The notes under the pieces are model-generated. The model did not search any database. It saw only the letters and a program-made list of their open reading frames with translations, and was not told the origin of the DNA. A stretch of DNA of 46,872 nt, taken from positions 1 to 46,872 of the forward strand of contig JBBIJQ010000008.1 in assembly GCA_037445915.1 (NCBI GenBank), written 5' to 3'. Both the position numbers and the translations under genes were made by a program. This DNA is from Planctomycetales bacterium (lineage in GTDB: Bacteria > 4484-113). Below are positions 1-46,872 of this stretch, piece after piece (within the stretch, counting starts at the first letter, position 1; every line of letters begins with the position of its first letter).

Positions 1-1288
1 CGTCAAGCTCGGAGAGCCGCGCGCCTTCAAGCCCGATGAGCTTCGGCTCATTCTTCATTTGCGCAATGAGGCCGCGCACGCGCGTTGCCTCTTCAGCGCT
101 ATGCAAAGCAATGTCTTCGCGGTGGAAGAACGGATGCCCGAAGCGGGCGGCCACTTCATCACGCAACTCGCAAAGCGCTGCGCCCTTCTCCGCGATCGCG
201 CAAAGCACGATTATCAGGGCAAGCAGTGCGTCGCGCTCAGGCAGGTGAAACCCAAAGCCAAAGCCCCCGCTTTCCTCGCCTGCCATAAGCGCGCCGGGCT
301 TAATAAGCTCGCGCGTGGAATGCTTGAAGCCGACCGGCACTTCGCAAAGCTCAAGCGAAAGCGCGGCGCAGATGCGGTCAATGAGCGAAGAAAAGCTCAC
401 CGACTTAATGACGCGCCCGCGCATCCCGCGCGCTTCCACGAGGTGCAGCAGGCATATCGCGAAGATGTCCTCGGGCGGCACGAATTGCCTGTTCTCGTCA
501 ATGAGCCCCAGCCGGTCGCCGTCGCCGTCAAACGCCGCGCCGAACGCGCCCGCGCCGTTATCGCCAACCCACTGCATAAGCGCGCCAAGCTGCTCCGGTA
601 TCGGCTCAGGCTTGCCCCCCGCGAAGTTGGGGTCGCGCGCTGTGTTCAGCGCTGTGAAGCCTACGCCCATCGCCTCAAGCGCCTGCAAATACAGGTGCGC
701 CGTAGCGCCGCGCACGAAGTCTATCCCCAGATTGAACTTCGCATATTCAAGCATCCCGCAGGCGTGCGCGCGCATCCCGTCTTCGTATTCGCGCCGCAGG
801 TCAAACGTCTCGTAATCGTTCACGCTGAACGCAAGCGTGTAGTCGTAGTTAGGCTTTGCATCCGCCGCGTATTTCTCAACTTCGCTGTTAAGCTCCGGCA
901 GCGCGCTTCCGCCCTCGGACCCCTTCAGCTTGAAGCCGAGATATCGCGCGGGGTTGTGGCTCGCCGTGAGCATGATCCCCAGCGGCGCGTTCATTCGCTT
1001 GACCGCAAAGCTCAAATACGGCGAAGGGCAAAACGACGCGGCAAGCAGCGGCGCGAAGCCCTCGGCCTTCAGCGCATGGTAAACGGCGCGCGCGTAATGC
1101 GGCGCAAGGAAGCGCGTGTCGTAGCCGATGGGGATGGATGCACCCGCAGGCGTCCCGTGCGCACGGAGATACTGCGCCACGCCTGCGGTTAGCCTGGCTA
1201 CCTGCTCCCAGCAAAACGTGTCGCCGATGACCCCGCGATATCCGTCGGAGCCGAAGCGTAGCGGCGCAGCATTTCCTTTAGGCGGCAT
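1..1288 (-). CDS. phosphoglucomutase/phosphomannomutase family protein (alpha-D-phosphohexomutase); C-terminal end runs off the window
   Basis: Absent from the ORF track because it has no stop inside the window. My reverse-strand translation from ATG (1288..1286) reads MPPKGNAAPLRFGSDGYRGVIGD... It contains the phosphoserine loop TASHNP, the Mg site DGDGDR and the sugar loop GEESGG, in one open frame to position 2. The 377-aa plus-strand ORF 59..1192 is its Arg-rich antisense shadow. Confidence 0.85.
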   Translation of the reverse strand, partial: MPPKGNAAPLRFGSDGYRGVIGDTFCWEQVARLTAGVAQYLRAHGTPAGASIPIGYDTRFLAPHYARAVYHALKAEGFAPLLAASFCPSPYLSFAVKRMNAPLGIMLTASHNPARYLGFKLKGSEGGSALPELNSEVEKYAADAKPNYDYTLAFSVNDYETFDLRREYEDGMRAHACGMLEYAKFNLGIDFVRGATAHLYLQALEAMGVGFTALNTARDPNFAGGKPEPIPEQLGALMQWVGDNGAGAFGAAFDGDGDRLGLIDENRQFVPPEDIFAICLLHLVEARGMRGRVIKSVSFSSLIDRICAALSLELCEVPVGFKHSTRELIKPGALMAGEESGGFGFGFHLPERDALLALIIVLCAIAEKGAALCELRDEVAARFGHPFFHREDIALHSAEEATRVRGLIAQMKNEPKLIGLEGARLSELD

Positions 1289-1308
1289 GCGCAGGTATTG
1301 CGTCTTCG

Positions 1309-1623
1309 CTAAAGGATGCTGTCAACGATGGCTTTGAGTGAGTCGTAATCGCGGAAGCCCACGAGGTTCTTCACCGACTCGCCCGCCTTGAAGAATATGA
1401 GCGTGGGGACGCCGGTTATGCCGAAGCGGCGCGCAAGCCCCGGGTCGTTGTCGGTGTTGACCTCATAGACCTCAAGCTTGCCCTTGTATTCGCCGGCGAT
1501 GCGCTCCACGATGGGGTGCAGCATCTTGCACGGCGGGCACCATGTCGCGCCGAAATCAACCAGCACCGGCAGGGCGCTTTTCTCAACAAGTTCCGCGAAA
1601 TCGCTTTCGTGAATCTCCTTCAT
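1309..1623 (-). CDS. trxA: thioredoxin (active site WCPPC instead of the canonical WCGPC)
   Basis: 104-aa product MKEIHESDFAELV...DFGATWCPPCKML...GVPTLIFFK has the thioredoxin fold signature. I prefer the internal ATG at 1623, preceded by GGAGG, over the track start at 1713. Confidence 0.9.
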   Translation of the reverse strand: MKEIHESDFAELVEKSALPVLVDFGATWCPPCKMLHPIVERIAGEYKGKLEVYEVNTDNDPGLARRFGITGVPTLIFFKAGESVKNLVGFRDYDSLKAIVDSIL

Positions 1624-1713
1624 CGGAGCCTCCAACGGGGTATTCCTGCAATCAATCAAGCAGCAGCTATTATACAACCACCGGGGGGCGGGGATTAACT
1701 TAGGTAGATACAC

Positions 1714-1978
1714 CCCCTTGTAGGCGGTGCTTTAGCTCCGCTCTGGATACTTTCGCAAACAACTAATAATAATGGGTACGCCGGGGCTTTACCCGCCTGC
1801 GGAGGGTCACCAGCCCGGCTCTGGTACTCTCCCCTTGTAGGCGGAACCAGCCGAAGGCTGGCTAGCTTTAGTGCCGCTCCGGGCTTGCGGGACTGAAGTC
1901 CCGCCTACAAGCGCTTAATTCAGTTCCTTACCCCTTATCCCTTACCCCTCGAAATCCCTCATATGCGACAATAGGCGT
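1714..1978. repeat. intergenic cluster of REP-like/BIME-like dispersed repeats and nested hairpins
   Basis: CCCCTTGTAGGCGG occurs at 1714-1727 and 1831-1844. Its inverted partner CCGCCTACAAG is at 1901-1911, giving a long hairpin at about 1834-1912 with inner hairpins CCAGCC-GAA-GGCTGG and GCGGGA-N6-TCCCGC. The 47-nt unit 1777-1823 recurs at 2406-2452 (roughly 85% identity by eye) and partly at 43076-43091. Confidence 0.75.
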
Positions 1979-2398
1979 ATGGCTGAAAAGCAGCGCATCA
2001 TGTTTTACTGCATAGGCAACGCATGCCGGTCGCCGTTGGCCGAAGCGATATGCCGCCACCTCGGCGGGGACGCGGTGGAAGTGCAAAGCGCGGGCGTCGT
2101 CCCCCTGGGGCGCGTGAGCGAAAACGTGTATCCTGCGCTCGCGGCGCTCGGTATCCCCTCGGATGGCCTGAGCTCCAAGCCCCTGAGCGCGGTCAGCATC
2201 AGCGCGGACACGCTCGTCATAAGCCTCGCCGGAAACTTCCCGGTCAAGCGCGTGCTCGGGCCGGAGCTTCACTTTGAATACGAGGATTGGGACATCGCCG
2301 ACCCCTACGGCGAAAGCGCGCTGTGTTACGAAGGCGTCGCGCGCACGCTCCTCGCGCGCATTGAAGACCTGCTCAAGCGCCGGGGGATAATCAGCTAA
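1979..2398 (+). CDS. low-molecular-weight protein-tyrosine phosphatase
   Basis: P-loop CIGNACRS (CX5R-S) at the N-terminus and the DPYG acid loop. It lacks the extra Cys pair of Trx-coupled ArsC. Confidence 0.85.
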   Translation: MAEKQRIMFYCIGNACRSPLAEAICRHLGGDAVEVQSAGVVPLGRVSENVYPALAALGIPSDGLSSKPLSAVSISADTLVISLAGNFPVKRVLGPELHFEYEDWDIADPYGESALCYEGVARTLLARIEDLLKRRGIIS

Positions 2399-2399
2399 T

Positions 2400-2600
2400 A
2401 AGCCTGTACGCCGGGCTTTTTACCCGCCTTCGGAGGGTAGCCCGGCTCCGGATTCTGGGTGGTGGCGCAGCCGTCTCGGCTATGCTGCTAAGGCACAAGC
2501 GGGACGCATGTGCTACTTTTCAGATTCCAGTTTCCAGACGGCGGCCCACAGGTGACCGCCCTACAGCAGAATCCAGAATACATACGCCGGGGATAATCGC
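2400..2600. repeat. second REP-like repeat cluster between convergent genes
   Basis: Holds the 47-nt unit (2406-2452), a REP unit (2465-2513), the hairpin GGCGG-N11-CCGCC (2541-2561) and scattered CCAGAATC/GATTCTGG words. Confidence 0.7.
2465..2513 (+). repeat. REP unit, copy 1: GC hairpin plus imperfect palindrome CACAAGCG-GGA-CGCATGTG
   Basis: GCGCAGCC-gtctc-GGCTATGC, then ..TAAGG.., then CACAAGCGGGACGCATGTGC (2494-2513). The same two-part unit is at 42387-42435 (inverted) and 43020-43070. Confidence 0.75.
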
Positions 2601-3287
2601 CTAGAACGGCAAGCGGCGTCGGATTTCGCCCTCTACGCGCTTCTTCGCCGCGTCCTTCCAGTAGTCATCGTCAAACATCTGCATTATGTCGGCAAGCACG
2701 CGCGTGTGCGTGAGAACCTGGGGCAGCACGCCGTATTCAAAGAGCAGCCGCGCGCCCGCAGTGAGGTGGAAGACTTCGCCGCCGGAACTAATCTCAACAT
2801 CACCCTCGTAGCCGTAGAAATTCACGACCGGCGGCTTGTCTTCCTCTGCGGCAGGAGTTATTTCAACTTCATAAACTGTCCCGCGCACTGTCGCGGTCGC
2901 AGTCGGCGTTTCCAGCTCAAATGTCGCGCCGGGTGACAGCGCTTCCTTCAAGTTGGCGATGAGCGAGCCTGCGGAAAGCGAGCTGGCGGTGCGGCCGCTG
3001 GGCGCAAGCTCCTTGAGCGTGAGCACGCTGTTTTCCTTAATCAGCACGAGCGTGTTGGGCGGGAACTTGAGCTGCGTCTTTCCTTCCTCGCCGACCTTGA
3101 GCACATCGCCCGCGAAGAGCTTCAGCCCTTGCTTCACGGCGATTACTTTCGTGCTCGGTGGGCGCGTAAGCGTAACCGGCCCTGCTGTGCGGATAACTTC
3201 GGCGTAGGGTGTGTCATCGGCGGCGGGCGCGGTGATGCTCAAGGCTGCGATTAGCAGCGGCGCAATGAGGACAATCAGGCTTCTCAT
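2601..3287 (-). CDS. secreted FecR-domain protein
   Basis: Signal peptide MRSLIVLIAPLLIAALSITAPAADD. The FecR-like core reads ...VTLTRPPS..AVKQGLKLFAGDVLKVGEEGKTQLKFPPNTLVLIKENSVL. The fold call is by pattern only. Confidence 0.6.
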   Translation of the reverse strand: MRSLIVLIAPLLIAALSITAPAADDTPYAEVIRTAGPVTLTRPPSTKVIAVKQGLKLFAGDVLKVGEEGKTQLKFPPNTLVLIKENSVLTLKELAPSGRTASSLSAGSLIANLKEALSPGATFELETPTATATVRGTVYEVEITPAAEEDKPPVVNFYGYEGDVEISSGGEVFHLTAGARLLFEYGVLPQVLTHTRVLADIMQMFDDDYWKDAAKKRVEGEIRRRLPF

Positions 3288-3321
3288 GGTGCGGCAATTA
3301 TACCGCCACGCGCCTTCGCCA

Positions 3322-3618
3322 CTACTTCTTGCTTTTACCCTTGCCCTTCTTTTCAGTTGCGGGCGCAGGCAGCGATGGTGCCTCGGGCAGCGAATCGGGA
3401 GTAGGCGGGCTCACCGGGTCGCAAGCCGGATTGGAGCTGCGGTTGTCGGTGACGTAAAAGCCGCCGCCGTGAAACACGACCTGCGGCGCGGATATCAGGC
3501 GCTTCGCGGGCGCGCCGCACTTTTCGCACTTATGCGTGCCGTTGCCGTTTGTGGAGTATGCGGATATCTCCTCAAACACGCAGCCGCATTTCGTGCACTT
3601 GTATTCGTAAATTGGCAT
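3322..3618 (-). CDS. FmdB-family zinc-ribbon protein (CxxC_CxxC_SSSS)
   Basis: MPIYEYKCTKCGCVFEE....HKCEKCGAPAKRLISAP is the family signature. The tail is low-complexity, Pro- and Lys-rich. Confidence 0.8.
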   Translation of the reverse strand: MPIYEYKCTKCGCVFEEISAYSTNGNGTHKCEKCGAPAKRLISAPQVVFHGGGFYVTDNRSSNPACDPVSPPTPDSLPEAPSLPAPATEKKGKGKSKK

Positions 3619-3648
3619 ATCTCAAATCCCTCATCGGGGCTGGTGATT

Positions 3649-4365
3649 CTACTCCCCGCCAGCCTTGAGCGCAACCGTAATGGCAATCTCGCCATTTTGC
3701 GCATCCAGCGTGACTTTGCTTCCCTTCGCAATTTCGCCGGTGATGAGCTTTTCCGACAGCGGGTTTGCTGCAAGGCGCTGCACTGCGCGGCGCAATGGGC
3801 GCGCGCCGAACGTGGTGCTGAAGCCCTCGGCGGCGATGATGTCCAGCGCCGCGTCGGTTATTTCAAGCGCTATGCCGCTTTCGGCGAGCCGCTCCTCAAG
3901 CTCCTCGAGCACAAGCCGCGCAATGCGCTTGACCTGCTCCTTGTTGAGCGAGTGGAAGACGACGACTTCGTCAATGCGGTTGAGGAATTCAGGCCGAAGC
4001 GTGCGCTTAAGCTCGTCAAAAACCGCGTCGTGCATCTTCGGGTAAAGCTGCTCCAGCTCCGCGTCCGTCTTGCCCTCGGACATCTCCGCAATTTCTGCGC
4101 TTGCTAGGTTGCTCGTCATAATGACGACGGTGTTGCGGAAGTTCACCGTAACGCCCTTGTTGTCGGTCAAGCGCCCTTCGTCAAGCACTTGCAGCAATAT
4201 GTTGAACACGTCTGGATGGGCTTTTTCAATTTCGTCCAGCAGCACGATGGAGAACGGCTGGCGGCGCACCTTCTCTGTTAGCTGCCCGCCCTCGTCATAG
4301 CCGACGTAGCCCGGCGGCGCGCCGATGAGCCGCGACACGCTGTGCTTCTCCATATACTCGCTCAT
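3649..4365 (-). CDS. Hsp100/Clp AAA+ chaperone, C-terminal fragment (NBD2 from the DMSEY motif onward); frameshifted gene
   Basis: [31 protein letters not shown]..., Walker [11 protein letters not shown], and sensor/C-terminal domain [15 protein letters not shown]. No VGF/IGF ClpP-docking tripeptide was seen. Confidence 0.85.
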
Positions 4366-6077
4366 GTCATGCTGTCGCGGCTGCCGAATAGGAAATCCGC
4401 GAGGACTTTCACCAGCTCGGTCTTGCCCACGCCGGGCGGCCCGAGGAAGATAAAGCTCCCCGACGGGCGGTTGGGGTCGCTTAAGCCGCTCTTGGCGCGG
4501 CGTATGACTTCGGACACCGCGCGCACCGCCTGTTCCTGGCCGATGATGCGCTTGCCCAATTCGTTTTCCATATGCAGCAAGCGGACAGCTTCAGCCTCGG
4601 TAAGGCGCGTAACTGGCACGCCGCTCCATTCGGAAACGATTTGCGTAACGTCTTCGGCGGTGACCTCAACATTCACGCCTGTTTCCTGCATGCGCCCGCG
4701 CTCAGCGTCCATCTCTTTTTCCAGCGCGATGTATTGCTGCTTGAGGTTAGCCGCAAGCTCGTAATCCTGCGCATCCGATGCTTTCGCCTGCAATGCCGTG
4801 TTGACGTCAAGCTGCTGCTGCAATTCGGTAAGGCGCGATGTTGCGGCAAGCGCTCGCAGGCGGCTTCTTGCCGATGCTTCATCAATTACGTCAATCGCCT
4901 TGTCGGGTAAAAAGCGACCAGTGATGTATCGCACTGAAAGCGACACCGCAGCTTCAATGGCCTCGTCGGTAATGGAAAGCTTGTGGTGCTCCTCGTATTT
5001 CGGGCGAAGGCCTTTAAGAATCTCCACCGTGTCGGCGGGCGACGGCTCTTCCACCATCACCGGCTGGAAACGCCGCTCCAGCGCTGGGTCCTTTTCAATA
5101 TGCTTGCGGTATTCGGAAACAGTCGTTGCGCCGATGGCCTGCAAGTCGCCGCGCGAGAGCGCAGGCTTGAGGATGTTGCTGGCGTCCATAGCGCCTTCGG
5201 CCGCTCCCGCGCCGATAATAGTGTGCATCTCGTCAATGAAGAGAATCACGTTGCGCTTGCTTTTCTCTATCTCGTCAATGACCGCTTTCAGGCGGTCTTC
5301 AAACTCGCCGCGAAACTTCGTCCCTGCAATTAGCCGCCCCATGTCCAGCGACAGCACGCGCTTGTCCAGCAGCGGCTCCGGCACGCGCTTTTGCGCGATG
5401 CGCAACGCAAGCCCTTCCACTATCGCCGTCTTGCCCACGCCTGGATCGCCGATTAGCACCGGGTTGTTCTTCTGCCGCCGCGACAGTATCTCCACTACGC
5501 GATTTGTTTCCTTCTCTCGGCCGATGACGGGGTCAATTTTTCCCTGCCGCGCCTTTTCGGTAAGGTCAACCGTGAAGCGCTTCAGCGACTGGTAGGTTTC
5601 CTCCGCGCTCGCGGAATCCACGCGCCGGTGTCCCCGTATCTCTTTGAGCGCCGTGAGCGCTTTGTCTTTCGTCAGCCCTGCAGCTGTTAGAATGCGGTAT
5701 CCTGCGCCCTCTCGCAATTCAAAGAACGCAAGCAACAGGTGCTCTGCGCCGATGAACTCGTCGCCCATCTGCTTGGCTTCGTCCCACGCCAGGTCAAAAA
5801 GCTTCGCGGCCAGCGGTGTTAGGTAAATCTGCCCGATGCCCGCCTGCACTTCAACATGCGGCTGTGCCAGCACTGCGCGCTTGCAGCTCTCAAGCGCCTT
5901 TTGCTGGTTTACTCCGGCCGCGCCGAGCACTTCCATCCCCAGCGAGCTTTCCACCTTGAGCAGCCCGTATAGGATATGCTCACTGTCAAGCTGCACCTGC
6001 TTTGCTTCAAGCAACACATCCTGCGCCGCCTGCAACGCCTCTTTCGCGTGGTCGGTGAATTTCTCAAAGGGTATCAT
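4362..6077 (-). CDS. Hsp100/Clp AAA+ chaperone, N-terminal fragment (N-domain, NBD1, short ClpC-length M-domain, Walker A of NBD2); frameshifted gene
   Basis: Clp_N repeats, NBD1 Walker [16 protein letters not shown], Walker B ILFIDEMH, a roughly 65-aa coiled-coil with a UVR-like [11 protein letters not shown], and NBD2 Walker [26 protein letters not shown] followed by a premature stop. Confidence 0.9.
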
Positions 6078-6520
6078 TCTTTTCCGCTCCGCCCGTCGCC
6101 CATAATCGCACGCAGCAAGTTAATCGGGACAAGCCCTTCGCCTGCGCGCTTGAACGGGACAATCGCTTCGGTCTCGCCTTGCATCATTGCGCGGATGCGC
6201 CCCCGCATGGGCTCTTCAAGCTCGTCAAACACGGCGTCCATCATCTTTTGCATCTCTCTTAACTCGTAGCGCATGCGAAGCACAATCTCCACGCCTGCGA
6301 GGTTTAACCCTAGGTCGCGCGTGAGCGTGAGGATGACGCGCAAGCGCTCCACGTCCTCCAGCGAATACATCCGCGTCCCGCCTTCGCTGCGGCGCGGAGT
6401 GATTAATCCTTCGTCTTCATATTTACGAAGGGTCTGCTGGTGAATCTCCAACAGCTGCGACACTGCTCCGATGGTTAGCAGCGGCTCGCGTCCGTTGCGT
6501 TTGTCTTTCTTGCTTTCCAT
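6074..6520 (-). CDS. hspR: MerR-family heat-shock repressor HspR
   Basis: MerR HTH LLTIGAVSQLLEIHQQTLRKYEDEGLITPRR..GGTRMYSLEDVERLR. The position directly after dnaJ matches the dnaK-grpE-dnaJ-hspR arrangement. Confidence 0.85.
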   Translation of the reverse strand: MESKKDKRNGREPLLTIGAVSQLLEIHQQTLRKYEDEGLITPRRSEGGTRMYSLEDVERLRVILTLTRDLGLNLAGVEIVLRMRYELREMQKMMDAVFDELEEPMRGRIRAMMQGETEAIVPFKRAGEGLVPINLLRAIMGDGRSGKE

Positions 6521-6522
6521 CT

Positions 6523-7656
6523 CTAGTATCCGAATAACTTCCGGCGCGGGTTGCCGGGGTTTTCCTCAGCAAACTCCCGTAAAAGCTCGCGGGCTTTAAC
6601 GCTAGTGTCTTTCGGCGCGACTATGACCGTTCGCACGATGAGGTCGCCTTTATCGCCGCCGGTCAGCCTGAAAAATCCCTTGCCGCGCAATCTGAATTCC
6701 TTGCCCGAATCAGTCCCCGGCGGGATGGTCAGCCGCACCCGCTTATCCAGCGTTGGAACGTCAATCTCCGCGCCAAGCACCGCCTCAGTAATGGTGATAG
6801 GGACTTCAAGCGTGACATTCGCGTCGTCTCGCTTGAAGTATGGGTGTGGCCGCACGGTGATCTCAAGCAGTATGTCGCCATAGGGGCCCTTGTTAGTCCC
6901 GGGTTGCCCTTTGCCGGGCACACGCACCTTTGAGCCGGTGTCCACGCCGGGAGGGATGCGCACCTCAATTTTCTCGTGTTTCGGGATTACGCCTGAGCCC
7001 CGGCAGCGCATGCAGTTCGCCGTTGACACGCGCCCCTTGCCGCCGCACTGCAAACAGACGGCGCTCTGGATTCGCTGAAACATTGTCTGCTTCGCCTTGC
7101 CACTCCCGCCGCATGTCGGGCAAGCCGCGGTCTCGGCGCTGGGTTCCAGGCCTGTCCCTTCGCACCGGTCGCAATACACATCGCGTGTAAGCTCCATGGT
7201 CATGCTCGTTCCGTGCGCGGCGTCTAGAAAGTCAATCGTTACCGCTTGGCGTATGTCACCGCCTCGCCGGGGCCTAGTGTCCTGGCGTTGGCCGCGCATT
7301 CCTCCGCCGAAAAGGTCGCCGAAGATGTCAAAACCGCCGCCCCCGAAATTTACGCGCCCGCCACGGCTGGTGAACTGGCGCACGAACTCTTCCCATTCAA
7401 CGCCAGGGCCGCCGGTTGGGCCGGCGCTTGAGAAATAGCCTTCGCCGTAAGCATCATATTCAGCGCGCTTATCTTTGTCTGAGAGCACAGAATATGCGGC
7501 CTGAAGCTCTTTGAATTTCTGCTCCGCCTCTGCGTTGCCGGGGTTGACGTCCGGGTGGTATTTGCGCGCGAGCTTGCGGTAAGCTGTCTTCAGCTCTTTG
7601 TCGGACGCGCTGCGCTGGACACCCAGCACCTCATACAGGTCTTTCGCAGCCTGCAC
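6523..7656 (-). CDS. dnaJ: co-chaperone DnaJ
   Basis: J-domain DLYEVLGV...[15 protein letters not shown], a G/F region and four CxxCxGxG zinc-finger repeats. GTG start overlaps the grpE stop. Confidence 0.95.
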
Positions 7657-7922
7657 TACTCACCGGCCTCCTGACCGGCGGAAATCTCGTCTGCGTTCCC
7701 GATAGGGACTAGCACTTTAACCATCGCCGGCTTCACGACACGGTCCCCTACAAGGATGCCCTGTTGGTAAACTTCGCTGACGAATGGCTCTTCCACGTCC
7801 GCCGATTCTTCTGTCATCAGGGGCATGTGAAGATTCGGGTCAAACGGAACATGTGGCGTGTTTATAGGCTCGGCGCCGTGGCTTGCAAGGACTTTATAGA
7901 GAAGGGCTTTTGTCTTGTGCAT
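7656..7922 (-). CDS. grpE: nucleotide-exchange factor GrpE, C-terminal fragment (beta-domain); frameshifted gene
   Basis: ...[22 protein letters not shown]....[23 protein letters not shown] matches the GrpE C-terminal signature (G.xFDPxxH ... RPAxV.V). Confidence 0.8.
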
Positions 7923-7927
7923 GCCGT

Positions 7928-8254
7928 CTAAGAGCGGATTCTCCCCTTCTTTAACATCCTTGTAGATTTGGACCGCTTGTAATCTTGGCCTTCCTTTTCC
8001 AATCGCTTGCGGAAGTTGATAAGCTCAGCGCGCGTGCGCTGGGCGATATCAAGGTATTCAGCTGCAAGCTGGCGCGCTGCCTCCAAGTCGCTGGCCATTG
8101 ACGCTTGCGGCAGCTCCTCACCCAGCACATAGACGTTTGGCTGCGTATCATCATCGTCCACATAGTCGCGCGGGTCGCTGCTAACAAGCGGTTCGTCTTC
8201 GCCGACGAGCATTTCCCCGCCGGCCTCTTCTTCAATGTTGTTGTTTTTGTTCAT
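7928..8254 (-). CDS. grpE: nucleotide-exchange factor GrpE, N-terminal fragment (long helix); frameshifted gene
   Basis: Acidic N-terminus, then ...AAEYLDIAQRTRAELINFRKRLEKE (the GrpE (F/Y)RKR motif), then an out-of-frame tail ending in a stop at 7928. I prefer the ATG at 8254 (MNKNNNIEEE) over the track start at 8302. Confidence 0.75.
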   Translation of the reverse strand: MNKNNNIEEEAGGEMLVGEDEPLVSSDPRDYVDDDDTQPNVYVLGEELPQASMASDLEAARQLAAEYLDIAQRTRAELINFRKRLEKEGQDYKRSKSTRMLKKGRIRS

Positions 8255-8313
8255 GATGTTTGGTTGCCCCGGGGACGGGACAGCCCCGTCCCCGTAACGC
8301 ATGCCACTTGATG

Positions 8314-10149
8314 TTAGTCAACTTCCTTGTAGTCGGCGTCCACAACGCCATCGTCAGGCTCGGTTCCCGGCTGGAACTCGGTCTGGCCGAAATCCTGTGG
8401 CCCTCCCTGCGCCCCCGCACCGCGGTACATATACTCCGCGAGGCGGTAAGTCGCATTGAGAAGAATGTCGGTCTTAGCCTTGATATCATCCAGGTTTCGT
8501 TTCTCAACCGCGGCCTTCAAGTCAGCGAGGGCGCGCTCGGTCGCCTTGCGATCGCCCTCGTTAATCTTCTCGGCGTGGTCGCGCAGCGTTTTTTCAACCT
8601 GATAAATGAGCCCGTCCGCCTTGTTCATCGCCTCAACTTCGTCTCGGCGGCGTTTGTCTTCTGCGGCGTGGCTTTCGGCATCCTTAACCATGCGAGTGAT
8701 GTCGTCGTCAGCCAGGTTGGACGAGCCTGTGATTGTGATTTTCTGCTGCTGGTTGGTTGCCATATCGCGCGCGCTAACGTTGACGATGCCGTTCGCGTCA
8801 ATGTCAAACGTGACTTCAACCTGCGGGATGCCGCGTGGCGCGGGTGGGATGCCGACAAGGTGGAATCGGCCAAGGCTCTTGTTGTAGCCAGCCATCTCGC
8901 GTTCGCCTTGGAGGACGTGAATCTCCACTTGCGTCTGGTTGTCCGCAGCAGTGGAGAATACTTCGCTCTTGCGCGTGGGGATAGTCGTGTTGCGGGCTAT
9001 CATCTTGGTGAAGACTCCGCCCAGCGTTTCAATGCCCAGTGAGAGAGGAGTCACGTCAAGGAGCAATACGTCCTTGACATCGCCTTTGAGCACTGCCGCT
9101 TGGATAGCCGCGCCGACTGCGACAACCTCGTCCGGGTTCACGCTCTTGTTTGGCTCCTTGCCGGTGAGTTTGCGGACTAAATCAACCACAGCCGGAATGC
9201 GCGTGGAACCTCCTACGAGCAGCACCTGGTCTATGTCGTCGGAGCTGACGCCTGCATCGCTCATCGCCTGCTTGACCGGTCCGACGGTCTTTTCCAGCAA
9301 ATCGTCAATCAGTTCCTCAAACTTTGCCCGGGAAAGCGAAGCGTCAAGGTGCTTCGGGCCATCGGCGTCCGCAGTGATGAAGGGCAGGCTGATGTCCGTG
9401 TTGGACTGGCTTGAAAGCTCAACCTTCGCCTTTTCCGCAGCCTCGCGAAGCCGCTGCATCGCGCGCGGGTCCTTGCGCAGGTCAATTGCGGTCTCTTCGC
9501 GGAAGTTATCAGCGAGCCAGTCGGCTACGCGAAGGTCAAAGTCGTCGCCGCCCAGCAAATTGTTGCCGCTCGTGGCCTTGACTTCAAAGACGCCTTCGCC
9601 GATTTCAAGAATGCTCACGTCAAATGTGCCGCCGCCGAGGTCGTAAACCATGACGGTCTGTTCCTTGTCAGCCTTATCAAGCCCGTATGCCAGCGCGGCT
9701 GCCGTCGGCTCGTTGATGATACGCAGCACTTCAAGGCCGGCGACTGTTCCCGCATCTCGCGTGGCGCGCTTCTGTGCGTCTTCAAAATACGCGGGAACGG
9801 TGATGACGGCCTGGGTGATCTTCTCGCCGAGGTGGGCTTCCGCATCGCGCTTCAACTTGGCGAGAATCATTGCGGATATCTCCTGCGGAGTATATTCCGT
9901 TGAGTCGATCTTTACCTTGTAGTCGGTACCCATCTTGCGCTTGATGCTTGCAATAGTGCGCCCAGGGTGGACGATTAGCTGGCGCTTGGCGGCGACGCCG
10001 ACAACGCGCTCGCCGTCTTTCGTGATGTGCACGACGGACGGCGTGGTGCGGCCACCTTCAGAGTTGGCGATAATCTTAGGCTCGCCAGCCTCCATAACGG
10101 CCATGCACGAGTTGGTCGTGCCAAGGTCAATTCCAATTACTTTTACCAT
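8314..10149 (-). CDS. dnaK: chaperone DnaK (Hsp70)
   Basis: [24 protein letters not shown] and the rest of the Hsp70 signature throughout. The track start at 10155 is a TTG. The ATG at 10149 sits 6 nt after GAGG. Confidence 0.97.
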
Positions 10150-10179
10150 ATACAACCTCGTTAAAGGATTTCATGGCGC

Positions 10180-10208
10180 ATTATACCTGCGCCCCGAAAA
10201 TCTGTCAA
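10180..10208 (-). promoter_or_regulatory. consensus sigma-70 promoter of the dnaK operon (TTGACA-17-TATAAT)
   Basis: On the minus strand, TTGACA (10208-10203), an exactly 17-nt spacer, and TATAAT (10185-10180). This lies about 30 nt upstream of the dnaK ATG. Confidence 0.7.
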
Positions 10209-10221
10209 GTAGAACATAACA

Positions 10222-10248
10222 TTATCTTATGTCACGCGACTAAGATAA
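10222..10248. promoter_or_regulatory. perfect 8-bp inverted repeat TTATCTTA-N11-TAAGATAA just upstream of the -35 (candidate operator)
   Basis: Arms at 10222-10229 and 10241-10248 are exact reverse complements. A second inverted repeat, GGCGCA-N7-TGCGCC (10175-10193), straddles the -10. Confidence 0.4.
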
Positions 10249-10454
10249 TTACCGCGCGTTTGCGCCATTTAACTTACGCGGGGTGAAAGTGCTGCGGAAA
10301 AGCTGCTTTCGTAGTAAGCTAATGCTTGAGAGCTTGAACAATTTCCTTCTTCATAGCATCTAATTAAATGCCTGCCCGAACCGGCGCGGAAGCAGTTCCC
10401 ATGGCAGGCGAAAACTAAAATCAAATGCCCCTCGGGTTTGTGGTGGAGGTATAA

Positions 10455-11714
10455 ATGCAAAACAGCAATGAGCGTTTTTGGAGGGCTACAACGGTTGCCC
10501 TTATCATCACCCTTATAGGCGCTTTCTTCTATATGGGCTACACCGTGTCGCGAGTTAAGGCGCAGGGCGCCAACCCGCCTGTCAAGTCGATGAAAGCTGA
10601 TTTTCGGGCGAATGCGCCGGCAGACAGCCCTTATTGGGTTGCTGACTTGGTGGAGAAGGCGCTGCCTTTCGTGGTGAACATCCGCACTGAATCCAAACCG
10701 AAGGCGGAATCGCCAAACCAAAACCAGCGAGGCCAGTACAAGGAATTGCCTAATAGCGGAAGCCAGCGGAATCCTTTTGAGTGGTTCCAGGAGCAGTTCC
10801 GCGGCTTTGAGATGCCGAACATTCCCTACTACCAGTACCGGCAGCCGCCGATGGAAGGCATAGGCAGCGGCTTCATCGTTTCGGCGAAAGGCCATATCGT
10901 CACGAATGCGCATGTTGTTGAAGGGATGGACACCTTCACCGTAACTCTCAATGACGGCAAGGAGCACAAGGCAAAGCTGATCGCGGCCGACAAGCTCAAG
11001 GACATCGCAATCCTTAAAATTGATGCAAGCGGGCTTGCTGTCGCCCCTATCGGGGATTCAACAAAAGTCCGCATCGGCGAGCCGACCATCGCCATCGGCA
11101 GCCCGTTCGGGCTGTATGCAACCGTGACGCAGGGCATTATCTCCACTACAGCCCGCGACCCCAAAGAGCTTCGGATGCCAACAGACGAGCGGCGGGTGCA
11201 TAAGCTGCTCCAAACTGATGCGGCGATTAATCAGGGCAACTCCGGCGGGCCGCTTCTGAACGCGCGCGGCGAGGTCATCGGCGTTAACCAGGCAATCATC
11301 CCCTATGCCAACGGCATCGGCTTCGCCATCCCAATAAGTGAAGTAAGGGGCACTATCGACCAAATCATCGAGACCGGCAAAGTCGTATACCCCGGCATCG
11401 GCCTGGGAGTGCGTGATGTCACGCCGGAGAACTACAAAGACCTCAAGGTTGAAGTTACCGAAGGCGCGTATGTTGCGCAGGTTAACGCGGATGGCCCCGG
11501 CGACCGCGCAGGCATCCAGCCGGGCGATGTCGTGCTGGAAGTTAACGGAACCAAGGTTAAGAGCGCCGATGGGCTGATAACCCAGATTCAGCAGTACAAA
11601 GTCGGCACCAGGGTAACAGTGCTGATCGCGCGAGGCGGCCGCAAGGACGCGATGAGGAAGGTAGCGGTGATCTTGGGCGAGCTTGACCAAAACGAGTTCC
11701 GCGCGGGCGAATAA
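10455..11714 (+). CDS. htrA: HtrA/DegP-family periplasmic serine protease with one PDZ domain
   Basis: N-terminal TM anchor, catalytic contexts TNAHVV, DIAILK and GNSGGPLL, and a C-terminal PDZ (GAYVAQVNADGPGDRAGIQPGDVVLEVNG). GGAGG precedes the ATG. Confidence 0.92.
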   Translation: MQNSNERFWRATTVALIITLIGAFFYMGYTVSRVKAQGANPPVKSMKADFRANAPADSPYWVADLVEKALPFVVNIRTESKPKAESPNQNQRGQYKELPNSGSQRNPFEWFQEQFRGFEMPNIPYYQYRQPPMEGIGSGFIVSAKGHIVTNAHVVEGMDTFTVTLNDGKEHKAKLIAADKLKDIAILKIDASGLAVAPIGDSTKVRIGEPTIAIGSPFGLYATVTQGIISTTARDPKELRMPTDERRVHKLLQTDAAINQGNSGGPLLNARGEVIGVNQAIIPYANGIGFAIPISEVRGTIDQIIETGKVVYPGIGLGVRDVTPENYKDLKVEVTEGAYVAQVNADGPGDRAGIQPGDVVLEVNGTKVKSADGLITQIQQYKVGTRVTVLIARGGRKDAMRKVAVILGELDQNEFRAGE

Positions 11715-11806
11715 GAACTGTTGAAGGGCGGGCGAGCTAAGCCCGACTCCGCCTTCACTACTGTGATAACATATTCACAGCGCCTGCGTACGGGCGCGGT
11801 CGACTG

Positions 11807-13732
11807 ATGGGCAGCCGATTTTTACAGATTGCGCTTGTTATAACCTTCATCGTCATTGCTGCGATGCTCTACTCGCAGATGGGGCAGATGGGCGTGGAAA
11901 CGCTCAACTACTCAGACCTTGTCAGCAAGATACAGCAAGGCAAGATCGCGACGATGAACATCAACCGCGAAACGGTCACGGCAGAAGGAATGTATATCCC
12001 TGCGCTGGACACCGAAGGGAAGCAAACTGTCACCCGTTACCGAAGCAACCTTCCGCCTGACTACGCTGCCTTGCTGAAAACCGCAGAGGAGCATAATGTC
12101 AAGGTAGAGTTTATCCGCGCGAGCGGGATGGCTGCGCTGTTCAACCCCACGATGCTCCTGTGGATACTGATGCTGCTGATGCCCATCGGGCTCATCTGGT
12201 TCATCGTCTCGCGCCAGTCGCAATCAGGCGGCCAGTCTCAGGCGTTTAACTTCGGCAAGTCGCGCGCGCGGATGATGAACCCTGAACGCGCCCGCGTTAC
12301 TTTCAAGGATATTGCAGGCCTTGTAGAGGTTGTTAACGAGCTGGATGAAGTCGTGGATTTCCTTAGAGAGCCTGCGAAATACCAGCGGCTGGGCGCGGAG
12401 ATTCCCAAAGGCGTAATTCTGATCGGGCCTCCCGGCTGCGGCAAGACCCTGCTTGCGAAGGCTGTCGCAGGCGAAGCGAATGTCCCCTTCTTCTTCATCA
12501 GTGGAAGCGACTTCGTGGAGATGTTTGTCGGCGTTGGCGCGGCGAGGGTGCGAGACTTGTTTGACCAGGCGAAGCGCCGCGCGCCATGCTTGGTGTTCAT
12601 TGACGAGCTTGACGCAGTGGGCCGTTTGCGCGGCACAGGCATCGGCGGTGGGCATGACGAGCGCGAACAAACGCTGAACCAGCTTCTTGTGGAGATGGAC
12701 GGCTTTGAGCCTAATTCCGGCGTTATCGTCCTCGCTGCGACTAACCGCCCCGACGTGCTTGACCCCGCGCTGCTGCGCCCCGGGCGCTTTGACAGGCGCA
12801 TCGTCGTGGACAGCCCTGACGCAAAAGGCCGCGAAGAGATACTTAAGATTCACCTTAAGAACAAGCCCATTACCGCTGACGTTGACATGAGGGAACTTGC
12901 GCAGCGCACTCCAGGCTTCTCAGGCGCAGATCTGCGCAACGTTGCCAACGAAGCCGCGCTGCTTACCGCGCGTAAGAAGCTTGACCGCCTTTCAATGACA
13001 GAGCTGGCTGAGGCAATTGAGCGCGTGGTGGCAGGCCCTGAGCGAAGAAGCCGCGTCATCTCCGAGCAGGACAAAAAGGTCATCGCCTACCACGAGCTTG
13101 GGCATGCCGTCGCGGCATACCGGATTCCAGGCGCAGACCCCGTGCACAAAATATCCATACTTCCGCGCGGCCTCGCGCTTGGCTATACGCTGCAATTCCC
13201 CGAAGAAGACACTTTCCTCCACACGCGCCAAAAGCTTCTTGACCGCATCTGTATCCTTCTTGGCGGGCGCGCGTCGGAAGAGATTGCGTTTAGCGAAATT
13301 ACGACCGGCGCGAACAACGACCTTGAACGCGCCACCGAACTCGCCCGCGAGATGGTGACCCGATTTGGCATGAGCGAGCGCCTGGGGCCGCTTACCTTCG
13401 GCAACAAGCACCAAAGCGTTTTCCTGGGCAAGGCGCTGATGGAAGACCGTAATTACTCGGAAGACATAGCCTCGCAAATTGACTCAGAAGTCCGGCTCAT
13501 CGTTAACGGCTGCTACGCCAAAGCCAAGTCCATCATCTCCGACAACAAGCGCTGGCTTGATCACATCAGCAGCGTCCTTATTAGCGGAGAGACGCTGGAG
13601 CGCAAGGAATTTGAGAAACTGATGGAAGACTTGGATGCGCAATTCGGCGCTCCGGGCAGCGCAAGGGCGTCAAGCGCCTTTACACAGCAGCCAGGTTCTA
13701 TTGACTTGTGCATTAGCGGGGACGGGGCATGA
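11807..13732 (+). CDS. ftsH: ATP-dependent zinc metalloprotease FtsH
   Basis: Two N-terminal TM helices, Walker A GPPGCGKT, Walker B VFIDELD, and the zinc site HELGHA. Confidence 0.97.
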
Positions 13733-14316
13733 GTTCGCGCAAAGTTGATAGCGGCCGCATCGCCGAAGCTGTCCGCGAGATACTCCTCGCCATCGGAGAA
13801 GACCCTGAGCGCGAAGGGCTGGCAAAGACTCCTGAGCGAGTCGCGCAGATGTATGAGGATATGCTCGGCGGGGTTGAGGAGGACGGCTATGAGCTTTTGC
13901 GCTCATCTGTGTTCCACGAGAAGCATGAAGAGCTTGTGCTGCTGCGCGACATAGACTTTTACTCCATATGCGAACACCACCTGATGCCCTTCATGGGTAA
14001 GGCGCATATCGCGTATATTCCCAAAGGCTCTGTGTGCGGGCTTTCCAAGATAATCCGCGCGTTCTCGCACCTTTGCCGCAAGCCCCAGCTCCAGGAGCGG
14101 CTAACATGGCAGATGGCAGACCTCCTCTTTGAAACGCTCCACCCTTACGGCGCGGCGGTAGTCCTTGAAGCCCGCCACCTATGCATGGAGCTGCGCGGGG
14201 TCCACAAGCTGGGGACAGTCGTTACGACCTCCGCGCTGCGCGGGGTTTTCCATAACAACGCGGCTTCGCGCCAGGAGCTGTTCAAGCTTATCCAGGGGCG
14301 CCCGCAGGTTCTTTAA
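13729..14316 (+). CDS. folE: GTP cyclohydrolase I
   Basis: SICEHHLMPFMGKAHIAY and KPQLQERLT motifs. The ATGA overlap with the ftsH stop suggests translational coupling. Confidence 0.95.
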   Translation: MSSRKVDSGRIAEAVREILLAIGEDPEREGLAKTPERVAQMYEDMLGGVEEDGYELLRSSVFHEKHEELVLLRDIDFYSICEHHLMPFMGKAHIAYIPKGSVCGLSKIIRAFSHLCRKPQLQERLTWQMADLLFETLHPYGAAVVLEARHLCMELRGVHKLGTVVTTSALRGVFHNNAASRQELFKLIQGRPQVL

Positions 14317-14357
14317 TGCGCTGGCCGGCCTTTTCTAAATAGCCCCAAGAGCGCTAT

Positions 14358-14386
14358 TTGACTCTCGCCCTGTAGGCTAGTATACT
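14358..14386 (+). promoter_or_regulatory. near-consensus sigma-70 promoter TTGACT-17-TATACT
   Basis: TTGACT at 14358-14363, a 17-nt spacer and TATACT at 14381-14386, about 58 nt upstream of the cytochrome ATG. Confidence 0.6.
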
Positions 14387-14444
14387 TTCGGCTCGTATTC
14401 TCGGCTGTCCGTTCGGGATAAACCACCCTATTTCGGAGCGATTC

Positions 14445-15995
14445 ATGAACGTAAGCCTGAACAAGGGAACGAAGTTCTTTTGGTACTTCTTTGTCGTGAC
14501 ATTGCTGGTGCTGTTTAGCTACACAGCGCTCGCGCAGCAGCGCGGCGATGCCCGCCCAAAGACTCACAAGCGCGCCTGGTATGAAAACCTTGAGCAGAAC
14601 ATGGGGAAATACGGGATTGAGGTGAAAGATGTGCCCTACGTCCCGCTACTGGACTATTCGGAGTCCTGCTCGTTCTGCCACGACACTCACTATAAGCAGT
14701 GGCAGTATTCCGGGCACGGCACCTCATACACCAATCCTTTCTACCAGCAAGCGGCTGCGGAATACCGGGAGTTTTACGATTACACTTCCAAGAACGTAGC
14801 CATGGCCCGCAAGCTGGGAGAGCTGCGCAAGGACGATATCCTTCCGGCCGCGGCGCAGATGCCGGAAAAGGTGGACTGCCTGTCCTGCCACGCGCCTGCG
14901 ATAGACGCGGAGATCAACTTCAGCACTAACCGCCCGCTTGTTGAGTTCCTCAAGGCTATCCGCGAAGGCTATGTGCCGAAACTAGACGACATATCCTCGG
15001 GCGCTGTTGACCGTACGCTCGCAGTGCGTAAAGACCCTTGGCCCAATTCGGATATCGCCATCCGCGAGCAGCTGAACTACTGGCAGCGCCTTAACGACTA
15101 CACCAAGGACGGCGTTAGCTGCGATTTCTGCCACACCATCAGCCGCATGGGCCTGCCTACCGACCGCGACCAGGTTAAGTATCCTGAGCTCTATAACCAT
15201 TACTACGGCCTGTCGTTTGAGCACCGCTTCGGCATGCAGAAGTTCGGTCCGCTTGAGGAAGCGCCTACTTCCGCGCATACCATCCGCTATTCATCGGTAT
15301 TCGTTGACTCGCGGATGTGCGCCCCTTGCCACCAAGAGGTTAACGGCTATGGCGTTATCGTCCAGGACACATACAACGAGTGGCTCAAGAGCAAATACTC
15401 CCGCCCCGGCCGCGACTTCAAGAGCTGCCAGTCCTGCCATATGCCTTCGGCGAAAGACTTGGGCCTTGGCCGCCTGCCTACGTCAAAGCACGGGCCCGAC
15501 CGCCCCGACTACAGCGTCCACGATTTCCGCGCGACCGATGAGGCTTTCTTGCGCAAGGCAGCCGAGCTAACGCTTACCGCCGAGCGCGAAGCCGACATTA
15601 TTACAGCGAGCGTTGAGATCACGAATGTCGGCGCGGGCCACACCCTCCCGACCGGGACGCCGTTCCACCAGCTAGTGCTAGTGGTGCGCGCCCAGGACGC
15701 AGACGGAGTTGTGTTCTTTGAGAATGTGAAGAACTACGAGCGCAAGCTCGGCCGTTCCTTTGACTTCCGCCAGGCTGTCCCCTACTGGGAGGCCGACCAA
15801 TTGCTCTACGACACCCGCATTCCCGCGGGCGCGACGGTGACCGAGGAATTCAACATTGACGCTTCGGGGCTCTCTGGCTCTTGCTTCGTAACTGCGCAGC
15901 TGTTCTACCGCAAGGCTGACAAGCACTTTACTAAAGTCTACCAGCTAAGCGACCGGCCAATTGAGATGTATTCCATCGCCGAAGAAGTCTTCTAG
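14445..15995 (+). CDS. pentaheme c-type cytochrome (multiheme, cytochrome c554-like family), exported or membrane-anchored
   Basis: Five CXXCH sites: CSFCH, CLSCH, CDFCH, CAPCH and CQSCH. N-terminal hydrophobic segment FFWYFFVVTLLVLFSYTALA. Confidence 0.85.
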   Translation: MNVSLNKGTKFFWYFFVVTLLVLFSYTALAQQRGDARPKTHKRAWYENLEQNMGKYGIEVKDVPYVPLLDYSESCSFCHDTHYKQWQYSGHGTSYTNPFYQQAAAEYREFYDYTSKNVAMARKLGELRKDDILPAAAQMPEKVDCLSCHAPAIDAEINFSTNRPLVEFLKAIREGYVPKLDDISSGAVDRTLAVRKDPWPNSDIAIREQLNYWQRLNDYTKDGVSCDFCHTISRMGLPTDRDQVKYPELYNHYYGLSFEHRFGMQKFGPLEEAPTSAHTIRYSSVFVDSRMCAPCHQEVNGYGVIVQDTYNEWLKSKYSRPGRDFKSCQSCHMPSAKDLGLGRLPTSKHGPDRPDYSVHDFRATDEAFLRKAAELTLTAEREADIITASVEITNVGAGHTLPTGTPFHQLVLVVRAQDADGVVFFENVKNYERKLGRSFDFRQAVPYWEADQLLYDTRIPAGATVTEEFNIDASGLSGSCFVTAQLFYRKADKHFTKVYQLSDRPIEMYSIAEEVF

Positions 15996-16020
15996 GGCTG
16001 GCTCATCTTAAACGACCAAT

Positions 16021-16055
16021 AGCGGGGGCTTCCTTCGGGATGCCCCCGCTTTTTT
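16021..16055 (+). terminator. intrinsic terminator after the cytochrome gene
   Basis: A 9-bp GC stem, AGCGGGGGC (16021-16029) pairing with GCCCCCGCT (16042-16050), followed by a T-run (16050-16055). Confidence 0.8.
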
Positions 16056-16094
16056 ATGAAGCTACAAAGCGAAAGCTGCCGCGCCTGGAGCGTT

Positions 16095-16928
16095 ATGGGG
16101 AAAGAGATCCCCATCCTTAGGCCGCTCATCATTGGCATCGTAAACCTCACTCCGGATTCCTTTTACGACGGCGGCAAGTTTGGCGGTGACGCACAGAAAG
16201 CAGCCGCCTGGGGGCTGGAAATGCTTGCGGCAGGCGCGGACATCATTGACCTTGGCGGCGAGAGTTCCCGCCCCGGCAGCTGTCGCATCTCCGCTTCCGA
16301 AGAAAGCGCGCGAGTGCTGCCGGTGCTGCAATCCATCCTCCGCCAGCATCCGGCTGCGATAGTATCAGTTGACACTTGGAAATCAGAGGTCGCGCGCGCC
16401 GTGCTTGGCGAAGGCGCGTCCATCATCAATGACATTTCCGCTTGCAGCATGGACGGGAAGATGATGCCGTTGCTCGCTGAATCGGACTGCGGCTACGTGC
16501 TGATGCATATGCAGGGAACGCCAGACACTATGCAACAGAGCCCACAGTATACAGATGTCATCGCGGAAATAAGGGCGTTCTTCCACGAACGCTTGGCTAG
16601 CCTTGAAGACGCAGGCGTGAACATGCGGCGCATAGTTCTTGACCCTGGCATAGGCTTCGGCAAGCAGCCAGGGGATAACTTGAAGCTAATCGCCTCTTTG
16701 GAGAAGCTGCGCGCCCATAACCGGCCGCTGCTCTACGGCATTTCGCGCAAATCCTTCATTGGCCGGATGCTCGGCCGCGGACCCGAAGAGCGCTTGAATG
16801 GCACGACCGCGCTGCATATGGCGCTGCTGGCGCGAGGAGCGGACTTGCTGCGCGTGCACGACGTCTCTGCGGCGGTTGATGCGCTGAACGCATTCCTCGC
16901 GCTAAAGGAAGAGGAAAATGGAAGCTAG
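16095..16928 (+). CDS. folP: dihydropteroate synthase
   Basis: GIVNLTPDSFYDGG and DLGGESSRPG pterin-binding motifs. The track start at 16056 lies inside the terminator T-run, so I prefer the ATG at 16095 (MGKEIPIL) after GGAG. Confidence 0.9.
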   Translation: MGKEIPILRPLIIGIVNLTPDSFYDGGKFGGDAQKAAAWGLEMLAAGADIIDLGGESSRPGSCRISASEESARVLPVLQSILRQHPAAIVSVDTWKSEVARAVLGEGASIINDISACSMDGKMMPLLAESDCGYVLMHMQGTPDTMQQSPQYTDVIAEIRAFFHERLASLEDAGVNMRRIVLDPGIGFGKQPGDNLKLIASLEKLRAHNRPLLYGISRKSFIGRMLGRGPEERLNGTTALHMALLARGADLLRVHDVSAAVDALNAFLALKEEENGS

Positions 16929-17196
16929 GCGCATCATCATTACTGGCCGGGTGCAGGGCGTTGGCTACCGCTATTACGCGCAGCGCGCGGCCAACAGCTT
17001 AGGGATCAGAGGATATGTGCGCAACCTCCACGATGGAAACGTAGAAGTTGTTGCGCAACTGAGGGGCTGCGAGGACTTCGCAGCTTTCCTCGAAGCGCTA
17101 AAGCTTGGGCCGCGCGCCTCTCACGTAACAGGCGTTGAAGTAATGCCCCTATCCGGCGAATTGGGCGAGTTTACGGGCTTTGAAGTTAGAGGCTGA
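16918..17196 (+). CDS. acyP: acylphosphatase
   Basis: 92 aa with GRVQGVGYRYY and GYVRNLHDGNVEV signatures. It overlaps the folP end. Confidence 0.9.
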   Translation: MEARRIIITGRVQGVGYRYYAQRAANSLGIRGYVRNLHDGNVEVVAQLRGCEDFAAFLEALKLGPRASHVTGVEVMPLSGELGEFTGFEVRG

Positions 17197-17683
17197 GCTT
17201 TCCGCGGTCTGCGTCCATCTCTGCTTCCGCCGCACGCTTGGCGCGCATCTCCGTTAACTTCTGTCCCAGTTTAAGCTCCTTGCCTGCTTCGGATGAGGCG
17301 ATGATGCCCACAGCGTATATCGCCGCATTCTTCGCCCCGTCAATCGCCATTGCGCCGACAGGCACGCCTGGCGGCATCTGAACAATCGCCAGCAGCGCAT
17401 CCAAGCCCGCGAGGCTGACAGAAACTGGCAGGCCGATAACCGGTTTCACGGTGCGGCTCGCGACTGCGCCGGGAAGCGCGGCCGCCATCCCCGCAATCGC
17501 TATATATGCGCCGACGTCGCCATCAAGTTCTTTTATCTTGCGGTCAAGCAGGTCGGGCGTGCGGTGTGCCGAAGCAACTGTGATTTCATAAGGCACACCG
17601 AATCCATCAAGTGTGGCGGCGCATTCTTCTGCGTACTTGAGATCGCTTTTGCTGCCAACGAAAATGCCGATAAGTGGTTTCAT
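17186..17683 (-). CDS. purE: N5-carboxyaminoimidazole ribonucleotide mutase
   Basis: GSKSDL...VASAHRTPD...AGMAAALPG is the PurE signature. Confidence 0.93.
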   Translation of the reverse strand: MKPLIGIFVGSKSDLKYAEECAATLDGFGVPYEITVASAHRTPDLLDRKIKELDGDVGAYIAIAGMAAALPGAVASRTVKPVIGLPVSVSLAGLDALLAIVQMPPGVPVGAMAIDGAKNAAIYAVGIIASSEAGKELKLGQKLTEMRAKRAAEAEMDADRGKLSL

Positions 17684-17755
17684 AATGTAGAAACGCTCCG
17701 ATGATGAGTTGTTAGTATTATAACATAGCGAGGTTTGATACGATTCATTAGGCGG

Positions 17756-18958
17756 ATGAGAACCTGGTCACCATTTCGGCGCGTGTTCCTAATCGTGTTG
17801 GACGGCGTAGGTGCGGGAGAGTCGCCTGACGCGGCTGCGTATGGCGACGCTGGGTCGTCAACGTTGTGCAACCTTTCACGGGCGGCGCGGCTTGAGCTGC
17901 CAACGCTGCTTTCGCTTGGGCTGGGAAACATTGAAGGGCTGGGCGAGTGCTTTCCCCCCGCAACGCATCCCCTGGCAGCATTCGGGCGCATGCTCGCAGC
18001 TTCGCCTGCCAAGGACACGACCACCGGCCATTGGGAGCTGATGGGTATCGTCCGCAAGCGCGCGCCGCAAACGTTCCCGCATGGCTTCCCGCCTGAGTTG
18101 ATGGCTGAGCTTTCGCGCATAACAGGCAGCAGATTTATCGGCAACGAAGTTGCGTCGGGCACAGAATTCATCCAGCGCCTGGGCGATGAGCACATGCGCA
18201 CCGGAGCGCTCATCATCTACTCCAGCGCCGACTCGGTTATGCAAATCGCGGCGCACGAAGAGATAGTGCCGCTGAAGAAGCTATACCGCATATGTAAAGA
18301 GGCGCGACAGCTTATGCAGGGTGAATACGAGGTTGACCGCATTATCGCGCGGCCGTTTATAGGCGATAAGGAAAACGGCTTTACGCGCACTCTCAACCGC
18401 CGCGATTTCAGCATCCCGCCGCCGCCAAACTTCCTTGACAGTCTGGTGGCTGAAGGAGTTGAAGTAACTCTTATCGGCAAATTGGATGACGTTTTCGCCG
18501 GGCGCGGATTTACGCGCGGTACGCATACTGCGTGCAATGCCGATACCGCTTCCGCGCTGCAAGACGATATGGGACGCAGCGATGGCTTTTGGTTCGTGAA
18601 CTTTATTGACTTTGACATGCTCTACGGCCACCGCAACGAGACGCTAGGATTCGCGCTTGCGCTCAACGAGTTTGACGAATGGCTTGGAGGGTTTTTGCCG
18701 CAGCTACTGCTAGCGGACTTGCTCATCATCACAGCCGACCACGGCAACGACCCCACGACCGCAAGCACCGACCACAGCCGCGAGTACGTTCCCTTGCTGG
18801 CATTCACCCCGGGCGCGCCCGGCGTGGCGCTAGGCACGCGCGCGACATTCGCCGATGCAGGGGCGACAGCTTTATCGGCGCTCGGAGTCGAGCCGGCGCA
18901 TGGGCTCGCGGGCGAGAGCTTCTGTGGTAGCATTATCGCCAGCCTATCCCAGAGGTAA
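17756..18958 (+). CDS. deoB: phosphopentomutase
   Basis: VLDGVGAGE, TTGHWELMG and ITADHGNDPT metal/phosphoserine motifs. The track start at 17735 is a TTG, so I prefer the ATG at 17756. Confidence 0.9.
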   Translation: MRTWSPFRRVFLIVLDGVGAGESPDAAAYGDAGSSTLCNLSRAARLELPTLLSLGLGNIEGLGECFPPATHPLAAFGRMLAASPAKDTTTGHWELMGIVRKRAPQTFPHGFPPELMAELSRITGSRFIGNEVASGTEFIQRLGDEHMRTGALIIYSSADSVMQIAAHEEIVPLKKLYRICKEARQLMQGEYEVDRIIARPFIGDKENGFTRTLNRRDFSIPPPPNFLDSLVAEGVEVTLIGKLDDVFAGRGFTRGTHTACNADTASALQDDMGRSDGFWFVNFIDFDMLYGHRNETLGFALALNEFDEWLGGFLPQLLLADLLIITADHGNDPTTASTDHSREYVPLLAFTPGAPGVALGTRATFADAGATALSALGVEPAHGLAGESFCGSIIASLSQR

Positions 18959-18963
18959 CGCAA

Positions 18964-19983
18964 ATGCCAACCGCGATTGTCACAGGCGGGGCGGGGTTCA
19001 TCGGCTCCAACCTCGTGCGCTCGCTGCGCCGCAAGCGACCGGGCTGGCGCATCATCAACCTGGACAAGCTAACCTACGCCGGCAACTTAGCCAACCTATC
19101 CGGGATAGAAGCCTGCGCCGAATATAATTTCGTGCAGGCCGATATCTGCGACGAGGCCGCGATTGACCGCATTTGGTCGCGTGGGCGCATCAACTATGTG
19201 TTCCACCTGGCAGCTGAAACTCATGTTGACCGCTCGCTGCAAGACTCGCGCCCGTTTGTGCGCACGAATGTTGAGGGAACAGCCGCGCTGCTGGAGATTG
19301 CGCGAGCGCGCGGGGTGGACAAATTCGTTTACATGAGCACGGATGAAGTTTACGGCTCGGTAGCGCGCGGGTCGGATGAGTCCTTCACCGAGGCTTCGCC
19401 GCTCAAGCCGCGAAACCCATATTCTGCTACAAAAGCTGCTGCCGACCTGCTGTGCCAGGCCGCGTTCATTTCGCGCGAGATGCCGATTGTCATTGCGCGT
19501 GCGGCGAACAACTACGGCCCTTACCAATACCCGGAGAAGTTCCTGCCGCTGATGGTGACGAACCTGATGCTCGGCGAGCAGGTTCCTATCTACGGCACTG
19601 GCCAGCAAATGCGCGACTGGCTTTATGTGGAGGATACCTGCGACGCGCTGCTAGTGATAGCGGAGAAGGCAAAGCCCGGCTCCATCTACAACATAGCTGG
19701 AAGCGGGCTTGTGCCCAACATAAGCCTGGCGAAGGAAGTCTTGGGCATCCTCAAGCTTGGCGAAGCGCGCCTGAAAATGGTTGCCGACCGACCCGGCCAC
19801 GACTTTGCCTACCGCCTCAGCGCCAAGAGAATCGCTGACGAACTTGGTTTCCGCGCGGGCACTAAGCTTAGCGATGGGCTGCGGCGCACCGTCATCTGGT
19901 ACCAAAGCAATGAGGCGTGGTGGAAGCCTATCCGCGAGGGCAAGTTCAAGGATTACTACCGCAAGCAGTACGGCGAATTGTAG
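18964..19983 (+). CDS. rfbB: dTDP-glucose 4,6-dehydratase
   Basis: Rossmann motif TGGAGFIGSN, catalytic YSATKAAAD (YxxxK), and extended-SDR length. Confidence 0.92.
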   Translation: MPTAIVTGGAGFIGSNLVRSLRRKRPGWRIINLDKLTYAGNLANLSGIEACAEYNFVQADICDEAAIDRIWSRGRINYVFHLAAETHVDRSLQDSRPFVRTNVEGTAALLEIARARGVDKFVYMSTDEVYGSVARGSDESFTEASPLKPRNPYSATKAAADLLCQAAFISREMPIVIARAANNYGPYQYPEKFLPLMVTNLMLGEQVPIYGTGQQMRDWLYVEDTCDALLVIAEKAKPGSIYNIAGSGLVPNISLAKEVLGILKLGEARLKMVADRPGHDFAYRLSAKRIADELGFRAGTKLSDGLRRTVIWYQSNEAWWKPIREGKFKDYYRKQYGEL

Positions 19984-20053
19984 TGCGGCGGCATTAGTGA
20001 TATTATTTTGCCGCGCCATCTGGGGTGCATAGTTAGTTAAGGAGCCACACTCA

Positions 20054-20314
20054 ATGGAACTCGATCTAATTCAGGACTACGTCGTCATTAAAGCCATAGA
20101 GAGCGGCGTAAGCGTCGCTGGCCTGACGAGAGGCGAGGAAACCAAGTTTCTGCACTCCGAGAAATTGGAGCGCGGGGAAGTCCTTATCGCCCAGTTCACT
20201 GCGCATGTCTCGGTTATGAAGGTTCGTGGGCACGCCCGCATTTGGACGCAGTTCGGCGAAGTTGACGCTGAAAGCGACATTGAACTGCACCACCGCCCGC
20301 TGCCCCGGCTGTAG
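20054..20314 (+). CDS. mtrB: trp RNA-binding attenuation protein (TRAP) homologue
   Basis: [61 protein letters not shown] aligns almost gap-free, at roughly 60% identity from memory, with Bacillus subtilis MtrB ([61 protein letters not shown]). AAGGAG precedes the ATG. Confidence 0.85.
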   Translation: [86 protein letters not shown]

Positions 20315-20317
20315 CGG

Positions 20318-20728
20318 ATGCACGAGTATAGCCTGGCCTGCTTGATAGCTGAGATTTGCCAAGAGAGCGCTCAGGCGAATCGGCTTGTGGCAATCCACCG
20401 GGTGACGATGGCTGTCGGGCCGCTGGCTGCGGTTAGCCACGAGACACTCGCATTCCTCTTCGGCGAGGTCGCGGAACAACACGGTCTGGGCCGCCCTGAG
20501 CTAATATTCTCCCACAAGCCGCTGGCCATCAAGTGCAACGCTTGCGGTAACGAGGCCGCGCTGGAACCGCCGCAGGAAGGCTTCTGCGAGCCTTGGCACA
20601 ACCCTGGCGGCGCGCAAATCCCCTGGGAATGCCCGGAATGCGGCTCGCGGGAAGTGGAACACCCCGATGCGGCCATTTTCGCGGTAGAATCACTGGAAGG
20701 AGAACAACAAGATGCTGCTGGCGATTGA
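20318..20728 (+). CDS. hypA: HypA/HybF-like Ni-metallochaperone
   Basis: N-terminal MHEYSL (the MHE Ni-binding motif) and zinc site CNAC...CPECG, with an insertion between the two CxxC pairs. Confidence 0.75.
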   Translation: MHEYSLACLIAEICQESAQANRLVAIHRVTMAVGPLAAVSHETLAFLFGEVAEQHGLGRPELIFSHKPLAIKCNACGNEAALEPPQEGFCEPWHNPGGAQIPWECPECGSREVEHPDAAIFAVESLEGEQQDAAGD

Positions 20729-21719
20729 AACAAGCTTCGACGACACTGGCTTAGCGCTGCTGGGTGATTCATGCCAGCCGGTATTCGCCGCGCTGTCGTC
20801 GTCGGTTAAGCTGCATGCGCCCTACGGCGGCGTCGTGCCGGAGCTTGCAGCGCGCCATCACCTCACCAATCTTCCGGTATTGATGAATGAGCTGCTGCGT
20901 ATGCACCCCAAGGAGTTGTCGCAGGCGCCCGCCGTCGGCGTGACGCGCGGACCGGGGCTGCCCGGCTGCCTTCTCGCCGGCATTTCATTCGCGCGCGGCG
21001 CAGCAATGGCGCTAGGCGCGGAGCTGTACGGCTTGAACCACCTTGAAGGCCACGCCTACTCGCCCTTCTTTGGCAAAGCGCCGGCGGACATCCCCTTCCC
21101 GTTTCTCGCGCTAGTAATCTCAGGCGGCAACACTATCCTCTACGAAATCCCGCGCTTCGGTGAAATGAATGTGCTAGGCGAGACGCTGGACGACGCTGCC
21201 GGCGAGTTGTTTGACAAGCTCTCTCAGAAGCTCGGATTAGGCTACCCCGGAGGGGCAAAGCTGGAGAAACTCGCCCGTGAATTTGGCGCCCGCCCCATCT
21301 CCCGCGAATTTGCGCTGCCTGTCCCGATGCGCGAAAGCGGCGACCTGAACTTCAGCTTCAGCGGCCTCAAGACGGCGGCGGCGCGCAAAATAGACGCCCT
21401 GCGCGCAACGCACGAAGGCTTTGACCAGGAGTTTGCAGCGTCGCTAATGCGCAGCGTGTGGGACTCGGTGTGGCTGAAGGTCCATGCGGCGGCCGAGGGC
21501 GCTGGCATCCGTGAAGTTTCAGTTTCCGGCGGCGTGGCGATGAACGGGCTGTTCAACGATTACATGCAGGCGCGCGCGAAAGGCGCAGGGCTAAGCGTGC
21601 ATTTTCCCCTGCGGCGCCTTGCGATGGACAATGCCGAGATGATGGCGTATCTGCTCTGGCTCATGCGCCGCCTCTACATTCGCCCCCAGCCCTTTGACGC
21701 CGAGCCGGGATTGGTCTAG
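20712..21719 (+). CDS. tsaD: tRNA N6-adenosine threonylcarbamoyltransferase
   Basis: LAIETSFDDTG, NHLEGHAY (metal-binding His pair) and GGVAMN motifs of the Kae1/TsaD family. Confidence 0.93.
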   Translation: MLLAIETSFDDTGLALLGDSCQPVFAALSSSVKLHAPYGGVVPELAARHHLTNLPVLMNELLRMHPKELSQAPAVGVTRGPGLPGCLLAGISFARGAAMALGAELYGLNHLEGHAYSPFFGKAPADIPFPFLALVISGGNTILYEIPRFGEMNVLGETLDDAAGELFDKLSQKLGLGYPGGAKLEKLAREFGARPISREFALPVPMRESGDLNFSFSGLKTAAARKIDALRATHEGFDQEFAASLMRSVWDSVWLKVHAAAEGAGIREVSVSGGVAMNGLFNDYMQARAKGAGLSVHFPLRRLAMDNAEMMAYLLWLMRRLYIRPQPFDAEPGLV

Positions 21720-21794
21720 CAGCGCGGCTTAGCGTAGTAGCGCGGCCGTCCCGACCGTGACGGTTAGTTTTAACATTTCCACCCCAGATACGCG

Positions 21795-21823
21795 GAGGCC
21801 CCGCAGCTCTTCTACGGGGCCTC
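21795..21823. terminator. 9-bp GC hairpin between convergent tsaD and the redox island (no U-tract)
   Basis: GAGGCCCCG (21795-21803) pairs with CGGGGCCTC (21815-21823). Confidence 0.4.
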
Positions 21824-21893
21824 AACATGTGGAGGGTATCGCCGCCTGGTTAGCGTGGGGGGCGCTGAACCGGCGGTGTGGGCAAAGTGATTG

Positions 21894-23513
21894 TTAGGAC
21901 GAGGCCTTCTTCTTCGTGGAAATGGCTCCGGCCATGAGCTTCTCAATCTCGTCCTTGTCGGCATCCATGATATACGGAATGCCGCTGATTTCAGCGGCCT
22001 GCGGTGTGAGCGCGGCGAGGTCGTCGCGGGTCATGTGCTCAAGGCTGAATCGGCGGCTGCCAGCCATTAGTTGCCGCAAGCCTTGCCCGAGGCGTTCGTA
22101 GTAGGTGTATAGGCCAAGCGCGCCGGTCGGCACTTTCTCAAACTCCTCGTCGCCAAGCTGGTGGCGCAGCTCGGCTGCAGTGACGAAGATTTCGTCTTTG
22201 GTGTTGCCAAAACGCTCAATGTAAACAGGAACCTGCTGCTCGTCAATCGTGCGGCCGATGGTCTTGCCGACCATTGCGGCGGCGATAGGGCTCCGCGCCA
22301 TGCCGATAAGCTTCACAAACGGCGCGCCAATGGCGAGTCCCTTGAATATCTGGTCTTCAAAGGTGAATCCGCCGGCGAGCGCCAGCGCAGGGACATGCGC
22401 CCCGCTGTCGGACAGCCGCTTGGCAAGCAGGTAGAGCATGGAGTGCAGCTCAACCGGCGGGACGCCCCATTCGTTCATCATGCGCCAGGGGCTCATGCCG
22501 GTGCCGCCGCCTGCTGCGTCAACCGTAAGCAGGTCAATGCCGTATTTGGAAGCAAAAACCAGCGCGCGCGCGAGGTCGGCGGGACGGTATGCGCCGGTCT
22601 TGAGGAATATGTATTTCGCGCCGGCCTTCCGCAGCTCTTCGGTGCGCTGGGCGAAGCTCTCTTCAGTAACCATTCCAACCCGCGAGTGGCGTTCAAATTC
22701 CTTGAATGTGCCGCGCTCAAACGAGCGGATGACATTGGGGTCAGTCGGGTTGGGCAGGACGATGTAGCCGCGCTCGTAGAGCATCTGCGCCTTCTTGAGG
22801 CTGCGGATTTTTACTTCGCCGCCGATGTCCTTCGCGCCCTGGCCCCATTTCATCTCAACGACTTCCGCGCCGAGTTTCTCAATCGCGTATTCCTGCACGC
22901 TGAGGCGGGTATCTTCAATGTTGGCTTGGACGACTATGGCGCCGTAGCCGTCGCGCTGGTTGTCCTTAAACAAGTTGACGCGGCGCTTTAGGTCAACGGT
23001 GTCCACCACGCGCCCGTCCTTAATAACGACTTCGGGATCCATCCCAACAACGTTTTCGCCGATTGTGAGGCCGGTGCCGGCAAGCGCGGTGCCGATGGCG
23101 AGCCCTTCCCAGTTGTTCTTGGCGATATCGGTTGAGCCGATGCCGGGGATAATCCACGGCAACCGGAACTTGAGGCCATTGTCGTGGCCGAAGCGCACTT
23201 CCAGGTTCACCGCGGGGAAGATTGCTTTGTTGCTGTCGGCTTCAACGCCGTGCGCGCCGACGCAGGTGCCCATGATGTTGAAATGGGAATAATCAACGGG
23301 GTAGGCCTTTTCTGACGCGGTTGTGATGACGCCGAAAGGCTGCGGGTAGATTACTTCGTGGCCTCGGTATGCGGACTTGCCGATCTCGCACATGCCGATG
23401 CAGCCGTCAACGCATGTGACGCACATCCCTGAGTTGGGAGTCACCGAGCCCTCGGTGCGGTTCTTGGTCAGCGTCGCCGCCGAAGAGTTAACCCTTGAGA
23501 ACGTGATTGGCAT
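21894..23513 (-). CDS. FMN-binding glutamate-synthase-family protein (GltB domain-2-like, stand-alone)
   Basis: Glu_synthase TIM-barrel signatures (...LTVDAAGGGTGMSPW..., LALAGGF). It has an N-terminal Cys cluster, CVTCVDGCIGMCE, rather than the canonical internal 3Fe-4S Cys motif. GGAGG precedes the ATG. Confidence 0.85.
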   Translation of the reverse strand: MPITFSRVNSSAATLTKNRTEGSVTPNSGMCVTCVDGCIGMCEIGKSAYRGHEVIYPQPFGVITTASEKAYPVDYSHFNIMGTCVGAHGVEADSNKAIFPAVNLEVRFGHDNGLKFRLPWIIPGIGSTDIAKNNWEGLAIGTALAGTGLTIGENVVGMDPEVVIKDGRVVDTVDLKRRVNLFKDNQRDGYGAIVVQANIEDTRLSVQEYAIEKLGAEVVEMKWGQGAKDIGGEVKIRSLKKAQMLYERGYIVLPNPTDPNVIRSFERGTFKEFERHSRVGMVTEESFAQRTEELRKAGAKYIFLKTGAYRPADLARALVFASKYGIDLLTVDAAGGGTGMSPWRMMNEWGVPPVELHSMLYLLAKRLSDSGAHVPALALAGGFTFEDQIFKGLAIGAPFVKLIGMARSPIAAAMVGKTIGRTIDEQQVPVYIERFGNTKDEIFVTAAELRHQLGDEEFEKVPTGALGLYTYYERLGQGLRQLMAGSRRFSLEHMTRDDLAALTPQAAEISGIPYIMDADKDEIEKLMAGAISTKKKASS

Positions 23514-23547
23514 TACAGTATCCCTCCAGAATTTCCTTTCGTTAGTC

Positions 23548-24219
23548 CTACTTTATTTCGCAAGCGACGCACGGTTGCATGTAGCACATCATGTCGTCGA
23601 ATTGTTCCTTCTCAACGCACGGAGGCGTAAGGTTTGCGCACCCGCCGCATATCACCTTTTCGGGGTCGGAGTAGGTGCAGCGCAGCTGGCATGCGGGGCA
23701 GACATATATGCACCCGCCGCAAAGCCGGCAAACCTCCGACTTGATGTCAAAGGGAGTGCCCAGCGCCCGCTTCTCGCCGCGCGCGCTGAAGCCGATGGCC
23801 TTCGCCACCATTTGTTCTTCGCACATGCGCACGCAAAGCCCACAGAGGATGCAGTCCTCATGCTCCTGGCGGAAGCGCTGCTGCATGATTTGGTGCGCCG
23901 AGGCGAGGTCTTGGATGACCTTGCTCTGCGGACAGCTAGCCAGTAGCAGTTCTAGCACCATCTTGCGCGCGCGCAAGACGCGGTTGGTTGCGGTGCGCAC
24001 CTTTATGCCTTCCTCGGCCGGGTAGGTGCAGGATGAAACAAGCTTCGCGCGCGTCCCTTCTCCGATTTCCACCACGCAAAGCCTGCATGCGCCGTATGGC
24101 GAAAGGCCTTCCATGTGGCAAAGCGTGGGGATGGGGAAGCCCAGGAACTGCGCGGCTTCAAGTATCGTCGTGCCTTTCTCAACGCTCACTTGAAGGCCGT
24201 TTATCGTCAGGGTAATCAT
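23548..24219 (-). CDS. 2Fe-2S plus poly-4Fe-4S ferredoxin-like protein (NuoG/HydA N-terminal type)
   Basis: MITLTINGLQVSVEKGTTILEAA...CHMEGLSPYGACRLCVVEI (Fer2_4 type), then CILCGLCVRMC and CRLCGGCIYVCP clusters plus a Cys-rich tail. The ATG at 24219 overlaps the upstream stop (ATGA) and follows GAGGTG. Confidence 0.8.
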   Translation of the reverse strand: MITLTINGLQVSVEKGTTILEAAQFLGFPIPTLCHMEGLSPYGACRLCVVEIGEGTRAKLVSSCTYPAEEGIKVRTATNRVLRARKMVLELLLASCPQSKVIQDLASAHQIMQQRFRQEHEDCILCGLCVRMCEEQMVAKAIGFSARGEKRALGTPFDIKSEVCRLCGGCIYVCPACQLRCTYSDPEKVICGGCANLTPPCVEKEQFDDMMCYMQPCVACEIK

Positions 24220-27200
24220 GCTTCTTTCACCTCGCGCGCGGCGCACTCAGCTAGGTGCTGCGTGAAATCAAGGTCGCAGCGAAGGCATCGCCGCGCTTCA
24301 AGCAAGGCATCCTTCACTTCAAGCGTTAGCTCAACCTCGTCAAACGAGCCGTGCCGTTTCTCCACCGGGATAGACGGCGGCTTGGCGCGCCTGCTGGCTG
24401 CCAGCGCGACATCATCAAGCACTAGGGGCTCAATGTAGTGCTCGGGCAAGCGTGGGGATGCAGGTTGCACCAGGTTTTCGCCGCGCAAATAGCGCGCAAT
24501 CATGACAGCCGCCTTCTTGCCCGCGGCGATTGCTTCAACGACCGTGTTCGGGCCGGTGACGACGTCGCCGCCGGCGAATACGCCTGGCCTGCTCGTTTCC
24601 AGCGTATCGGGATTAACATTCAGGCCCCCGCCCTTCGTGACGGCAATGCCCATGCTTTCAATGAACTCAATATCGGGTGTGTCGCCGATGGTCACGATGA
24701 GCGTGTCCAGCTTGGCGACGAACTCGCTGCCTTCAGCCGGCACAGGCTTGCGCCTGCCGCTTGCGTCAACTTCGCCTTCAACGTTACGGATGAACTCCGC
24801 GCCGAGGAGCTTGCCGCTCTCGGAAAGGATGCGCACAGGCGATACCATCGTTTCCAGCGTAATGCCTTCGTGCAGCGCTTCTTCAACTTCTTCGGGCAGC
24901 GCGGGCATCTCCTGCTTCGTGCGGCGGTAGAAAATCGTGACGCTTTCAACTTCGGGCTGGCGTAGCGCGACGCGCGCGGCGTCAACCGCCGAGTCGCCGC
25001 CGCCGATGACGCCTACATGGCCTTTCGCAAGCACTTCGCCTCTCAGGTTGAACGCCTTAAGGAAGCGCAGCGCGGGATGAACGCCCGCTAGGTCTTCGCC
25101 TTCAATGTTGAGCAGGCGGCTCTTGTGCGCGCCCATCGCCAGGAAGACGGCCTTATAGCCCTCATTGAACAGGCGGTCAAGGCTGATGTCTTTGCCAAGC
25201 GCCGTGCCGCACTTAAGCTCAACGTTATCGTCAACCAGCGATTGGATTTCCCTGCTTATCGTCTCGCGCGGTAACCGGTAGGCGGGAATGCCGGTTGTGA
25301 GCATACCGCCGGGGCGGTCGTCAGCCTCAAGAACAGTGACTTTATAGCCGTAGCGCGAGAGGTAATGCGCCGCGCTGAGTCCCGCGGGCCCTGCGCCGAT
25401 TACAGCAACCCTATCATCATGCCTCTCCTGAGAGTATTGCGGCTTGAAGATGGAAGGGTTGGTGCGGTCGGTGACGAAACGCTTGAGGGCGCGGATAGCG
25501 ATAGGCGCGAAACCGGTTTGGCCGCTGCGGCATTTGTATTCGCAGGGATGGCTGCACACGCGCGCGCACACCGACGGGAACGGGTTGTATTCGCGGATGG
25601 CGCGGTATGCGTCTTCGTATTCGCCCTTGGCGATGTGTGCGATATAGCGCCAGGCTTCCGTGCCCAGCGGGCATGCGCTCTGGCATGGCGCGCCAACAAG
25701 GTCGGGACAGACGAACGCGTCGCAGCGCTTATTGATAATGTGCTGTTCAAATTCGCCGCGAAAGTAACGCAGCGAGCTAAGGACAGGATTGGGCGCAGAC
25801 TGCCCAAGGCCGCACATGGTCGTATCTTTCACGGTCAGCGCAAGCTCCTGGAGCAGGTCAAGGTGCATAAGCGTTCCCTTGCCGCGCGATATATCGTCCA
25901 GCAGCTCCCACATGCGCTGCGTGCCCTTGCGGCAGGTGAAGCACTTGCCGCAAGACTCGTCTTTCAGGAAGCTCATATAGTATTTGGCGACGTCCACGAT
26001 ACAGGTCGTCTCGTCCATCACGATCATGCCGCCGGAGCCCATGATTGAGCCGGCGTTGCTGAGCGTGTCGTAGTCAACCTTTAGGTCAAACTGGTCGGCG
26101 GGAATGCAGCCGCCGGAAGGCCCGCCGGTCTGGACGGCCTTAATCCTCTCATTGCGCAGCGGGCCTCCGCCGATATCATAGACAATCTCGCGGATGCTGA
26201 TGCCCATCGGGACTTCTACCAGGCCGGTGTTTTGTATCTTGCCGACGAGGCTGAATATCTTGGTGCCGGAATTGTTGGGGGTGCCGACTTTGGCGAACTC
26301 CTCCGCGCCGGCTTCAATAACGAGCGGGATATTCGCCCAGGTTTCTACATTATTAATGGCTGTCGGCAGCCCGTTGATGCCACGCTGCACTGGAAACGGC
26401 GGCCTCTGGCGCGGCTCGCCCATCTTGCCTTCAATGGAGCGGATGAGAGCAGTCTCTTCGCCGCAGACAAACGCGCCCGCGCCGCGCACTATCTCCATTT
26501 CAAAGCTGAACCCGCTGCCAAGTATGTTTTTGCCTAACAACCCCAGTTCCTGCGCTTGGGTGATGGCAATAGTAAGGTGCTTGATGGCAAGCGGGTATTC
26601 GTTGCGGACATATATGACGCCCTTGGTCGCGCCGGTGGCAAAAGCGCCGATGAGTATCCCCTCAATGATGCAGTGGGGGTTGCCTTCCAGCAACGCGCGG
26701 TCCATATACGCGCCGGGGTCTCCCTCATCGGCGTTGCAGACGAGGTATTTGCCTTTGGACCCGTCTTGCGCCGCCAGAAGTTCCCATTTCACGCCAGTGG
26801 GGAAACCTCCTCCGCCGCGCCCGCGCAATCCCGAAGCCTTCACTTCGCCGACGGTCCACGCGGGATCGCCTTTCCCTAGGGTCTTTACGAAAGGGGCATA
26901 GCCGCCGTTCTCTATGTAGTGGTAAATGCGGATAGGGTCAACCTTTTCATTGCGCCCAAGGATGCTGCGCACTTGCTTTTTATAGAACGGAAGGTCCCTT
27001 TGATTCTCAATCGGCTTGCCGCTGCGGGGCTCAATGTAGAGTAAGTTGCGTAAAACGTTGCCGCTGGCCACGGCGGTAACGATGCGCGCCATGTCTTCCG
27101 GCGACACGCGCGGGTAGAACGTGCCATGCGGCTCAACGAGCACAGAAGGTTCGGTCTCGCAGTAGCCGTGGCAGCCGGTAACGCGAAGCTCAACGCGCCC

Positions 27201-27401
27201 GATAAGGTTGCGCTGGAGAAGCTCCCGCTTAGTCACGCGGATGAGGTCGTTGGCCCCGCTGGCCTGGCCGCATGTCCCTGCAGAAATGACAATCGTGGGA
27301 ATGCCCCTTGGGCGGCCGGCAATGAGGCGCTCTTGCAAGGTTTTGAAAGCAGCGATAGTGTTTAGGTTCTCCATCTGGGATTCCCGTTCTGCCCCCCGCA
27401 T
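24216..27401 (-). CDS. NuoF/HydB-like NADH-FMN subunit fused to a GltD/NfnB-like FAD/NAD(P)H oxidoreductase (1061 aa)
   Basis: N-terminal Trx-like 2Fe-2S (SAGTCGQASG...VTGCHGYCE). FMN/NADH site GLRGRGGGGFPTGVKW and CNADEGDPGAYMDR, and N3 cluster ESCGKCFTCR...CGLGQS. GltD part: CQSACPLG...VCARVCSHPCEYKC, VAVIGAGPAGLSAAHYL and VGVIGGGDSAVDAA. The start could alternatively be the ATG at 27374. Confidence 0.88.
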   Translation of the reverse strand: MRGAERESQMENLNTIAAFKTLQERLIAGRPRGIPTIVISAGTCGQASGANDLIRVTKRELLQRNLIGRVELRVTGCHGYCETEPSVLVEPHGTFYPRVSPEDMARIVTAVASGNVLRNLLYIEPRSGKPIENQRDLPFYKKQVRSILGRNEKVDPIRIYHYIENGGYAPFVKTLGKGDPAWTVGEVKASGLRGRGGGGFPTGVKWELLAAQDGSKGKYLVCNADEGDPGAYMDRALLEGNPHCIIEGILIGAFATGATKGVIYVRNEYPLAIKHLTIAITQAQELGLLGKNILGSGFSFEMEIVRGAGAFVCGEETALIRSIEGKMGEPRQRPPFPVQRGINGLPTAINNVETWANIPLVIEAGAEEFAKVGTPNNSGTKIFSLVGKIQNTGLVEVPMGISIREIVYDIGGGPLRNERIKAVQTGGPSGGCIPADQFDLKVDYDTLSNAGSIMGSGGMIVMDETTCIVDVAKYYMSFLKDESCGKCFTCRKGTQRMWELLDDISRGKGTLMHLDLLQELALTVKDTTMCGLGQSAPNPVLSSLRYFRGEFEQHIINKRCDAFVCPDLVGAPCQSACPLGTEAWRYIAHIAKGEYEDAYRAIREYNPFPSVCARVCSHPCEYKCRSGQTGFAPIAIRALKRFVTDRTNPSIFKPQYSQERHDDRVAVIGAGPAGLSAAHYLSRYGYKVTVLEADDRPGGMLTTGIPAYRLPRETISREIQSLVDDNVELKCGTALGKDISLDRLFNEGYKAVFLAMGAHKSRLLNIEGEDLAGVHPALRFLKAFNLRGEVLAKGHVGVIGGGDSAVDAARVALRQPEVESVTIFYRRTKQEMPALPEEVEEALHEGITLETMVSPVRILSESGKLLGAEFIRNVEGEVDASGRRKPVPAEGSEFVAKLDTLIVTIGDTPDIEFIESMGIAVTKGGGLNVNPDTLETSRPGVFAGGDVVTGPNTVVEAIAAGKKAAVMIARYLRGENLVQPASPRLPEHYIEPLVLDDVALAASRRAKPPSIPVEKRHGSFDEVELTLEVKDALLEARRCLRCDLDFTQHLAECAAREVKEA

Positions 27402-27435
27402 AGCGGGAGCAGGAAGTTCTTGGGATTGGCAGCGC

Positions 27436-28284
27436 TCAGAAATTGACGCCGCTTAGGTCAAGCATGTGCCCTCTGCATCCCCGGCGGGTGCAAATATGCA
27501 CCATTCCACCGCCACGCACAGACATCGGCAGCATCGGAGCGCCGCAGTCATTACAGCGGGCCGCGCCAAGGGCCTCGCCGTGGCAGTGTGGGCAAAAGAA
27601 ATGGACTACCGTATCCTCCGGTATTGCGTGCTCTGACGAGATGTTGTAGCTGCCATACAGGCTGGAGAGGCAAACCCACCCGTGCTTGTCGCCGAATGTA
27701 GCTGTAACGCGGATTGACGGGTGGCCATCCAAGAGATGGTTGTGATCCATCAAGCTGCGGTTGCACTTCGGGCAAGCCGCATCCAACGGGATGATGCAGT
27801 GGTCTGCGTCAGCTTCGGCAAAGTCAAGCCCTGCGCGGGCTTTCCCCAGGATTTCGCGGACATTGGACTTTTCCATCTTGGAGAAGTAATGGCCGTCAAT
27901 AGTCGCGATTGGCCCCAGCGCGCAAGCGCCAAGGCAGTTCACCGTCTCAAAGGAGAATTCCTTGTCGGGAGTAGTCTCGCCCGAAACAATGCCCAGTTGG
28001 CGCTCAAACTCCTTAGCCACGCCAGCCCCGCCGCGCACATGGCAGGCTGTGCCCAGGCACGCAGACACTAAGTGCTTCCCCCGGGGCTTGAGGCTAAATG
28101 AGCGGTAGAAAGTTGCTACGCCATAAATATCCACCAGCGAGCGGCCGGTGGTTTCGGCGACCTTGCGCAGCGCGTCGGCCGGAAGGTAGTTGTACTTGGC
28201 CTGCACTCTTTCAAGGATGGCGATAAGGCCGTCCTGGGCGTCTGGATTCAGCTCAAGCGCGGCAATGATTGCGTCAGGTTCCAC
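27436..28284 (-). CDS. NuoE/HydC-like 2Fe-2S subunit with a roughly 115-aa Cys/His-rich C-terminal extension
   Basis: The core ...VATFYRSFSLKPRGKHLVSACLGTACHVRG...VNCLGACALGP carries the four 2Fe-2S Cys. The extension has CPKC...CPHC..C.DCG...ICTRRGCRGH, which looks like zinc ribbons. GTG start after GGAG. Confidence 0.85.
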   Translation of the reverse strand: MEPDAIIAALELNPDAQDGLIAILERVQAKYNYLPADALRKVAETTGRSLVDIYGVATFYRSFSLKPRGKHLVSACLGTACHVRGGAGVAKEFERQLGIVSGETTPDKEFSFETVNCLGACALGPIATIDGHYFSKMEKSNVREILGKARAGLDFAEADADHCIIPLDAACPKCNRSLMDHNHLLDGHPSIRVTATFGDKHGWVCLSSLYGSYNISSEHAIPEDTVVHFFCPHCHGEALGAARCNDCGAPMLPMSVRGGGMVHICTRRGCRGHMLDLSGVNF

Positions 28285-28329
28285 TAATAATCTCCAGTTT
28301 GGGGTAAGGCGCAGGTCGCTGTGTGCGGC

Positions 28330-28635
28330 TTACTGGTACTGCTCGCAATACCAAACGCCCCGGGGCGACTCGTGAGCGCAGTTGCCGTGGTAATCGCAGT
28401 TCCCGCACAAGCCTTTGGTAGCGCCGTTGCCGTTGGGCGAAGCTTCAGCGGGCGCGACAGCCCGTCCGGGCTCGTGTGAAAGCGGGCCGTGGTCGTCAAA
28501 CATGTCGCAATACATCACGTCTCCGCCGGCAGCCTTGCGGTTGCAGCAGGTCTCGGCGTGGTTGCAGGTAGCGCAAAGCCCGGAGTAAGCGGGGATTGCT
28601 GTGATTTCCTTAATAGTTGTAGTAGTCGTTGCCAT
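28330..28635 (-). CDS. small Cys-rich protein (101 aa) with an internal duplication; first gene of the lower redox operon
   Basis: MATTTTTIKE...GLCATCNHAETCC...VMYCDMF....GLCGNCDYHGNCAH...VWYCEQYQ. The ATG at 28635 lies 8 nt after GGAGGA. The track ORF is extended upstream artificially. Confidence 0.6.
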   Translation of the reverse strand: MATTTTTIKEITAIPAYSGLCATCNHAETCCNRKAAGGDVMYCDMFDDHGPLSHEPGRAVAPAEASPNGNGATKGLCGNCDYHGNCAHESPRGVWYCEQYQ

Positions 28636-28812
28636 CGTAATTATCCTCCAATAAACGATTGCCAGCCCCACTGGGCTTGATGTAAGAGCCACAACCTTTC
28701 CTTCTCGGGGCCGCTTTCGACGGTAGCGGAAGCTGTGAACCCTTTCACGATGCAGCTTGCGGCTGGCATCACGGGGAGAATACCCCGCCGGAAACCGAAG
28801 CACAATTGGGAT

Positions 28813-28857
28813 AATCCTGATGAGGAATCCCTGATATTGAACTTCGCGAATCCTGAT
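28813..28857 (-). promoter_or_regulatory. three direct repeats ATCAGG(G)ATT upstream of the lower redox operon
   Basis: On the plus strand, AATCCTGAT at 28813-28821, AATCCCTGAT at 28826-28835 and AATCCTGAT at 28849-28857. These lie between the NarL-type regulator gene and the Cys-rich ORF. Confidence 0.35.
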
Positions 28858-28894
28858 AGCGCTGGCTAGCTGGCGGGAAGGTCAAGCCGGGAAT

Positions 28895-29560
28895 TCAGGG
28901 ATCCAAGCAGGTCAACCCTTCGCGGATTGCATACTTTGTTAGCTCGGCAACGCTCCGTAACTCAAGCTTGTCCTTTATCCTGCGCCGGTGCGCCTCAATA
29001 GTCTTCACGCACACGCCGAAAACTTGTGCGATATCTTTTGTGCTCCTGCCTTCCGCAAGCAGGCGGAGCACCTCGCGCTCCCGTTCGGTGAGTAAGCAGG
29101 GTGACGGTGCCTGGGCAGGTGACAGGTGGCGGACATAGCTTTCAACGACTGTGTCGGCAATGCCCGGGCTGAAGAAGGTTAGGTTCGCACCCACTGCGCG
29201 GATGGCGCGCGCGAGATCTTCTTGCGCGCAGTCTTTAAGTAGGTACCCCGTCGCGCCGGCGCGTAGCATCTCCATAACATACTGCCCGTCAGCGTGCATT
29301 GAAAGCCCCACTACGCGGGTTGAGGGTATCTCTGTGCGAATCTGCCTTGTCGCCTGAATCCCATTCAAGCGCGGCATCCCGATGTCCATTACTACAACAT
29401 CAGGCTTCATCTCCAGCGCGATTTGGACTGCCATCTGCCCGTCAGCAGCTTCGCCGATAACGAGCATGTCCGGTTGGAGGTTAATGAGCGTGCGCAAGCC
29501 GTCGCGGAGGATCTTGTGGTCATCCACTACTACAACGCCGATTGTTGGGCCATCTTGCAT
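28895..29560 (-). CDS. NarL/FixJ-type response regulator (REC + LuxR HTH)
   Basis: REC domain (VVVDDH...VVVMDIGMP..., phospho-Asp context) and a C-terminal LTEREREVLRLLAEGRSTKDIA...VKTIEAHRRRI LuxR-type HTH. Confidence 0.9.
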   Translation of the reverse strand: MQDGPTIGVVVVDDHKILRDGLRTLINLQPDMLVIGEAADGQMAVQIALEMKPDVVVMDIGMPRLNGIQATRQIRTEIPSTRVVGLSMHADGQYVMEMLRAGATGYLLKDCAQEDLARAIRAVGANLTFFSPGIADTVVESYVRHLSPAQAPSPCLLTEREREVLRLLAEGRSTKDIAQVFGVCVKTIEAHRRRIKDKLELRSVAELTKYAIREGLTCLDP

Positions 29561-29697
29561 AGGAAAAGCAGTAGTTCCAATGCGAAACCAAGCGTGCCAA
29601 ATACACCTACATTTTGCCGCCGTTGGTGAGTTTGCGCAATCAGGAATTCCCTTACAGGGAATGCAAGGCGCGCCGGGCGCGCATGGGAAATTGGAAC

Positions 29698-31530
29698 TCA
29701 GGAATCCAGCCCGGTCAGCCCTTCGCGGATTGCGTACTTAGTTAGCTCCGCAACGCTGTGGATTCCCAGTTTCTCCATTATGTGCTGGCGGTGGGTCTCC
29801 ACAGTCTTCACGCTTATTTGAAGGTGCAGCGCGATTTCTTTCGTGTTCCGCCCTTCGGTAAGCATTTGCAGCACTTCGCGCTCGCGATTGGTTAGCGATG
29901 ATGTGGTAGAGGTGCTGTCGCCTTGCTGGCGGGCAAAATCCTCAACGACAGCGTCTGCGATGCCTGGGCTGAGGAATGTCAGGTTCGCGTCAACCGTCCT
30001 AATGGCCCGGGCAAGGTCTTCCTGCGCGCAGTCCTTGAGCAGATATCCTGAAGCGCCTGCCCGCAGCATCTCAAGGACGAACTGCCCATCGGAATGCATA
30101 GAAAGCGCGACAACCTTTACGCCCTGTATCTTGCCTACAATCTGCCGCGTTGCCTCAATGCCATTTAGCCCTCTCATAGCGATATCCATGACGACAACAT
30201 CTGGGGTCAGCTCGCGCGAAAGCTGAATAGCCTCGCGGCCGTCGCGCGCCTCAGCAACGACATCCATGTCTGCGTGCTTTTCCAACAACGCGCGCAGCCC
30301 TTCGCGCGTTATCTGCTGGTCGTCTGCAAGCAGTATCCTCACTTTCCGAACTGAACCGTTTTCGTTCTGCGCATGCTCGGCGCGAAGGCCTCCCGCAAGT
30401 TGTGCCTCCTCCAACATCAGCGGCGCGGCCAGAGTGATACTCGTCCCATGCCCGAACTCGGAGAGTATCTCTAGCTTGCCGCCAAGGTGGTTCAAGCGCT
30501 CGCTGATGCTAAAAAGCCCGAAGCCGCCGGCCTTGTTTCGGCGAGCGCGGACTTCTGAAAAGTCAAATCCAACGCCGTCGTCTTCTACAACAATCTTTAT
30601 CTGCTCCCCAGCGCGCTTCACAAACACTTCAACCTTCTTCGCCTGAGCGTGTTTGATGATATTCGCTAGAAGCTCGCGCACTGCCTGAAAGAGCACGATG
30701 CGCGTGTCCTCGGCCAGAGGTTTGGGCCGCCTGTCCATGGTCAACTCAGCATTGATGCCGTGATCTTCTGCGAGCTGATTAACAAGCCACTCCAACGCCG
30801 ATTCAAAACCTAGCTCGTGGAGAACGGGAGGGCTTAGCTCAAACGTAAGCGAGCGCGCATCTTGAATCGTCTGGTCCATCAGGCTGAGCACTTCATCCAA
30901 GCCGCATTCTGAGCAGTTTTCCCTCAATCCCGCAAGCTTCACTTTGGCGATAGCAAGGCCGTGCCCGATTCGGTCATGCAGATCAACGGCGATTCGGCGC
31001 CGTTCGCGCTCTTCCGTAAGCGCCAGTTCCGAAGCAAGGGATCGCAACTTCGCCTGGTATTCCAAGACTTTGGCGTCAGCGCGCTCGTGTTCCACTATCC
31101 GCCCGACTCGTTCGGCAATGGCTTCAAGCAGCCTTCGCTCTTCGTGCAGGAATGGGGGCTCTGCAACCCCTGGCTTCACTTTCAGGTAACACACTTCAGC
31201 CATGCCTATATGCTGCCCGGACGCGAATATCTCAACAGCCTGCTTCCACTTTGTCTCGCGGAAGTTCGCTGTCTGGTATGACTTGCCTTCAAGCACGATG
31301 CGGGCGCAGGTGATATCCGGGTATTGGTAGCTGGGCGGTATTAAGTTTACAACGCCGCGTATCACAGTATCCAGGGATGCGTCTTTCTGATCGCGTATGT
31401 TGGCTATGGCATAAAGGCAATTAAGTTCCTTGATGCGCTCATTTAGCTCGTGCATCTTTAAGCGAAGCTTTTCCTCAGTGGACGGCCTTGGACGGCCCTT
31501 CGGTTCCTTGTTTTCCTTCTTTGTAGCCAT
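29698..31530 (-). CDS. hybrid one-polypeptide two-component protein: sensor module, HisKA_3 kinase, HATPase, REC and LuxR HTH
   Basis: H-box RRRIAVDLHDRIGHGL, the ATPase G-boxes VEDDGVGFD and GGFGLFSISER, then REC (ILLADDQ...VVVMDIAM) and LTNREREVLQMLTEGRNTKEIA...VKTVETHRQHI. Confidence 0.88.
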   Translation of the reverse strand: MATKKENKEPKGRPRPSTEEKLRLKMHELNERIKELNCLYAIANIRDQKDASLDTVIRGVVNLIPPSYQYPDITCARIVLEGKSYQTANFRETKWKQAVEIFASGQHIGMAEVCYLKVKPGVAEPPFLHEERRLLEAIAERVGRIVEHERADAKVLEYQAKLRSLASELALTEERERRRIAVDLHDRIGHGLAIAKVKLAGLRENCSECGLDEVLSLMDQTIQDARSLTFELSPPVLHELGFESALEWLVNQLAEDHGINAELTMDRRPKPLAEDTRIVLFQAVRELLANIIKHAQAKKVEVFVKRAGEQIKIVVEDDGVGFDFSEVRARRNKAGGFGLFSISERLNHLGGKLEILSEFGHGTSITLAAPLMLEEAQLAGGLRAEHAQNENGSVRKVRILLADDQQITREGLRALLEKHADMDVVAEARDGREAIQLSRELTPDVVVMDIAMRGLNGIEATRQIVGKIQGVKVVALSMHSDGQFVLEMLRAGASGYLLKDCAQEDLARAIRTVDANLTFLSPGIADAVVEDFARQQGDSTSTTSSLTNREREVLQMLTEGRNTKEIALHLQISVKTVETHRQHIMEKLGIHSVAELTKYAIREGLTGLDS

Positions 31531-31556
31531 AGGTTCAATTTACCAGTGGGAGTAGG

Positions 31557-32918
31557 CTACCCCTGCCCATTCCCAACAAACGCTTTTACCTCGGCAATGC
31601 TGATGCCAAGGGCTTTGGCAGCCATTTCGTAATCCCTATCAAAGTAATCCAGGACTTTCGTGACGTGTTCGCGCTCAATATCCTCAAGGCTGCGCGGCTT
31701 GAAGCCTGAATCATGCTGCGCGACGCCTGATGCAGCGTCCCTAATGTGCTGAGGAAGCGAGTCAGCAGTGATGGTGCCGCCGCTCTCGCTCACAACCGCG
31801 CTGGCGATAATGTTGCGCATCTCCTGCCGGTTGCCGGGAAAGCTGTAGGCTTTGAGAGTTTCAATGAACCCGGGGTCAACGCCGACAAGGCTGATACCGG
31901 CCTTTGCGGCTTCCTTCTCCAGGTAATACGCTGCAAGCAGCGGGATGTCTTCAACGCGGTCGCGAAGCGGCGGAAGCTGCAGCGAGTTGACCATCAAGTG
32001 GTAAAGCAAGTCGCGCGAAAAAGTGTAGCGGTAATCCTCGCTGGTGAGGTCGTGCCGCGAGGCGGCGATAATCCGCACGTCCAGCTTGAGTATTTGCGTG
32101 GAACACTCGCGGTAGAACTCGCCTGTTTGGATAAACCGCTTGAGGCGCACCTGTACCGGCAGCGTGAGCCGGTCAATCTCGTCAAGGAACAGTGTTCCGC
32201 CGGAAGCCTGTTCCAAGAATCCCGGCTGGTCTTCCCGGGAGCCGCTATAGTCGCGCGCCTGCCCGAAGATGGCTGCGGCGAGCTGCTCGCTATTAATCGC
32301 GGCGGCGTCAACCGCGACGAATGGCTCATTGCTGCGCGGGCTGGCGTCATGTATAGCGTGGGCAAGCATCTCCTTGCCGGTTCCGCGCTCACCCCAGATA
32401 AAGATGTCCAAGTCGCCTGCCGCCATTTTCTCCGCCTTGTGCAGTATGCGAATGAGTTCAGGGTCCTGCGTCGGGAAGTGCACAAACGCCTCGGCGAACT
32501 CCAGGTCTTCGCGCGACAGCCCCGCCGGCATCTGGCTGATGGTGTGGTGCGTGGTTTGGTGCGCGATGGCGCTGGCGAAGACTTCAAGCAAATAGCTGTC
32601 GTCTACCGGCTTCGTCAGATAGTCAAACGCGCCAAGCTTCATTGCCTTAACAGCAAGGTCAACATCACTCACGCCGGTAAGGACGATAACCGGCGTGGAA
32701 ATGCGCCGGTCCTTAACCAACTTGAGCACGTCCATTCCGCTGATGTTGGGCATGTCCATGTCAAGGAGCAGCGCGTCAAAATGTTCCCGCTCCAGCAGTT
32801 CCGAAATAGCCCGCGAGTCGTTTACAACTGTCGGTTCGTACTTGCCCGTCTGCATCAGGAAGACCATCAGGTAGTTGGTCACCGCAACATCGTCGTCAGC
32901 AATCAATACTTTTCGCAT
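31557..32918 (-). CDS. NtrC-family response regulator (REC, AAA+ sigma-54-interaction-type domain, Fis-type HTH) with a degenerate GAFTGA loop
   Basis: MRKVLIADDD...LLLDMDMP (REC), Walker A GERGTGKE and Walker B TLFLDEID. RDYSGS (nt 32238-32255) sits where GAFTGA is expected. C-terminal HTH MAAKALGISIAEV. The track start at 32933 is a GTG, and I prefer the ATG at 32918. Confidence 0.88.
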   Translation of the reverse strand: MRKVLIADDDVAVTNYLMVFLMQTGKYEPTVVNDSRAISELLEREHFDALLLDMDMPNISGMDVLKLVKDRRISTPVIVLTGVSDVDLAVKAMKLGAFDYLTKPVDDSYLLEVFASAIAHQTTHHTISQMPAGLSREDLEFAEAFVHFPTQDPELIRILHKAEKMAAGDLDIFIWGERGTGKEMLAHAIHDASPRSNEPFVAVDAAAINSEQLAAAIFGQARDYSGSREDQPGFLEQASGGTLFLDEIDRLTLPVQVRLKRFIQTGEFYRECSTQILKLDVRIIAASRHDLTSEDYRYTFSRDLLYHLMVNSLQLPPLRDRVEDIPLLAAYYLEKEAAKAGISLVGVDPGFIETLKAYSFPGNRQEMRNIIASAVVSESGGTITADSLPQHIRDAASGVAQHDSGFKPRSLEDIEREHVTKVLDYFDRDYEMAAKALGISIAEVKAFVGNGQG

Positions 32919-32932
32919 GCCCCCAAATTCCA

Positions 32933-34957
32933 CTATGAATGCCCCCCTATCGCCGGCGTTTCAGTGTGGTCATCCTCGTCTTCAGCCGCCGCCTTCTTCT
33001 TAATCGGCAGCCTAATGAGAAAAGTCGTGCCTGCTCCCGGCTTGCTTACAATGGTTATCTTTCCGCCGTGCTCTTCAATGATGCGGTAGGCAATGGCCAG
33101 CCCTAGGCCCGTGCCGCCCTTCGCGCGGCGCGTAGTAAAGAACGGCTCAAAGATGTGCTTCAGCGTCTCTTCCGTCATCCCTTTGCCGTTGTCTGAGACT
33201 TCAATTGAAAGCGTTGAGTTCTCAGCGCGCGTCTTCACCCGGACAAGCCCTCGCCTGTCGTCAGGCATAGCCTGGCCCGCGTTAATTAGCAAATTGATGA
33301 GGACCTGTTCCAGCTTCTGCGAGTTGCCGGTAAAGCTCGGGACATCCGGCGCGAGGTCAAGCTCAATGTCTGCGTTTTTGTGCACCTGGTTGTGGACTAG
33401 GCGCGCGCTGGCGTCAACGATTGTGTTGATATCCACAGTGTCAATGAGCAATCCCTCGTCCCGGCGGGCGAAACGCTTCAGCCCCTCCACGATTCCCTTG
33501 ATGCGCTCGGAGCCGTGTCCCATGTCGTTGACGAGGGTTCCGACATGCTCGCGGAAAAATCCGTAGTGCAGTCGCGCAATCTTCAGGTCGGGATGTTCCT
33601 TGTAGTATTCGTCCAATATGGGGATGATGTCCTCAAGGGCCTGCTTTATTATCTTGATGTTCCCGCGTATGAACTGGTTCGGGTTGTTGATCTCATGCCC
33701 GATGCCGCTAACGAGCTGTCCCAGCGAGGCTAGTTTGTCCGCCTGTTGGAGCTGCTGCTCGTAAGTCTTCTCCATCGTTATGTCGCGGTAGAACTCAATA
33801 ATACCTTCAACTTCATGCTTCTGGTTGAAAATAGGGAGGGCATGCACTTCGAAGTAGCTGTCCTCATGCTTAATCTCAAGCGTGATCGGGGCTTTCTCGC
33901 GGACGACACGCATAAGGCGGCAGTCCGGGCACGGCGTTTCCGAGTTGAAGACAGTGCGGTAGCACTTGTCGCCCGGCAGGACGGTCTCGCGGTTGGTCAT
34001 CACCACATTGCGCTTCAGGTCTATCAGCGCGACGCGGTCGGGTATCGCCTGAAACATCGTTTCCAGGCGCACCTTTGATTCCTCCCAGTCATGCTGGACG
34101 CGCGCAATGTATTCGTTAACGCGTTCCAGCTTCACGCGCTGGTCGTCAAGCTCCTTGGTGCGGTTCTCAATAACTGTTTCCAGTTCCGCAAGTTTGCGCC
34201 TGTACTCCGCTTCCTCTTCCTGCTTAAGTGCCAGGCGCTCGGTAAGCTCTTTGCGCTCCAGCGCGAGGCTAAGCATGCGCGCGATCTCGTTGAGCATCCT
34301 TTGCTCTTCGGGCAGCAGCTCAAATTCCTCGCTTATGTAGCCCACGCGCAGTTCGCCTGCAACCTGCCCGCTTACCTCAAGAACAGCGCGGATGATGTCT
34401 TCTGAAGCAGGCTTCTGGCCGTACTCAACGCCCTGGTAAAGTGAATAAATTACTGCGTGTTCGGGGTAGTGCATTCCCCGGCTGAGGTAAGTTGGAAGCT
34501 CGGTAAAAAACTCCTTGATTGAGACGGATGTATCAATCCAGTCTGCAACCGCATAAACGCAGGAAAGCTCTTTGATGCGCTCAATCTTTTCCCACTCTGA
34601 GAGCATGCTCAAGCCTTCTGCCTGCACGCCGTAGAAGAGGAATAGCCCGCCCTCTTCGTCTTCAGCATAGCCGACTTTAAGGGGAATTACCCGTGAGTTG
34701 CCGCCCTTCACGGAAAAGCCAACGGTGCCCTTGCGCCCCTTTCGGACTTCAACCATTGCCAAGCGGAAACCCTCAAGAGACTCCGGCGTTAGAATGTCTT
34801 CCAGGCGGCGCTTGACAACCGATTTTTGGCTTAGCCCGGATTCACTAATGAGTAGTCGGCTTGCGTGACTTACCCTCCCCTCGCGGTCGGCCACGAGCAG
34901 GTATTCAAAGCTGCTTTCAAACAAGTTAAAGAGGTATTCCAGCCTAATGGCTCCCAC
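32933..34957 (-). CDS. sensor histidine kinase (PAS/GAF-type sensor modules, HisKA, HATPase)
   Basis: H-box LVSGIGHEINNPNQFI, N/G boxes NLLINAGQA, DNGKGM and GGTGLGLAIAYRI, and a Cys motif CYRTVFNSETPCPDCRL in a PAS-like module. GTG start. Confidence 0.9.
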   Translation of the reverse strand: MGAIRLEYLFNLFESSFEYLLVADREGRVSHASRLLISESGLSQKSVVKRRLEDILTPESLEGFRLAMVEVRKGRKGTVGFSVKGGNSRVIPLKVGYAEDEEGGLFLFYGVQAEGLSMLSEWEKIERIKELSCVYAVADWIDTSVSIKEFFTELPTYLSRGMHYPEHAVIYSLYQGVEYGQKPASEDIIRAVLEVSGQVAGELRVGYISEEFELLPEEQRMLNEIARMLSLALERKELTERLALKQEEEAEYRRKLAELETVIENRTKELDDQRVKLERVNEYIARVQHDWEESKVRLETMFQAIPDRVALIDLKRNVVMTNRETVLPGDKCYRTVFNSETPCPDCRLMRVVREKAPITLEIKHEDSYFEVHALPIFNQKHEVEGIIEFYRDITMEKTYEQQLQQADKLASLGQLVSGIGHEINNPNQFIRGNIKIIKQALEDIIPILDEYYKEHPDLKIARLHYGFFREHVGTLVNDMGHGSERIKGIVEGLKRFARRDEGLLIDTVDINTIVDASARLVHNQVHKNADIELDLAPDVPSFTGNSQKLEQVLINLLINAGQAMPDDRRGLVRVKTRAENSTLSIEVSDNGKGMTEETLKHIFEPFFTTRRAKGGTGLGLAIAYRIIEEHGGKITIVSKPGAGTTFLIRLPIKKKAAAEDEDDHTETPAIGGHS

Positions 34958-35031
34958 CTCCTTCCGCCTCTGGCGGCTGGCTTACAAGGCGGCAAACCTC
35001 ATGTCCATAATACTCGCGGCGACTTGCGTCG

Positions 35032-38000
35032 TTACAGCACACGAAATCTTTCCTCGCCGACTTCGCGGAGGCTGCGCTTGTAGCGCTCGCATTCCGTCAT
35101 CGCCGGCGCGATGGGCGTTGGCGCGGTCTTCACGTCCGCGACTTGCAGCTTTCCTTTGCCGTCCCAGGAATGCGGCTCGCCCTCATTCCAGTAGAACGCA
35201 AAGCGCTCGCCTGTATTGTCCCGCACGAGCAGCCTCAGCTCCGATGTGGCTTCGGCAAGCGTGCCGGGAACGCGCAGCCCCAACGCAGCCGCAAGCCTTG
35301 CCAGCACTTCCCATCCTTGCACGCCCGAAGGCGGGTTTACGGCTTTGGTGAATCGGGCCGAGCGCCCCTCATAGTTGAAGCGCGTGCCTTCCGACTCCAG
35401 GTATGTCGTTCCGGGCAAGGCGATATCGGCAAGCAGCGCCGTTTCCGTCTGCGCCCAATCCATTGCAACAGTAAACTCAACATTGGCGAAGTACGAGGAG
35501 AAGCGGTCGCTCTGCATCGGGTCTTCGCCTATGATGAGCGCAGCCTTAACGCATCCGCTGGTGAGCTTATACATAAGCTCGCTGCGGCTGTGCGCGCCGG
35601 GTAGCCCAGGCGCGCCTTTGCGCCCGGGCGCGAAGCGCGGGTCTGCGCCCGAAAGCTCAATGCCCGCCCCGTTAGCAGTCTGGTGCGGCAACAGGATATC
35701 AGCCTGAACGCCCGCTGCGCCAAGCAGAATGGCCAGGTTGGCAAGCGTAACCATCCCTCCGGGCGACTGGTCCTGCGGGCGGTCAGGGCTATGCACGATG
35801 GCGACGCGCTTTGCCGCCCGGATGAGATCGGTGGCGGCGGTTATCTCCTTCTCGTTAACTCCGGTTACGGCAGCAGTTGCCTGCAAGCCATAGTCGCGCA
35901 TGTCGGCAAGGAACTCCGTGCCGCCTGGTAGTTTCTTCACAGCGCCATGGCTGATGAAGCCGCTGTCCAGCATCGCCTGCAAGACGCCGTTCCAGAGCAG
36001 CCCAGAGCGTCCGCGCATCGGGTCAAGCGTTACCGCGGCGAGAGCTTCAAGCGCGTCGCGGCTGGAGCTGCAAGTGATAAGCTTCGCGCCTCGCCTAACC
36101 GCTTCCATTATCTCTACGCCAAGGATGAGCTGATCGGATACTGTATCGGTATTGTCGCAGATTATTAGGTCAGCGAGCTTTACAGCGCGGCTGCCGGCGG
36201 TTGATGCGGTGAAACCCAGCGATGCGTCAAGAACGCCGCTTTCAACGCCGCTAGCCAGCATTGCCAGCGAGCCAATGTTCGCGGTGCCCAGCCCTTCGCG
36301 GGCGATGCGCGCGGCAAGGAACATCTCTTCGGCGGTTAGCTCCGGCGAGGCGAATACGGCGACTGCGTCCGCACCGTGCTTCTCAGCGGCCTTCTTGAGG
36401 AAGCGTGCGGCCTTTTCAATCCCTTCTGCGGCCTCAAGCTTCAGGTGCGTCCCGCCTGAACGTTGCATTGCCTTTTCAAGCCTTTGCTGCTTGAGGAATA
36501 GTTCAATGCCAAAGCGCCCGTAACGGCAAAGGTACTCGCCCGGCGCGCCTGATGACGAAACCCAGTAACATCCTTCGCCCAGCGTGTGCAGCGTCATCGT
36601 GCACCCCACCGAGCATAGCCCGCAGCTTGTCTTCGCAAGGTCGGCGAGCAGCGGTGAGCGCCCGGGGAACGGGTATTTGTCGGTGAGAGCGCCGGTAGGG
36701 CAGCTGTCAATGCAGTTCCCGCAGCTGATGCAGTTCGTCTGCGCGAGAGAGTCATTCATCGCCGGGCGCATCTCAGTCCTGAATCCGCGCCCAACCAAGC
36801 CGATCGCGGAAATTGGCAAAACGATAGCGCAGGTTCTTATGCAGCGCGTGCAGAGGATGCACTTGTTCGGGTCGTAGGAAACGTGCGGGTGGCGGTTGTC
36901 CACGCGGTGCTTGCGCACGTATCCCGCAAACCGCGTCATGTCCACGCCGTACTCGTCGGAGTACAGCCGCAGCGGGCAGTCATAATACCGCACGCAGCCG
37001 CAAGAAAGGCATCGGTCGCACTCGTGCGCTACGTCTTCGTGCTCGTAGCCAAGCGAGACTTCTTTGAAGCTGCCTTCGCGCTCTACAACAGGGATTTCGT
37101 GGATTTCATGGCGCGGGCTTTCCTTCACATCGCCGATATCAGCCTGGCCGGGCTTGCCCCAGAAGTCCTTGCGTACTATAAATGGCTCATGGGGCATCTG
37201 CTCGCCGCTCAGGTAGCTGTGGATAGCGTAAGCGGCGCGCTGGCCGTCACGGACAGCATCAATCACAACCGTAGGGCCGTCGTCCGCAGCGTCGCCGCCG
37301 GAGAACACGCCGTCAATGCTGGTCTTCATCGTGTTGTTGTCCACGACGATGGTTTTCCAGCGGGTAATCGCGGGTAAATCTTCGCCTCCCGCGATTCCAT
37401 CCAGCACCGGCTCCTGCCCGATTGCGGAGACTGCGATATCGCAAGGCAGCTCAAATTCCGAGCCTTCAATGGGAACAGGCCGCCTGCGCCCGGACGCGTC
37501 CGGCTCGCCGAGCTTCATCAGGATGCAGCGCAGTGCTTTGAGCTTCCCGTTCTCGCTGACAATGCCCACCGGCGCCGCAAGCTCAAGTATCTTTATGCCT
37601 TCTTTGAGGCAGTCTTCAATCTCCATTTTGTCGGCGGGCATCTCCGCCTTGGTGCGGCGGTAGAGGATGATGACCTTCTCCGCGCCCAATCGCCAGGATG
37701 TGCGCGCCACATCCATCGCGGTATTGCCGCCGCCTACGACTACAATGGTGCCTGCTAGCGGAGTGTGGTCTTCAGTCTTCTCGCGCAGGAACTCCGCGCC
37801 GCGCGTGATGCCTTCGGTCTCGTTCTCGCCCTCAACCATCATCTCTTTCCCGGCCATCGCGCCTACGGCGATGAACACGGCGCTATGCCGCTTGCGTAGC
37901 TCTTCCAGGCTCACGTCCTTGCCCACGCGCACGCCAAGCTCAATGCGCACGCCTGCGCGAAGGATGTATTCAACTTCACGGTCAAGCACGTCATCGGGCA

Positions 38001-38718
38001 GTCGGTAGGTTGGGATGCCATATCGCAGCATTCCGCCGGTGCGGGGGAGGGCTTCGTAAATCACCGGGTCGTAGCCCATCTTGCCGAGGAACCAGGCCGC
38101 AGTCAGCCCGGCAGGGCCGCTTCCGATTATTCCTACGCTTTTCCCGCGAGAAGGCTGGCGCTCCACTAAGCCGTCGTATGCGCCGGGGAAGTCGGTAACG
38201 TAACGCTTGATGTTATTGATGCCCACAGGCTCGTCAACTTCCACCCGCTGGCAGACGACTTCGCACTTGCGCACGCAAACGCGGCCGCATATGGCAGGCA
38301 AGGGGTTTGTCTCGCGCACAAGGTCAGCGGCTTCGCGGTATAGCCCCATCGCAGCTAATGCGATATAGCCCTGCGCGTCCACGCCTGCAGGGCATCCCAG
38401 CTTGCACGGCGATAGGCAGTCCGCGTAGTGGTTGGAGAGCAGCAGCTCAAGAGCTGTTTTGCGGGAGGTCTTCACGCGCTCGTTATGCGTCTCAATCTTC
38501 ATTCCCTGCGCGATGCGGGTTGCGCACGCTGGCACGAGGTTGGGCCGCCCGGCCACTTCTACGACGCAAAGGAAGCACGAGCCGTAAGGCTTCAGCTCCG
38601 GCGAATGGCACAACGTGGGGATGTCGGCGAGCTTATGCTCCTGAACGGCCTGGAGTATCGTCTTGCCGGCGGGGGCGCTTATCTCCTGGCCGTTTATCTC
38701 AATGGTTACAGTATCCAT
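35032..38718 (-). CDS. 1228-aa triple fusion: 2Fe-2S ferredoxin, GltD/NfnB-like FAD/NAD(P)H module, then NuoG/FdhA-like Fe-S and molybdopterin-fold domain without an active-site Cys/Sec
   Basis: CHSPELKPYGSCFLCVVEV (2Fe-2S). GltD clusters CLSPCKLGCPAG...ICGRVCVRKCEVVC with VGIIGSGPAGLTAAWFL and IVVVGGGNTAMDVA. HECDRCLSCGC, CILCTRCIRTC and CISCGNCIDSCP, then the Molybdop_Fe4S4-like CGLCSVGC...LCRYGRFG. The C-terminal roughly 520 aa have a NuoG-like ending (...AVNPPSGVQGWEVLARLAAALG). Confidence 0.85.
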   Translation of the reverse strand: MDTVTIEINGQEISAPAGKTILQAVQEHKLADIPTLCHSPELKPYGSCFLCVVEVAGRPNLVPACATRIAQGMKIETHNERVKTSRKTALELLLSNHYADCLSPCKLGCPAGVDAQGYIALAAMGLYREAADLVRETNPLPAICGRVCVRKCEVVCQRVEVDEPVGINNIKRYVTDFPGAYDGLVERQPSRGKSVGIIGSGPAGLTAAWFLGKMGYDPVIYEALPRTGGMLRYGIPTYRLPDDVLDREVEYILRAGVRIELGVRVGKDVSLEELRKRHSAVFIAVGAMAGKEMMVEGENETEGITRGAEFLREKTEDHTPLAGTIVVVGGGNTAMDVARTSWRLGAEKVIILYRRTKAEMPADKMEIEDCLKEGIKILELAAPVGIVSENGKLKALRCILMKLGEPDASGRRRPVPIEGSEFELPCDIAVSAIGQEPVLDGIAGGEDLPAITRWKTIVVDNNTMKTSIDGVFSGGDAADDGPTVVIDAVRDGQRAAYAIHSYLSGEQMPHEPFIVRKDFWGKPGQADIGDVKESPRHEIHEIPVVEREGSFKEVSLGYEHEDVAHECDRCLSCGCVRYYDCPLRLYSDEYGVDMTRFAGYVRKHRVDNRHPHVSYDPNKCILCTRCIRTCAIVLPISAIGLVGRGFRTEMRPAMNDSLAQTNCISCGNCIDSCPTGALTDKYPFPGRSPLLADLAKTSCGLCSVGCTMTLHTLGEGCYWVSSSGAPGEYLCRYGRFGIELFLKQQRLEKAMQRSGGTHLKLEAAEGIEKAARFLKKAAEKHGADAVAVFASPELTAEEMFLAARIAREGLGTANIGSLAMLASGVESGVLDASLGFTASTAGSRAVKLADLIICDNTDTVSDQLILGVEIMEAVRRGAKLITCSSSRDALEALAAVTLDPMRGRSGLLWNGVLQAMLDSGFISHGAVKKLPGGTEFLADMRDYGLQATAAVTGVNEKEITAATDLIRAAKRVAIVHSPDRPQDQSPGGMVTLANLAILLGAAGVQADILLPHQTANGAGIELSGADPRFAPGRKGAPGLPGAHSRSELMYKLTSGCVKAALIIGEDPMQSDRFSSYFANVEFTVAMDWAQTETALLADIALPGTTYLESEGTRFNYEGRSARFTKAVNPPSGVQGWEVLARLAAALGLRVPGTLAEATSELRLLVRDNTGERFAFYWNEGEPHSWDGKGKLQVADVKTAPTPIAPAMTECERYKRSLREVGEERFRVL

Positions 38719-38727
38719 CAGTATTCC

Positions 38728-40500
38728 TTAGCCTTTGAAAACCGCGTCAAAGTTGCAGCACGTGATGCACTTGCCGCACTTTGCGCAGAGAGCCATGTCA
38801 ATAGTGTGGAGTTCTTTCGCCTTGCCTGCGATGGCGTCCACCGGGCAGTTCTTCGCACAGATGGTGCAGCCGGTGCACTTCTCCGGGTCAATGAAGTAGC
38901 TCACGAGAGTGGCGCAGCTCTTCGCGGGGCACTTGCGCTCGTTAATGTGCGCTTCGTATTCGTCTAGGTAGTAGCGCACCGTTGTAAGCACCGGGTTGGG
39001 CGCGGTCTGGCCAAGCCCGCACAGACTCGCTTCCTTGATCTGCTCCGCGAGCAGCTTGAGCTTCGGGATATCCTCCGGCGTGCCCTCGCCGCGCGTGATG
39101 CGCTCCAACACTTCAAGCATGCGCAGCGTCCCGATGCGGCAGAATGTGCACTTTCCGCAGGATTCGTCTTGCGTGAAGTTGAGGAAGAAACGCGCGATCT
39201 CCACCATGCACGTCGTGTCGTCCATAACGACCATGCCGCCGCTTCCCATAATCGCGCCGGTCGCGGGGATGTTTTCAAAATCAACCGGTGTGTCGCCTAG
39301 CGCGGCGGGGATGCAGCCGCCGGACGGACCTCCCATCTGCACGGCCTTGAACTTGCGGCCTTTGGAGATGCCGCCGCCGATTTTAAAGACGAGGTCATTG
39401 ATGGTCATCCCCATCGGCACTTCTGCAAGGCCGCCGTGCTCCACCTGACCGGCCAGGGCGAAGACTTTGGTGCCGGGGGATTTCTCGGTGCCAAAGGAGG
39501 TGAACGCCTTCGCGCCGTTCACGAGTATCCACGGAATGTTGGCGTAGGTCTCAACGTTGTTGTTGTTCGTCGGCTTCTGCCACAAGCCTTTCTCGGCCGG
39601 AAACGGCGGGCGAATGCGGGGCATCCCGCGCTCGCCTTCAATGGAGGCAAACAGCGCAGTTTCCTCTCCGCACACGAATGCGCCTGCACCCTGCTTGATC
39701 TTCACGTCAAAGGCGAAGCCTGAGCCCATTATGTCCTTGCCGAGATAACCTTTCTCGCGTGCCGCGATAATTGCGATGTTCAGGCGCTTGATGGCGAGCG
39801 GGTATTCCGCGCGGCAGTATATGTAGCCGTAAGTCGCGCCGATTGCGCGCGCGCAGATTATCATGCCCTCAAGGACCGAATGCGGGTCGCCTTCCAGCAC
39901 CGAGCGGTCCATAAACGCGCCCGGGTCGCCTTCGTCAGCGTTGCACACGACATATTTCTCGTCGCTGGGATAGCCCGCCGCGAATGACCATTTCATCCCC
40001 GTGGGGAATCCCGCGCCGCCGCGCCCGCGCAGCCCTGAAGCCTTCACCTCGCCGATGATTTCCTCGGGCTTCATTTCAAAGAGCGCTTTGCGCAGCGCAT
40101 CGTATCCGCCAGCGGCCTCGTATTCATCAACCGACTCAGGGTCAATGACGCCGCAGTTGCGCAACACGATGCGGTTTTGCAGCGCGAGGAAGCCCGCCTC
40201 CACGCCGCTGCATTCGCCCTTGCCGTCCTCGCGGTAAACGATGTAGCCGGGGATGGCTTCGCCGCCGATGAAATGCTTCTTATAGATTTCCTCGGCGCGC
40301 TCCGGCGTGACGTCGCCGTAGAGGATGCGCGCCCCGTTCTCGCGCACTTCCACCAGCGGCTCGCGGTAGCACATGCCGATGCAGCCGGTAATGGCAGGCT
40401 CGCTGCCGCTTCCTGCGGCGAGTTCCTTTAGTTTTTCAAATGTGTCTCGGGCTCCTGCGGAAAGCCCGCAGGTGCCCATTCCAACGAGTATCTTACGCAT
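38728..40500 (-). CDS. NuoF/HydB-like NADH-FMN subunit with an N-terminal Trx-like 2Fe-2S and a C-terminal 2x[4Fe-4S] domain
   Basis: GMGTCGLSAG...GCIGMCYREP, GLRGRGGAGFPTGMKW, CNADEGDPGAFMDR, ESCGKCTFCR...CGLGQT, CTGCTICAKNCP and CAKCGKCITCC. I prefer the ATG at 40500, after GGAG, over the TTG at 40503. Confidence 0.9.
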   Translation of the reverse strand: MRKILVGMGTCGLSAGARDTFEKLKELAAGSGSEPAITGCIGMCYREPLVEVRENGARILYGDVTPERAEEIYKKHFIGGEAIPGYIVYREDGKGECSGVEAGFLALQNRIVLRNCGVIDPESVDEYEAAGGYDALRKALFEMKPEEIIGEVKASGLRGRGGAGFPTGMKWSFAAGYPSDEKYVVCNADEGDPGAFMDRSVLEGDPHSVLEGMIICARAIGATYGYIYCRAEYPLAIKRLNIAIIAAREKGYLGKDIMGSGFAFDVKIKQGAGAFVCGEETALFASIEGERGMPRIRPPFPAEKGLWQKPTNNNNVETYANIPWILVNGAKAFTSFGTEKSPGTKVFALAGQVEHGGLAEVPMGMTINDLVFKIGGGISKGRKFKAVQMGGPSGGCIPAALGDTPVDFENIPATGAIMGSGGMVVMDDTTCMVEIARFFLNFTQDESCGKCTFCRIGTLRMLEVLERITRGEGTPEDIPKLKLLAEQIKEASLCGLGQTAPNPVLTTVRYYLDEYEAHINERKCPAKSCATLVSYFIDPEKCTGCTICAKNCPVDAIAGKAKELHTIDMALCAKCGKCITCCNFDAVFKG

Positions 40501-40544
40501 CAATCATCTCCGAAGAAGAGTAGGAGCGCATCATTGCGCAGGCG

Positions 40545-41039
40545 CTAGCCCGCGACCCCCGCTTCCGTGGGCTTCTTTGCCTTGCGGCGCACCCCGCGCA
40601 GAATCTTGCGCACCGCCGCGGGCGACAGCTTCCCATGCGTGTCTTCGTCAATCATTATCACCGGCGAAAGCGAGCAGCAGCCGATGCAGGCGACGGTGAA
40701 CAGCGTGAACAGCCCGTCTTCGCTTGTGCCTCCGACTTCAATCGCCAGCTCGTCTTGGATGGTTTCCACGATGAGCCGCGCACCGTTGACATGGCATGCA
40801 GTCCCGACGCAGGCGCGGATAACGTGCTTACCCATCGGCTGGAGGCGGAATTGGCTGTAGAATGTGATAACGCCGTAAACGGCGGATTCGGGTATGTTCG
40901 TCACCGCCGAGATATATTTGATGGCACGGCGTGGAATGTATCCGAAGTAGTTCTGCGCCGACTGGAGCAACGGTATCAGCTCGCCGGGAGCGCCGTCGTA
41001 GCGCCAGAGCCTGTAGTTGAAATCAGGTTCGTTCGTCAT
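40545..41039 (-). CDS. NuoE/HydC-like 2Fe-2S subunit
   Basis: LIPLLQSAQNYFGYIP...VITFYSQFRLQPMGKHVIRACVGTACHVNG...VACIGCCSLSPV carries the four conserved Cys. Confidence 0.9.
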   Translation of the reverse strand: MTNEPDFNYRLWRYDGAPGELIPLLQSAQNYFGYIPRRAIKYISAVTNIPESAVYGVITFYSQFRLQPMGKHVIRACVGTACHVNGARLIVETIQDELAIEVGGTSEDGLFTLFTVACIGCCSLSPVIMIDEDTHGKLSPAAVRKILRGVRRKAKKPTEAGVAG

Positions 41040-41105
41040 CGGCTTGTCTCCGAGTAGCGTTGCCCGTTCTCGGGCGGCATTACTCCATTACTCCCACGGT
41101 TAGCG

Positions 41106-42098
41106 TTAAGCATCCATCAACCGGATAATCTTTGCCTCGCGCACCCGCAACACGCCGTCAATCTTGTTGAGCTTTTCAATGACGCGGGGCATCTTGCCGA
41201 CTGCGCCGCTCTCGGTAATCATCCCGACCAGCTTGGCGCCGTCGTCAATGACGTCGCAGAAGATGACCTCGTCCACAAAAAACACGGTCGTGAATATCTG
41301 CTGTATCGCGCTCTTGTCAATGTCAACGATGATGTAGCTCGTCGTGCCGATGCTTTCCTTCATCAGCTTGGGCGACGGGCCGCGCACTGTGCGCTGGTAG
41401 ATGTCAATGAAGTCCTTCACGTCGCGGTCTAGCTTCGGGCGCTCAACCGGCGACATGGAAACGACCTCAATCCCCTTTATCATGCGCACTTCGTTAAACA
41501 GCTTGTTGATGTGCTCCTGCGAAGCCGCTTGCGCAAGGATGATGATGTCAACGTCGCCTCGCACGGCGTCGCACTGCACTATGCCGTCAAGGTGGAAGAG
41601 CTTGTTGTAAATCTCAAGGCTCTGGTCGGGGTCGGTCACGCGGATGGTCATGTAAGCCGTTACCGACTCGCGCATGGCTGGCTCGCCGGGCGCATCGGGT
41701 GTCGTGGGGCTAAGAGTGCTCGATCCTTCGGCAAGCTCGTTTAACGCGGCGACAAGCTCCGGTATCTCAAATGGCTTGTCCAGGTATCCGGTGTTATGCT
41801 CGCCGAGCGCGGTGGTCTTCAGGAACTCGTCGCCGAAGCCCGTGATGACTAAGACCGGCAGGTCGGGGAACTCGCTCTTGATGACCTTAAGTATCTTGAG
41901 GCCGTCAATGTCGGGCATGAAAATGTCGGTGATGAGGTAGTCGTAGCCGAGGCCCTTGGCGCGCGCGGCGCTCAGCTCGTGGATAGCTGAAAGCCCGTCC
42001 GGGCAGGCAGTGCAGGTGTAGCCCTCCTGGGTCAGGCCGAAAGTAAGATTGCGGCGTATCTCAGGCTCGTCGTCAATGATAAGAACCCTCTTGCTCAA
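41106..42098 (-). CDS. response regulator receiver fused to two Lrp/AsnC-type ligand-binding (RAM) domains, with no DNA-binding domain seen
   Basis: REC: KRVLIIDDEPEIR...YLITDIFMPDIDGL...DKP. Then two AsnC_trans_reg-like repeats, AYMTIRV...LDGIVQCDAVRGDVDIIIL...IKGIEVVS and SYIIVDI...VDEVIFCDVIDDGAKLVGMI...IDGVLRVRE. TTG start 6 nt after AAGGAGG. Confidence 0.75.
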   Translation of the reverse strand: MSKRVLIIDDEPEIRRNLTFGLTQEGYTCTACPDGLSAIHELSAARAKGLGYDYLITDIFMPDIDGLKILKVIKSEFPDLPVLVITGFGDEFLKTTALGEHNTGYLDKPFEIPELVAALNELAEGSSTLSPTTPDAPGEPAMRESVTAYMTIRVTDPDQSLEIYNKLFHLDGIVQCDAVRGDVDIIILAQAASQEHINKLFNEVRMIKGIEVVSMSPVERPKLDRDVKDFIDIYQRTVRGPSPKLMKESIGTTSYIIVDIDKSAIQQIFTTVFFVDEVIFCDVIDDGAKLVGMITESGAVGKMPRVIEKLNKIDGVLRVREAKIIRLMDA

Positions 42099-42204
42099 CG
42101 CAGGCCTCCTTGTAACGGTTGCGTTTCGTTAAAGAACTCAGGTATTGGCGCATGGCGGTTTCAGCGCGCGATTGCGCGTAATTCGTGAATGGAAACACAA
42201 GCCG

Positions 42205-42232
42205 ATTCTACCACAGCCCTGATTAGCGTCAA
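42205..42232 (-). promoter_or_regulatory. sigma-70-type promoter TTGACG-16-TAGAAT for the upper redox operon
   Basis: On the minus strand, TTGACG (42232-42227), a 16-nt spacer and TAGAAT (42210-42205), about 100 nt upstream of the REC-RAM gene. Confidence 0.5.
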
Positions 42233-42296
42233 GCTTCGCGCGTGCTAGAATGGCAGTCAGGTTTCGGCTTAACCCTGCGCCGTTCCCGCCTTGTTT

Positions 42297-42369
42297 GCGC
42301 CCGTAGCTTAACGGATAGAGCAGCGGACTTCGGATCCGCCGGTTGGGGGTTCGAATCCCTCCGGGCGCG
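42297..42369 (+). tRNA. tRNA-Arg (anticodon UCG)
   Basis: Hand-folded cloverleaf. Acceptor GCGCCCG pairs with CGGGCGC. D-arm is GCTT-AACGGATA-GAGC. Anticodon stem GCGGA/TCCGC carries loop CT-TCG-GA. There is a 5-nt variable loop, and the T-arm is GGGGG-TTCGAAT-CCCTC. Discriminator G, and CCA is not encoded. Confidence 0.9.
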
Positions 42370-42386
42370 AGCTTCTTCTGGATAGT

Positions 42387-42435
42387 GGCACATGCGTCCC
42401 GCTTGTGTTATAAGCGCGCTGGCACACGCCAGCGC
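42387..42435 (-). repeat. REP unit, copy 2 (inverted orientation), on the 3-prime side of the RAYT gene
   Basis: GGCACATGCGTCCCGCTTGTG (42387-42407) is the reverse complement of the copy-1 core. An 8-bp hairpin, GCGCTGGC-acac-GCCAGCGC, is at 42416-42435. Confidence 0.8.
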
Positions 42436-42468
42436 TACCTCAATTCCTGTCGGGTTCTGGATATGGTC

Positions 42469-43011
42469 TTATCTTGGTGGCACGGGCGTCTCGCCTGTGC
42501 GTGTAGTTGTTATTCCTTTAACCCACAGGAATGGGTATTCTTTCGCTTCAGGCCACCGTTCTTGGGGATTGTTGTAGATATAGACTATCTTTTCATTCAG
42601 CTCGTCTTCATCCCTGATTATCCGGTCGTAGGACTCATCCATCCATACCGGCCCCTTTCGGTTCATGCGCTTGTTTATCTCATGCGCCGTGAAAGACTTC
42701 CAGCTATGAACTAGCTTGTGCAGCGGCCAATCAGGATACGGTTTCAAGACGGCATGGACGTGGTCGTCCATCACTACGCAAGCAATAAGGTCGTATCGTT
42801 CTCCATTAAAATGCAGGAACGCATTGAAGGATATCTCCCTTGCGTCATCGGGAAGCGGAGCTATTGAATCGTGCGCCCGCCAAATGACAAAGTAGGTGGA
42901 CTCGTCCAGCCGGAAATGCGGCAGGTTTCTGCGGTATCGCGTGAATTCCCTTACCATGTTCAAACTTGAGGAGTATAGGATAAAGCAGCGCGTAATTGAA
43001 CCGGTTTCCAA
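42469..43011 (-). CDS. REP-associated tyrosine transposase (RAYT; IS200/IS605-like Y1 HUH transposase)
   Basis: HUH motif VMDDHVHAVL, catalytic-Tyr helix ...EKIVYIYNNP, and N-terminal RRNLPHF. The size fits Y1_Tnp. The start is uncertain, either TTG at 43011 or ATG at 42957. Confidence 0.85.
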   Translation of the reverse strand: METGSITRCFILYSSSLNMVREFTRYRRNLPHFRLDESTYFVIWRAHDSIAPLPDDAREISFNAFLHFNGERYDLIACVVMDDHVHAVLKPYPDWPLHKLVHSWKSFTAHEINKRMNRKGPVWMDESYDRIIRDEDELNEKIVYIYNNPQERWPEAKEYPFLWVKGITTTRTGETPVPPR

Positions 43012-43019
43012 TCAGTAGT

Positions 43020-43070
43020 AGCGCAGCCTGATGGCTGCGCTCTTAACGCACAAGCGAGACGCATGTGCCA
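43020..43070 (+). repeat. REP unit, copy 3, on the 5-prime side of the RAYT gene
   Basis: A 9-bp hairpin AGCGCAGCC-tgat-GGCTGCGCT (43020-43041), then CTTAACG, then CACAAGCGAGACGCATGTGCCA (43049-43070). The core differs from copies 1 and 2 at one position. Confidence 0.8.
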
Positions 43071-43099
43071 CCAAGACCAGCCCGGCTCTGGTTCTGGAA

Positions 43100-43269
43100 C
43101 TAACCTCTAACTCCTAATCCCTAATACCTTCCAAGCCCGGCCTGGCCTCCCCAGCTGGAATCCATACTACTTTCTACATACTCCATACTACTTCTCTTTC
43201 AACTCCCAACTCTGGACTCTGAACTCTGGAATCTGGCCCTAATCCCTAGCCCCTCATCCCTAATCCCTC
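43100..43269 (-). repeat. phased array of (G/T)AG triplets with dominant 7-nt periodicity (pyrimidine-rich on the plus strand)
   Basis: The minus strand reads GAGggatTAGggatGAGgggcTAGggatTAGggccagattccaGAGttcaGAGtccaGAGttggGAGttgaaaGAGaagTAGtatgGAGtatgTAGaaagTAG. That is 14 triplets between 43269 and 43167, plus 5 more at 43123-43100. Confidence 0.8.
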
Positions 43270-43346
43270 TTTTACCCTTGCCCCTTTCCCCTCCTCCCCC
43301 TCGCCGTGATAGAATCCTCCGCCTGTAGCAGGCGGAAGGAAACGGT

Positions 43347-44111
43347 ATGCGGCGCATAATGCTGTGGCTCACAATCTTGTCGGTATCGCTCGCGGTTTTC
43401 GCGGGCGCAGCCTGGGCGCAGCCGCCCTCCGCCGAGCAGGTGAGCTTCACGACCTCCGACGGCGTGACCATCTCCGCAACGCTGCACCATCCCACGCCCG
43501 GCGCGCGCGTGCCCTGCGTAATCCTGCTGCACCAAAACAAGTCCGACCGCTCGTCGTGGGCGCAGCTCATCCCGCTGCTGCGGCGAAACAACTACGCCGC
43601 GCTTGCCCTTGACCTGCGCGGGCACGGCGCGAGCACCAATTTCGGCGGGCGCACGCGCACCTTCGCCGACTTCACCGACGCCGACTACGCCGCGATGATT
43701 AACGACGTGCGCGCAGCCGCCGATTACTTGCACAACCGCAAGGACATCAACGGCGGCCGCCTGGGCATCGTCGGCGCGAGCATAGGCGCGAACCTGGCGC
43801 TGCAATACGCGAGCGAAAACCGCAATGTGCGCACTGTGATAATGCTCTCGCCGGGGCTTGATTACCGAAGCCTGCAAGCCGTCCCCTACCTTGACGCATA
43901 TGACCGCCGCGCCCTGTTTATGATTGTCTCGCAGGGCGACGCGTATTCATACAACAGCAGTTTGGAGATAAAGAAGGAAGCGACCGTCGCCAGCCCTCTG
44001 AAGCTCAAGGTTTACGGCGGCAGCGTCCACGGCACAGGCCTGCTCGCCGCGCACAAGGGGCTGGACGCGATAATCATCGCCTGGCTGCTAAACCACCTCG
44101 TGAACAGCTAA
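43347..44111 (+). CDS. secreted alpha/beta-fold hydrolase
   Basis: Signal peptide MRRIMLWLTILSVSLAVFAGAAWA, nucleophile elbow GASIG and a HG-type oxyanion region (ILLHQ). An extended -10, TGaTAGAAT, is at 43307-43315. Confidence 0.75.
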   Translation: MRRIMLWLTILSVSLAVFAGAAWAQPPSAEQVSFTTSDGVTISATLHHPTPGARVPCVILLHQNKSDRSSWAQLIPLLRRNNYAALALDLRGHGASTNFGGRTRTFADFTDADYAAMINDVRAAADYLHNRKDINGGRLGIVGASIGANLALQYASENRNVRTVIMLSPGLDYRSLQAVPYLDAYDRRALFMIVSQGDAYSYNSSLEIKKEATVASPLKLKVYGGSVHGTGLLAAHKGLDAIIIAWLLNHLVNS

Positions 44112-44130
44112 AGGGGGAACTTAGCGGGGG

Positions 44131-46440
44131 ATGGGGGCGCTTCGGGAATTCTTCGGCAAGTATATCTACTTCACCATCTTCGCCGTTTACCTGCTTTCCA
44201 TCTACGCCGCGCGCGCGCTGCATACATCCGCGCTGCCGCCGGGCTTCGCGCTCGCCGCGCTGGCGGGCCTGCTCTTCGTTTTCGCGATGGTCGTCAGCGG
44301 CTTGGTGAAGAACACCCGCACGCGCATCATCGCCTACTTCGTGCTCGTCGCTTTGAGCGGCCTGATGTATGCGGGCTACTCCCAGCGCATGCTGTCGTCG
44401 TCGGTGCTGGACGCTTTTGCGGGCAAAGACGTGGATGTCGTGGGCAAGGTGTCGGGCTTCCCGCGCCTTAGTGAGAACGGCATGAGCCTGTTTTTGGATA
44501 TTTACAAGATAAAGTCGGCGGAACTGGCGCTGGAAGACAAGCGACCGCTTGGGCGCGTCTTCGTGTTTATTCGCGGCGGGCGCGATTTGCCCATCTCCTA
44601 CCTCTACACACTTGAGGCCGGCGGCCAACTCAGCATTGCGCGCGAGCCGCGCAACCGTGGCGACTTCTCAATGCAGGAATACCTGATGCCATTCGGTGTG
44701 CGGCATGAGCTGGTGATACCGACAGTGGCATTCGTAAACCGCGCCGAGCCTGGGGGCGAACTATCCAAGCGGCTGCTGCGCTTGAAGCGCAAGCTCGTGG
44801 AAAGCGCTGAAGCGATGCTGAAGCCCCCGGGGCGCGACATATTCCTCGGCTTAGTGATAGGCGACAGCGCAATATATTTCCCGCAGGAGCTCAAGGACAC
44901 TTTCCGCGTTGCCGGCCTGACGCACCTGCTCGTAGTCTCCGGCTCGCAGGTTTCGCTGCTCTTCCTGTTGGTGAGCCTGCTCTTCCTGCGCGTGGAGCAG
45001 CCGCTGTCGGTGTGGGGAAGGGCGCTTAACTTATTCAAGTATTCTGCAATCTTTGGCGTCATCCTCACCTACGCTGTCATCACCGGCTATGAGCCGAGCA
45101 TCCGCCGCGCGTTCGTAGTCATCATTCTCGTCCTGCTCGCGCACTATTTGTATTACGAAGCTGACAGCCTCAACGTGCTCGGCCAGGCTGGGCTCATCCT
45201 GCTGGCGATGCACCCATTGGAGGCGTATTCCGTCAGCTTCCAGCTTACATTCTCCGCGACCATCGGCCTCATCCTCGCGTTCAAGGCGTTTTACCCGCAC
45301 GTCGCGGGGATGCACTGGCTGCCGCGCTGGGCACTGGGGATTCTCATCGGCACCGGCGGCGCGCAACTGATGGTCTTCCCATTGCTGTTGCGCTACTTCA
45401 ACCAGTTCACGCCGATGGGGCTGGTGAGCAACCTCGTCGCAATCCCCATCGCCTCATGCACGCTCCTGCTTGGCGTGGCGTTTTATGCGCTGTGGTGGGT
45501 GCCGGTTCTGGGCGGCTTTATCGCGTGGGGTGTGCAGAACCTGTGCGACGGGATGCTGCTTTGGGCAAGGCTGGTGAGCAGCCTGCCCGGCGCGAGCATC
45601 TACCTCGTGCCGATAAGCTCGCTGACCGCGCTTGCGCTCATCGCGCTTGTGTTCACCGGCTTCGTCCTGATGGGCTGGGGCACGGCGCGCAGGGACAGAA
45701 TACTCTCGCTTGCCTTCGCCTGCGCGGCGCTGCTCGTCGTGACCTCCTCTGCGCGCACGTTCACAACGCAGCTTCCGCGCTACCGCGTGCTATACACATC
45801 CTCCGGCGCGGCGTCGGCATACATCGCGCCAGACCGCAGCGCGGTGATGTTCGTTTCGCTGCCGCCAAGCCTTGACAGGCAGAAGTCGCTCCTAACGACC
45901 GCATACTGGGCGCTGGTGCGCAATGGCGCGCGCGGAGTGCCCGTGCTGGCAATCGTCGTCGGCGAGCCTGTTAATGGCCTGTGGGAAAAGCTGCCGTTCA
46001 AGCCTGAGCTTGTGCTTCCTGCAAGTGGTGGCGAGCTTGCGCTGAGAAATGCGTCGTGCGAAATCCCGCGCCAGCTCTGCGGATACGCGACAGCAGACGG
46101 CGCGCTGGGGATGCTTGGCGTGTGGATGCATAAGAATGGCAACAAGACGCTGGCGCTGATTCCCGCGCTTGATGAATTAGGAGCGCGGCTGGATAACGTG
46201 CAACTTCCCGCGCCGCAGGGCGAACGGCGCATCCTCATAATCCCCGGGCGTGACGCCACAAGCGCGGTCAGCGGCTTGAAGGGCTGCATTGAGCGTAATG
46301 CGATTGATGCTGTCGTGATGCAGGGCAGGGGGGAAGTGCCGGAGGGCCTGCTGATGCTTGCCGATAAGGTGGAGTTTTACAGCCAGGCGGCAAAGCGCGA
46401 GCTGTGGTTCGCGGCAGACGGCGCGGTGAGAGAGTATTAG
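44131..46440 (+). CDS. comEC: ComEC/Rec2-family DNA internalisation channel protein
   Basis: Polytopic protein with the Competence-domain signature FRVAGLTHLLVVSGSQVSLL. The C-terminal region lacks the HxHxDH metallo-beta-lactamase motif. Confidence 0.85.
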   Translation: MGALREFFGKYIYFTIFAVYLLSIYAARALHTSALPPGFALAALAGLLFVFAMVVSGLVKNTRTRIIAYFVLVALSGLMYAGYSQRMLSSSVLDAFAGKDVDVVGKVSGFPRLSENGMSLFLDIYKIKSAELALEDKRPLGRVFVFIRGGRDLPISYLYTLEAGGQLSIAREPRNRGDFSMQEYLMPFGVRHELVIPTVAFVNRAEPGGELSKRLLRLKRKLVESAEAMLKPPGRDIFLGLVIGDSAIYFPQELKDTFRVAGLTHLLVVSGSQVSLLFLLVSLLFLRVEQPLSVWGRALNLFKYSAIFGVILTYAVITGYEPSIRRAFVVIILVLLAHYLYYEADSLNVLGQAGLILLAMHPLEAYSVSFQLTFSATIGLILAFKAFYPHVAGMHWLPRWALGILIGTGGAQLMVFPLLLRYFNQFTPMGLVSNLVAIPIASCTLLLGVAFYALWWVPVLGGFIAWGVQNLCDGMLLWARLVSSLPGASIYLVPISSLTALALIALVFTGFVLMGWGTARRDRILSLAFACAALLVVTSSARTFTTQLPRYRVLYTSSGAASAYIAPDRSAVMFVSLPPSLDRQKSLLTTAYWALVRNGARGVPVLAIVVGEPVNGLWEKLPFKPELVLPASGGELALRNASCEIPRQLCGYATADGALGMLGVWMHKNGNKTLALIPALDELGARLDNVQLPAPQGERRILIIPGRDATSAVSGLKGCIERNAIDAVVMQGRGEVPEGLLMLADKVEFYSQAAKRELWFAADGAVREY

Positions 46441-46452
46441 CCGAAAGTCCGC

Positions 46453-46743
46453 CTAGCTTTGCGGGGTTGCGTTCTGCGCGAACTTATCGTTGAAGTGCTT
46501 ATAGAGGCGGGAGATTTTGCGCGAAGAAGTCTGCTTCTTGATAACGCCCTTGGAGACGGTCTCGTTGATAATCTTCTGCGCGGCGGTCAGCGCGGATTTC
46601 GCCTCAGCGGCATCCGATGTCTCCTCAAGGACGGCCAGGTATTTCTTGATGACCGTGCGCATGGCGGTGCGGTAGTGGCGGTTGCGCTCCACATTGCGCT
46701 CGTTGATTAGTATCTGCTTCTTTGCGCTTTTGGTATTAGCCAT
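46453..46743 (-). CDS. rpsT: 30S ribosomal protein S20
   Basis: MANTKSAKKQILINERNVERNRHYRTAMRT is the S20 signature. 96 aa. Confidence 0.95.
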   Translation of the reverse strand: MANTKSAKKQILINERNVERNRHYRTAMRTVIKKYLAVLEETSDAAEAKSALTAAQKIINETVSKGVIKKQTSSRKISRLYKHFNDKFAQNATPQS

Positions 46744-46770
46744 AATATCCTCGGTGCGATAGGAACAAAC

Positions 46771-46800
46771 ATTCTATCCGCCCCGCCGCCCACCTGTCAA
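46771..46800 (-). promoter_or_regulatory. sigma-70 promoter TTGACA-18-TAGAAT of rpsT
   Basis: On the minus strand, TTGACA (46800-46795), an 18-nt spacer and TAGAAT (46776-46771). Confidence 0.6.
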
Positions 46801-46872
46801 TGCCCGAATAAGTCCAAGCTCTTCATCGCTAATAGTGGGAAGGGAAAAAAGAGGGGGGATATCCTAAGATAG

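Follow-up and report, generated by a model that had tools for sequence, protein, structure and literature searches.

A StnABC/NfnABC orthologue beside a candidate Bfu-type glutamate-synthase-like complex in a Planctomycetales bacterium

Two unrelated redox enzymes are encoded side by side in the window, the whole 46,872-nt stretch of DNA analyzed here. Judged by its sequence, the upper operon (35032–41039) encodes an orthologue of StnABC/NfnABC, an NADH/NADPH/ferredoxin transhydrogenase of an already known kind. The lower operon (21894–28635) is best read as encoding a Bfu-type, NAD(P)H-linked, glutamate-synthase-like complex of five genes, which is apparently undescribed. We hold this joint reading, with the second complex independent of the first, to be slightly better than an even bet.

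Results

Gene layout

Between 42098 and 21894 the ORF listing gave 13 genes, all on the minus strand (Table 1). A preliminary description had counted 14, and its own itemised list also sums to 13. Its picture of short gaps or overlaps agreed with the intergenic range of -31 to 137 nt. The exception is about 260 nt ahead of the small Cys-rich gene, given a likely ATG at 28635; the ORF in the full listing spans 28330–28803. Nearly all domains that it named were recovered by Pfam/NCBIfam. Its single 20-kb unit was not borne out: the Stn operon lay next to the lower cassette in none of the 80 related loci, and the two were seen side by side in just two genomes, this one and a near-identical MAG (L003).

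Table 1. Annotated features of the window
Position	Strand	Feature	Support or remark
41106..42098	-	Response regulator, receiver + AsnC/Lrp-type RAM ligand-binding domain	Upstream of Stn genes
40545..41039	-	StnA/NfnC, NuoE-like [2Fe-2S] transhydrogenase subunit	Pfam 2Fe-2S_thioredx 1.6e-47
38728..40503	-	StnB/NfnB, NuoF-like FMN/NADH subunit, C-terminal 2x[4Fe-4S]	Pfam Complex1_51K, NADH_4Fe-4S, Fer4
35032..38718	-	StnC/NfnA, 1228 aa: [2Fe-2S], GltD-like FAD/NADPH, NuoG-like domains	
32933..34957	-	Cytoplasmic PAS histidine kinase, NtrB-like role, partner of NtrC-type gene	Pfam HATPase_c 6.9e-29 + PAS folds
31557..32933	-	NtrC-type sigma-54-dependent response regulator	Pfam Response_reg, Sigma54_activat 7.3e-43, AAA_lid_14
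29698..31530	-	Hybrid kinase-receiver-LuxR/GerE regulator	Pfam HisKA_3, HATPase, REC, GerE
28895..29560	-	NarL-type response regulator	Pfam REC + GerE
28813..28857	-	Three direct ATCAGG(G)ATT repeats in lower-operon leader	Read from sequence
28330..28635	-	Small protein, 101 aa, first gene of lower cassette	Start agrees with MAG annotation
27436..28284	-	BfuC-like NuoE, [2Fe-2S] C-x4-C...C-x3-C	Pfam 2Fe-2S_thioredx 3.3e-44
24216..27401	-	BfuB-like NuoF fused to StnC-type GltD, 1061 aa	Pfam Complex1_51K, NADH_4Fe-4S, Fer4_20, Pyr_redox_2
23548..24246	-	Short BfuA: [2Fe-2S], 2x[4Fe-4S], 8-Cys C-terminal extension	Pfam Fer2_4 1.3e-17, Fer4_7
21894..23513	-	GltB-like FMN TIM-barrel protein, 539 aa	Glu_synthase PF01645

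The upper operon is of the Stn type

For all three upper subunits, the best solved-structure matches were S. ovata StnABC, C. saccharolyticus NfnABC and archaeal NfnABC. StnA/NfnC matched 9n5u_C NfnC (2.5e-50), 9bov_C and 8oh5_A. StnB/NfnB aligned over its full length with S. ovata StnB (8oh5_B, E 1.6e-253, residues 4–588 against 2–581). StnC/NfnA matched 9bov_A (E 1.5e-234), 8oh5_C (1.5e-208) and 9n5u_A; it gave Pfam matches to Fer2_4, Fer4_20, Pyr_redox_2, Fer4_Nqo3 and Molybdopterin and has an NADP-type GGGNTA (GxGxxA) motif. The suggested Stn (Sporomusa-type Nfn) resemblance is confirmed by full-length orthology; this orthology to a characterised complex tells against the preliminary description for the upper half. 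What had been called an extra Mo-less NuoG-like domain, part of which is FdhF-like and inactive, is a normal feature of published StnC (PMC7483475; PMC10482914), whose domain architecture is identical. By orthology, the enzyme would couple NADPH oxidation reversibly to the reduction of NAD+ and ferredoxin.

The regulator upstream matched Response_reg (1.4e-24) and AsnC_trans_reg (4.5e-07). It had been described as REC-RAM-RAM; the receiver and one RAM domain were found, whereas the second RAM domain gave only a faint ACT match.

The lower cassette is conserved in many phyla

The lower cassette was followed through 80 species-level genomes, in which 66 NuoF, 59 NuoE, 75 BfuA and 56 small-Cys loci were scored. 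It is spread over many phyla of uncultured anaerobes. Gene order was fixed for BfuA (75/75), NuoF (65/66), NuoE (59/59) and the small Cys protein (at least 38 of 56), and the FMN protein was always the last gene. Median identities were 81% each for BfuA and the FMN protein, 66% for NuoF, 60% for NuoE and 58% for GltD. The preliminary description could match the lower set to no characterised complex; likewise, we found none described in the literature searched.

That description read both operons as NADH/NADPH/ferredoxin transhydrogenases; on such a view the GltB-like protein would be an extra electron-transfer flavoprotein or an unrelated neighbour. The upper operon does encode such an enzyme, and NADH and NADPH sites are both present on the lower fusion. 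For the lower set, a plain pyridine-nucleotide/ferredoxin oxidoreductase overlooks the GltB-like FMN/Fe-S protein, which with BfuA is the most conserved component and never missing, and which retains substrate-site motifs of a catalytic domain. In addition, GltD is missing altogether from one fifth of the cassettes, so these cannot be NADH/NADPH transhydrogenases. We consider this explanation very improbable.

The lower core resembles bifurcating enzymes

The closest solved relatives of the lower core in the PDB were bifurcating HydB, HydC and BfuA subunits. The NuoE-like protein, present in 59/59 loci, had bifurcating HydC subunits as its top matches. The zinc-ribbon tail reported for it was recovered as a double zinc ribbon of about 125 aa, although the Zn_ribbon/DZR matches were weak, and was present in 57/59 loci. 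The short BfuA (75/75 loci, 68–88% identity) best matched 9mqx_A (247 aa, E 1.2e-38). The 101-aa protein had no family match in Pfam or NCBIfam. It contains two C-x2-C-x5-C-x11-13-C repeats with 8 conserved Cys, and GVWHCEEY; alignment showed it conserved upstream of NuoE in at least 38 of 56 loci. It is a putative metal or Fe-S accessory subunit.

In the NuoF–GltD fusion, residues 37–570 matched A. mobile BfuB (7t2r_B, E 1e-194). This BfuB-like part carries FMN, the NADH site and the B1 cluster. The GltD module carries 2x[4Fe-4S], FAD and NADPH sites, with a GGGDSA NADP-type motif and a StnC-like C-terminal extension. GltD was fused in 52 of the 66 loci, whereas the remainder retained the usual ferredoxin-type 2x[4Fe-4S] C-terminus (the B3/B4 domain).

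These features bear on whether the lower complex might be a non-bifurcating glutamate synthase, with NuoEF as NADH entry, GltD as NADPH entry and a single chain to the FMN subunit, involving neither ferredoxin nor energetic coupling. In keeping with such an enzyme, the reaction of GOGAT is exergonic whether NADH or NADPH is the donor. The B3/B4 clusters on the ferredoxin side, treated as invariant in bifurcating members by Schut et al., are missing from the fused form, and NuoEF homologues are known in non-bifurcating enzymes too (PMC9304861). However, the His/Cys ligands of the B2 site are kept (C467/S505/H554/C560/C565), and Schut et al. report that non-bifurcating homologues are without them. 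The nearest solved relatives of the BfuB part are all bifurcating, unfused orthologues have a complete bifurcating-type BfuB, and two separate pyridine-nucleotide sites are hard to explain without coupling. Uncoupled operation is therefore quite unlikely in our estimate.

The FMN protein is a candidate catalytic subunit

We propose that the 539-aa FMN protein is the candidate catalytic (synthase-type) subunit of the lower complex. No catalytic partner had been recognised in this DNA before; in the lower operon, this conserved GltB-like terminal module would take that place. Its match to PF01645 scored 42.9 bits (cut-off 20.4) and was partial (profile positions 185–303 of 369). The modelled fold, an FMN TIM barrel of the 2-oxo/2-hydroxy-acid type, agrees with a synthase-like role. 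Across 80 species of many phyla the protein kept 78–84% identity, and the four Cys of an N-terminal C31-x2-C34-x3-C38-x3-C42 motif were invariant, as were QGAK, FERHSR, GGGTGMSP and AGGF. The QGAK, GGTGxSP and GGF motifs aligned with the FMN domain of E. coli GltB (hhalign probability 77%). The same protein is also encoded on its own or after NfnAB-like genes, which fits a terminal catalytic module fed via its N-terminal cluster.

Relatives of the FMN protein with the same 4-Cys motif (46–65% identity) were found near nitrogen genes. One adjoins glutamine synthetase in an Archaeoglobus MAG, others lie among nifH, a NifA-like activator, GS and NrpR, and one is inside a cluster of AmtB, PII, GATase, NAD synthase, GS and NrpR. 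Within 7 kb, in 80 metagenome loci, the counts were 13 for NrpR, 8 for GS, 6 for PII and 5 for AmtB. For the Bfu-linked form, nitrogen genes were nearby in one of 80 loci, a Smithella MAG, in which NrpR, a kinase and an NtrC-type activator follow the cassette and PII and AmtB lie about 7 kb further. Nitrogen contexts other than that of Smithella belong to paralogous stand-alone clades. The glutamate-synthase-like flavoprotein probably has a role in nitrogen assimilation.

The complex could instead be a Bfu-type oxidoreductase that acts on some other 2-oxo or 2-hydroxy acid, such as a confurcating dehydrogenase of lactate, glycolate or 2-hydroxyglutarate; it would then have no tie to nitrogen assimilation and would resemble the Ldh/Etf complex in its logic. 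Another acid could be the substrate since Foldseek ranked FMN 2-hydroxy-acid oxidoreductases (flavocytochrome b2, glycolate oxidase, lactate oxidase) above GOGAT as neighbours of the AF2 model (pLDDT 82.5). Similarity to GOGAT is remote (E 0.055 in a profile search of the PDB), the lower cassette has no glutaminase gene, and 79 of the 80 Bfu-linked loci have no nitrogen gene within 9 kb. In contrast, PF01645 was significant and PF01070 (FMN_dh) gave no match; the GOGAT-specific QGAK...GGTGxSP arrangement is retained; 4-Cys relatives repeatedly adjoin NrpR, GS, PII and AmtB; NrpR directly follows the Smithella cassette; and GltD is the classical electron donor of GOGAT. A different acid thus seems unlikely.

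Two kinds of regulators precede the lower cassette

The three embedded signalling systems do not form a single regulatory layer. The kinase/NtrC pair accompanies the lower cassette across many phyla: among the 49 loci with enough sequence, kinase homologues were upstream in 28 and NtrC-type homologues in 33. NtrC-family activators govern many processes besides nitrogen. The two LuxR-type regulators are, instead, lineage-specific, shared only by the near-identical MAG L003 and by L022. The hybrid HisKA_3-REC-LuxR gene was near the cassette only in these two, and a homologue of the NarL-type regulator (64% identical) in L022 only.

Sigma-54 -24/-12 motifs (TGGCAY-N5-TTGCW) precede the cassette in other loci from many phyla, whereas the window's own leader of about 260 nt had no strong or clear sigma-54 promoter. 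Its direct repeats may be where the neighbouring LuxR-type regulator binds.

Discussion

On the glutamate-synthase reading, the products of 21894–28635 would form one multi-subunit enzyme. BfuC and BfuB would make up an NADH-oxidising core of the Bfu/HydBC bifurcating type, and the short BfuA with its Cys-rich tail may be the electron wire from this core to the FMN/Fe-S protein, presumably a minimal relative of the synthase domain in glutamate synthase. This terminal subunit would make glutamate by reducing 2-iminoglutarate, which would arise from 2-oxoglutarate together with ammonia or an outside glutaminase. Such a complex would represent a new architecture for a glutamate synthase and would be turned on by an NtrBC-like sigma-54 system.

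The fused GltD, seen in this window and about four fifths of relatives, would supplant the ferredoxin-facing 2x[4Fe-4S] domain of BfuB and, with its FAD and NADPH site, place NADP(H) at the ferredoxin position of the unfused relatives. Most speculatively, the energy released when NADH reduces the imino acid may power the reduction of a low-potential partner, which would be ferredoxin in unfused complexes and NADP+ in fused ones. The same chain might run in the confurcating direction; the sequence is compatible with either. Bifurcation is not assured, because the B3/B4 clusters, invariant in bifurcating members according to Schut et al., are absent from the fused BfuB.

Compared with BfuB, the fused form has its C-terminal ferredoxin-like domain swapped for a GltD module. 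Compared with GOGAT, the FMN protein lacks the glutaminase domain, the 3Fe-4S motif and the GXGXG domain, and its N-terminal 4-Cys motif stands where the 3Fe-4S site of glutamate synthase would be. As in NADPH-GOGAT, a GltD partner is present.

Gene organization of the redox region

A preliminary description of the window had counted 14 genes on the minus strand from 42098 down to 21894. The co-directional run was confirmed, and the ORF table contained 13 genes, which is also the sum of that description's own list. Pfam and NCBIfam scans supported nearly all of its domain calls; a second RAM domain in the regulator gene at the head of the run was not detected. The true start of the Cys-rich ORF is most likely the ATG at 28635, which would give a protein of 101 aa, the length recorded for it in a near-identical MAG.

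Features of the window. Domains of the genes from 42098 to 21894 were assigned with Pfam/NCBIfam scans.
Feature	Coordinates	Strand
Partial IS200-like Y1 transposase	42469-43011	minus
REC + one AsnC-type RAM domain	41106-42098	minus
NuoE-like, 164 aa	40545-41039	minus
NuoF-like, C-terminal 2x[4Fe-4S] domain, 591 aa	38728-40503	minus
1228 aa: Fer2_4, Fer4_20, Pyr_redox_2, Fer4_Nqo3, Molybdopterin	35032-38718	minus
PAS histidine kinase	32933-34957	minus
REC + sigma-54 activator	31557-32933	minus
Kinase-REC-LuxR hybrid	29698-31530	minus
NarL-type regulator	28895-29560	minus
Three direct repeats	28813-28857	
Cys-rich ORF, no family	28330-28803	minus
NuoE-like + zinc-ribbon tail	27436-28284	minus
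NuoF-GltD fusion, 1061 aa	24216-27401	minus
[2Fe-2S] + dicluster protein (BfuA), 232 aa	23548-24246	minus
PF01645 protein, 539 aa	21894-23513	minus
516-aa ORF	14445-15995	plus
dnaK	8314-10155	
dnaJ	6523-7656	
MerR/HspR-like gene	6074-6520	
ClpB, split (both ORFs)	3649-6077	minus
ClpB, 571-aa ORF	4362-6077	minus
ClpB, 238-aa ORF	3649-4365	minus

Directly upstream of the REC-RAM regulator lies an ORF of 180 aa that matches part of the IS200-like Y1 transposase domain (PF01797, E 4.1e-08), the only mobile-element trace near the region. The ClpB gene is divided between two ORFs with a 4-nt overlap, and its AAA_2 domain is broken at profile positions 35/39, which points to a frameshift, maybe an assembly error or a pseudogene. 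It belongs to a heat-shock cluster of dnaK, dnaJ, a MerR/HspR-like gene, and clpB. Downstream of the lower operon, a 516-aa ORF has housekeeping neighbours (folE, folP-like, and ftsH) and faint matches to multihaem cytochrome c families (Cytochrom_c3_2, MtrC/MtrF-like), according to the annotation of the near-identical MAG.

The upper operon corresponds to StnABC/NfnABC

The Stn transhydrogenase has been described as the product of adjacent genes for a NuoE-like protein (about 16-18 kDa), a NuoF-like protein (about 65 kDa), and a roughly 126-kDa GltD/NuoG-like fusion (PMC7483475). In the large subunit, StnC, a GltD-like NADPH domain is fused to a NuoG-like domain with a catalytically inactive FdhF-like part, residues 683-1172 (PMC7483475; PMC10482914). 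The three upper-operon ORFs (164, 591, and 1228 aa; gaps of 41 and 9 nt in the ORF table) agree with this description in gene content and order and have the same architecture, including the GltD-like and NuoG-like/inactive FdhF-like domains of the large subunit.

The best solved matches of all three proteins were three published Bfu-type transhydrogenase structures (PDB 8oh5, 9bov, and 9n5u). The 591-aa protein matched Sporomusa ovata StnB (8oh5_B) over its full length (residues 4-588, E 1.6e-253). For the 164-aa protein, the best PDB matches, likewise over the full length, were NfnC (9n5u_C, 2.5e-50) and StnA (8oh5_A, 1.8e-44). The 1228-aa protein matched Caldicellulosiruptor saccharolyticus NfnA (9bov_A, 1178 aa) with an E value of 1.5e-234 and S. 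ovata StnC (8oh5_C, 1172 aa) with an E value of 1.5e-208. These alignments covered the N-terminal ~850-900 of its 1228 residues, and the C-terminal FdhF-like part was backed by the Pfam Molybdopterin family (E 1.6e-16). The GxGxxA motif in the GltD-like domain, a criterion for the NADP(H)-type dinucleotide site (PMC7483475), was present in the alignment as VVGGGNTAMD.

By orthology, we infer that the upper operon encodes an NADH/NADPH/ferredoxin transhydrogenase, and its sequences allow it to be named StnABC/NfnABC with confidence. The Stn-type reading in the preliminary description thus held, except that the NuoG-like domain it had called extra is canonical, because the published StnC already has one. 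Apart from the REC-RAM regulator next to it and some 50 additional residues, nothing about the upper operon is notable in comparison with StnABC, and it is already known biology.

The lower operon is a conserved cassette

The 539-aa FMN protein, the GltB-like product of the last gene of the lower operon, was searched against a collection of 5.8 billion proteins and matched at least 8000 clusters. The best 120 of these clusters were all at least 81% identical, and their named sources were Ignavibacteriae, Bacteroidetes, KSB1, WOR-3, Zixibacteria, and Latescibacteria. Scanning one genome for each GTDB species gave at least 589 confirmed relatives. The best 80 of them, all from MAGs, were 78-84% identical to the window protein and came from Zixibacteria, Phycisphaerae, Planctomycetales, Pirellulales, Candidatus Scalindua, Ignavibacteria, Acidobacteriota, Bacteroidota, Latescibacterota, Verrucomicrobiota, Myxococcales, and Smithella.

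Gene order in 80 loci was determined by tblastn with the window proteins, counting for each gene the loci with enough sequence. BfuA was upstream of the FMN gene in 75/75 loci, NuoE in 59/59, and NuoF in 65/66. GltD was fused to NuoF in 52 of 66 loci, and NuoE had the zinc-ribbon tail in 57 of 59. The small Cys protein was found upstream in at least 38 of 56 loci, an NtrC homologue in 33 of 49, and a kinase homologue in 28 of 49. These results indicated that the lower operon is a fixed cassette, judged from its sequences to be one conserved operon in many phyla.

None of the 80 related loci carried an Stn operon beside the cassette, so the 20-kb island of the preliminary description is a local juxtaposition. 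The GC content was level across the window (0.55-0.62), and therefore nothing marks the redox stretch as foreign. The even GC content and the absence of the juxtaposition from the related loci ruled out a single mobile island holding both operons.

Median identities across the 80 loci were 81% for the FMN protein, 81% for BfuA, 66% for NuoF, 60% for NuoE, and 58% for GltD. The FMN protein and BfuA are the most constrained parts of the cassette. Conservation is thus uneven within one operon (loci L004-L083 against the window: about 81% versus 58-66%); the catalytic pair may be under very strong constraint, or it may have spread horizontally apart from the other genes. An identity of about 80% between phyla, as in the proposed catalytic subunit and BfuA, suggests that these proteins are strongly constrained or have spread recently, and it is worth explaining whichever cause holds.

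Electron-transfer subunits of the cassette

The NuoF part of the NuoF-GltD fusion matched Complex1_51K (2.2e-46) and NADH_4Fe-4S (2.8e-31) and kept the CGKCxxC...C motif of the B1 cluster. Residues 37-570 aligned with the bifurcating BfuB of Acetomicrobium mobile NiFe-Bfu (7t2r_B, E 1e-194). The B2 site is formed by Cys, Cys/Thr, His, Cys, and Cys; according to Schut et al. (2022, PMC9304861), almost all bifurcating BfuB proteins have this His, and non-bifurcating homologues lack it. All these ligands were kept in the fusion (C467, S505, H554, C560, and C565, corresponding to C438, C476, H525, C531, and C536 of 7t2r_B).

The C-terminal ferredoxin-like domain with the B3 and B4 [4Fe-4S] clusters was not present in the window fusion, in which the Fer4_20/GltD module starts directly after C565. 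Among the 66 orthologues, 14 are unfused (e.g. in Zixibacteria) and keep this domain (CxxCxxCxxxCP...CxxCxxCxxxC). The fused GltD shared 40% identity with the GltD module of StnC, a common C-terminal extension ending in RCLxC, and the GxGxxA motif, indicating a GltD module of the StnC type. The N-terminal thioredoxin-like domain, which carries B5 ([2Fe-2S]) in Bfu enzymes, was detected in the fusion (2Fe-2S_thioredx, 1.8e-4) with only three Cys residues (C44, C77, and C81). In Csac NfnB, Zn takes the place of the FeS clusters proposed for other Bfu members.

The BfuC-like protein of the lower operon had a NuoE-like match (E 3.3e-44) and has the C1 [2Fe-2S] pattern C-x4-C...C-x3-C. BfuA is of the short type, with PDB 9mqx_A (247 aa) as its best match. 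It combines Fer2_4 and dicluster domains ([2Fe-2S] and two [4Fe-4S] motifs) with a family-specific tail that contains eight more Cys residues. The small protein contains two C-x2-C-x5-C-x11-13-C repeats and has no NCBIfam model. The NuoEF-like genes of this stretch are not complex I or hydrogenase subunits.

The 539-aa FMN protein

The 539-aa protein matched PF01645 with 42.9 bits (cut-off 20.4), limited to profile positions 185-303, and had no NCBIfam model. Only 1083 of 1.84 billion cluster representatives matched it at E<=1e-3; the family is sharply bounded and far from canonical GOGAT. Four Cys residues (C31, C34, C38, and C42) and the motifs KWGQGAK, FERHSR, GGGTGMSP, and AGGF were kept in relatives down to 30% identity.

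An hhalign comparison of the family with the FMN domain of E. coli GltB gave a probability of 77% over 350 columns. Q225-G-A-K228 fell on the QGAK of GltB (Q934-K937), GGGTGMSP on DGGTGASP, and AGGF on DGGL (around 1014-1088). K228 is invariant and aligned with E. coli K937; R248, conserved in at least 90% of sequences, was one column off E. coli R957, the Arg 20 residues past that Lys. E233 is also invariant and aligned with E. coli Gln943, six residues past the QGAK Lys. In the Synechocystis structure, the 2-oxoglutarate ligands are Lys972 and Arg992, to which K228 and R248 may correspond.

The GOGAT [3Fe-4S] motif C-x5-C-x4-C was absent from the 539-aa protein, in which the aligned segment ARSPIAAAMVGKTIGR contains no Cys. 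Pfam detected no PF00310 Ntn-type glutaminase domain in this protein or in any other cassette gene, and no PF01493 GXGXG beta-helix domain in the 539-aa protein. It did not match PF01070, the 2-hydroxy-acid oxidase family, at E<=1e-3. In sequence and profile searches against the PDB, GOGAT came up only at E 0.055; the other matches, an OMP decarboxylase (E 0.18) and de novo designed TIM barrels, were uninformative.

A 3D structure of the 539-aa protein was modeled using AlphaFold2. The model from a 33-sequence alignment (>=80% identity) was poor (pLDDT 54), matched generic TIM barrels in Foldseek, and was replaced. With an 81-sequence alignment, the model was confident (pLDDT 82.5, pTM 0.86), and its nearest folds in Foldseek were FMN-dependent 2-hydroxy-acid oxidoreductases and type-2 IPP isomerase. 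These nearest folds suggested that the protein is an FMN TIM barrel of the class acting at C2 of carboxylic acids. By its sequence, it is a member of the glutamate synthase family with a different predicted Fe-S site and without the other GOGAT domains.

Nitrogen context and regulation

A profile of divergent relatives retrieved clades that are 46-65% identical to the window FMN protein and share its four-Cys motif. In an Archaeoglobus MAG, the FMN gene is divergently oriented from glutamine synthetase. In a Thermodesulfovibrionales MAG, it lies among nifH, a NifA-like activator, GS, GATase, GS, and NrpR. Another lineage has the order AmtB, PII, GATase, NAD synthase, GS, regulator, NrpR (280 bits), and FMN gene. 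The gene follows a REC-ANTAR regulator in Calderihabitans maritimus, and one relative is followed by hisH/hisF-like genes, ferredoxin, and NfnAB.

Markers within 7 kb were then counted in 80 metagenome loci of the divergent clades, many of them on short contigs. NrpR was found in 13 loci, GS in 8, PII in 6, AmtB in 5, and the REC-ANTAR regulator in 3; the NfnAB-like pair and NuoE/NuoF were found in 4 loci each. With many contigs short, at least 22 of the 80 loci carried a nitrogen marker. A class-I GATase was considered as a glutaminase partner. It was in the nitrogen cluster of the FMN gene, one to several genes off, in two stand-alone contexts (FMN genes without the Bfu core); it is not a general partner, because only 1 of the 80 metagenome loci had it.

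The Bfu-linked form, in which the FMN gene follows BfuA, NuoF, and NuoE, had direct nitrogen neighbours in one locus only, a Smithella MAG. There, NrpR lies 81 nt past the cassette, followed by a kinase and an NtrC-type activator, and PII-AmtB is located about 7 kb downstream. The Smithella NrpR neighbourhood and the recurrent kinase/NtrC/sigma-54 arrangement make nitrogen assimilation the best-supported physiological setting predicted for the cassette, for the Bfu-linked form largely through its paralogues.

Sigma-54 promoters (TGGCAY-N5-TTGCW) precede the first cassette gene in a substantial fraction of loci. In the lower-operon leader of the window, no sigma-54 promoter (TGGC-N8-TGC) was found, and the sole GG-N10-GC candidate, located by eye, was weak. 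A generic promoter/terminator scan gave counts at chance level. Shortly past the end of the NarL-type regulator gene, this leader carries a direct repeat, ATCAGG(G)ATT, in three copies with spacings of 13 and 4 nt. The kinase and NtrC are cassette-associated, and the two LuxR-type proteins are lineage-specific. A leader with these repeats and without the sigma-54 promoter of other phyla may indicate that control has switched to LuxR-type regulators in this lineage.

Stand-alone FMN genes in four loci (L087, positions 6003-11570; L130; L146; and L154) adjoin a pair of NfnA-like (PyrK-type) and NfnB/GltD-like genes. The pair is directly upstream on the same strand in L130, and the L087 cluster also contains a 61-aa ferredoxin gene. 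Such a pair would give the FMN catalytic module a third kind of electron supply. In four other loci (L095, L135, L151, and L159), NuoE/NuoF adjoin divergent FMN members (46-66% identity). Since these belong to divergent clades and their orders and orientations vary, the link between the Bfu core and the FMN protein may have arisen more than once.

Proposed function of the lower cassette

The preliminary description was right about the upper operon and incomplete about the lower one, in which it had seen no catalytic centre; the case is more specific, with a Bfu core and a GOGAT-family terminal subunit. Sequence and synteny showed that the cassette combines a predicted NADH module of the Bfu type with a BfuA rich in clusters and a GOGAT-family FMN/Fe-S terminal subunit, and that a GltD/NADPH module takes the place of the ferredoxin-side domain.

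These proteins would form one complex, in which electrons would pass between the FMN of BfuB and the FMN of the 539-aa subunit via BfuA and the N-terminal four-Cys cluster. The terminal reaction would be the reduction of 2-iminoglutarate to glutamate, with nitrogen supplied by free ammonia or by a glutaminase encoded elsewhere. The 2-oxoglutarate+NH4+/glutamate couple has a potential of about -0.13 V, well above that of NAD+/NADH, and therefore could be the high-potential acceptor of bifurcation. Speculatively, NADH would also reduce ferredoxin in the unfused forms or NADP+ in the fused form of the window. The reverse, confurcating direction is equally compatible with the sequence.

We tentatively propose, as a reading we still consider doubtful, that the product of the cassette is a glutamate synthase that bifurcates electrons and works without a glutaminase domain. 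Energy-limited anaerobes would thereby have a widespread, hitherto unrecognised reductive route of ammonium assimilation. The energy of imino-acid reduction by NADH would be recovered as reduced ferredoxin or, in the GltD-fused majority, as NADPH, with NADP+ in the place of ferredoxin on the low-potential branch. Carriers of the cassette include Zixibacteria, Planctomycetota including Scalindua, Ignavibacteria, Acidobacteriota, Bacteroidota, Latescibacterota, Smithella, and others. If the lower cassette proves to be what its sequences suggest, the Bfu family would gain a new third substrate in an amino-acid-forming reaction, its ferredoxin branch would be shown to be open to rewiring to NADP(H), and the nitrogen-assimilation enzyme of many uncultured anaerobic phyla would be identified. 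Current genome labels of the cassette genes are only "NuoF", "FAD-dependent oxidoreductase", or "FMN-binding glutamate synthase family protein".

Comparison with known systems

The types in the Bfu classification are hydrogenase, Fdh, Nfn, F420, Wor, Bam, Codh, Por, Mbh, Nuo, and Rub, and 18 of its 57 clades are uncharacterised (PMC9304861). The text and one supplementary file of that paper contain no mention of glutamate synthase, GltB/GltD, or a PF01645 FMN protein. In the full-text literature searched, which covered papers available without subscription, neither a complex of NuoEF/BfuA with a PF01645 protein nor a fusion of NuoF with GltD was found described. The F420-dependent glutamate synthase of methanogens was rejected as a match for the lower complex, being a different multi-domain enzyme.

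Compared with StnABC/NfnABC, the lower operon has GltD fused to BfuB instead of BfuA, lacks the NuoG-like domain, and has a fourth, catalytic subunit. It is more like Bfu type 2, which has a short BfuA and separate catalytic subunits (PMC9304861). Both have a BfuBC core with FMN, B1, B2-site ligands, and C1; a short BfuA (about 230 aa) with [2Fe-2S] and 2x[4Fe-4S], for which the nearest solved structure is PDB 9mqx chain A; and the catalytic function in an extra subunit of the same operon. Unlike Bfu type 2, the lower operon has a PF01645 FMN protein as the third-substrate module, a zinc-ribbon tail on BfuC, an eight-Cys tail on BfuA, and an added small eight-Cys protein, and most members of the cassette have GltD in place of the B3/B4 ferredoxin-side domain.

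Similarities were also observed with GltBD (PDB 1ea0, 2vdc, and 6s6s). Both have a PF01645 FMN synthase-type barrel that contains the motifs QGAK, GGTGxSP, and GGx and receives its electrons from a GltD-type FAD/2x[4Fe-4S]/NADPH module. The nitrogen-regulon context is shared as well, mostly by stand-alone relatives and by one Bfu-linked locus only. The lower operon differs in lacking the Ntn-glutaminase, central, and GXGXG domains, and an N-terminal C-x2-C-x3-C-x3-C replaces the 3Fe-4S Cys motif. In addition, its GltD is fused to NuoF, and an NADH-oxidising NuoEF module and BfuA are interposed.

Flavocytochrome b2 and glycolate/lactate oxidase were the best structural neighbours of the AlphaFold2 model (TM 0.57-0.71, normalised to the target). 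As FMN TIM barrels acting on C2 of carboxylic acids, the FMN 2-hydroxy-acid oxidases resemble the 539-aa protein, but there is no sequence-family match (identity 10-13%), and they lack the Fe-S cluster and the NuoEF/GltD link.

Judged from sequence, the lower operon thus appears to combine the Bfu-family and glutamate-synthase-like kinds, a combination for which we found no description, and the breadth, conservation, and unexplored function of this putative cassette make it notable.

Follow-up and report, generated by a model that had tools for sequence, protein, structure and literature searches.

A five-gene operon with a conserved order

The window, a 46,872-nucleotide stretch of contig JBBIJQ010000008.1 from a Planctomycetales bacterium (GCA_037445915.1), carries a five-gene operon and a set of regulatory genes on its reverse strand (Table 1). 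Open reading frames and Pfam matches confirmed the gene order of the initial annotation, which runs from a Cys-rich ORF through a NuoE-like protein, a NuoF-GltD fusion, and an ATGA-coupled 2Fe2S/4Fe4S protein to a 539-aa Glu_synthase-domain protein. Judged from its sequence, the operon would encode a soluble multi-subunit flavin/iron-sulfur oxidoreductase in which a GltS-like barrel replaces the usual Bfu catalytic module. The catalytic modules usually attached to Bfu cores are a hydrogenase, a formate dehydrogenase, a tungsten aldehyde oxidoreductase, or an NADP-FAD module.

Table 1. Genes of the operon and of its upstream region in the window.
Feature	Position	Strand	Basis or remark
Five-gene operon	28635-21894	-	all five ORFs recovered where the initial annotation placed them
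Cys-rich ORF, first operon gene, 101 aa	28330..28635	-	ATG start with GGAGGA ribosome-binding site
BfuC/HydC/NuoE-like subunit, 282 aa	27436..28284	-	Pfam 2Fe-2S_thioredx
BfuB-like NuoF::GltD fusion, 1061 aa	24216..27401	-	Pfam and NCBIfam domain matches
Minimal BfuA/HoxU-like Fe-S subunit, 223 aa	23548..24219	-	Pfam Fer2_4 and Fer4_7
Glu_synthase-domain barrel protein, 539 aa, catalytic candidate	21894..23513	-	Pfam PF01645
LuxR-type response regulator	28895-29560	-	ORF translation only
Hybrid kinase/receiver/LuxR protein	29698-31530	-	Pfam
Sigma-54-dependent response regulator	31557-32933	-	upstream; Pfam
Histidine kinase (PAS, HATPase)	32933-34957	-	upstream; Pfam

Copies of the whole operon, 78-88% identical, occur in no fewer than 589 species-level genomes spread over many phyla, and all of its carriers are uncultured MAGs. 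Gene order is invariant in the 80 related loci, within the reach of each contig, with conservation of 55-88% across phyla. The arrangement is not a product of chance, because the identical order recurs in every one of the 80 related loci examined. The Cys-rich ORF, which has no Pfam or NCBIfam match, is built of two GLC-x2-C-x5-C-x9-13-CE[EQ][FY] repeats whose pattern is conserved in orthologs. An ortholog occupies the equivalent position in 40 of the 80 loci, and the product, whose role is unknown, likely binds a metal or Fe-S cluster.

The electron-input subunits resemble those of Bfu enzymes

The Bfu family, which includes HydABC, NiFe-HydABCSL, WOR-Bfu, and Fdh-Bfu, was classified by Schut et al, 2022 (PMC9304861). 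We assign the electron-input module, by homology, to a Bfu (HydABC-type) core rather than to a generic NuoEF, because each of its three subunits has Bfu chains as its closest solved relatives. For the NuoE-like subunit (Pfam 2Fe-2S_thioredx, 150.7 bits), these relatives are the HydC/BfuC chains of bifurcating enzymes (8a6t_C, 7t2r_C, 7p5h_C, 9n5u_C), and the [2Fe-2S] ligands are C76, C81, C117, and C121. A C-terminal extension of ~125 aa carries four CxxC pairs, with 8/8 cysteines invariant in the 10 orthologs compared; the extension is absent from three loci with the short form of the B subunit described below.

The B subunit was initially annotated as a GltD part fused to an NADH-type NuoF, and Pfam indeed places Complex1_51K, NADH_4Fe-4S, Fer4_20, and Pyr_redox_2 domains in one 1061-aa ORF; in the public annotation the gene begins at M10 (at 27374) and codes for 1052 aa. 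Its N-terminal thioredoxin-like domain, with C44, C77, and C81, is followed by the NuoF FMN/NADH domain. Mapping of the Bfu features as defined in PMC9304861, with motif conservation checked across orthologs, located the ligands of [4Fe-4S] cluster B1 (C484, C487, C490, C530) and the Bfu-diagnostic His/Cys site (C467, H554, C560, C565); B1 and C1 are both intact. The closest solved relatives are genuine BfuB chains, namely 7t2r_B (1e-194), 7q4v_B, 8a6t_B, and the NfnB chain 9n5u_B.

Besides two Cys motifs, the GltD module of the fusion contains sites for FAD and for NADPH (YRR). Only after permutation does the C-terminal tail of the fusion, 'EARRCLRCD', align with the beginning of the E. coli GltD cluster motif (score 84 vs 67). 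By sequence comparison the module is circularly permuted, with its first two cluster cysteines moved to the C-terminal tail. Two variants of the B subunit exist, a short form with a ferredoxin-like domain in 15 loci and a long form with the permuted GltD module in 58 loci. In the window, a complete NADPH-type GltD module takes the place of the BfuB ferredoxin-like C-terminal domain. In characterised Bfu enzymes this domain is the low-potential exit to ferredoxin, and in NfnABC the low-potential path is documented as running from C1 to B3/B4 and on to ferredoxin (PMC12018979). With no canonical B3/B4 domain in the B subunit of the window, the involvement of ferredoxin in this complex is uncertain.

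The gene for the BfuA-like subunit starts with an ATG at 24219 that overlaps the TGA of the B gene (gcATGAtt), and the protein therefore has 223 aa rather than the 232 aa of the GTG ORF. Its [2Fe-2S] cysteines are C43, C54, C57, and C73 (numbered on the 232-aa ORF). Besides these it has two CxxCxxCxxxC motifs, and another eight invariant cysteines lie in a C-terminal tail. This tail is specific to the barrel-operon family, and the Cys pattern is conserved in orthologs, which occur in 77 of the 80 loci at 74-88% identity. Matches to the NCBIfam models for HoxU, NuoG, and the FeFe-hydrogenase N terminus fell below their cut-offs, and the closest solved relative is 9mqx_A, a 247-aa 'NuoG-like' chain.

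The catalytic candidate is remotely related to the GltS FMN barrel

The Glu_synthase-domain protein matches Pfam PF01645 with just 42.9 bits over residues 281-402, a third of the model, and has no NCBIfam match, no PDB sequence match, and no Pfam FMN_dh match. A profile of its family reaches GltS with only E=0.005, and hhalign paired residues 321-413 with the FMN domain of E. coli GltB at a probability of 77%. An AlphaFold2 model of the protein (pLDDT 82.6) retrieved Synechocystis GltS 1ofd as the best Foldseek match in the PDB (E=1.8e-9, 16% identity), with glycolate oxidase, lactate oxidase, and IDI-2 barely behind. Sequence and model together point to a stand-alone, divergent homolog of the GltS-alpha FMN (beta/alpha)8-barrel, although a remote one. 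It is the most conserved subunit of the operon.

In the hhalign alignment, barrel 'DAAGGGTGMSP' pairs with E. coli GltB 'YDGGTGASP', and 'GMARSPIAAA' falls on 'GFGTGPMVAL', immediately N-terminal to GCKYLRICHLNNC. The protein has no Cys where E. coli GltB has GCKYLRICHLNNC, so that the internal C-x5-C-x4-C 3Fe-4S motif, initially noted as missing, remains absent after proper alignment; a Cys within 20 residues past GMAR occurs in 1 of 56 distinct ortholog motifs. Only five cysteines are present (31, 34, 38, 42, and 84), the conserved ones being those of the N-terminal C31-x2-C34-x3-C38-x3-C42. The proposal that this N-terminal cluster motif stands in place of the internal one held up across orthologs, with CVTCVDGCIGMC, or a single-residue variant that keeps all four cysteines, in 77 of 81 and the exact motif in 66. 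The GltS-like motifs 'WGQGAK' and 'GGGTGMSP' are also recognizable, with QGAK and GGTG retained in 80 of 81 orthologs, and by manual mapping 'QGAK' follows strand beta4 as it does in GltS. The statistically supported alignment with GltS spans only residues 281-413, and correspondence to the GltS active site (K972, Q969, R992) rests on manual motif anchoring. The positions hand-matched to GltS Glu903, which we take to lie at the tunnel end, and Gln978 are not kept, and the match to Glu903 does not rest on a supported alignment.

Neighbouring genes suggest a link between the operon and glutamate metabolism

When the amidotransferase, central, and GXGXG domains of E. coli GltB were used as tblastn queries, none of them was matched in the window or in 87 related loci with flanks of up to 9-10 kb; the searches covered the window and the locus flanks, not whole genomes. 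An amidotransferase or GXGXG domain next to the operon would have made it a split canonical GOGAT, and none lies in the window or within 9 kb of the 80 loci. Genes for ELFV-type glutamate dehydrogenase (GDH) lie in or beside the operon, at varying positions, in 11 of the 80 loci (~14%), from Planctomycetota, Zixibacteria, Bacteroidota, Coatesbacteria, and Scalindua, and one of the adjacent GDHs passes the NCBIfam cut-off for NADP-specific GDH. A barrel relative fused to FrhB, 36% identical, sits after two GDH genes in two independent contigs. A PPDK_N-domain protein is as frequent a neighbour as GDH and, apart from these two and the regulators, no flanking family occurs in 6 or more of the 80 loci.

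The histidine kinase and sigma-54-dependent regulator upstream of the operon are probably its cognate regulatory pair. Such a pair lies upstream in 42 related loci, and a strict -24/-12 motif was found upstream in 22 of 58; in the window itself we found no convincing sigma-54 promoter. The LuxR-type and hybrid regulator genes (28895..31530) that intervene between this pair and the operon are specific to the window and do not recur in the 80 related loci. An Stn/NfnABC-like operon lies 7 kb upstream of the barrel operon in the same window.

Discussion

The nearest Bfu class is 'Type 2', in which a minimal BfuA is combined with separate catalytic subunits, as in the PDB 9MQX complex. The barrel operon shares with Bfu enzymes a NuoE-like C subunit with [2Fe-2S] and a NuoF-like B subunit with FMN, B1, the His/Cys site, and the N-terminal thioredoxin-like domain, and with Type 2 in particular a small BfuA (~225 aa) with [2Fe-2S] and two [4Fe-4S] clusters and catalysis on an additional subunit. 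It differs in that this additional subunit is a GltS-like FMN barrel, in the 8-Cys tail of BfuA and the four-CxxC extension of the C subunit, and, in the window, in the GltD module that replaces the B3/B4 ferredoxin-like domain. NfnABC and StnABC (9N5U, 8OH5, 9BOV), which are Bfu-type NADH-dependent ferredoxin:NADP+ oxidoreductases, likewise join a BfuBC core to a GltD/NfnL-type NADPH module with FAD and 2x[4Fe-4S]. In those enzymes, however, the GltD-like module forms an insertion in BfuA, which places it on the mid-potential path, and the ferredoxin-like domain of BfuB is retained. In the window, GltD instead takes the place of that domain at the BfuB C terminus, and an FMN barrel subunit is added.

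As in GltB/GltD (1EA0, 2VDC, 6S6S), a GltS-type FMN barrel is paired with a GltD-type NADPH/FAD/2x[4Fe-4S] module; the barrel shares the QGAK and (D/G)GGTG motifs with these enzymes and with ferredoxin-GltS (1OFD), and 1ofd is its top structural match. Unlike GltS, to which identity is ~16%, the operon lacks amidotransferase, central, and GXGXG domains, and its barrel has the N-terminal 4-Cys motif instead of a 3Fe-4S loop; unlike in GltB/GltD, its GltD is permuted and fused to NuoF, and NuoE-like and BfuA-like subunits are added. The putative F420-dependent glutamate synthases (FGltS) of methanogens and ANME, FrhB-GltS fusions known by genomic prediction only (PMC9012536), also have a GltS-type FMN barrel detached from the amidotransferase and wired to another input module, but there the place of the Bfu core is taken by FrhB (F420 or ferredoxin) within one polypeptide. 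The window barrel and its FrhB-fused relative (P0267), which are 36% identical, are members of one narrow family, and P0267 has the N-terminal Cys motif. Dihydropyrimidine dehydrogenase/PreTA shares the route from a GltD-like NADPH module through [4Fe-4S] to an FMN TIM barrel that reduces C=C/C=N bonds (PMC8097209); it differs in its DHODH-like barrel, C-terminal ferredoxin clusters, and lack of a NuoEF or BfuA module.

We consider it reasonably probable that the operon encodes a variant of the Bfu family in which a GltS-like 2-oxoglutarate/imine reductase, independent of glutamine, serves as the third-substrate module, with both the substrate and the energetic coupling inferred. Sequence comparison assigns NADH to the NuoF-type FMN in the B subunit, surrounded by the NuoE-type [2Fe-2S] and the [4Fe-4S] of the Bfu 'flavobicluster', and a chain of clusters to the BfuA-like subunit. 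Electrons could then pass from B1 through the BfuA clusters and the N-terminal cluster of the barrel to the barrel FMN, where the C=N (or C=O) bond of a 2-oxo or 2-imino acid would be reduced. The likeliest reaction would be the conversion of 2-oxoglutarate and free NH4+ to glutamate, or its reverse, without glutamine. A second nucleotide or ferredoxin site would give energetic coupling, the partner being NADP(H) in the long-B form of the window and ferredoxin in the short-B form of other genomes, and expression would probably be under the two-component sigma-54 system. The initial suggestion of an NADH- and/or ferredoxin-linked reductase agrees with the NADH- and ferredoxin/NADPH-linkage implied by the subunit homologies. 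Its proposed imine or enoate substrate, in place of glutamine-derived ammonia, held up and can be narrowed: an imine and free ammonia are compatible with the data, but the recurrent GDH neighbours favour 2-oxoglutarate, 2-iminoglutarate, or glutamate over an enoate. The enzyme is not a canonical GOGAT, because no GATase or GXGXG domain occurs in the window or the 80 loci and the 3Fe-4S cysteines are missing. No biochemical data exist for any member of the barrel-operon family, and GDH adjacency, seen in only ~14% of loci, could stem from common regulation instead of a common substrate. Reductive amination of 2-oxoglutarate with NAD(P)H is already strongly exergonic, so it is not obvious why a Bfu core would be required.

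The same architecture could serve a generic NAD(P)H/ferredoxin-linked reductase of some other imine, enoate, or 2-oxo acid, with the GDH neighbours reflecting only co-regulation within amino-acid metabolism. The great distance of the barrel from GltS (profile E=0.005), its near tie with other FMN barrels in Foldseek, the loss of the residues hand-matched to Glu903 and Gln978, the lack of a nearby GDH in ~86% of loci, and the equally frequent PPDK_N-domain neighbour all leave room for this possibility. We nevertheless regard it as unlikely, given the independent GDH adjacency in several phyla, with differing gene orders and again in the distant FrhB-fused subfamily, the GltS-type QGAK and GGTG kept in 80/81 orthologs, and the presence as partner module of GltD, the natural reductase of GltS. 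The Foldseek ranking, in which glycolate, lactate, and mandelate oxidases and flavocytochrome b2 nearly equal GltS, would also admit a confurcating dehydrogenase of lactate or 2-hydroxyglutarate, a functional analogue of Ldh-EtfAB in which NAD+-linked oxidation is helped by reduced ferredoxin or NADPH. A GDH neighbour would suit 2-hydroxyglutarate, and a bifurcating core would match the thermodynamics of 2-hydroxy-acid oxidation, in which a high-potential couple is combined with a low-potential helper. However, enzymes of the FMN_dh family carry a catalytic His/Arg motif on strand beta6, where the barrel bears the GltS-type 'DAAGGGTGMSP', and the window barrel has no Pfam FMN_dh match, which makes such an activity very unlikely.

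It is highly improbable that the complex is an Nfn/Stn-type transhydrogenase of NADH, ferredoxin, and NADP+ in which the barrel is an accessory electron-transfer or regulatory subunit without an organic substrate. The B subunit does have both NADH (NuoF) and NADPH (GltD) sites, and the Stn/NfnABC-like operon in the window shows that the organism uses such chemistry, but a second enzyme of this kind would be redundant beside it, the barrel is the most conserved subunit, and short-B orthologs without the NADPH site still keep the barrel at ~80% identity. Archaea and Thermotogae have split GOGATs, in which GltB1, GltB2, and GltB3 are encoded by separate genes, and whole genomes lay outside our search scope. 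We give such an arrangement hardly any credence here: the GltB-domain search was empty in the window and 87 loci (9-10 kb flank), the barrel lacks the 3Fe-4S ligands and a conserved tunnel-end Glu, and 42.9 bits on a third of PF01645 are unlike a genuine GltB2.

The glutamine-independent, GltS-like reductase on a Bfu core remains our preferred reading. The combination had initially been left unmatched to any described enzyme, and we likewise found no published description of it; neither the Bfu classification paper (PMC9304861) nor its supplement mentions a GltS-like barrel partner. The operon therefore appears to be undescribed and is very widespread, and in the uncultured anaerobes that carry it, glutamate/2-oxoglutarate chemistry is probably tied through it to NADH, NADPH, or ferredoxin.

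Operon layout and Bfu-type electron-input subunits

The five genes of the operon lie close together on the minus strand, from 28635 to 21894, and because the tsaD gene downstream is convergent, we place the end of the operon at 21894. The start codon of the BfuA-like gene overlaps the TGA of the NuoF::GltD fusion gene (gcATGAtt), and the resulting length of 223 aa is also the public gene call on an identical contig. In Pfam, the domains of the fusion follow the order weak thioredoxin-like 2Fe-2S, Complex1_51K, NADH_4Fe-4S, Fer4_20, and Pyr_redox_2. Just past tsaD at the operon end lie a small ORF, which the identical public contig annotates with PF02081 (TrpBP, a TRAP-like tryptophan RNA-binding attenuator protein), and an adjoining lone hypA nickel-insertion gene.

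Positions of the features discussed, in the window unless a related locus is named
Feature	Position	Strand	Remarks
Cys-rich protein	28330-28635	minus	101 aa; ATG after GGAGGA
NuoE-like protein	27436-28284	minus	282 aa
NuoE-like C-terminal extension	27436-27820	minus
NuoF::GltD fusion	24216-27401	minus	1061 aa; Pfam
C-terminal tail of fusion	24216-24386	minus	residues ~1005-1061
BfuA-like protein	start ATG 24219	minus	223 aa; Fer2_4/Fer4_7
BfuA-like C-terminal tail	23548-23700	minus
Barrel protein	21894-23513	minus	539 aa; Glu_synthase sole Pfam match
Kinase and sigma-54 regulator	31557-34957		Pfam
LuxR-type regulator pair	28895-31530
Upper operon, NuoE-like	40545-41039	minus	164 aa
Upper operon, BfuB	38728-40503	minus	591 aa; C-terminal 2x[4Fe-4S] domain
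Upper operon, third subunit	35032-38718	minus	1228 aa; Fer2_4, GltD, Fer4_Nqo3, molybdopterin-like
ClpB, two overlapping ORFs	3649-4365; 4362-6077	minus	238 aa; 571 aa
c3-type ORF	14445-15995	plus	516 aa
TrpBP-like ORF	20054-20314	plus	86 aa
hypA	20318-20728	plus
tRNA gene	42297-42369	plus
ELFV-type dehydrogenase, locus L009	10842-12203
ELFV-type dehydrogenase, locus L064	4016-5041
ELFV-type dehydrogenase, loci L031, L034, L049, L051, L057, L060, L068, L075, L086
PPDK_N protein, locus L052	10633-13590
PPDK_N protein, e.g. loci L014, L023, L029, L032, L057, L060, L063, L070, L071, L074, L076
P0267 arrangement, two contigs	L090:2355-5585; L094:2889-5742

The Bfu family of HydABC-type electron-bifurcating enzymes is defined by a conserved BfuBC core (Schut et al., PMC9304861). 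Judged by sequence comparison, the electron-input subunits of the operon are a Bfu core, with Bfu chains the closest solved structures for all three. The NuoE-like C subunit scores 150.7 bits in Pfam and has HydC/BfuC chains as its top PDB matches, and the cysteines of its C1 [2Fe-2S] cluster (C76-x4-C81...C117-x3-C121) are invariant in 10 orthologs. The B subunit, which is the fusion protein, matches Complex1_51K (157.9 bits) and NADH_4Fe-4S (107.7 bits), contains the B1 [4Fe-4S] ligands C484, C487, C490, and C530, and is closest to 7t2r_B (1e-194), followed by 7q4v_B, 9mqx_B, 8a6t_B, and the NfnB chain 9n5u_B. In the A. mobile enzyme, a His/Cys site that is absent from non-bifurcating NuoF homologs is made up of H525, C531, C536, and C438 (PMC9304861); it is found at equivalent offsets in the window B subunit as H554, C560, C565, and C467. 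The H-x5-C-x4-C part of this site is kept both in orthologs with the NuoF::GltD fusion (long B) and in those with the usual ferredoxin-like domain (short B), and the position equivalent to C476/Thr, residue 505 of the window protein, is Ser. At the N terminus of the B subunit, where Bfu enzymes have a [2Fe-2S] (or Zn) domain, the match to 2Fe-2S_thioredx (residues 30-110) is weak, at 21.8 bits versus a cut-off of 24.8; this domain has only three cysteines (44, 77, and 81), and the PDB alignments begin at residue 34-39 of the BfuB chains.

The BfuA-like subunit matches Fer2_4 (64 bits) and Fer4_7 in Pfam. Its closest solved chain is the 247-aa 9mqx_A (1.2e-38, residues 8-199), with the N terminus of HydA1 (8a6t_A) also matched, and it shows no clear sign of the His-ligated cluster motif known from NuoG/HydA. 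Two extensions distinguish the operon from the solved Bfu structures, which have no counterpart of either. The C-terminal tail of BfuA carries eight extra invariant cysteines after the second ferredoxin motif, and the NuoE-like subunit ends in four invariant CxxC pairs of Zn-ribbon- or rubredoxin-like character, an extension missing in three short-B loci (L056, L068, and L078).

Upstream, the window also contains a second operon (upper operon) of canonical Bfu type, which probably encodes a transhydrogenase of the Stn/NfnABC kind. The domain layout of its 1228-aa subunit is like that of the StnC/NfnA-type chains 8oh5_C and 9bov_A, a comparison of layout only, without a PDB search. This operon is not conserved beside the lower one in other genomes.

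A GltD module replaces the ferredoxin-like domain of BfuB

In an ordinary BfuB, a ferredoxin-like domain with clusters B3 and B4 comes after the His/Cys site. In NfnABC, this domain provides the low-potential route to ferredoxin and helps to form the site at which ferredoxin docks (PMC12018979). The C-terminal B3/B4 domain is absent from the window B subunit, where a GltD module begins directly after C565. The ferredoxin-like domain is present, with two CxxCxxCxxxC motifs, in all 14 short-B orthologs checked, and with two [4Fe-4S] clusters in the B subunit of the upper operon. Sequence comparison shows that the NADPH-type GltD module occupies the usual place of the ferredoxin exit.

This module matches Fer4_20 (80.5 bits) and Pyr_redox_2 (121.3 bits) in Pfam as well as NfnA/StnC-type PDB chains, and stays below the cut-offs of the NCBIfam gltA/GltD models. 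It retains 'C573-x3-C577-P', 'C612-x3-C-x3-C-x3-C624', the FAD and NADPH Rossmann motifs, and an NADPH-type 'YRR', with the YRR and C-x3-C-x3-C-x3-C motifs conserved. At the NuoF-GltD junction, the first C-x2-C of the GltD motif 'EAxRCLxC..P.C...CP' is missing. The missing half is found at the extreme C terminus of the B subunit as 'EARRCLRCD' (EARRCLRCDLEFT), in a tail kept in 45 of the 45 long-B orthologs inspected (loci L008-L087, fetched for comparison). Joining this tail to the junction gives a full-length alignment to the cluster domain of E. coli GltD, with a score of 84 versus 67 without the tail. The GltD module thus appears to be circularly permuted, an arrangement in which both GltD clusters would be retained while the Bfu site would still have C560 and C565; cluster ligation as such is an inference.

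A glutamate synthase-type FMN barrel with an N-terminal four-cysteine motif

The barrel protein, the catalytic candidate of the complex, is a remote member of the glutamate synthase (GltS) FMN (β/α)8 superfamily. Its match to Glu_synthase (PF01645; 42.9 bits, gathering score 20.4) covers residues 281-402 and spans only profile positions 185-303 of 369. We obtained no match to NCBIfam models and no meaningful match to PDB sequences, and an 18-member family profile reached A. brasilense GltS only at E=0.005. An AlphaFold2 model (pLDDT 82.6) is a (β/α)8 barrel, for which Foldseek returned Synechocystis Fd-GltS (1ofd; E=1.8e-9, 16% identity) as the best PDB match, with a slight lead over glycolate oxidase, lactate oxidase, and IDI-2. 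Membership in the alpha-hydroxy-acid oxidases (PF01070) was rejected: there is no FMN_dh match and no catalytic His-Arg pair on β6. That strand carries 'VDAAGGGTG', with a GltS-type GGTG and not the His/Arg motif, and in the predicted structure the likeness to these oxidases is only at the level of the fold.

Alignment of the barrel protein with the FMN domain of E. coli GltB by hhalign was limited to residues 321-413 (77% probability), and paired 'DAAGGGTGMSP' with 'YDGGTGASP' and 'GMARSPIAAA' with 'GFGTGPMVAL'. After 'GFGTGPMVAL', E. coli GltB continues with GCKYLRICHLNNC, which holds the 3Fe-4S ligands, and the barrel protein there reads MVGKTIGR. The [3Fe-4S] ligands C-x5-C-x4-C expected after β8 are absent, with no cysteine in the aligned region GMARSPIAAAMVGKTIGR, so that the claim of the initial annotation that the usual internal cluster motif is lacking withstands alignment to E. 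coli GltB. A cysteine after GMAR occurs in 1 of 56 distinct ortholog motifs. The window protein has only five cysteines, a non-conserved one at position 84 and four at positions 31, 34, 38, and 42. The N-terminal motif CVTCVDGCIGMC is exact in 66 of 81 orthologs, and exact or a single-residue variant with all four cysteines in 77 of 81; the four cysteines are at least 90% conserved, even in relatives of 30-55% identity.

The active site was mapped to GltS manually because forced HMM alignments were uninformative: both global and low-stringency hhalign runs across the QGAK region gave meaningless alignments. In the model, 'WGQGAK' follows β4, as 'VAQGAK' does in GltS when the two are mapped by strand order, and 'QGAK' after β4 is found in 80 of 81 orthologs. 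We take the catalytic and 2-oxoglutarate-binding residues of GltS to be Q969, K972, Q978, R992, and E903 (Synechocystis numbering). From manual anchoring only, candidate equivalents of Q978 and R992 are E233 and R248, and E903 falls at a variable position.

The genes could also be read as a canonical glutamate synthase split between several proteins, provided that the amidotransferase and GXGXG domains are encoded nearby. Neither a PurF-type amidotransferase domain nor a GXGXG β-helix domain was detected by Pfam in the barrel protein. When the amidotransferase, central, FMN, and GXGXG parts of E. coli GltB were used as tblastn queries, none had a match in the window or in 87 related loci, and GltD gave 64 matches, all from fusion genes and one other. 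Pfam identified no GltB1 or GltB3 among the remaining large ORFs of the window, which encode chaperones, proteases, a cytochrome, a FolP-like protein, and cell-envelope proteins. A split canonical enzyme, which the initial annotation had named as the finding that would overturn its reading, is therefore not supported within the window and these 87 loci, a search that did not extend to whole genomes.

Among the other genes of the window, ClpB is split in two overlapping ORFs, the longer with Clp_N, AAA, and the start of AAA_2 and the shorter with the rest of AAA_2 and ClpB_D2-small, which points to either a frameshift or a misassembly around 4362-4365. An ORF with a weak multihaem cytochrome c3-type match, together with a tRNA gene, suggests an anaerobic, possibly metal- or sulfur-respiring host, and has no bearing on the operon.

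Distribution, genomic neighborhood, and regulation

Homologs of the barrel protein form at least 8000 clusters at 90% identity, the best 120 of which are 81-100% identical to it. At 50% identity there are 1083 representatives at E<=1e-3, and about fifteen of these are full length. By this clustering, the family is narrow and strongly constrained, and the barrel module is among the most conserved proteins met in the search. Source annotations go no further than 'FMN-binding glutamate synthase family protein' or 'glutamate synthase domain-containing protein 2', and it has no cultured carrier or biochemically characterized member. Scanning one genome per GTDB species, we found the operon in at least 589 species-level genomes, all of them MAGs and 78-84% identical, and the barrel module is 78-85% identical across phyla. 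The carriers include Planctomycetota (Phycisphaerae, Pirellulales, Planctomycetales, and the anammox bacterium Ca. Scalindua rubra), Zixibacteria, Ignavibacteria, Bacteroidota, Acidobacteriota, Latescibacterota, Coatesbacteria, Verrucomicrobiota, Myxococcota, Desulfobacterota-like MAGs, and Smithella.

Wherever the contig reaches, the order small Cys protein, NuoE, B, BfuA, barrel is invariant in 80 loci. Their proteins share with those of the window an identity of 74-88% (BfuA), 67-78% (NuoF part), 55-71% (GltD), and 56-73% (NuoE core). The B subunit is the long NuoF::GltD form in 58 loci and a short 616-aa form with the 2x[4Fe-4S] ferredoxin-like domain in 15, and the barrel protein is equally conserved with both. 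For the distant stand-alone relatives P0121, P0122, P0124, P0126, and P0131, contigs were short or neighbors unrelated.

Clustering of the flanking ORFs of the 80 loci, with the operon and antisense shadow ORFs excluded, gave three families present in at least 6 loci: a kinase/sigma-54 regulator pair, a PPDK_N protein, and ELFV-type dehydrogenases. ELFV glutamate dehydrogenase (GDH) genes occur in 11 of the 80 loci, from at least four phyla. They directly follow the operon on the same strand, are convergent with it, or separate the small gene from NuoE within the cluster. The neighbor in L009 is an NADP-specific glutamate dehydrogenase in NCBIfam (765 bits versus a cut-off of 536), and the others have archaeal or GdhB-type GDH models as their best matches. 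A GDH lies within 9 kb in ~14% of loci, far more than the ~0.5% that we estimate by chance for a single-copy gene. A 36%-identical relative (P0267) is fused to an FrhB-type domain and directly follows two GDH genes and a small ferredoxin gene, an arrangement repeated on a second contig that is 77% identical. FrhB-GltS fusions have been discussed as putative F420-dependent glutamate synthases (PMC9012536). The adjacency of GDH links the family to glutamate and 2-oxoglutarate, without proving the substrate. The contig with the FrhB-fused relative also has pylC/pylD-like genes and a LarA-like gene. The PPDK_N protein, of ~750-1100 aa, is found in 13 loci, and its resemblance to PEP synthase or rifampicin phosphotransferase is confined to the middle, ATP-grasp part.

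A GAF or PAS histidine kinase and a sigma-54-dependent response regulator are encoded upstream of the operon in 42 loci, and in the window an extra LuxR-type regulator pair is inserted. In 22 of 58 loci, the NuoE gene is preceded at a distance of 200-880 bp by a strict TGGYAY-N4-6-TTGC motif (e.g. TGGCACGATTATTGC), with ~0.02 expected per locus by our rough base-frequency estimate. In the loci L008-L087, these sigma-54 -24/-12 motifs precede the small Cys-rich gene, matching the conserved sigma-54 regulator upstream. In the window, we saw no convincing -24/-12 site ahead of 28635. An Rfam search of the window and five loci for riboswitches and other RNA elements returned only tRNA and tmRNA, and terminator and sigma-70 scans did not exceed the shuffled background.

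Proposed electron transfer and coupling

Comparison with known enzymes establishes a Bfu-type NADH/FMN/Fe-S core, a cluster-rich BfuA, and a GltS-type FMN barrel with a single four-cysteine motif. Coupling of three substrates by bifurcation or confurcation is inferred only, without enzyme data. Electrons could pass from B1 through the clusters of BfuA, including those of the extra tail, to the N-terminal cluster of the barrel protein and on to its FMN. There, 2-iminoglutarate formed from 2-oxoglutarate and free ammonia would be reduced, or the reverse oxidative deamination would occur; no biochemistry supports either direction, and another 2-oxo or imino substrate for the barrel is not excluded. 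Short-B enzymes would be coupled with ferredoxin, and long-B enzymes with NADP(H).

Two modes of coupling can be envisaged. In confurcation, NADH and a low-potential donor would together drive ammonium assimilation of very high affinity and without ATP. In bifurcation, NADH would be the donor and the organic substrate the high-potential partner of the Bfu core, and not the mid-potential one, an assignment that we regard as improbable; the complex would then represent a new class of flavin-based electron bifurcation on a Bfu core. NADH would then deliver a hydride to the FMN of NuoF, from which one electron would run downhill via BfuA to the barrel and drive the reductive amination of 2-oxoglutarate without glutamine. 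The second electron would leave uphill by the low-potential exit, to ferredoxin with a short B or, with a long B as in the window, to NADP+ via the GltD module. Run in reverse, bifurcation would allow anaerobes to oxidize glutamate with NAD+ by co-oxidizing ferredoxin or NADPH. The evidence does not decide between confurcation and bifurcation, and both remain possible.

Relation to known systems and significance

The complex would work like the Type-2 Bfu enzymes, and shares with GltS and DPD the logic of a GltD that serves an FMN barrel. In the window, it departs from the Bfu family in one feature, the B3/B4 clusters, and the barrel protein departs in most from the GltS alpha subunit (amidotransferase, 3Fe-4S cluster, and GXGXG domain). 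The modules recognized in the Bfu classification are hydrogenase, formate dehydrogenase, NADP, F420, aldehyde, CO, pyruvate, benzoyl-CoA, quinone, and peroxide, and a glutamate synthase-like module is absent from that paper (PMC9304861). We found no description of the operon in full-text literature on Bfu classification, Nfn-Bfu, Hydrogenedentota, Ignavibacterium, Thermonerobacter, Margulisbacteria, and Fe-S flavoenzymes.

What makes the operon of high interest is how abundant and how extremely conserved it is, together with the natural exchange of a ferredoxin domain for GltD. Short and long B subunits that serve the same catalytic subunit offer a natural comparison for Bfu mechanism, one that could help to locate and probe the low-potential branch. 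Bfu enzymes are a main means by which anaerobes keep a third redox couple in balance with NADH and ferredoxin, and each new third substrate alters the metabolic reading of whole lineages. If the complex is indeed an energy-coupled, glutamine-independent enzyme that forms or oxidizes glutamate, metabolic reconstructions of the carrier phyla lack a reaction that is central to nitrogen assimilation or to the fermentation of amino acids. Should it operate by bifurcation, it would be an unrecognized and very common means by which uncultured sediment bacteria link nitrogen or amino-acid metabolism to the conservation of energy.

Follow-up and report, generated by a model that had tools for sequence, protein, structure and literature searches.

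Described Stn- and Nfn-Bfu-type transhydrogenases

The StnABC complex of Sporomusa ovata (PDB 8OH5/8OH9) was described by Kremp et al. (2020, PMC7483475) and Kumar et al. (2023, PMC10482914), whereby its large subunit StnC was found to lack formate:methyl viologen activity (PMC7483475) and the StnC FdhF domain was identified to be catalytically inactive, holding two clusters which are off-pathway yet required for tetramer assembly (PMC10482914). Work on NfnABC (Nfn-Bfu) of Caldicellulosiruptor saccharolyticus (Csac; PDB 9BOV/9BP5) revealed an incomplete pterin site in NfnA from which pterin density is absent (PMC11829005). For the archaeal Nfn-Bfu of Thermococcus sibiricus (PDB 9N5U), the NADPH/NAD+/ferredoxin transhydrogenase reaction was demonstrated (PMC9304861, PMC12018979). 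The architecture treated here, including a vestigial formate dehydrogenase (FDH)-like domain, is already known from homologues that were purified, assayed and solved by cryo-EM, the solved large subunits comprising 1172 and 1178 aa (PDB). The novelty implied by the original prediction for the locus described below can hence not be upheld, as both family and vestigial domain had been published (PMC7483475, PMC10482914, PMC11829005).

The three-gene locus and its neighbours

Within the window, i.e., the whole analysed stretch of 46,872 nucleotides from a Planctomycetales bacterium, ORF calling identified three co-directional minus-strand ORFs exactly where the original prediction had placed a HydC/HydB-like pair and a triple fusion (35032-41039), and the Pfam domains agree with that description (Table 1). 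The order NuoE-like, NuoF-like, large subunit is kept wherever flanking sequence exists among 80 related loci. For the 590-aa gene, the ORF spans 38728-40503, whereby the ATG at 40500 is the likely start, in agreement with the gene call in a 99%-identical sister assembly.

Table 1. Features of the locus and its surroundings (window coordinates).
Feature	Coordinates	Strand	Basis
Conserved downstream sigma-54-dependent response regulator, 458 aa	31557..32933	-	Pfam Response_reg, Sigma54_activat, AAA_lid_14
Conserved downstream PAS histidine kinase, 674 aa	32933..34957	-	Pfam PAS + HATPase_c
StnC / NfnA (BfuA)-like large subunit, 1228 aa	35032..38718 (end including stop codon)	-	PDB matches
Vestigial FDH-like domain, aa 691-1228	35035..36648	-	Pfam Molybdopterin E=2e-17
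His1012, position of FDH catalytic Arg (FdhH Arg333)	35683..35685	-	FDH alignments
Ala822-Ser823, positions of FDH Sec/Cys-His catalytic pair	36250..36255	-	FdhH, HDCR FdhF, R. capsulatus FdsA alignments
NuoG/HydA-type Fe-S region, aa 561-690	36649..37038	-	Pfam Fer4_Nqo3 611-679
GltD/NfnL-like NADPH-oxidising module, aa 97-510	37189..38430	-	Pfam Fer4_20 + Pyr_redox_2, PDB matches
N-terminal [2Fe-2S] domain, aa 1-85 (C37, C48, C51, C65)	38464..38718	-	Pfam Fer2_4
StnB / NfnB (BfuB)-like subunit, 590 aa	38728..40500	-	Pfam + PDB matches
StnA / NfnC (BfuC)-like subunit, 164 aa	40545..41039	-	Pfam + PDB matches
Conserved upstream receiver-domain protein, 330 aa	41106..42098	-	Pfam Response_reg + AsnC_trans_reg
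Candidate sigma-70-type promoter TTGACG-16-TAGAAT, TG extension, upstream of receiver-protein gene	42205..42232	-	Consensus scan

Among solved structures, all three proteins are best matched by subunits of 8oh5 (StnABC), 9bov (Csac NfnABC) and 9n5u (archaeal Nfn-Bfu), and on this sequence basis the three genes very probably encode an StnABC/NfnABC-type (Nfn-Bfu) electron-bifurcating transhydrogenase. These best matches, together with the missing FDH residues, are in line with the NADH/NADPH/ferredoxin enzyme on an FDH/NuoG chassis devoid of FDH catalysis that had been predicted.

The 164-aa subunit is a NuoE/HydC-type thioredoxin-like [2Fe-2S] protein (Pfam 2Fe-2S_thioredx, PF01257, E=1.6e-47; Cys77, Cys82, Cys118, Cys122), best matched by 9n5u_C (NfnC, 2.5e-50), 9bov_C (1.1e-44) and 8oh5_A (StnA, 1.8e-44). 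The 590-aa protein combines Complex1_51K, NADH_4Fe-4S and a C-terminal Fer4 dicluster (Pfam), 8oh5_B (StnB, E=1.6e-253) being its best PDB match, followed by 9n5u_B (1.2e-248) and 9bov_B. By homology, an FMN/NADH site and the B1 [4Fe-4S] cluster (C448/451/454/494) were assigned to it, next to a putative metal site in the thioredoxin-like N-terminal part (C11/40/44/116), one of Zn type (H518/C524/C529) and, towards the C-terminus, the B3/B4 [4Fe-4S] clusters (C542-552 and C572-582). The protein is 64% identical to StnB, each StnB Cys in the aligned region is matched by Cys and H518 is kept; the extra-domain features of the bifurcation-type NuoF that had been proposed are thus all conserved.

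In 69 of the 80 loci, mostly at 60-70% identity, the three genes are directly preceded by the gene of the 330-aa receiver protein, whose C-terminal part is RAM/ACT-like (AsnC_trans_reg) and in which Pfam detected no DNA-binding domain. The TTG start of the receiver gene follows an AAGGAGG ribosome-binding site, and this gene probably opens the transcription unit; the candidate promoter upstream of it is a pattern match agreeing with the consensus at 10 of 12 positions. Downstream of the large-subunit gene, mostly immediately, the PAS kinase gene is found in 50 of the 80 loci, and the sigma-54-dependent regulator gene comes after the kinase gene in 41 of them.

Architecture of the large subunit

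Along the 1228-aa protein, Pfam identified Fer2_4 (3-79), Fer4_20 (101-177), Pyr_redox_2 (194-492) and Fer4_Nqo3 (611-679), followed in the C-terminal part by Molybdop_Fe4S4 (696-738, weak) and Molybdopterin (770-1143), an architecture which agrees with the published StnC description (PMC10482914); no curated NCBIfam model matched at or above its cutoff. The motifs quoted beforehand were all located by translation, namely GSGPAG (199-204), GGGNTA (329-334), CGLCSVGC (699-706), LCRYG (730-734) and GTANIGSLAMLASGVESG (811-828). The best PDB matches are 9bov_A (1.5e-234), 8oh5_C (1.5e-208) and 9n5u_A (2.8e-171). The identity with StnC/NfnA amounts to 42-44% over about 820 aa, which falls inside the 31-49% spanned by the 'potential StnC' homologues of Kremp et al. 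(PMC7483475), and StnC and NfnA are 58% identical to each other. Judged by its sequence, the protein belongs to a sister subfamily of StnC/NfnA that is found in uncultured candidate phyla. The Stn comparison suggested by the original prediction was apt, but not the name 'StnA-type', as the large subunit corresponds to StnC (NfnA in Bfu nomenclature).

All 27 Fe-S cysteines of the large subunit are invariant in 121 sequences, including C37/C48/C51/C65 of the N-terminal domain, which align with C36/47/50/64 of StnC/NfnA. The GltD/NfnL-like module matches NfnB/GltD PDB entries at 1e-72 to 1e-90 and carries two [4Fe-4S] sites (H97, C101, C105, C109, C144, C148, C152, C156, K171), the FAD fold (GSGPAG) and the NADPH fold (GGGNTA...YRRT), the latter motif being common to the large subunit and StnC/NfnA in the PDB-match alignments. 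K171 and R239 are likewise invariant and align with StnC K170 and R239. The subsequent NuoG/HydA-type region comprises an all-Cys cluster (C570/573/575/581) and a 2x[4Fe-4S] ferredoxin-like domain (C620/623/626/630, C663/666/669/673), whose cysteines are all kept in StnC/NfnA. That the GltD module is inserted into a NuoG-type scaffold was foreseen correctly, whereas the placement of the His motif after the insertion was not: H97-x3-C101 precedes the module at the junction, and the first motif after the insertion is all-Cys. The ancestral His-cluster motif is therefore interrupted by the module rather than preceded by it.

Proposed electron path

Directly observed are the order of the genes, the domain layout of the proteins, the conserved ligands, the lost FDH catalytic residues, the fold and the pattern of conservation across the family. 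A reaction path may be suggested by homology to the solved enzymes, on which the assumed activity, cofactor content, oligomeric state and in vivo direction likewise draw. Initially, NADPH would reduce the FAD of the GltD/NfnL-like module, from which single electrons would pass via the Lys-ligated [4Fe-4S] cluster (C109/C148/C152/K171), the second GltD cluster and the NuoG-type clusters to the [2Fe-2S] cluster, and then arrive at the [4Fe-4S] cluster beside the FMN of the 590-aa subunit. Here, FMN and its neighbouring clusters (590-aa and 164-aa subunits) would split the electron pairs, with NAD+ as the high-potential and ferredoxin as the low-potential acceptor; the 2x[4Fe-4S] domain at the C-terminal end of the 590-aa protein is presumably where ferredoxin is reduced. 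By analogy to StnC, the FDH-like domain may serve as a dead-end Fe-S branch and oligomerisation scaffold.

It is unlikely, though conceivable, that the same wiring serves another reaction, be it that of a non-bifurcating NAD(P)H oxidoreductase, with another acceptor (sulfur/polysulfide, oxygen), with flavodoxin or with a partner docking on the FDH-like domain. Consistent with this, the subfamily is distinct at 42-44% identity, the ligand set by the FAD-proximal clusters is changed (A115, C144), the FDH-like domain has degenerated less than that of StnC/NfnA and the clade-specific conserved regulators suggest a specialised role; moreover, T. litoralis Nso was first described as an NAD(P)H-dependent sulfur/oxygen reductase (cited in PMC7483475). 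However, all bifurcation-linked Bfu features are present (B3/B4 domain, N-terminal and Zn sites of the B-subunit, [2Fe-2S] of the C-subunit), K171 and R239 are invariant, and Nso itself was considered by Kremp et al. to be probably an Stn-type transhydrogenase (PMC7483475).

The vestigial FDH-like domain

The C-terminal domain retains the [4Fe-4S] site (C699/702/706/731) and molybdopterin-oxidoreductase domains I-III. It matches true FDHs by sequence at 1e-27 to 1e-33, scoring against them at least as high as against the StnC/NfnA remnant. Its AF2 model (pLDDT 93.5) has a predicted fold closest to Csac NfnA: in Foldseek, 9bov_A took first rank at a TMq of 0.79, FDHs scoring 0.78-0.83 and StnC 0.75. 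No part of the large subunit is less conserved than this domain (~50% identity, 4-5% of columns invariant); it is ~50 aa longer than in StnC/NfnA and lacks their active-site-loop deletions.

That the protein is a genuine NAD(P)-linked FDH or another Mo/W-bisPGD enzyme is a highly improbable reading, to which the resemblance of aa 691-1190 to FdhF, FdsA and FdhH in sequence and fold, the conserved [4Fe-4S] ligands and the name 'formate dehydrogenase major subunit' given to many homologues (JGI) would lend themselves. A conserved Sec/Cys-His pair had been named beforehand as the finding that speaks against a loss of catalysis; yet Sec140, His141 and Arg333 of E. coli FdhH align with A822, S823 and H1012, and FdhH Lys44 with Tyr, so that the catalysis-loss reading holds. 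Columns 822/823 are variable in the 121 relatives, His being absent from the six commonest residues at column 823 (117 of 121 sequences), and at column 1012, 68 of the 121 clade sequences have Arg and the others Y/S/H/C/G. As predicted, the C-terminal Molydop_binding domain (domain IV) is missing: no match was found in the large subunit even at E<=10, and the protein stops near FdhH residue ~590 of 715. The ORF runs without internal stop and therefore contains no in-frame TGA. With homologues being inactive on formate (StnC, PMC7483475) or pterin-less (Csac NfnA, PMC11829005), the FDH reading is effectively refuted, and the domain is an evolutionary remnant which kept fold and [4Fe-4S] site and has neither the catalytic Sec/Cys-His-Arg nor domain IV. 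Given its greater length, the FDH-level sequence scores and the Arg in 68 of 121 sequences, a residual ligand-binding role is conceivable.

A joining of separate GltD-like and NuoG/FDH-like genes by assembly or annotation, for which nothing speaks but the mosaic of domains and an uncommon length, has a negligible probability and is refuted, the fusion being genuine: an uninterrupted ~1228-aa ORF occurs in the independent 99%-identical sister assembly and the identical architecture in an 82%-identical MAG, matches at the 80 loci of other genomes cover residues 1-~1227 unless the contig ends earlier, and the top 120 homologues, out of at least 7987 with E<=1e-50, extend over the full length (1221-1253 aa, 100% coverage), besides the homologues of solved structure.

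Comparison with known systems

With StnABC, the locus shares the three-gene operon order, the large-subunit layout ([2Fe-2S], GltD module, NuoG-type clusters, inactive FdhF-like domain), the counterparts of StnC K170/R239 together with all cluster cysteines, and all StnB metal ligands. It differs in a large subunit that is ~42% identical to StnC and 56 aa longer, in the FDH 'active-site' loop, which is of full length and shortened in StnC, and in its host, an uncultured non-Firmicute bacterium. The S. ovata stn genes adjoin Wood-Ljungdahl genes, whereas the window genes adjoin those of the receiver/RAM protein, the PAS kinase and the sigma-54 regulator. In the window protein, Ala115 stands at the position of StnC Cys114, a residue whose exchange for Ala halves activity, and a clade-invariant Cys144 takes the place of StnC Ile143; the environment of the FAD-proximal clusters may therefore differ from that of StnC.

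Csac NfnA, although about 44% identical, is the best PDB sequence match to the large subunit and the best structural match to its FDH-like domain, which would share the dead-ended, pterin-less side branch. The Lys-ligated A7 cluster of NfnA (C108/C147/C151/K170, PMC11829005) corresponds to C109/C148/C152/K171. At the FDH Sec/Cys-His position, however, NfnA has a 5-residue deletion where the window protein retains the loop with Ala-Ser, and the N-terminal Zn of NfnB is bound by 3 Cys + Glu, as compared to C11, C40, C44 and C116, all of which align with S. ovata StnB cysteines. T. sibiricus Nfn-Bfu provides the best PDB match for the small subunit and a very strong one for the B subunit, but its large subunit (963 aa) is about 200-265 aa shorter, the alignment ending at ~residue 737 of the window protein and thus leaving the greater part of the FDH-like domain unaligned.

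Mo/W FDHs (R. capsulatus/C. necator FdsABG, E. coli FdhH, HDCR FdhF) share the [4Fe-4S] motif of the catalytic subunit and the fold of domains I-III, and FdsBG are NuoE/NuoF-like diaphorase partners; FdsB has no extra bifurcation-type domains as present in the window NuoF-like subunit, and the window protein differs by the missing catalytic residues and domain IV and by its GltD insertion. Classical NfnAB/NfnSL share the predicted overall reaction and a homologous GltD/NfnB-like FAD/NADPH module with two [4Fe-4S] clusters (~1e-88 to 1e-90 versus 4ylf_B and 5jca_L), but the window system has no NfnA/NfnS small subunit. The proximal-cluster ligand is Lys in Stn/Nfn-Bfu and the window protein and Glu in NfnAB/NfnSL; unlike in the latter, the GltD FAD of Stn/Nfn-Bfu was reported to be non-bifurcating, with bifurcation occurring at the FMN module. 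What is new here is the sister subfamily, its longer FDH-like domain without loop deletions, the relocated Cys (Ala115/Cys144) and the conserved flanking regulators.

Gene organization and domain composition

Three co-directional open reading frames, spaced by 44 and 9 nt, constitute the feature and are compiled in the table together with their neighbours and the cluster ligands of the large subunit. The start of the 590-aa gene is preceded, at a distance of 8 nt, by a GGAG motif and was called identically in a 99%-identical sister assembly (L081). Wherever flanks exist, the gene order NuoE-like, NuoF-like and large subunit is the same in 80 related loci.

Pfam assigned a NuoE/HydC-type thioredoxin-like [2Fe-2S] domain to the 164-aa protein, with Cys77/82/118/122 as the cluster cysteines of this C subunit, and identified the 590-aa protein as consisting of the NuoF FMN and [4Fe-4S] domains followed by a C-terminal 2x[4Fe-4S] dicluster. 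In the 1228-aa protein the N-terminal part comprises Fer2_4 (3-79), Fer4_20 (101-177) and Pyr_redox_2 (194-492), while the C-terminal part comprises Fer4_Nqo3 (611-679), a weak Molybdop_Fe4S4 match (696-738) and Molybdopterin (770-1143). This layout corresponds to the StnC/NfnA pattern, i.e., [2Fe-2S], GltD/NfnL-like FAD and NADPH module, NuoG-type clusters and FDH/NuoG-like C-terminus, and translation placed all motifs quoted in the original prediction where it had located them. That the large gene might be a chimeric assembly of separate ORFs was dismissed, as the independent sister assembly has identical gene calls and the 80 loci carry the same ORF: in a MAG of 82% identity and in another 79 genomes the matches cover residues 1 to ~1227 unless the contig ends first, with the NuoF-like gene directly upstream and the NuoE-like gene before it where the contig is long enough.

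Coordinates of genes, codons and cluster ligands (ligand positions are residues of the 1228-aa large subunit)
Feature	Position	Strand	Basis or remark
NuoE/HydC-like gene, 164 aa	40545-41039	minus	ORF scan and Pfam
NuoF/HydB-like gene, 590 aa	ORF 38728-40503, probable ATG start at 40500	minus	L081 gene call
Large GltD-NuoG fusion gene, 1228 aa, without internal stop	35032-38718	minus	ORF scan
Ala115 codon	38374-38376	minus	large subunit, near FAD-proximal clusters
Cys144 codon	38287-38289	minus	large subunit, near FAD-proximal clusters
[2Fe-2S] ligands	C37/48/51/65		121-sequence alignment
GltD cluster Cys	C101/105/109/144/148/152/156		121-sequence alignment
All-Cys cluster after GltD insertion	C570/573/575/581		121-sequence alignment
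Ferredoxin-like domain	C620/623/626/630 + C663/666/669/673		121-sequence alignment
FDH-type cluster	C699/702/706/731		121-sequence alignment
Receiver + RAM/ACT-like (AsnC_trans_reg) protein, 330 aa	41106-42098	minus	Pfam
tRNA-Arg(TCG)	42296-42370	plus	upstream boundary of cluster
IS200-like Y1 transposase ORF	42469-43011	minus	upstream boundary of cluster
Multi-PAS histidine kinase (674 aa) + sigma-54-dependent response regulator (458 aa)	31557-34957	minus	Pfam
Hybrid HisKA_3 kinase with receiver and LuxR/GerE domains (610 aa) + NarL-type response regulator (221 aa)	28895-31530	minus	
Second, paralogous operon	21894-28284	minus	
Second operon: NuoE-like protein, 282 aa	within 21894-28284	minus	
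Second operon: 1061-aa fusion		minus	BfuB/HydB-like part (residues 37-570), then GltD/NfnL-like module (residues 571-1043)
Second operon: [2Fe-2S] + Fer4 protein, 232 aa	within 21894-28284	minus	NuoG-N-terminus-like
Second operon: 539-aa protein	within 21894-28284	minus	only weak Glu_synthase (GltB FMN-domain) match

Probable membership of the StnABC/NfnABC transhydrogenases

The top three PDB matches of each of the three subunits are chains of 8oh5, 9bov and 9n5u, so that Stn proteins, for which the original prediction had asked for a comparison, are among the best matches throughout. Using HMMER, the large subunit matched 9bov_A (1.5e-234), 8oh5_C (1.5e-208) and 9n5u_A (2.8e-171), while the best matches of the NuoF-like and NuoE-like subunits were 8oh5_B (E=1.6e-253) and 9n5u_C (E=2.5e-50), respectively; here, Sporomusa ovata StnABC corresponds to chains A, B and C of 8oh5 and Caldicellulosiruptor saccharolyticus (Csac) NfnABC to chains C, B and A of 9bov, and 9n5u represents an archaeal Nfn-Bfu. 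In the PDB search all three subunits score better against the characterized Stn/Nfn-Bfu enzymes than against homologues from hydrogenases, FDHs or complex I. The three genes thus very probably encode the StnABC/NfnABC (Nfn-Bfu) transhydrogenase, an already known system, with the activity being assigned by homology. From its best PDB matches the large subunit is StnC in the Stn and NfnA in the Bfu naming, which replaces the label "StnA-type" used for it earlier. StnC was described as a GltD-like NADPH-binding module fused with a NuoG domain (Kumar et al. 2023, PMC10482914).

Among the related enzymes considered, NfnAB/NfnSL is a two-subunit enzyme with its bifurcating FAD in NfnB/NfnL, whereas here the NfnB-like module forms just one domain within the large subunit; this assignment was ruled out as Lys171 occupies the ligand position where the NfnB/NfnL proximal cluster has Glu, and no gene for an NfnA/NfnS-like (FNR-like) small subunit was found among the operon genes scanned. 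A NuoEFG module of respiratory complex I was ruled out by the GltD insertion in the large subunit, by the N- and C-terminal extensions of the NuoF-like protein and by the neighbouring genes, which encode regulators and include no nuo genes.

Iron-sulfur ligands and cofactor sites

Residue conservation was derived from an alignment in which the window protein (i.e., the 1228-aa protein) was combined with the 120 top-scoring of at least 7987 database homologues, yielding 121 sequences; the StnC and NfnA sequences aligned with these comprise the N-terminal ~840-880 residues, rebuilt from HMMER alignments, and identities over their last ~300 residues were taken from HMMER and Foldseek output only. 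All 27 cluster cysteines are invariant in 121/121 sequences and all but C144 align with StnC/NfnA cysteines. Together with H97 and K171 they form ligand sets which fit one [2Fe-2S] and six [4Fe-4S] clusters. For Csac NfnA, C108, C147, C151 and K170 were reported as ligands of the FAD-proximal cluster (PMC11829005), and these align, as do the StnC residues, with C109, C148, C152 and K171 here, all of which are invariant in the 121 sequences, as is R239, the counterpart of StnC Arg239 in the alignment. In StnC, K170 is strictly conserved and its mutation abolished activity, while Arg239 locates to the FAD site (PMC10482914). The NADPH-fold motif GGGNTA...YRRT is likewise common to the window protein and StnC/NfnA in the HMMER alignments.

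The His/Cys-ligated cluster had been placed after the GltD insertion, a position which did not hold: of the NuoG-type His motif only H97-x3-C101 is left, ahead of the GltD module, with Pfam NADH-G_4Fe-4S_3 covering residues 86-103 only. Past the insertion, the cluster motif encountered first contains cysteines alone, with an invariant Glu566 where the NuoG spacing predicts His. The GltD module thus interrupts the former His-cluster motif, and the second GltD cluster may be completed by either H97 or C144.

The 590-aa protein is 64% identical to StnB, whereby, within the aligned region, each cysteine of StnB and also its H512 are matched by the identical residue; these comprise the N-terminal thioredoxin-like site, the FMN/NADH site with the B1 cluster, the Zn-type 3Cys+His site and the C-terminal B3/B4 clusters. 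The thioredoxin-like site and B3/B4 are missing from the non-bifurcating NuoF/FdsB homologues (PMC11829005).

The FDH-like domain

In E. coli FdhH, Lys44 lies between the [4Fe-4S] cluster and the pterin, and domain IV (PF01568) caps both pterin cofactors. Alignment of the window protein to FdhH (from MG1655) revealed that the N-terminal [4Fe-4S] motif CxxCxxxC...C is retained (C8/C11/C15/C42 being C699/C702/C706/C731) and that the active-site residues are replaced, the Sec/Cys-His pair as originally predicted, with Sec140, His141 and Arg333 being Ala822, Ser823 and His1012, and Lys44 being Tyr733. HMMER alignments to HDCR FdhF and R. capsulatus FdsA gave the same equivalences, and the 1228-aa ORF contains no in-frame TGA as Sec codon. 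Among the 121 relatives, column 822 is G/A/E/L/S/C and column 823 T/S/A/G/V/N, the latter six commonest residues (117/121) not including His, while column 1012 is Arg in 68/121 (56%) and otherwise Y/S/H/C/G. The expected absence of the C-terminal Molydop_binding barrel was also confirmed, as Pfam gave no match to PF01568 in the large subunit even at E<=10 and the protein stops opposite about FdhH residue 590 of 715, so that the pterin-capping domain IV is missing.

A genuine Mo/W-bisPGD FDH of the FdhH, FdsA or FdhF type was ruled out by the replaced catalytic residues and the absent domain IV, and the FDH-like domain (aa 691-1228) is, judged from its sequence, catalytically dead and predicted to be pterin-free, as in StnABC/NfnABC. 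It is also the least constrained part, with ~50% identity to the window protein and 4-5% invariant columns; setting aside the short segments at junctions and linkers, the remaining parts ([2Fe-2S], GltD and Fe-S) have 66-77% identity and 19-38% invariant columns. An AlphaFold2 model, restricted to aa 690-1228 as a monomer without cofactors, reached a pLDDT of 93.5; Foldseek identified Csac NfnA as its closest match (TMq 0.79), followed by true FDHs (0.78-0.83), with which the fold of domains I-III is shared, StnC (0.75) and NuoG (0.62-0.68).

The idea of an FDH/NuoG chassis which lost catalysis was thus borne out, and as it is already published for the family it is not new. The two clusters of the StnC FdhF-domain were described as an evolutionary remnant, non-functional in electron transfer yet needed for tetramer assembly (PMC10482914), formate oxidation was assayed by Kremp et al. 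2020 and none was found (PMC7483475), and in Csac NfnA the pterin site is incomplete and pterin density absent (Li et al. 2025, PMC11829005).

Proposed electron path

By homology, NADPH would initially reduce the FAD of the GltD module, from which single electrons would pass via the Lys-ligated cluster, the second GltD cluster, the NuoG-type clusters and [2Fe-2S] to arrive at the [4Fe-4S] cluster beside the FMN of the 590-aa subunit. There, the FMN module and the [2Fe-2S] cluster of the 164-aa subunit would bifurcate the electrons to NAD+ and ferredoxin, with the C-terminal dicluster domain of the 590-aa subunit as the presumed route to ferredoxin. As the reaction would be reversible, NADPH formation from NADH and reduced ferredoxin would be possible in vivo. 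For the bifurcating site, one published view is gating by conformational change, as described for HydABC (PMC10482914), and another is a 'flavobicluster' formed by B1-FMN-C1 (PMC11829005); the present data are compatible with both.

Neighbouring genes and a second redox operon

The receiver/RAM gene is found directly upstream of the transhydrogenase genes in 69/80 related loci from many phyla, and its product is mostly 60-70% identical across loci, hence about as conserved as the enzyme subunits. No DNA-binding domain was detected in the 330-aa protein, and in the PDB search only its receiver domain found matches, leaving the C-terminal 200 aa without a solved relative by sequence; the protein may serve as a dedicated partner, either in signalling or post-translationally. 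Downstream of the large-subunit gene, a PAS histidine kinase is present in 50/80 and a sigma-54-dependent response regulator in 41/80 loci. Because a sigma-54 activator adjoins the operon, sigma-54 promoters (TGGCAC-N5-TTGC, up to 2 mismatches) were searched for, giving 46 matches versus 63 expected by chance and none upstream of the operon. A sigma-70-like site ahead of the receiver gene is, as a pattern match, the sole candidate promoter, and no intrinsic terminator was predicted on the minus strand of 34700-42500. The transposase gene at the upstream boundary is found at the same place in the sister assembly (L081 102-590).

The window also contains a second, paralogous operon of an architecture without solved counterpart, in whose 1061-aa fusion the GltD/NfnL-like module replaces the usual C-terminal 2x[4Fe-4S] ferredoxin domain and whose 539-aa protein gave neither a PDB sequence match nor an NCBIfam match. 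Among the loci with scanned flanks only the 82%-identical relative (L001) has this operon within 8 kb, and it is also present in L081; it looks more unusual than the operon at 35032-41039. Between the two redox operons lie the HisKA_3 hybrid kinase and NarL-type regulator genes, which are common only to these two closest relatives.

Consequences for annotation

A database search with the large subunit gave at least 7987 matching proteins at E<=1e-50. Many of its full-length homologues carry the name 'formate dehydrogenase major subunit' (at JGI) or 'FAD-dependent oxidoreductase' (at NCBI), and for the large subunit the curated cutoff was reached by none of the NCBIfam models, so that the family is systematically mis- or under-annotated. 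With thousands of homologues mislabelled, the main value of the finding lies in correct annotation, as reconstructions may otherwise wrongly infer formate metabolism and miss an enzyme balancing NADH, NADPH and ferredoxin. The uncultured anaerobes concerned are Eisenbacteria, Krumholzibacteriota, Fermentibacteria, Planctomycetota and Elusimicrobia.

Comparison with the characterized enzymes

The identity between StnC and Csac NfnA is 58%, whereas the window protein shares only 42-44% with each of them and, on sequence grounds, falls into a sister subfamily whose members have 1221-1253 aa. The MAGs from which these come are labelled Eisenbacteria, Krumholzibacteriota, Fermentibacteria, Planctomycetota, Elusimicrobia, Verrucomicrobiota, Acidobacteria and Spirochaetales, groups outside those named in the Stn/Nfn-Bfu papers, in which Firmicutes, Synergistetes, Proteobacteria, Bacteroidetes and Euryarchaeota were given as hosts (including PMC7483475). 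StnC Cys114, which is not strictly conserved among StnC homologues and whose exchange (C114A) left 50% activity (Kumar et al. 2023, PMC10482914), is Ala115 in the window protein, thus differing in an auxiliary rather than a defining feature of StnC; column 115 is Ala in 90/121 and Cys in 10/121 sequences. Conversely, StnC/NfnA Ile143 is Cys144, which is invariant in the 121-sequence clade, possibly as a relocated ligand or second-sphere residue, with ten clade sequences having both cysteines. Furthermore, the FDH-like domain is ~50 aa longer than in StnC/NfnA, and its loop around the former Sec/Cys-His position is of full length where StnC/NfnA have deletions. Used as a query by itself, the domain aligns along its entire length with true FDHs, and these matches are no weaker than that to the StnC/NfnA remnant; it therefore looks like a less eroded remnant.

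The full-length 'active-site' loops, the former catalytic Arg kept in 56% of members, the invariant relocated Cys144 near the FAD-proximal clusters and the location of the three genes within a conserved six-gene module with receiver/RAM protein, PAS histidine kinase and sigma-54 regulator would all accord with the FDH-like domain or the receiver/RAM protein being a ligand- or redox-sensing control point which tunes NADPH supply, and hence with the domain being more than a scaffold in this subfamily. This is considered improbable; if true, the subfamily would have a regulated version of the Stn/Nfn-Bfu transhydrogenase. By itself the subfamily raises no new question for enzymology. Relative to the known StnABC/NfnABC family its specific details are modest, and its members represent natural variants for two debated Stn/Nfn-Bfu features, namely the surroundings of the FAD-proximal cluster (Cys114/Lys170) and the function of the dead FDH branch.
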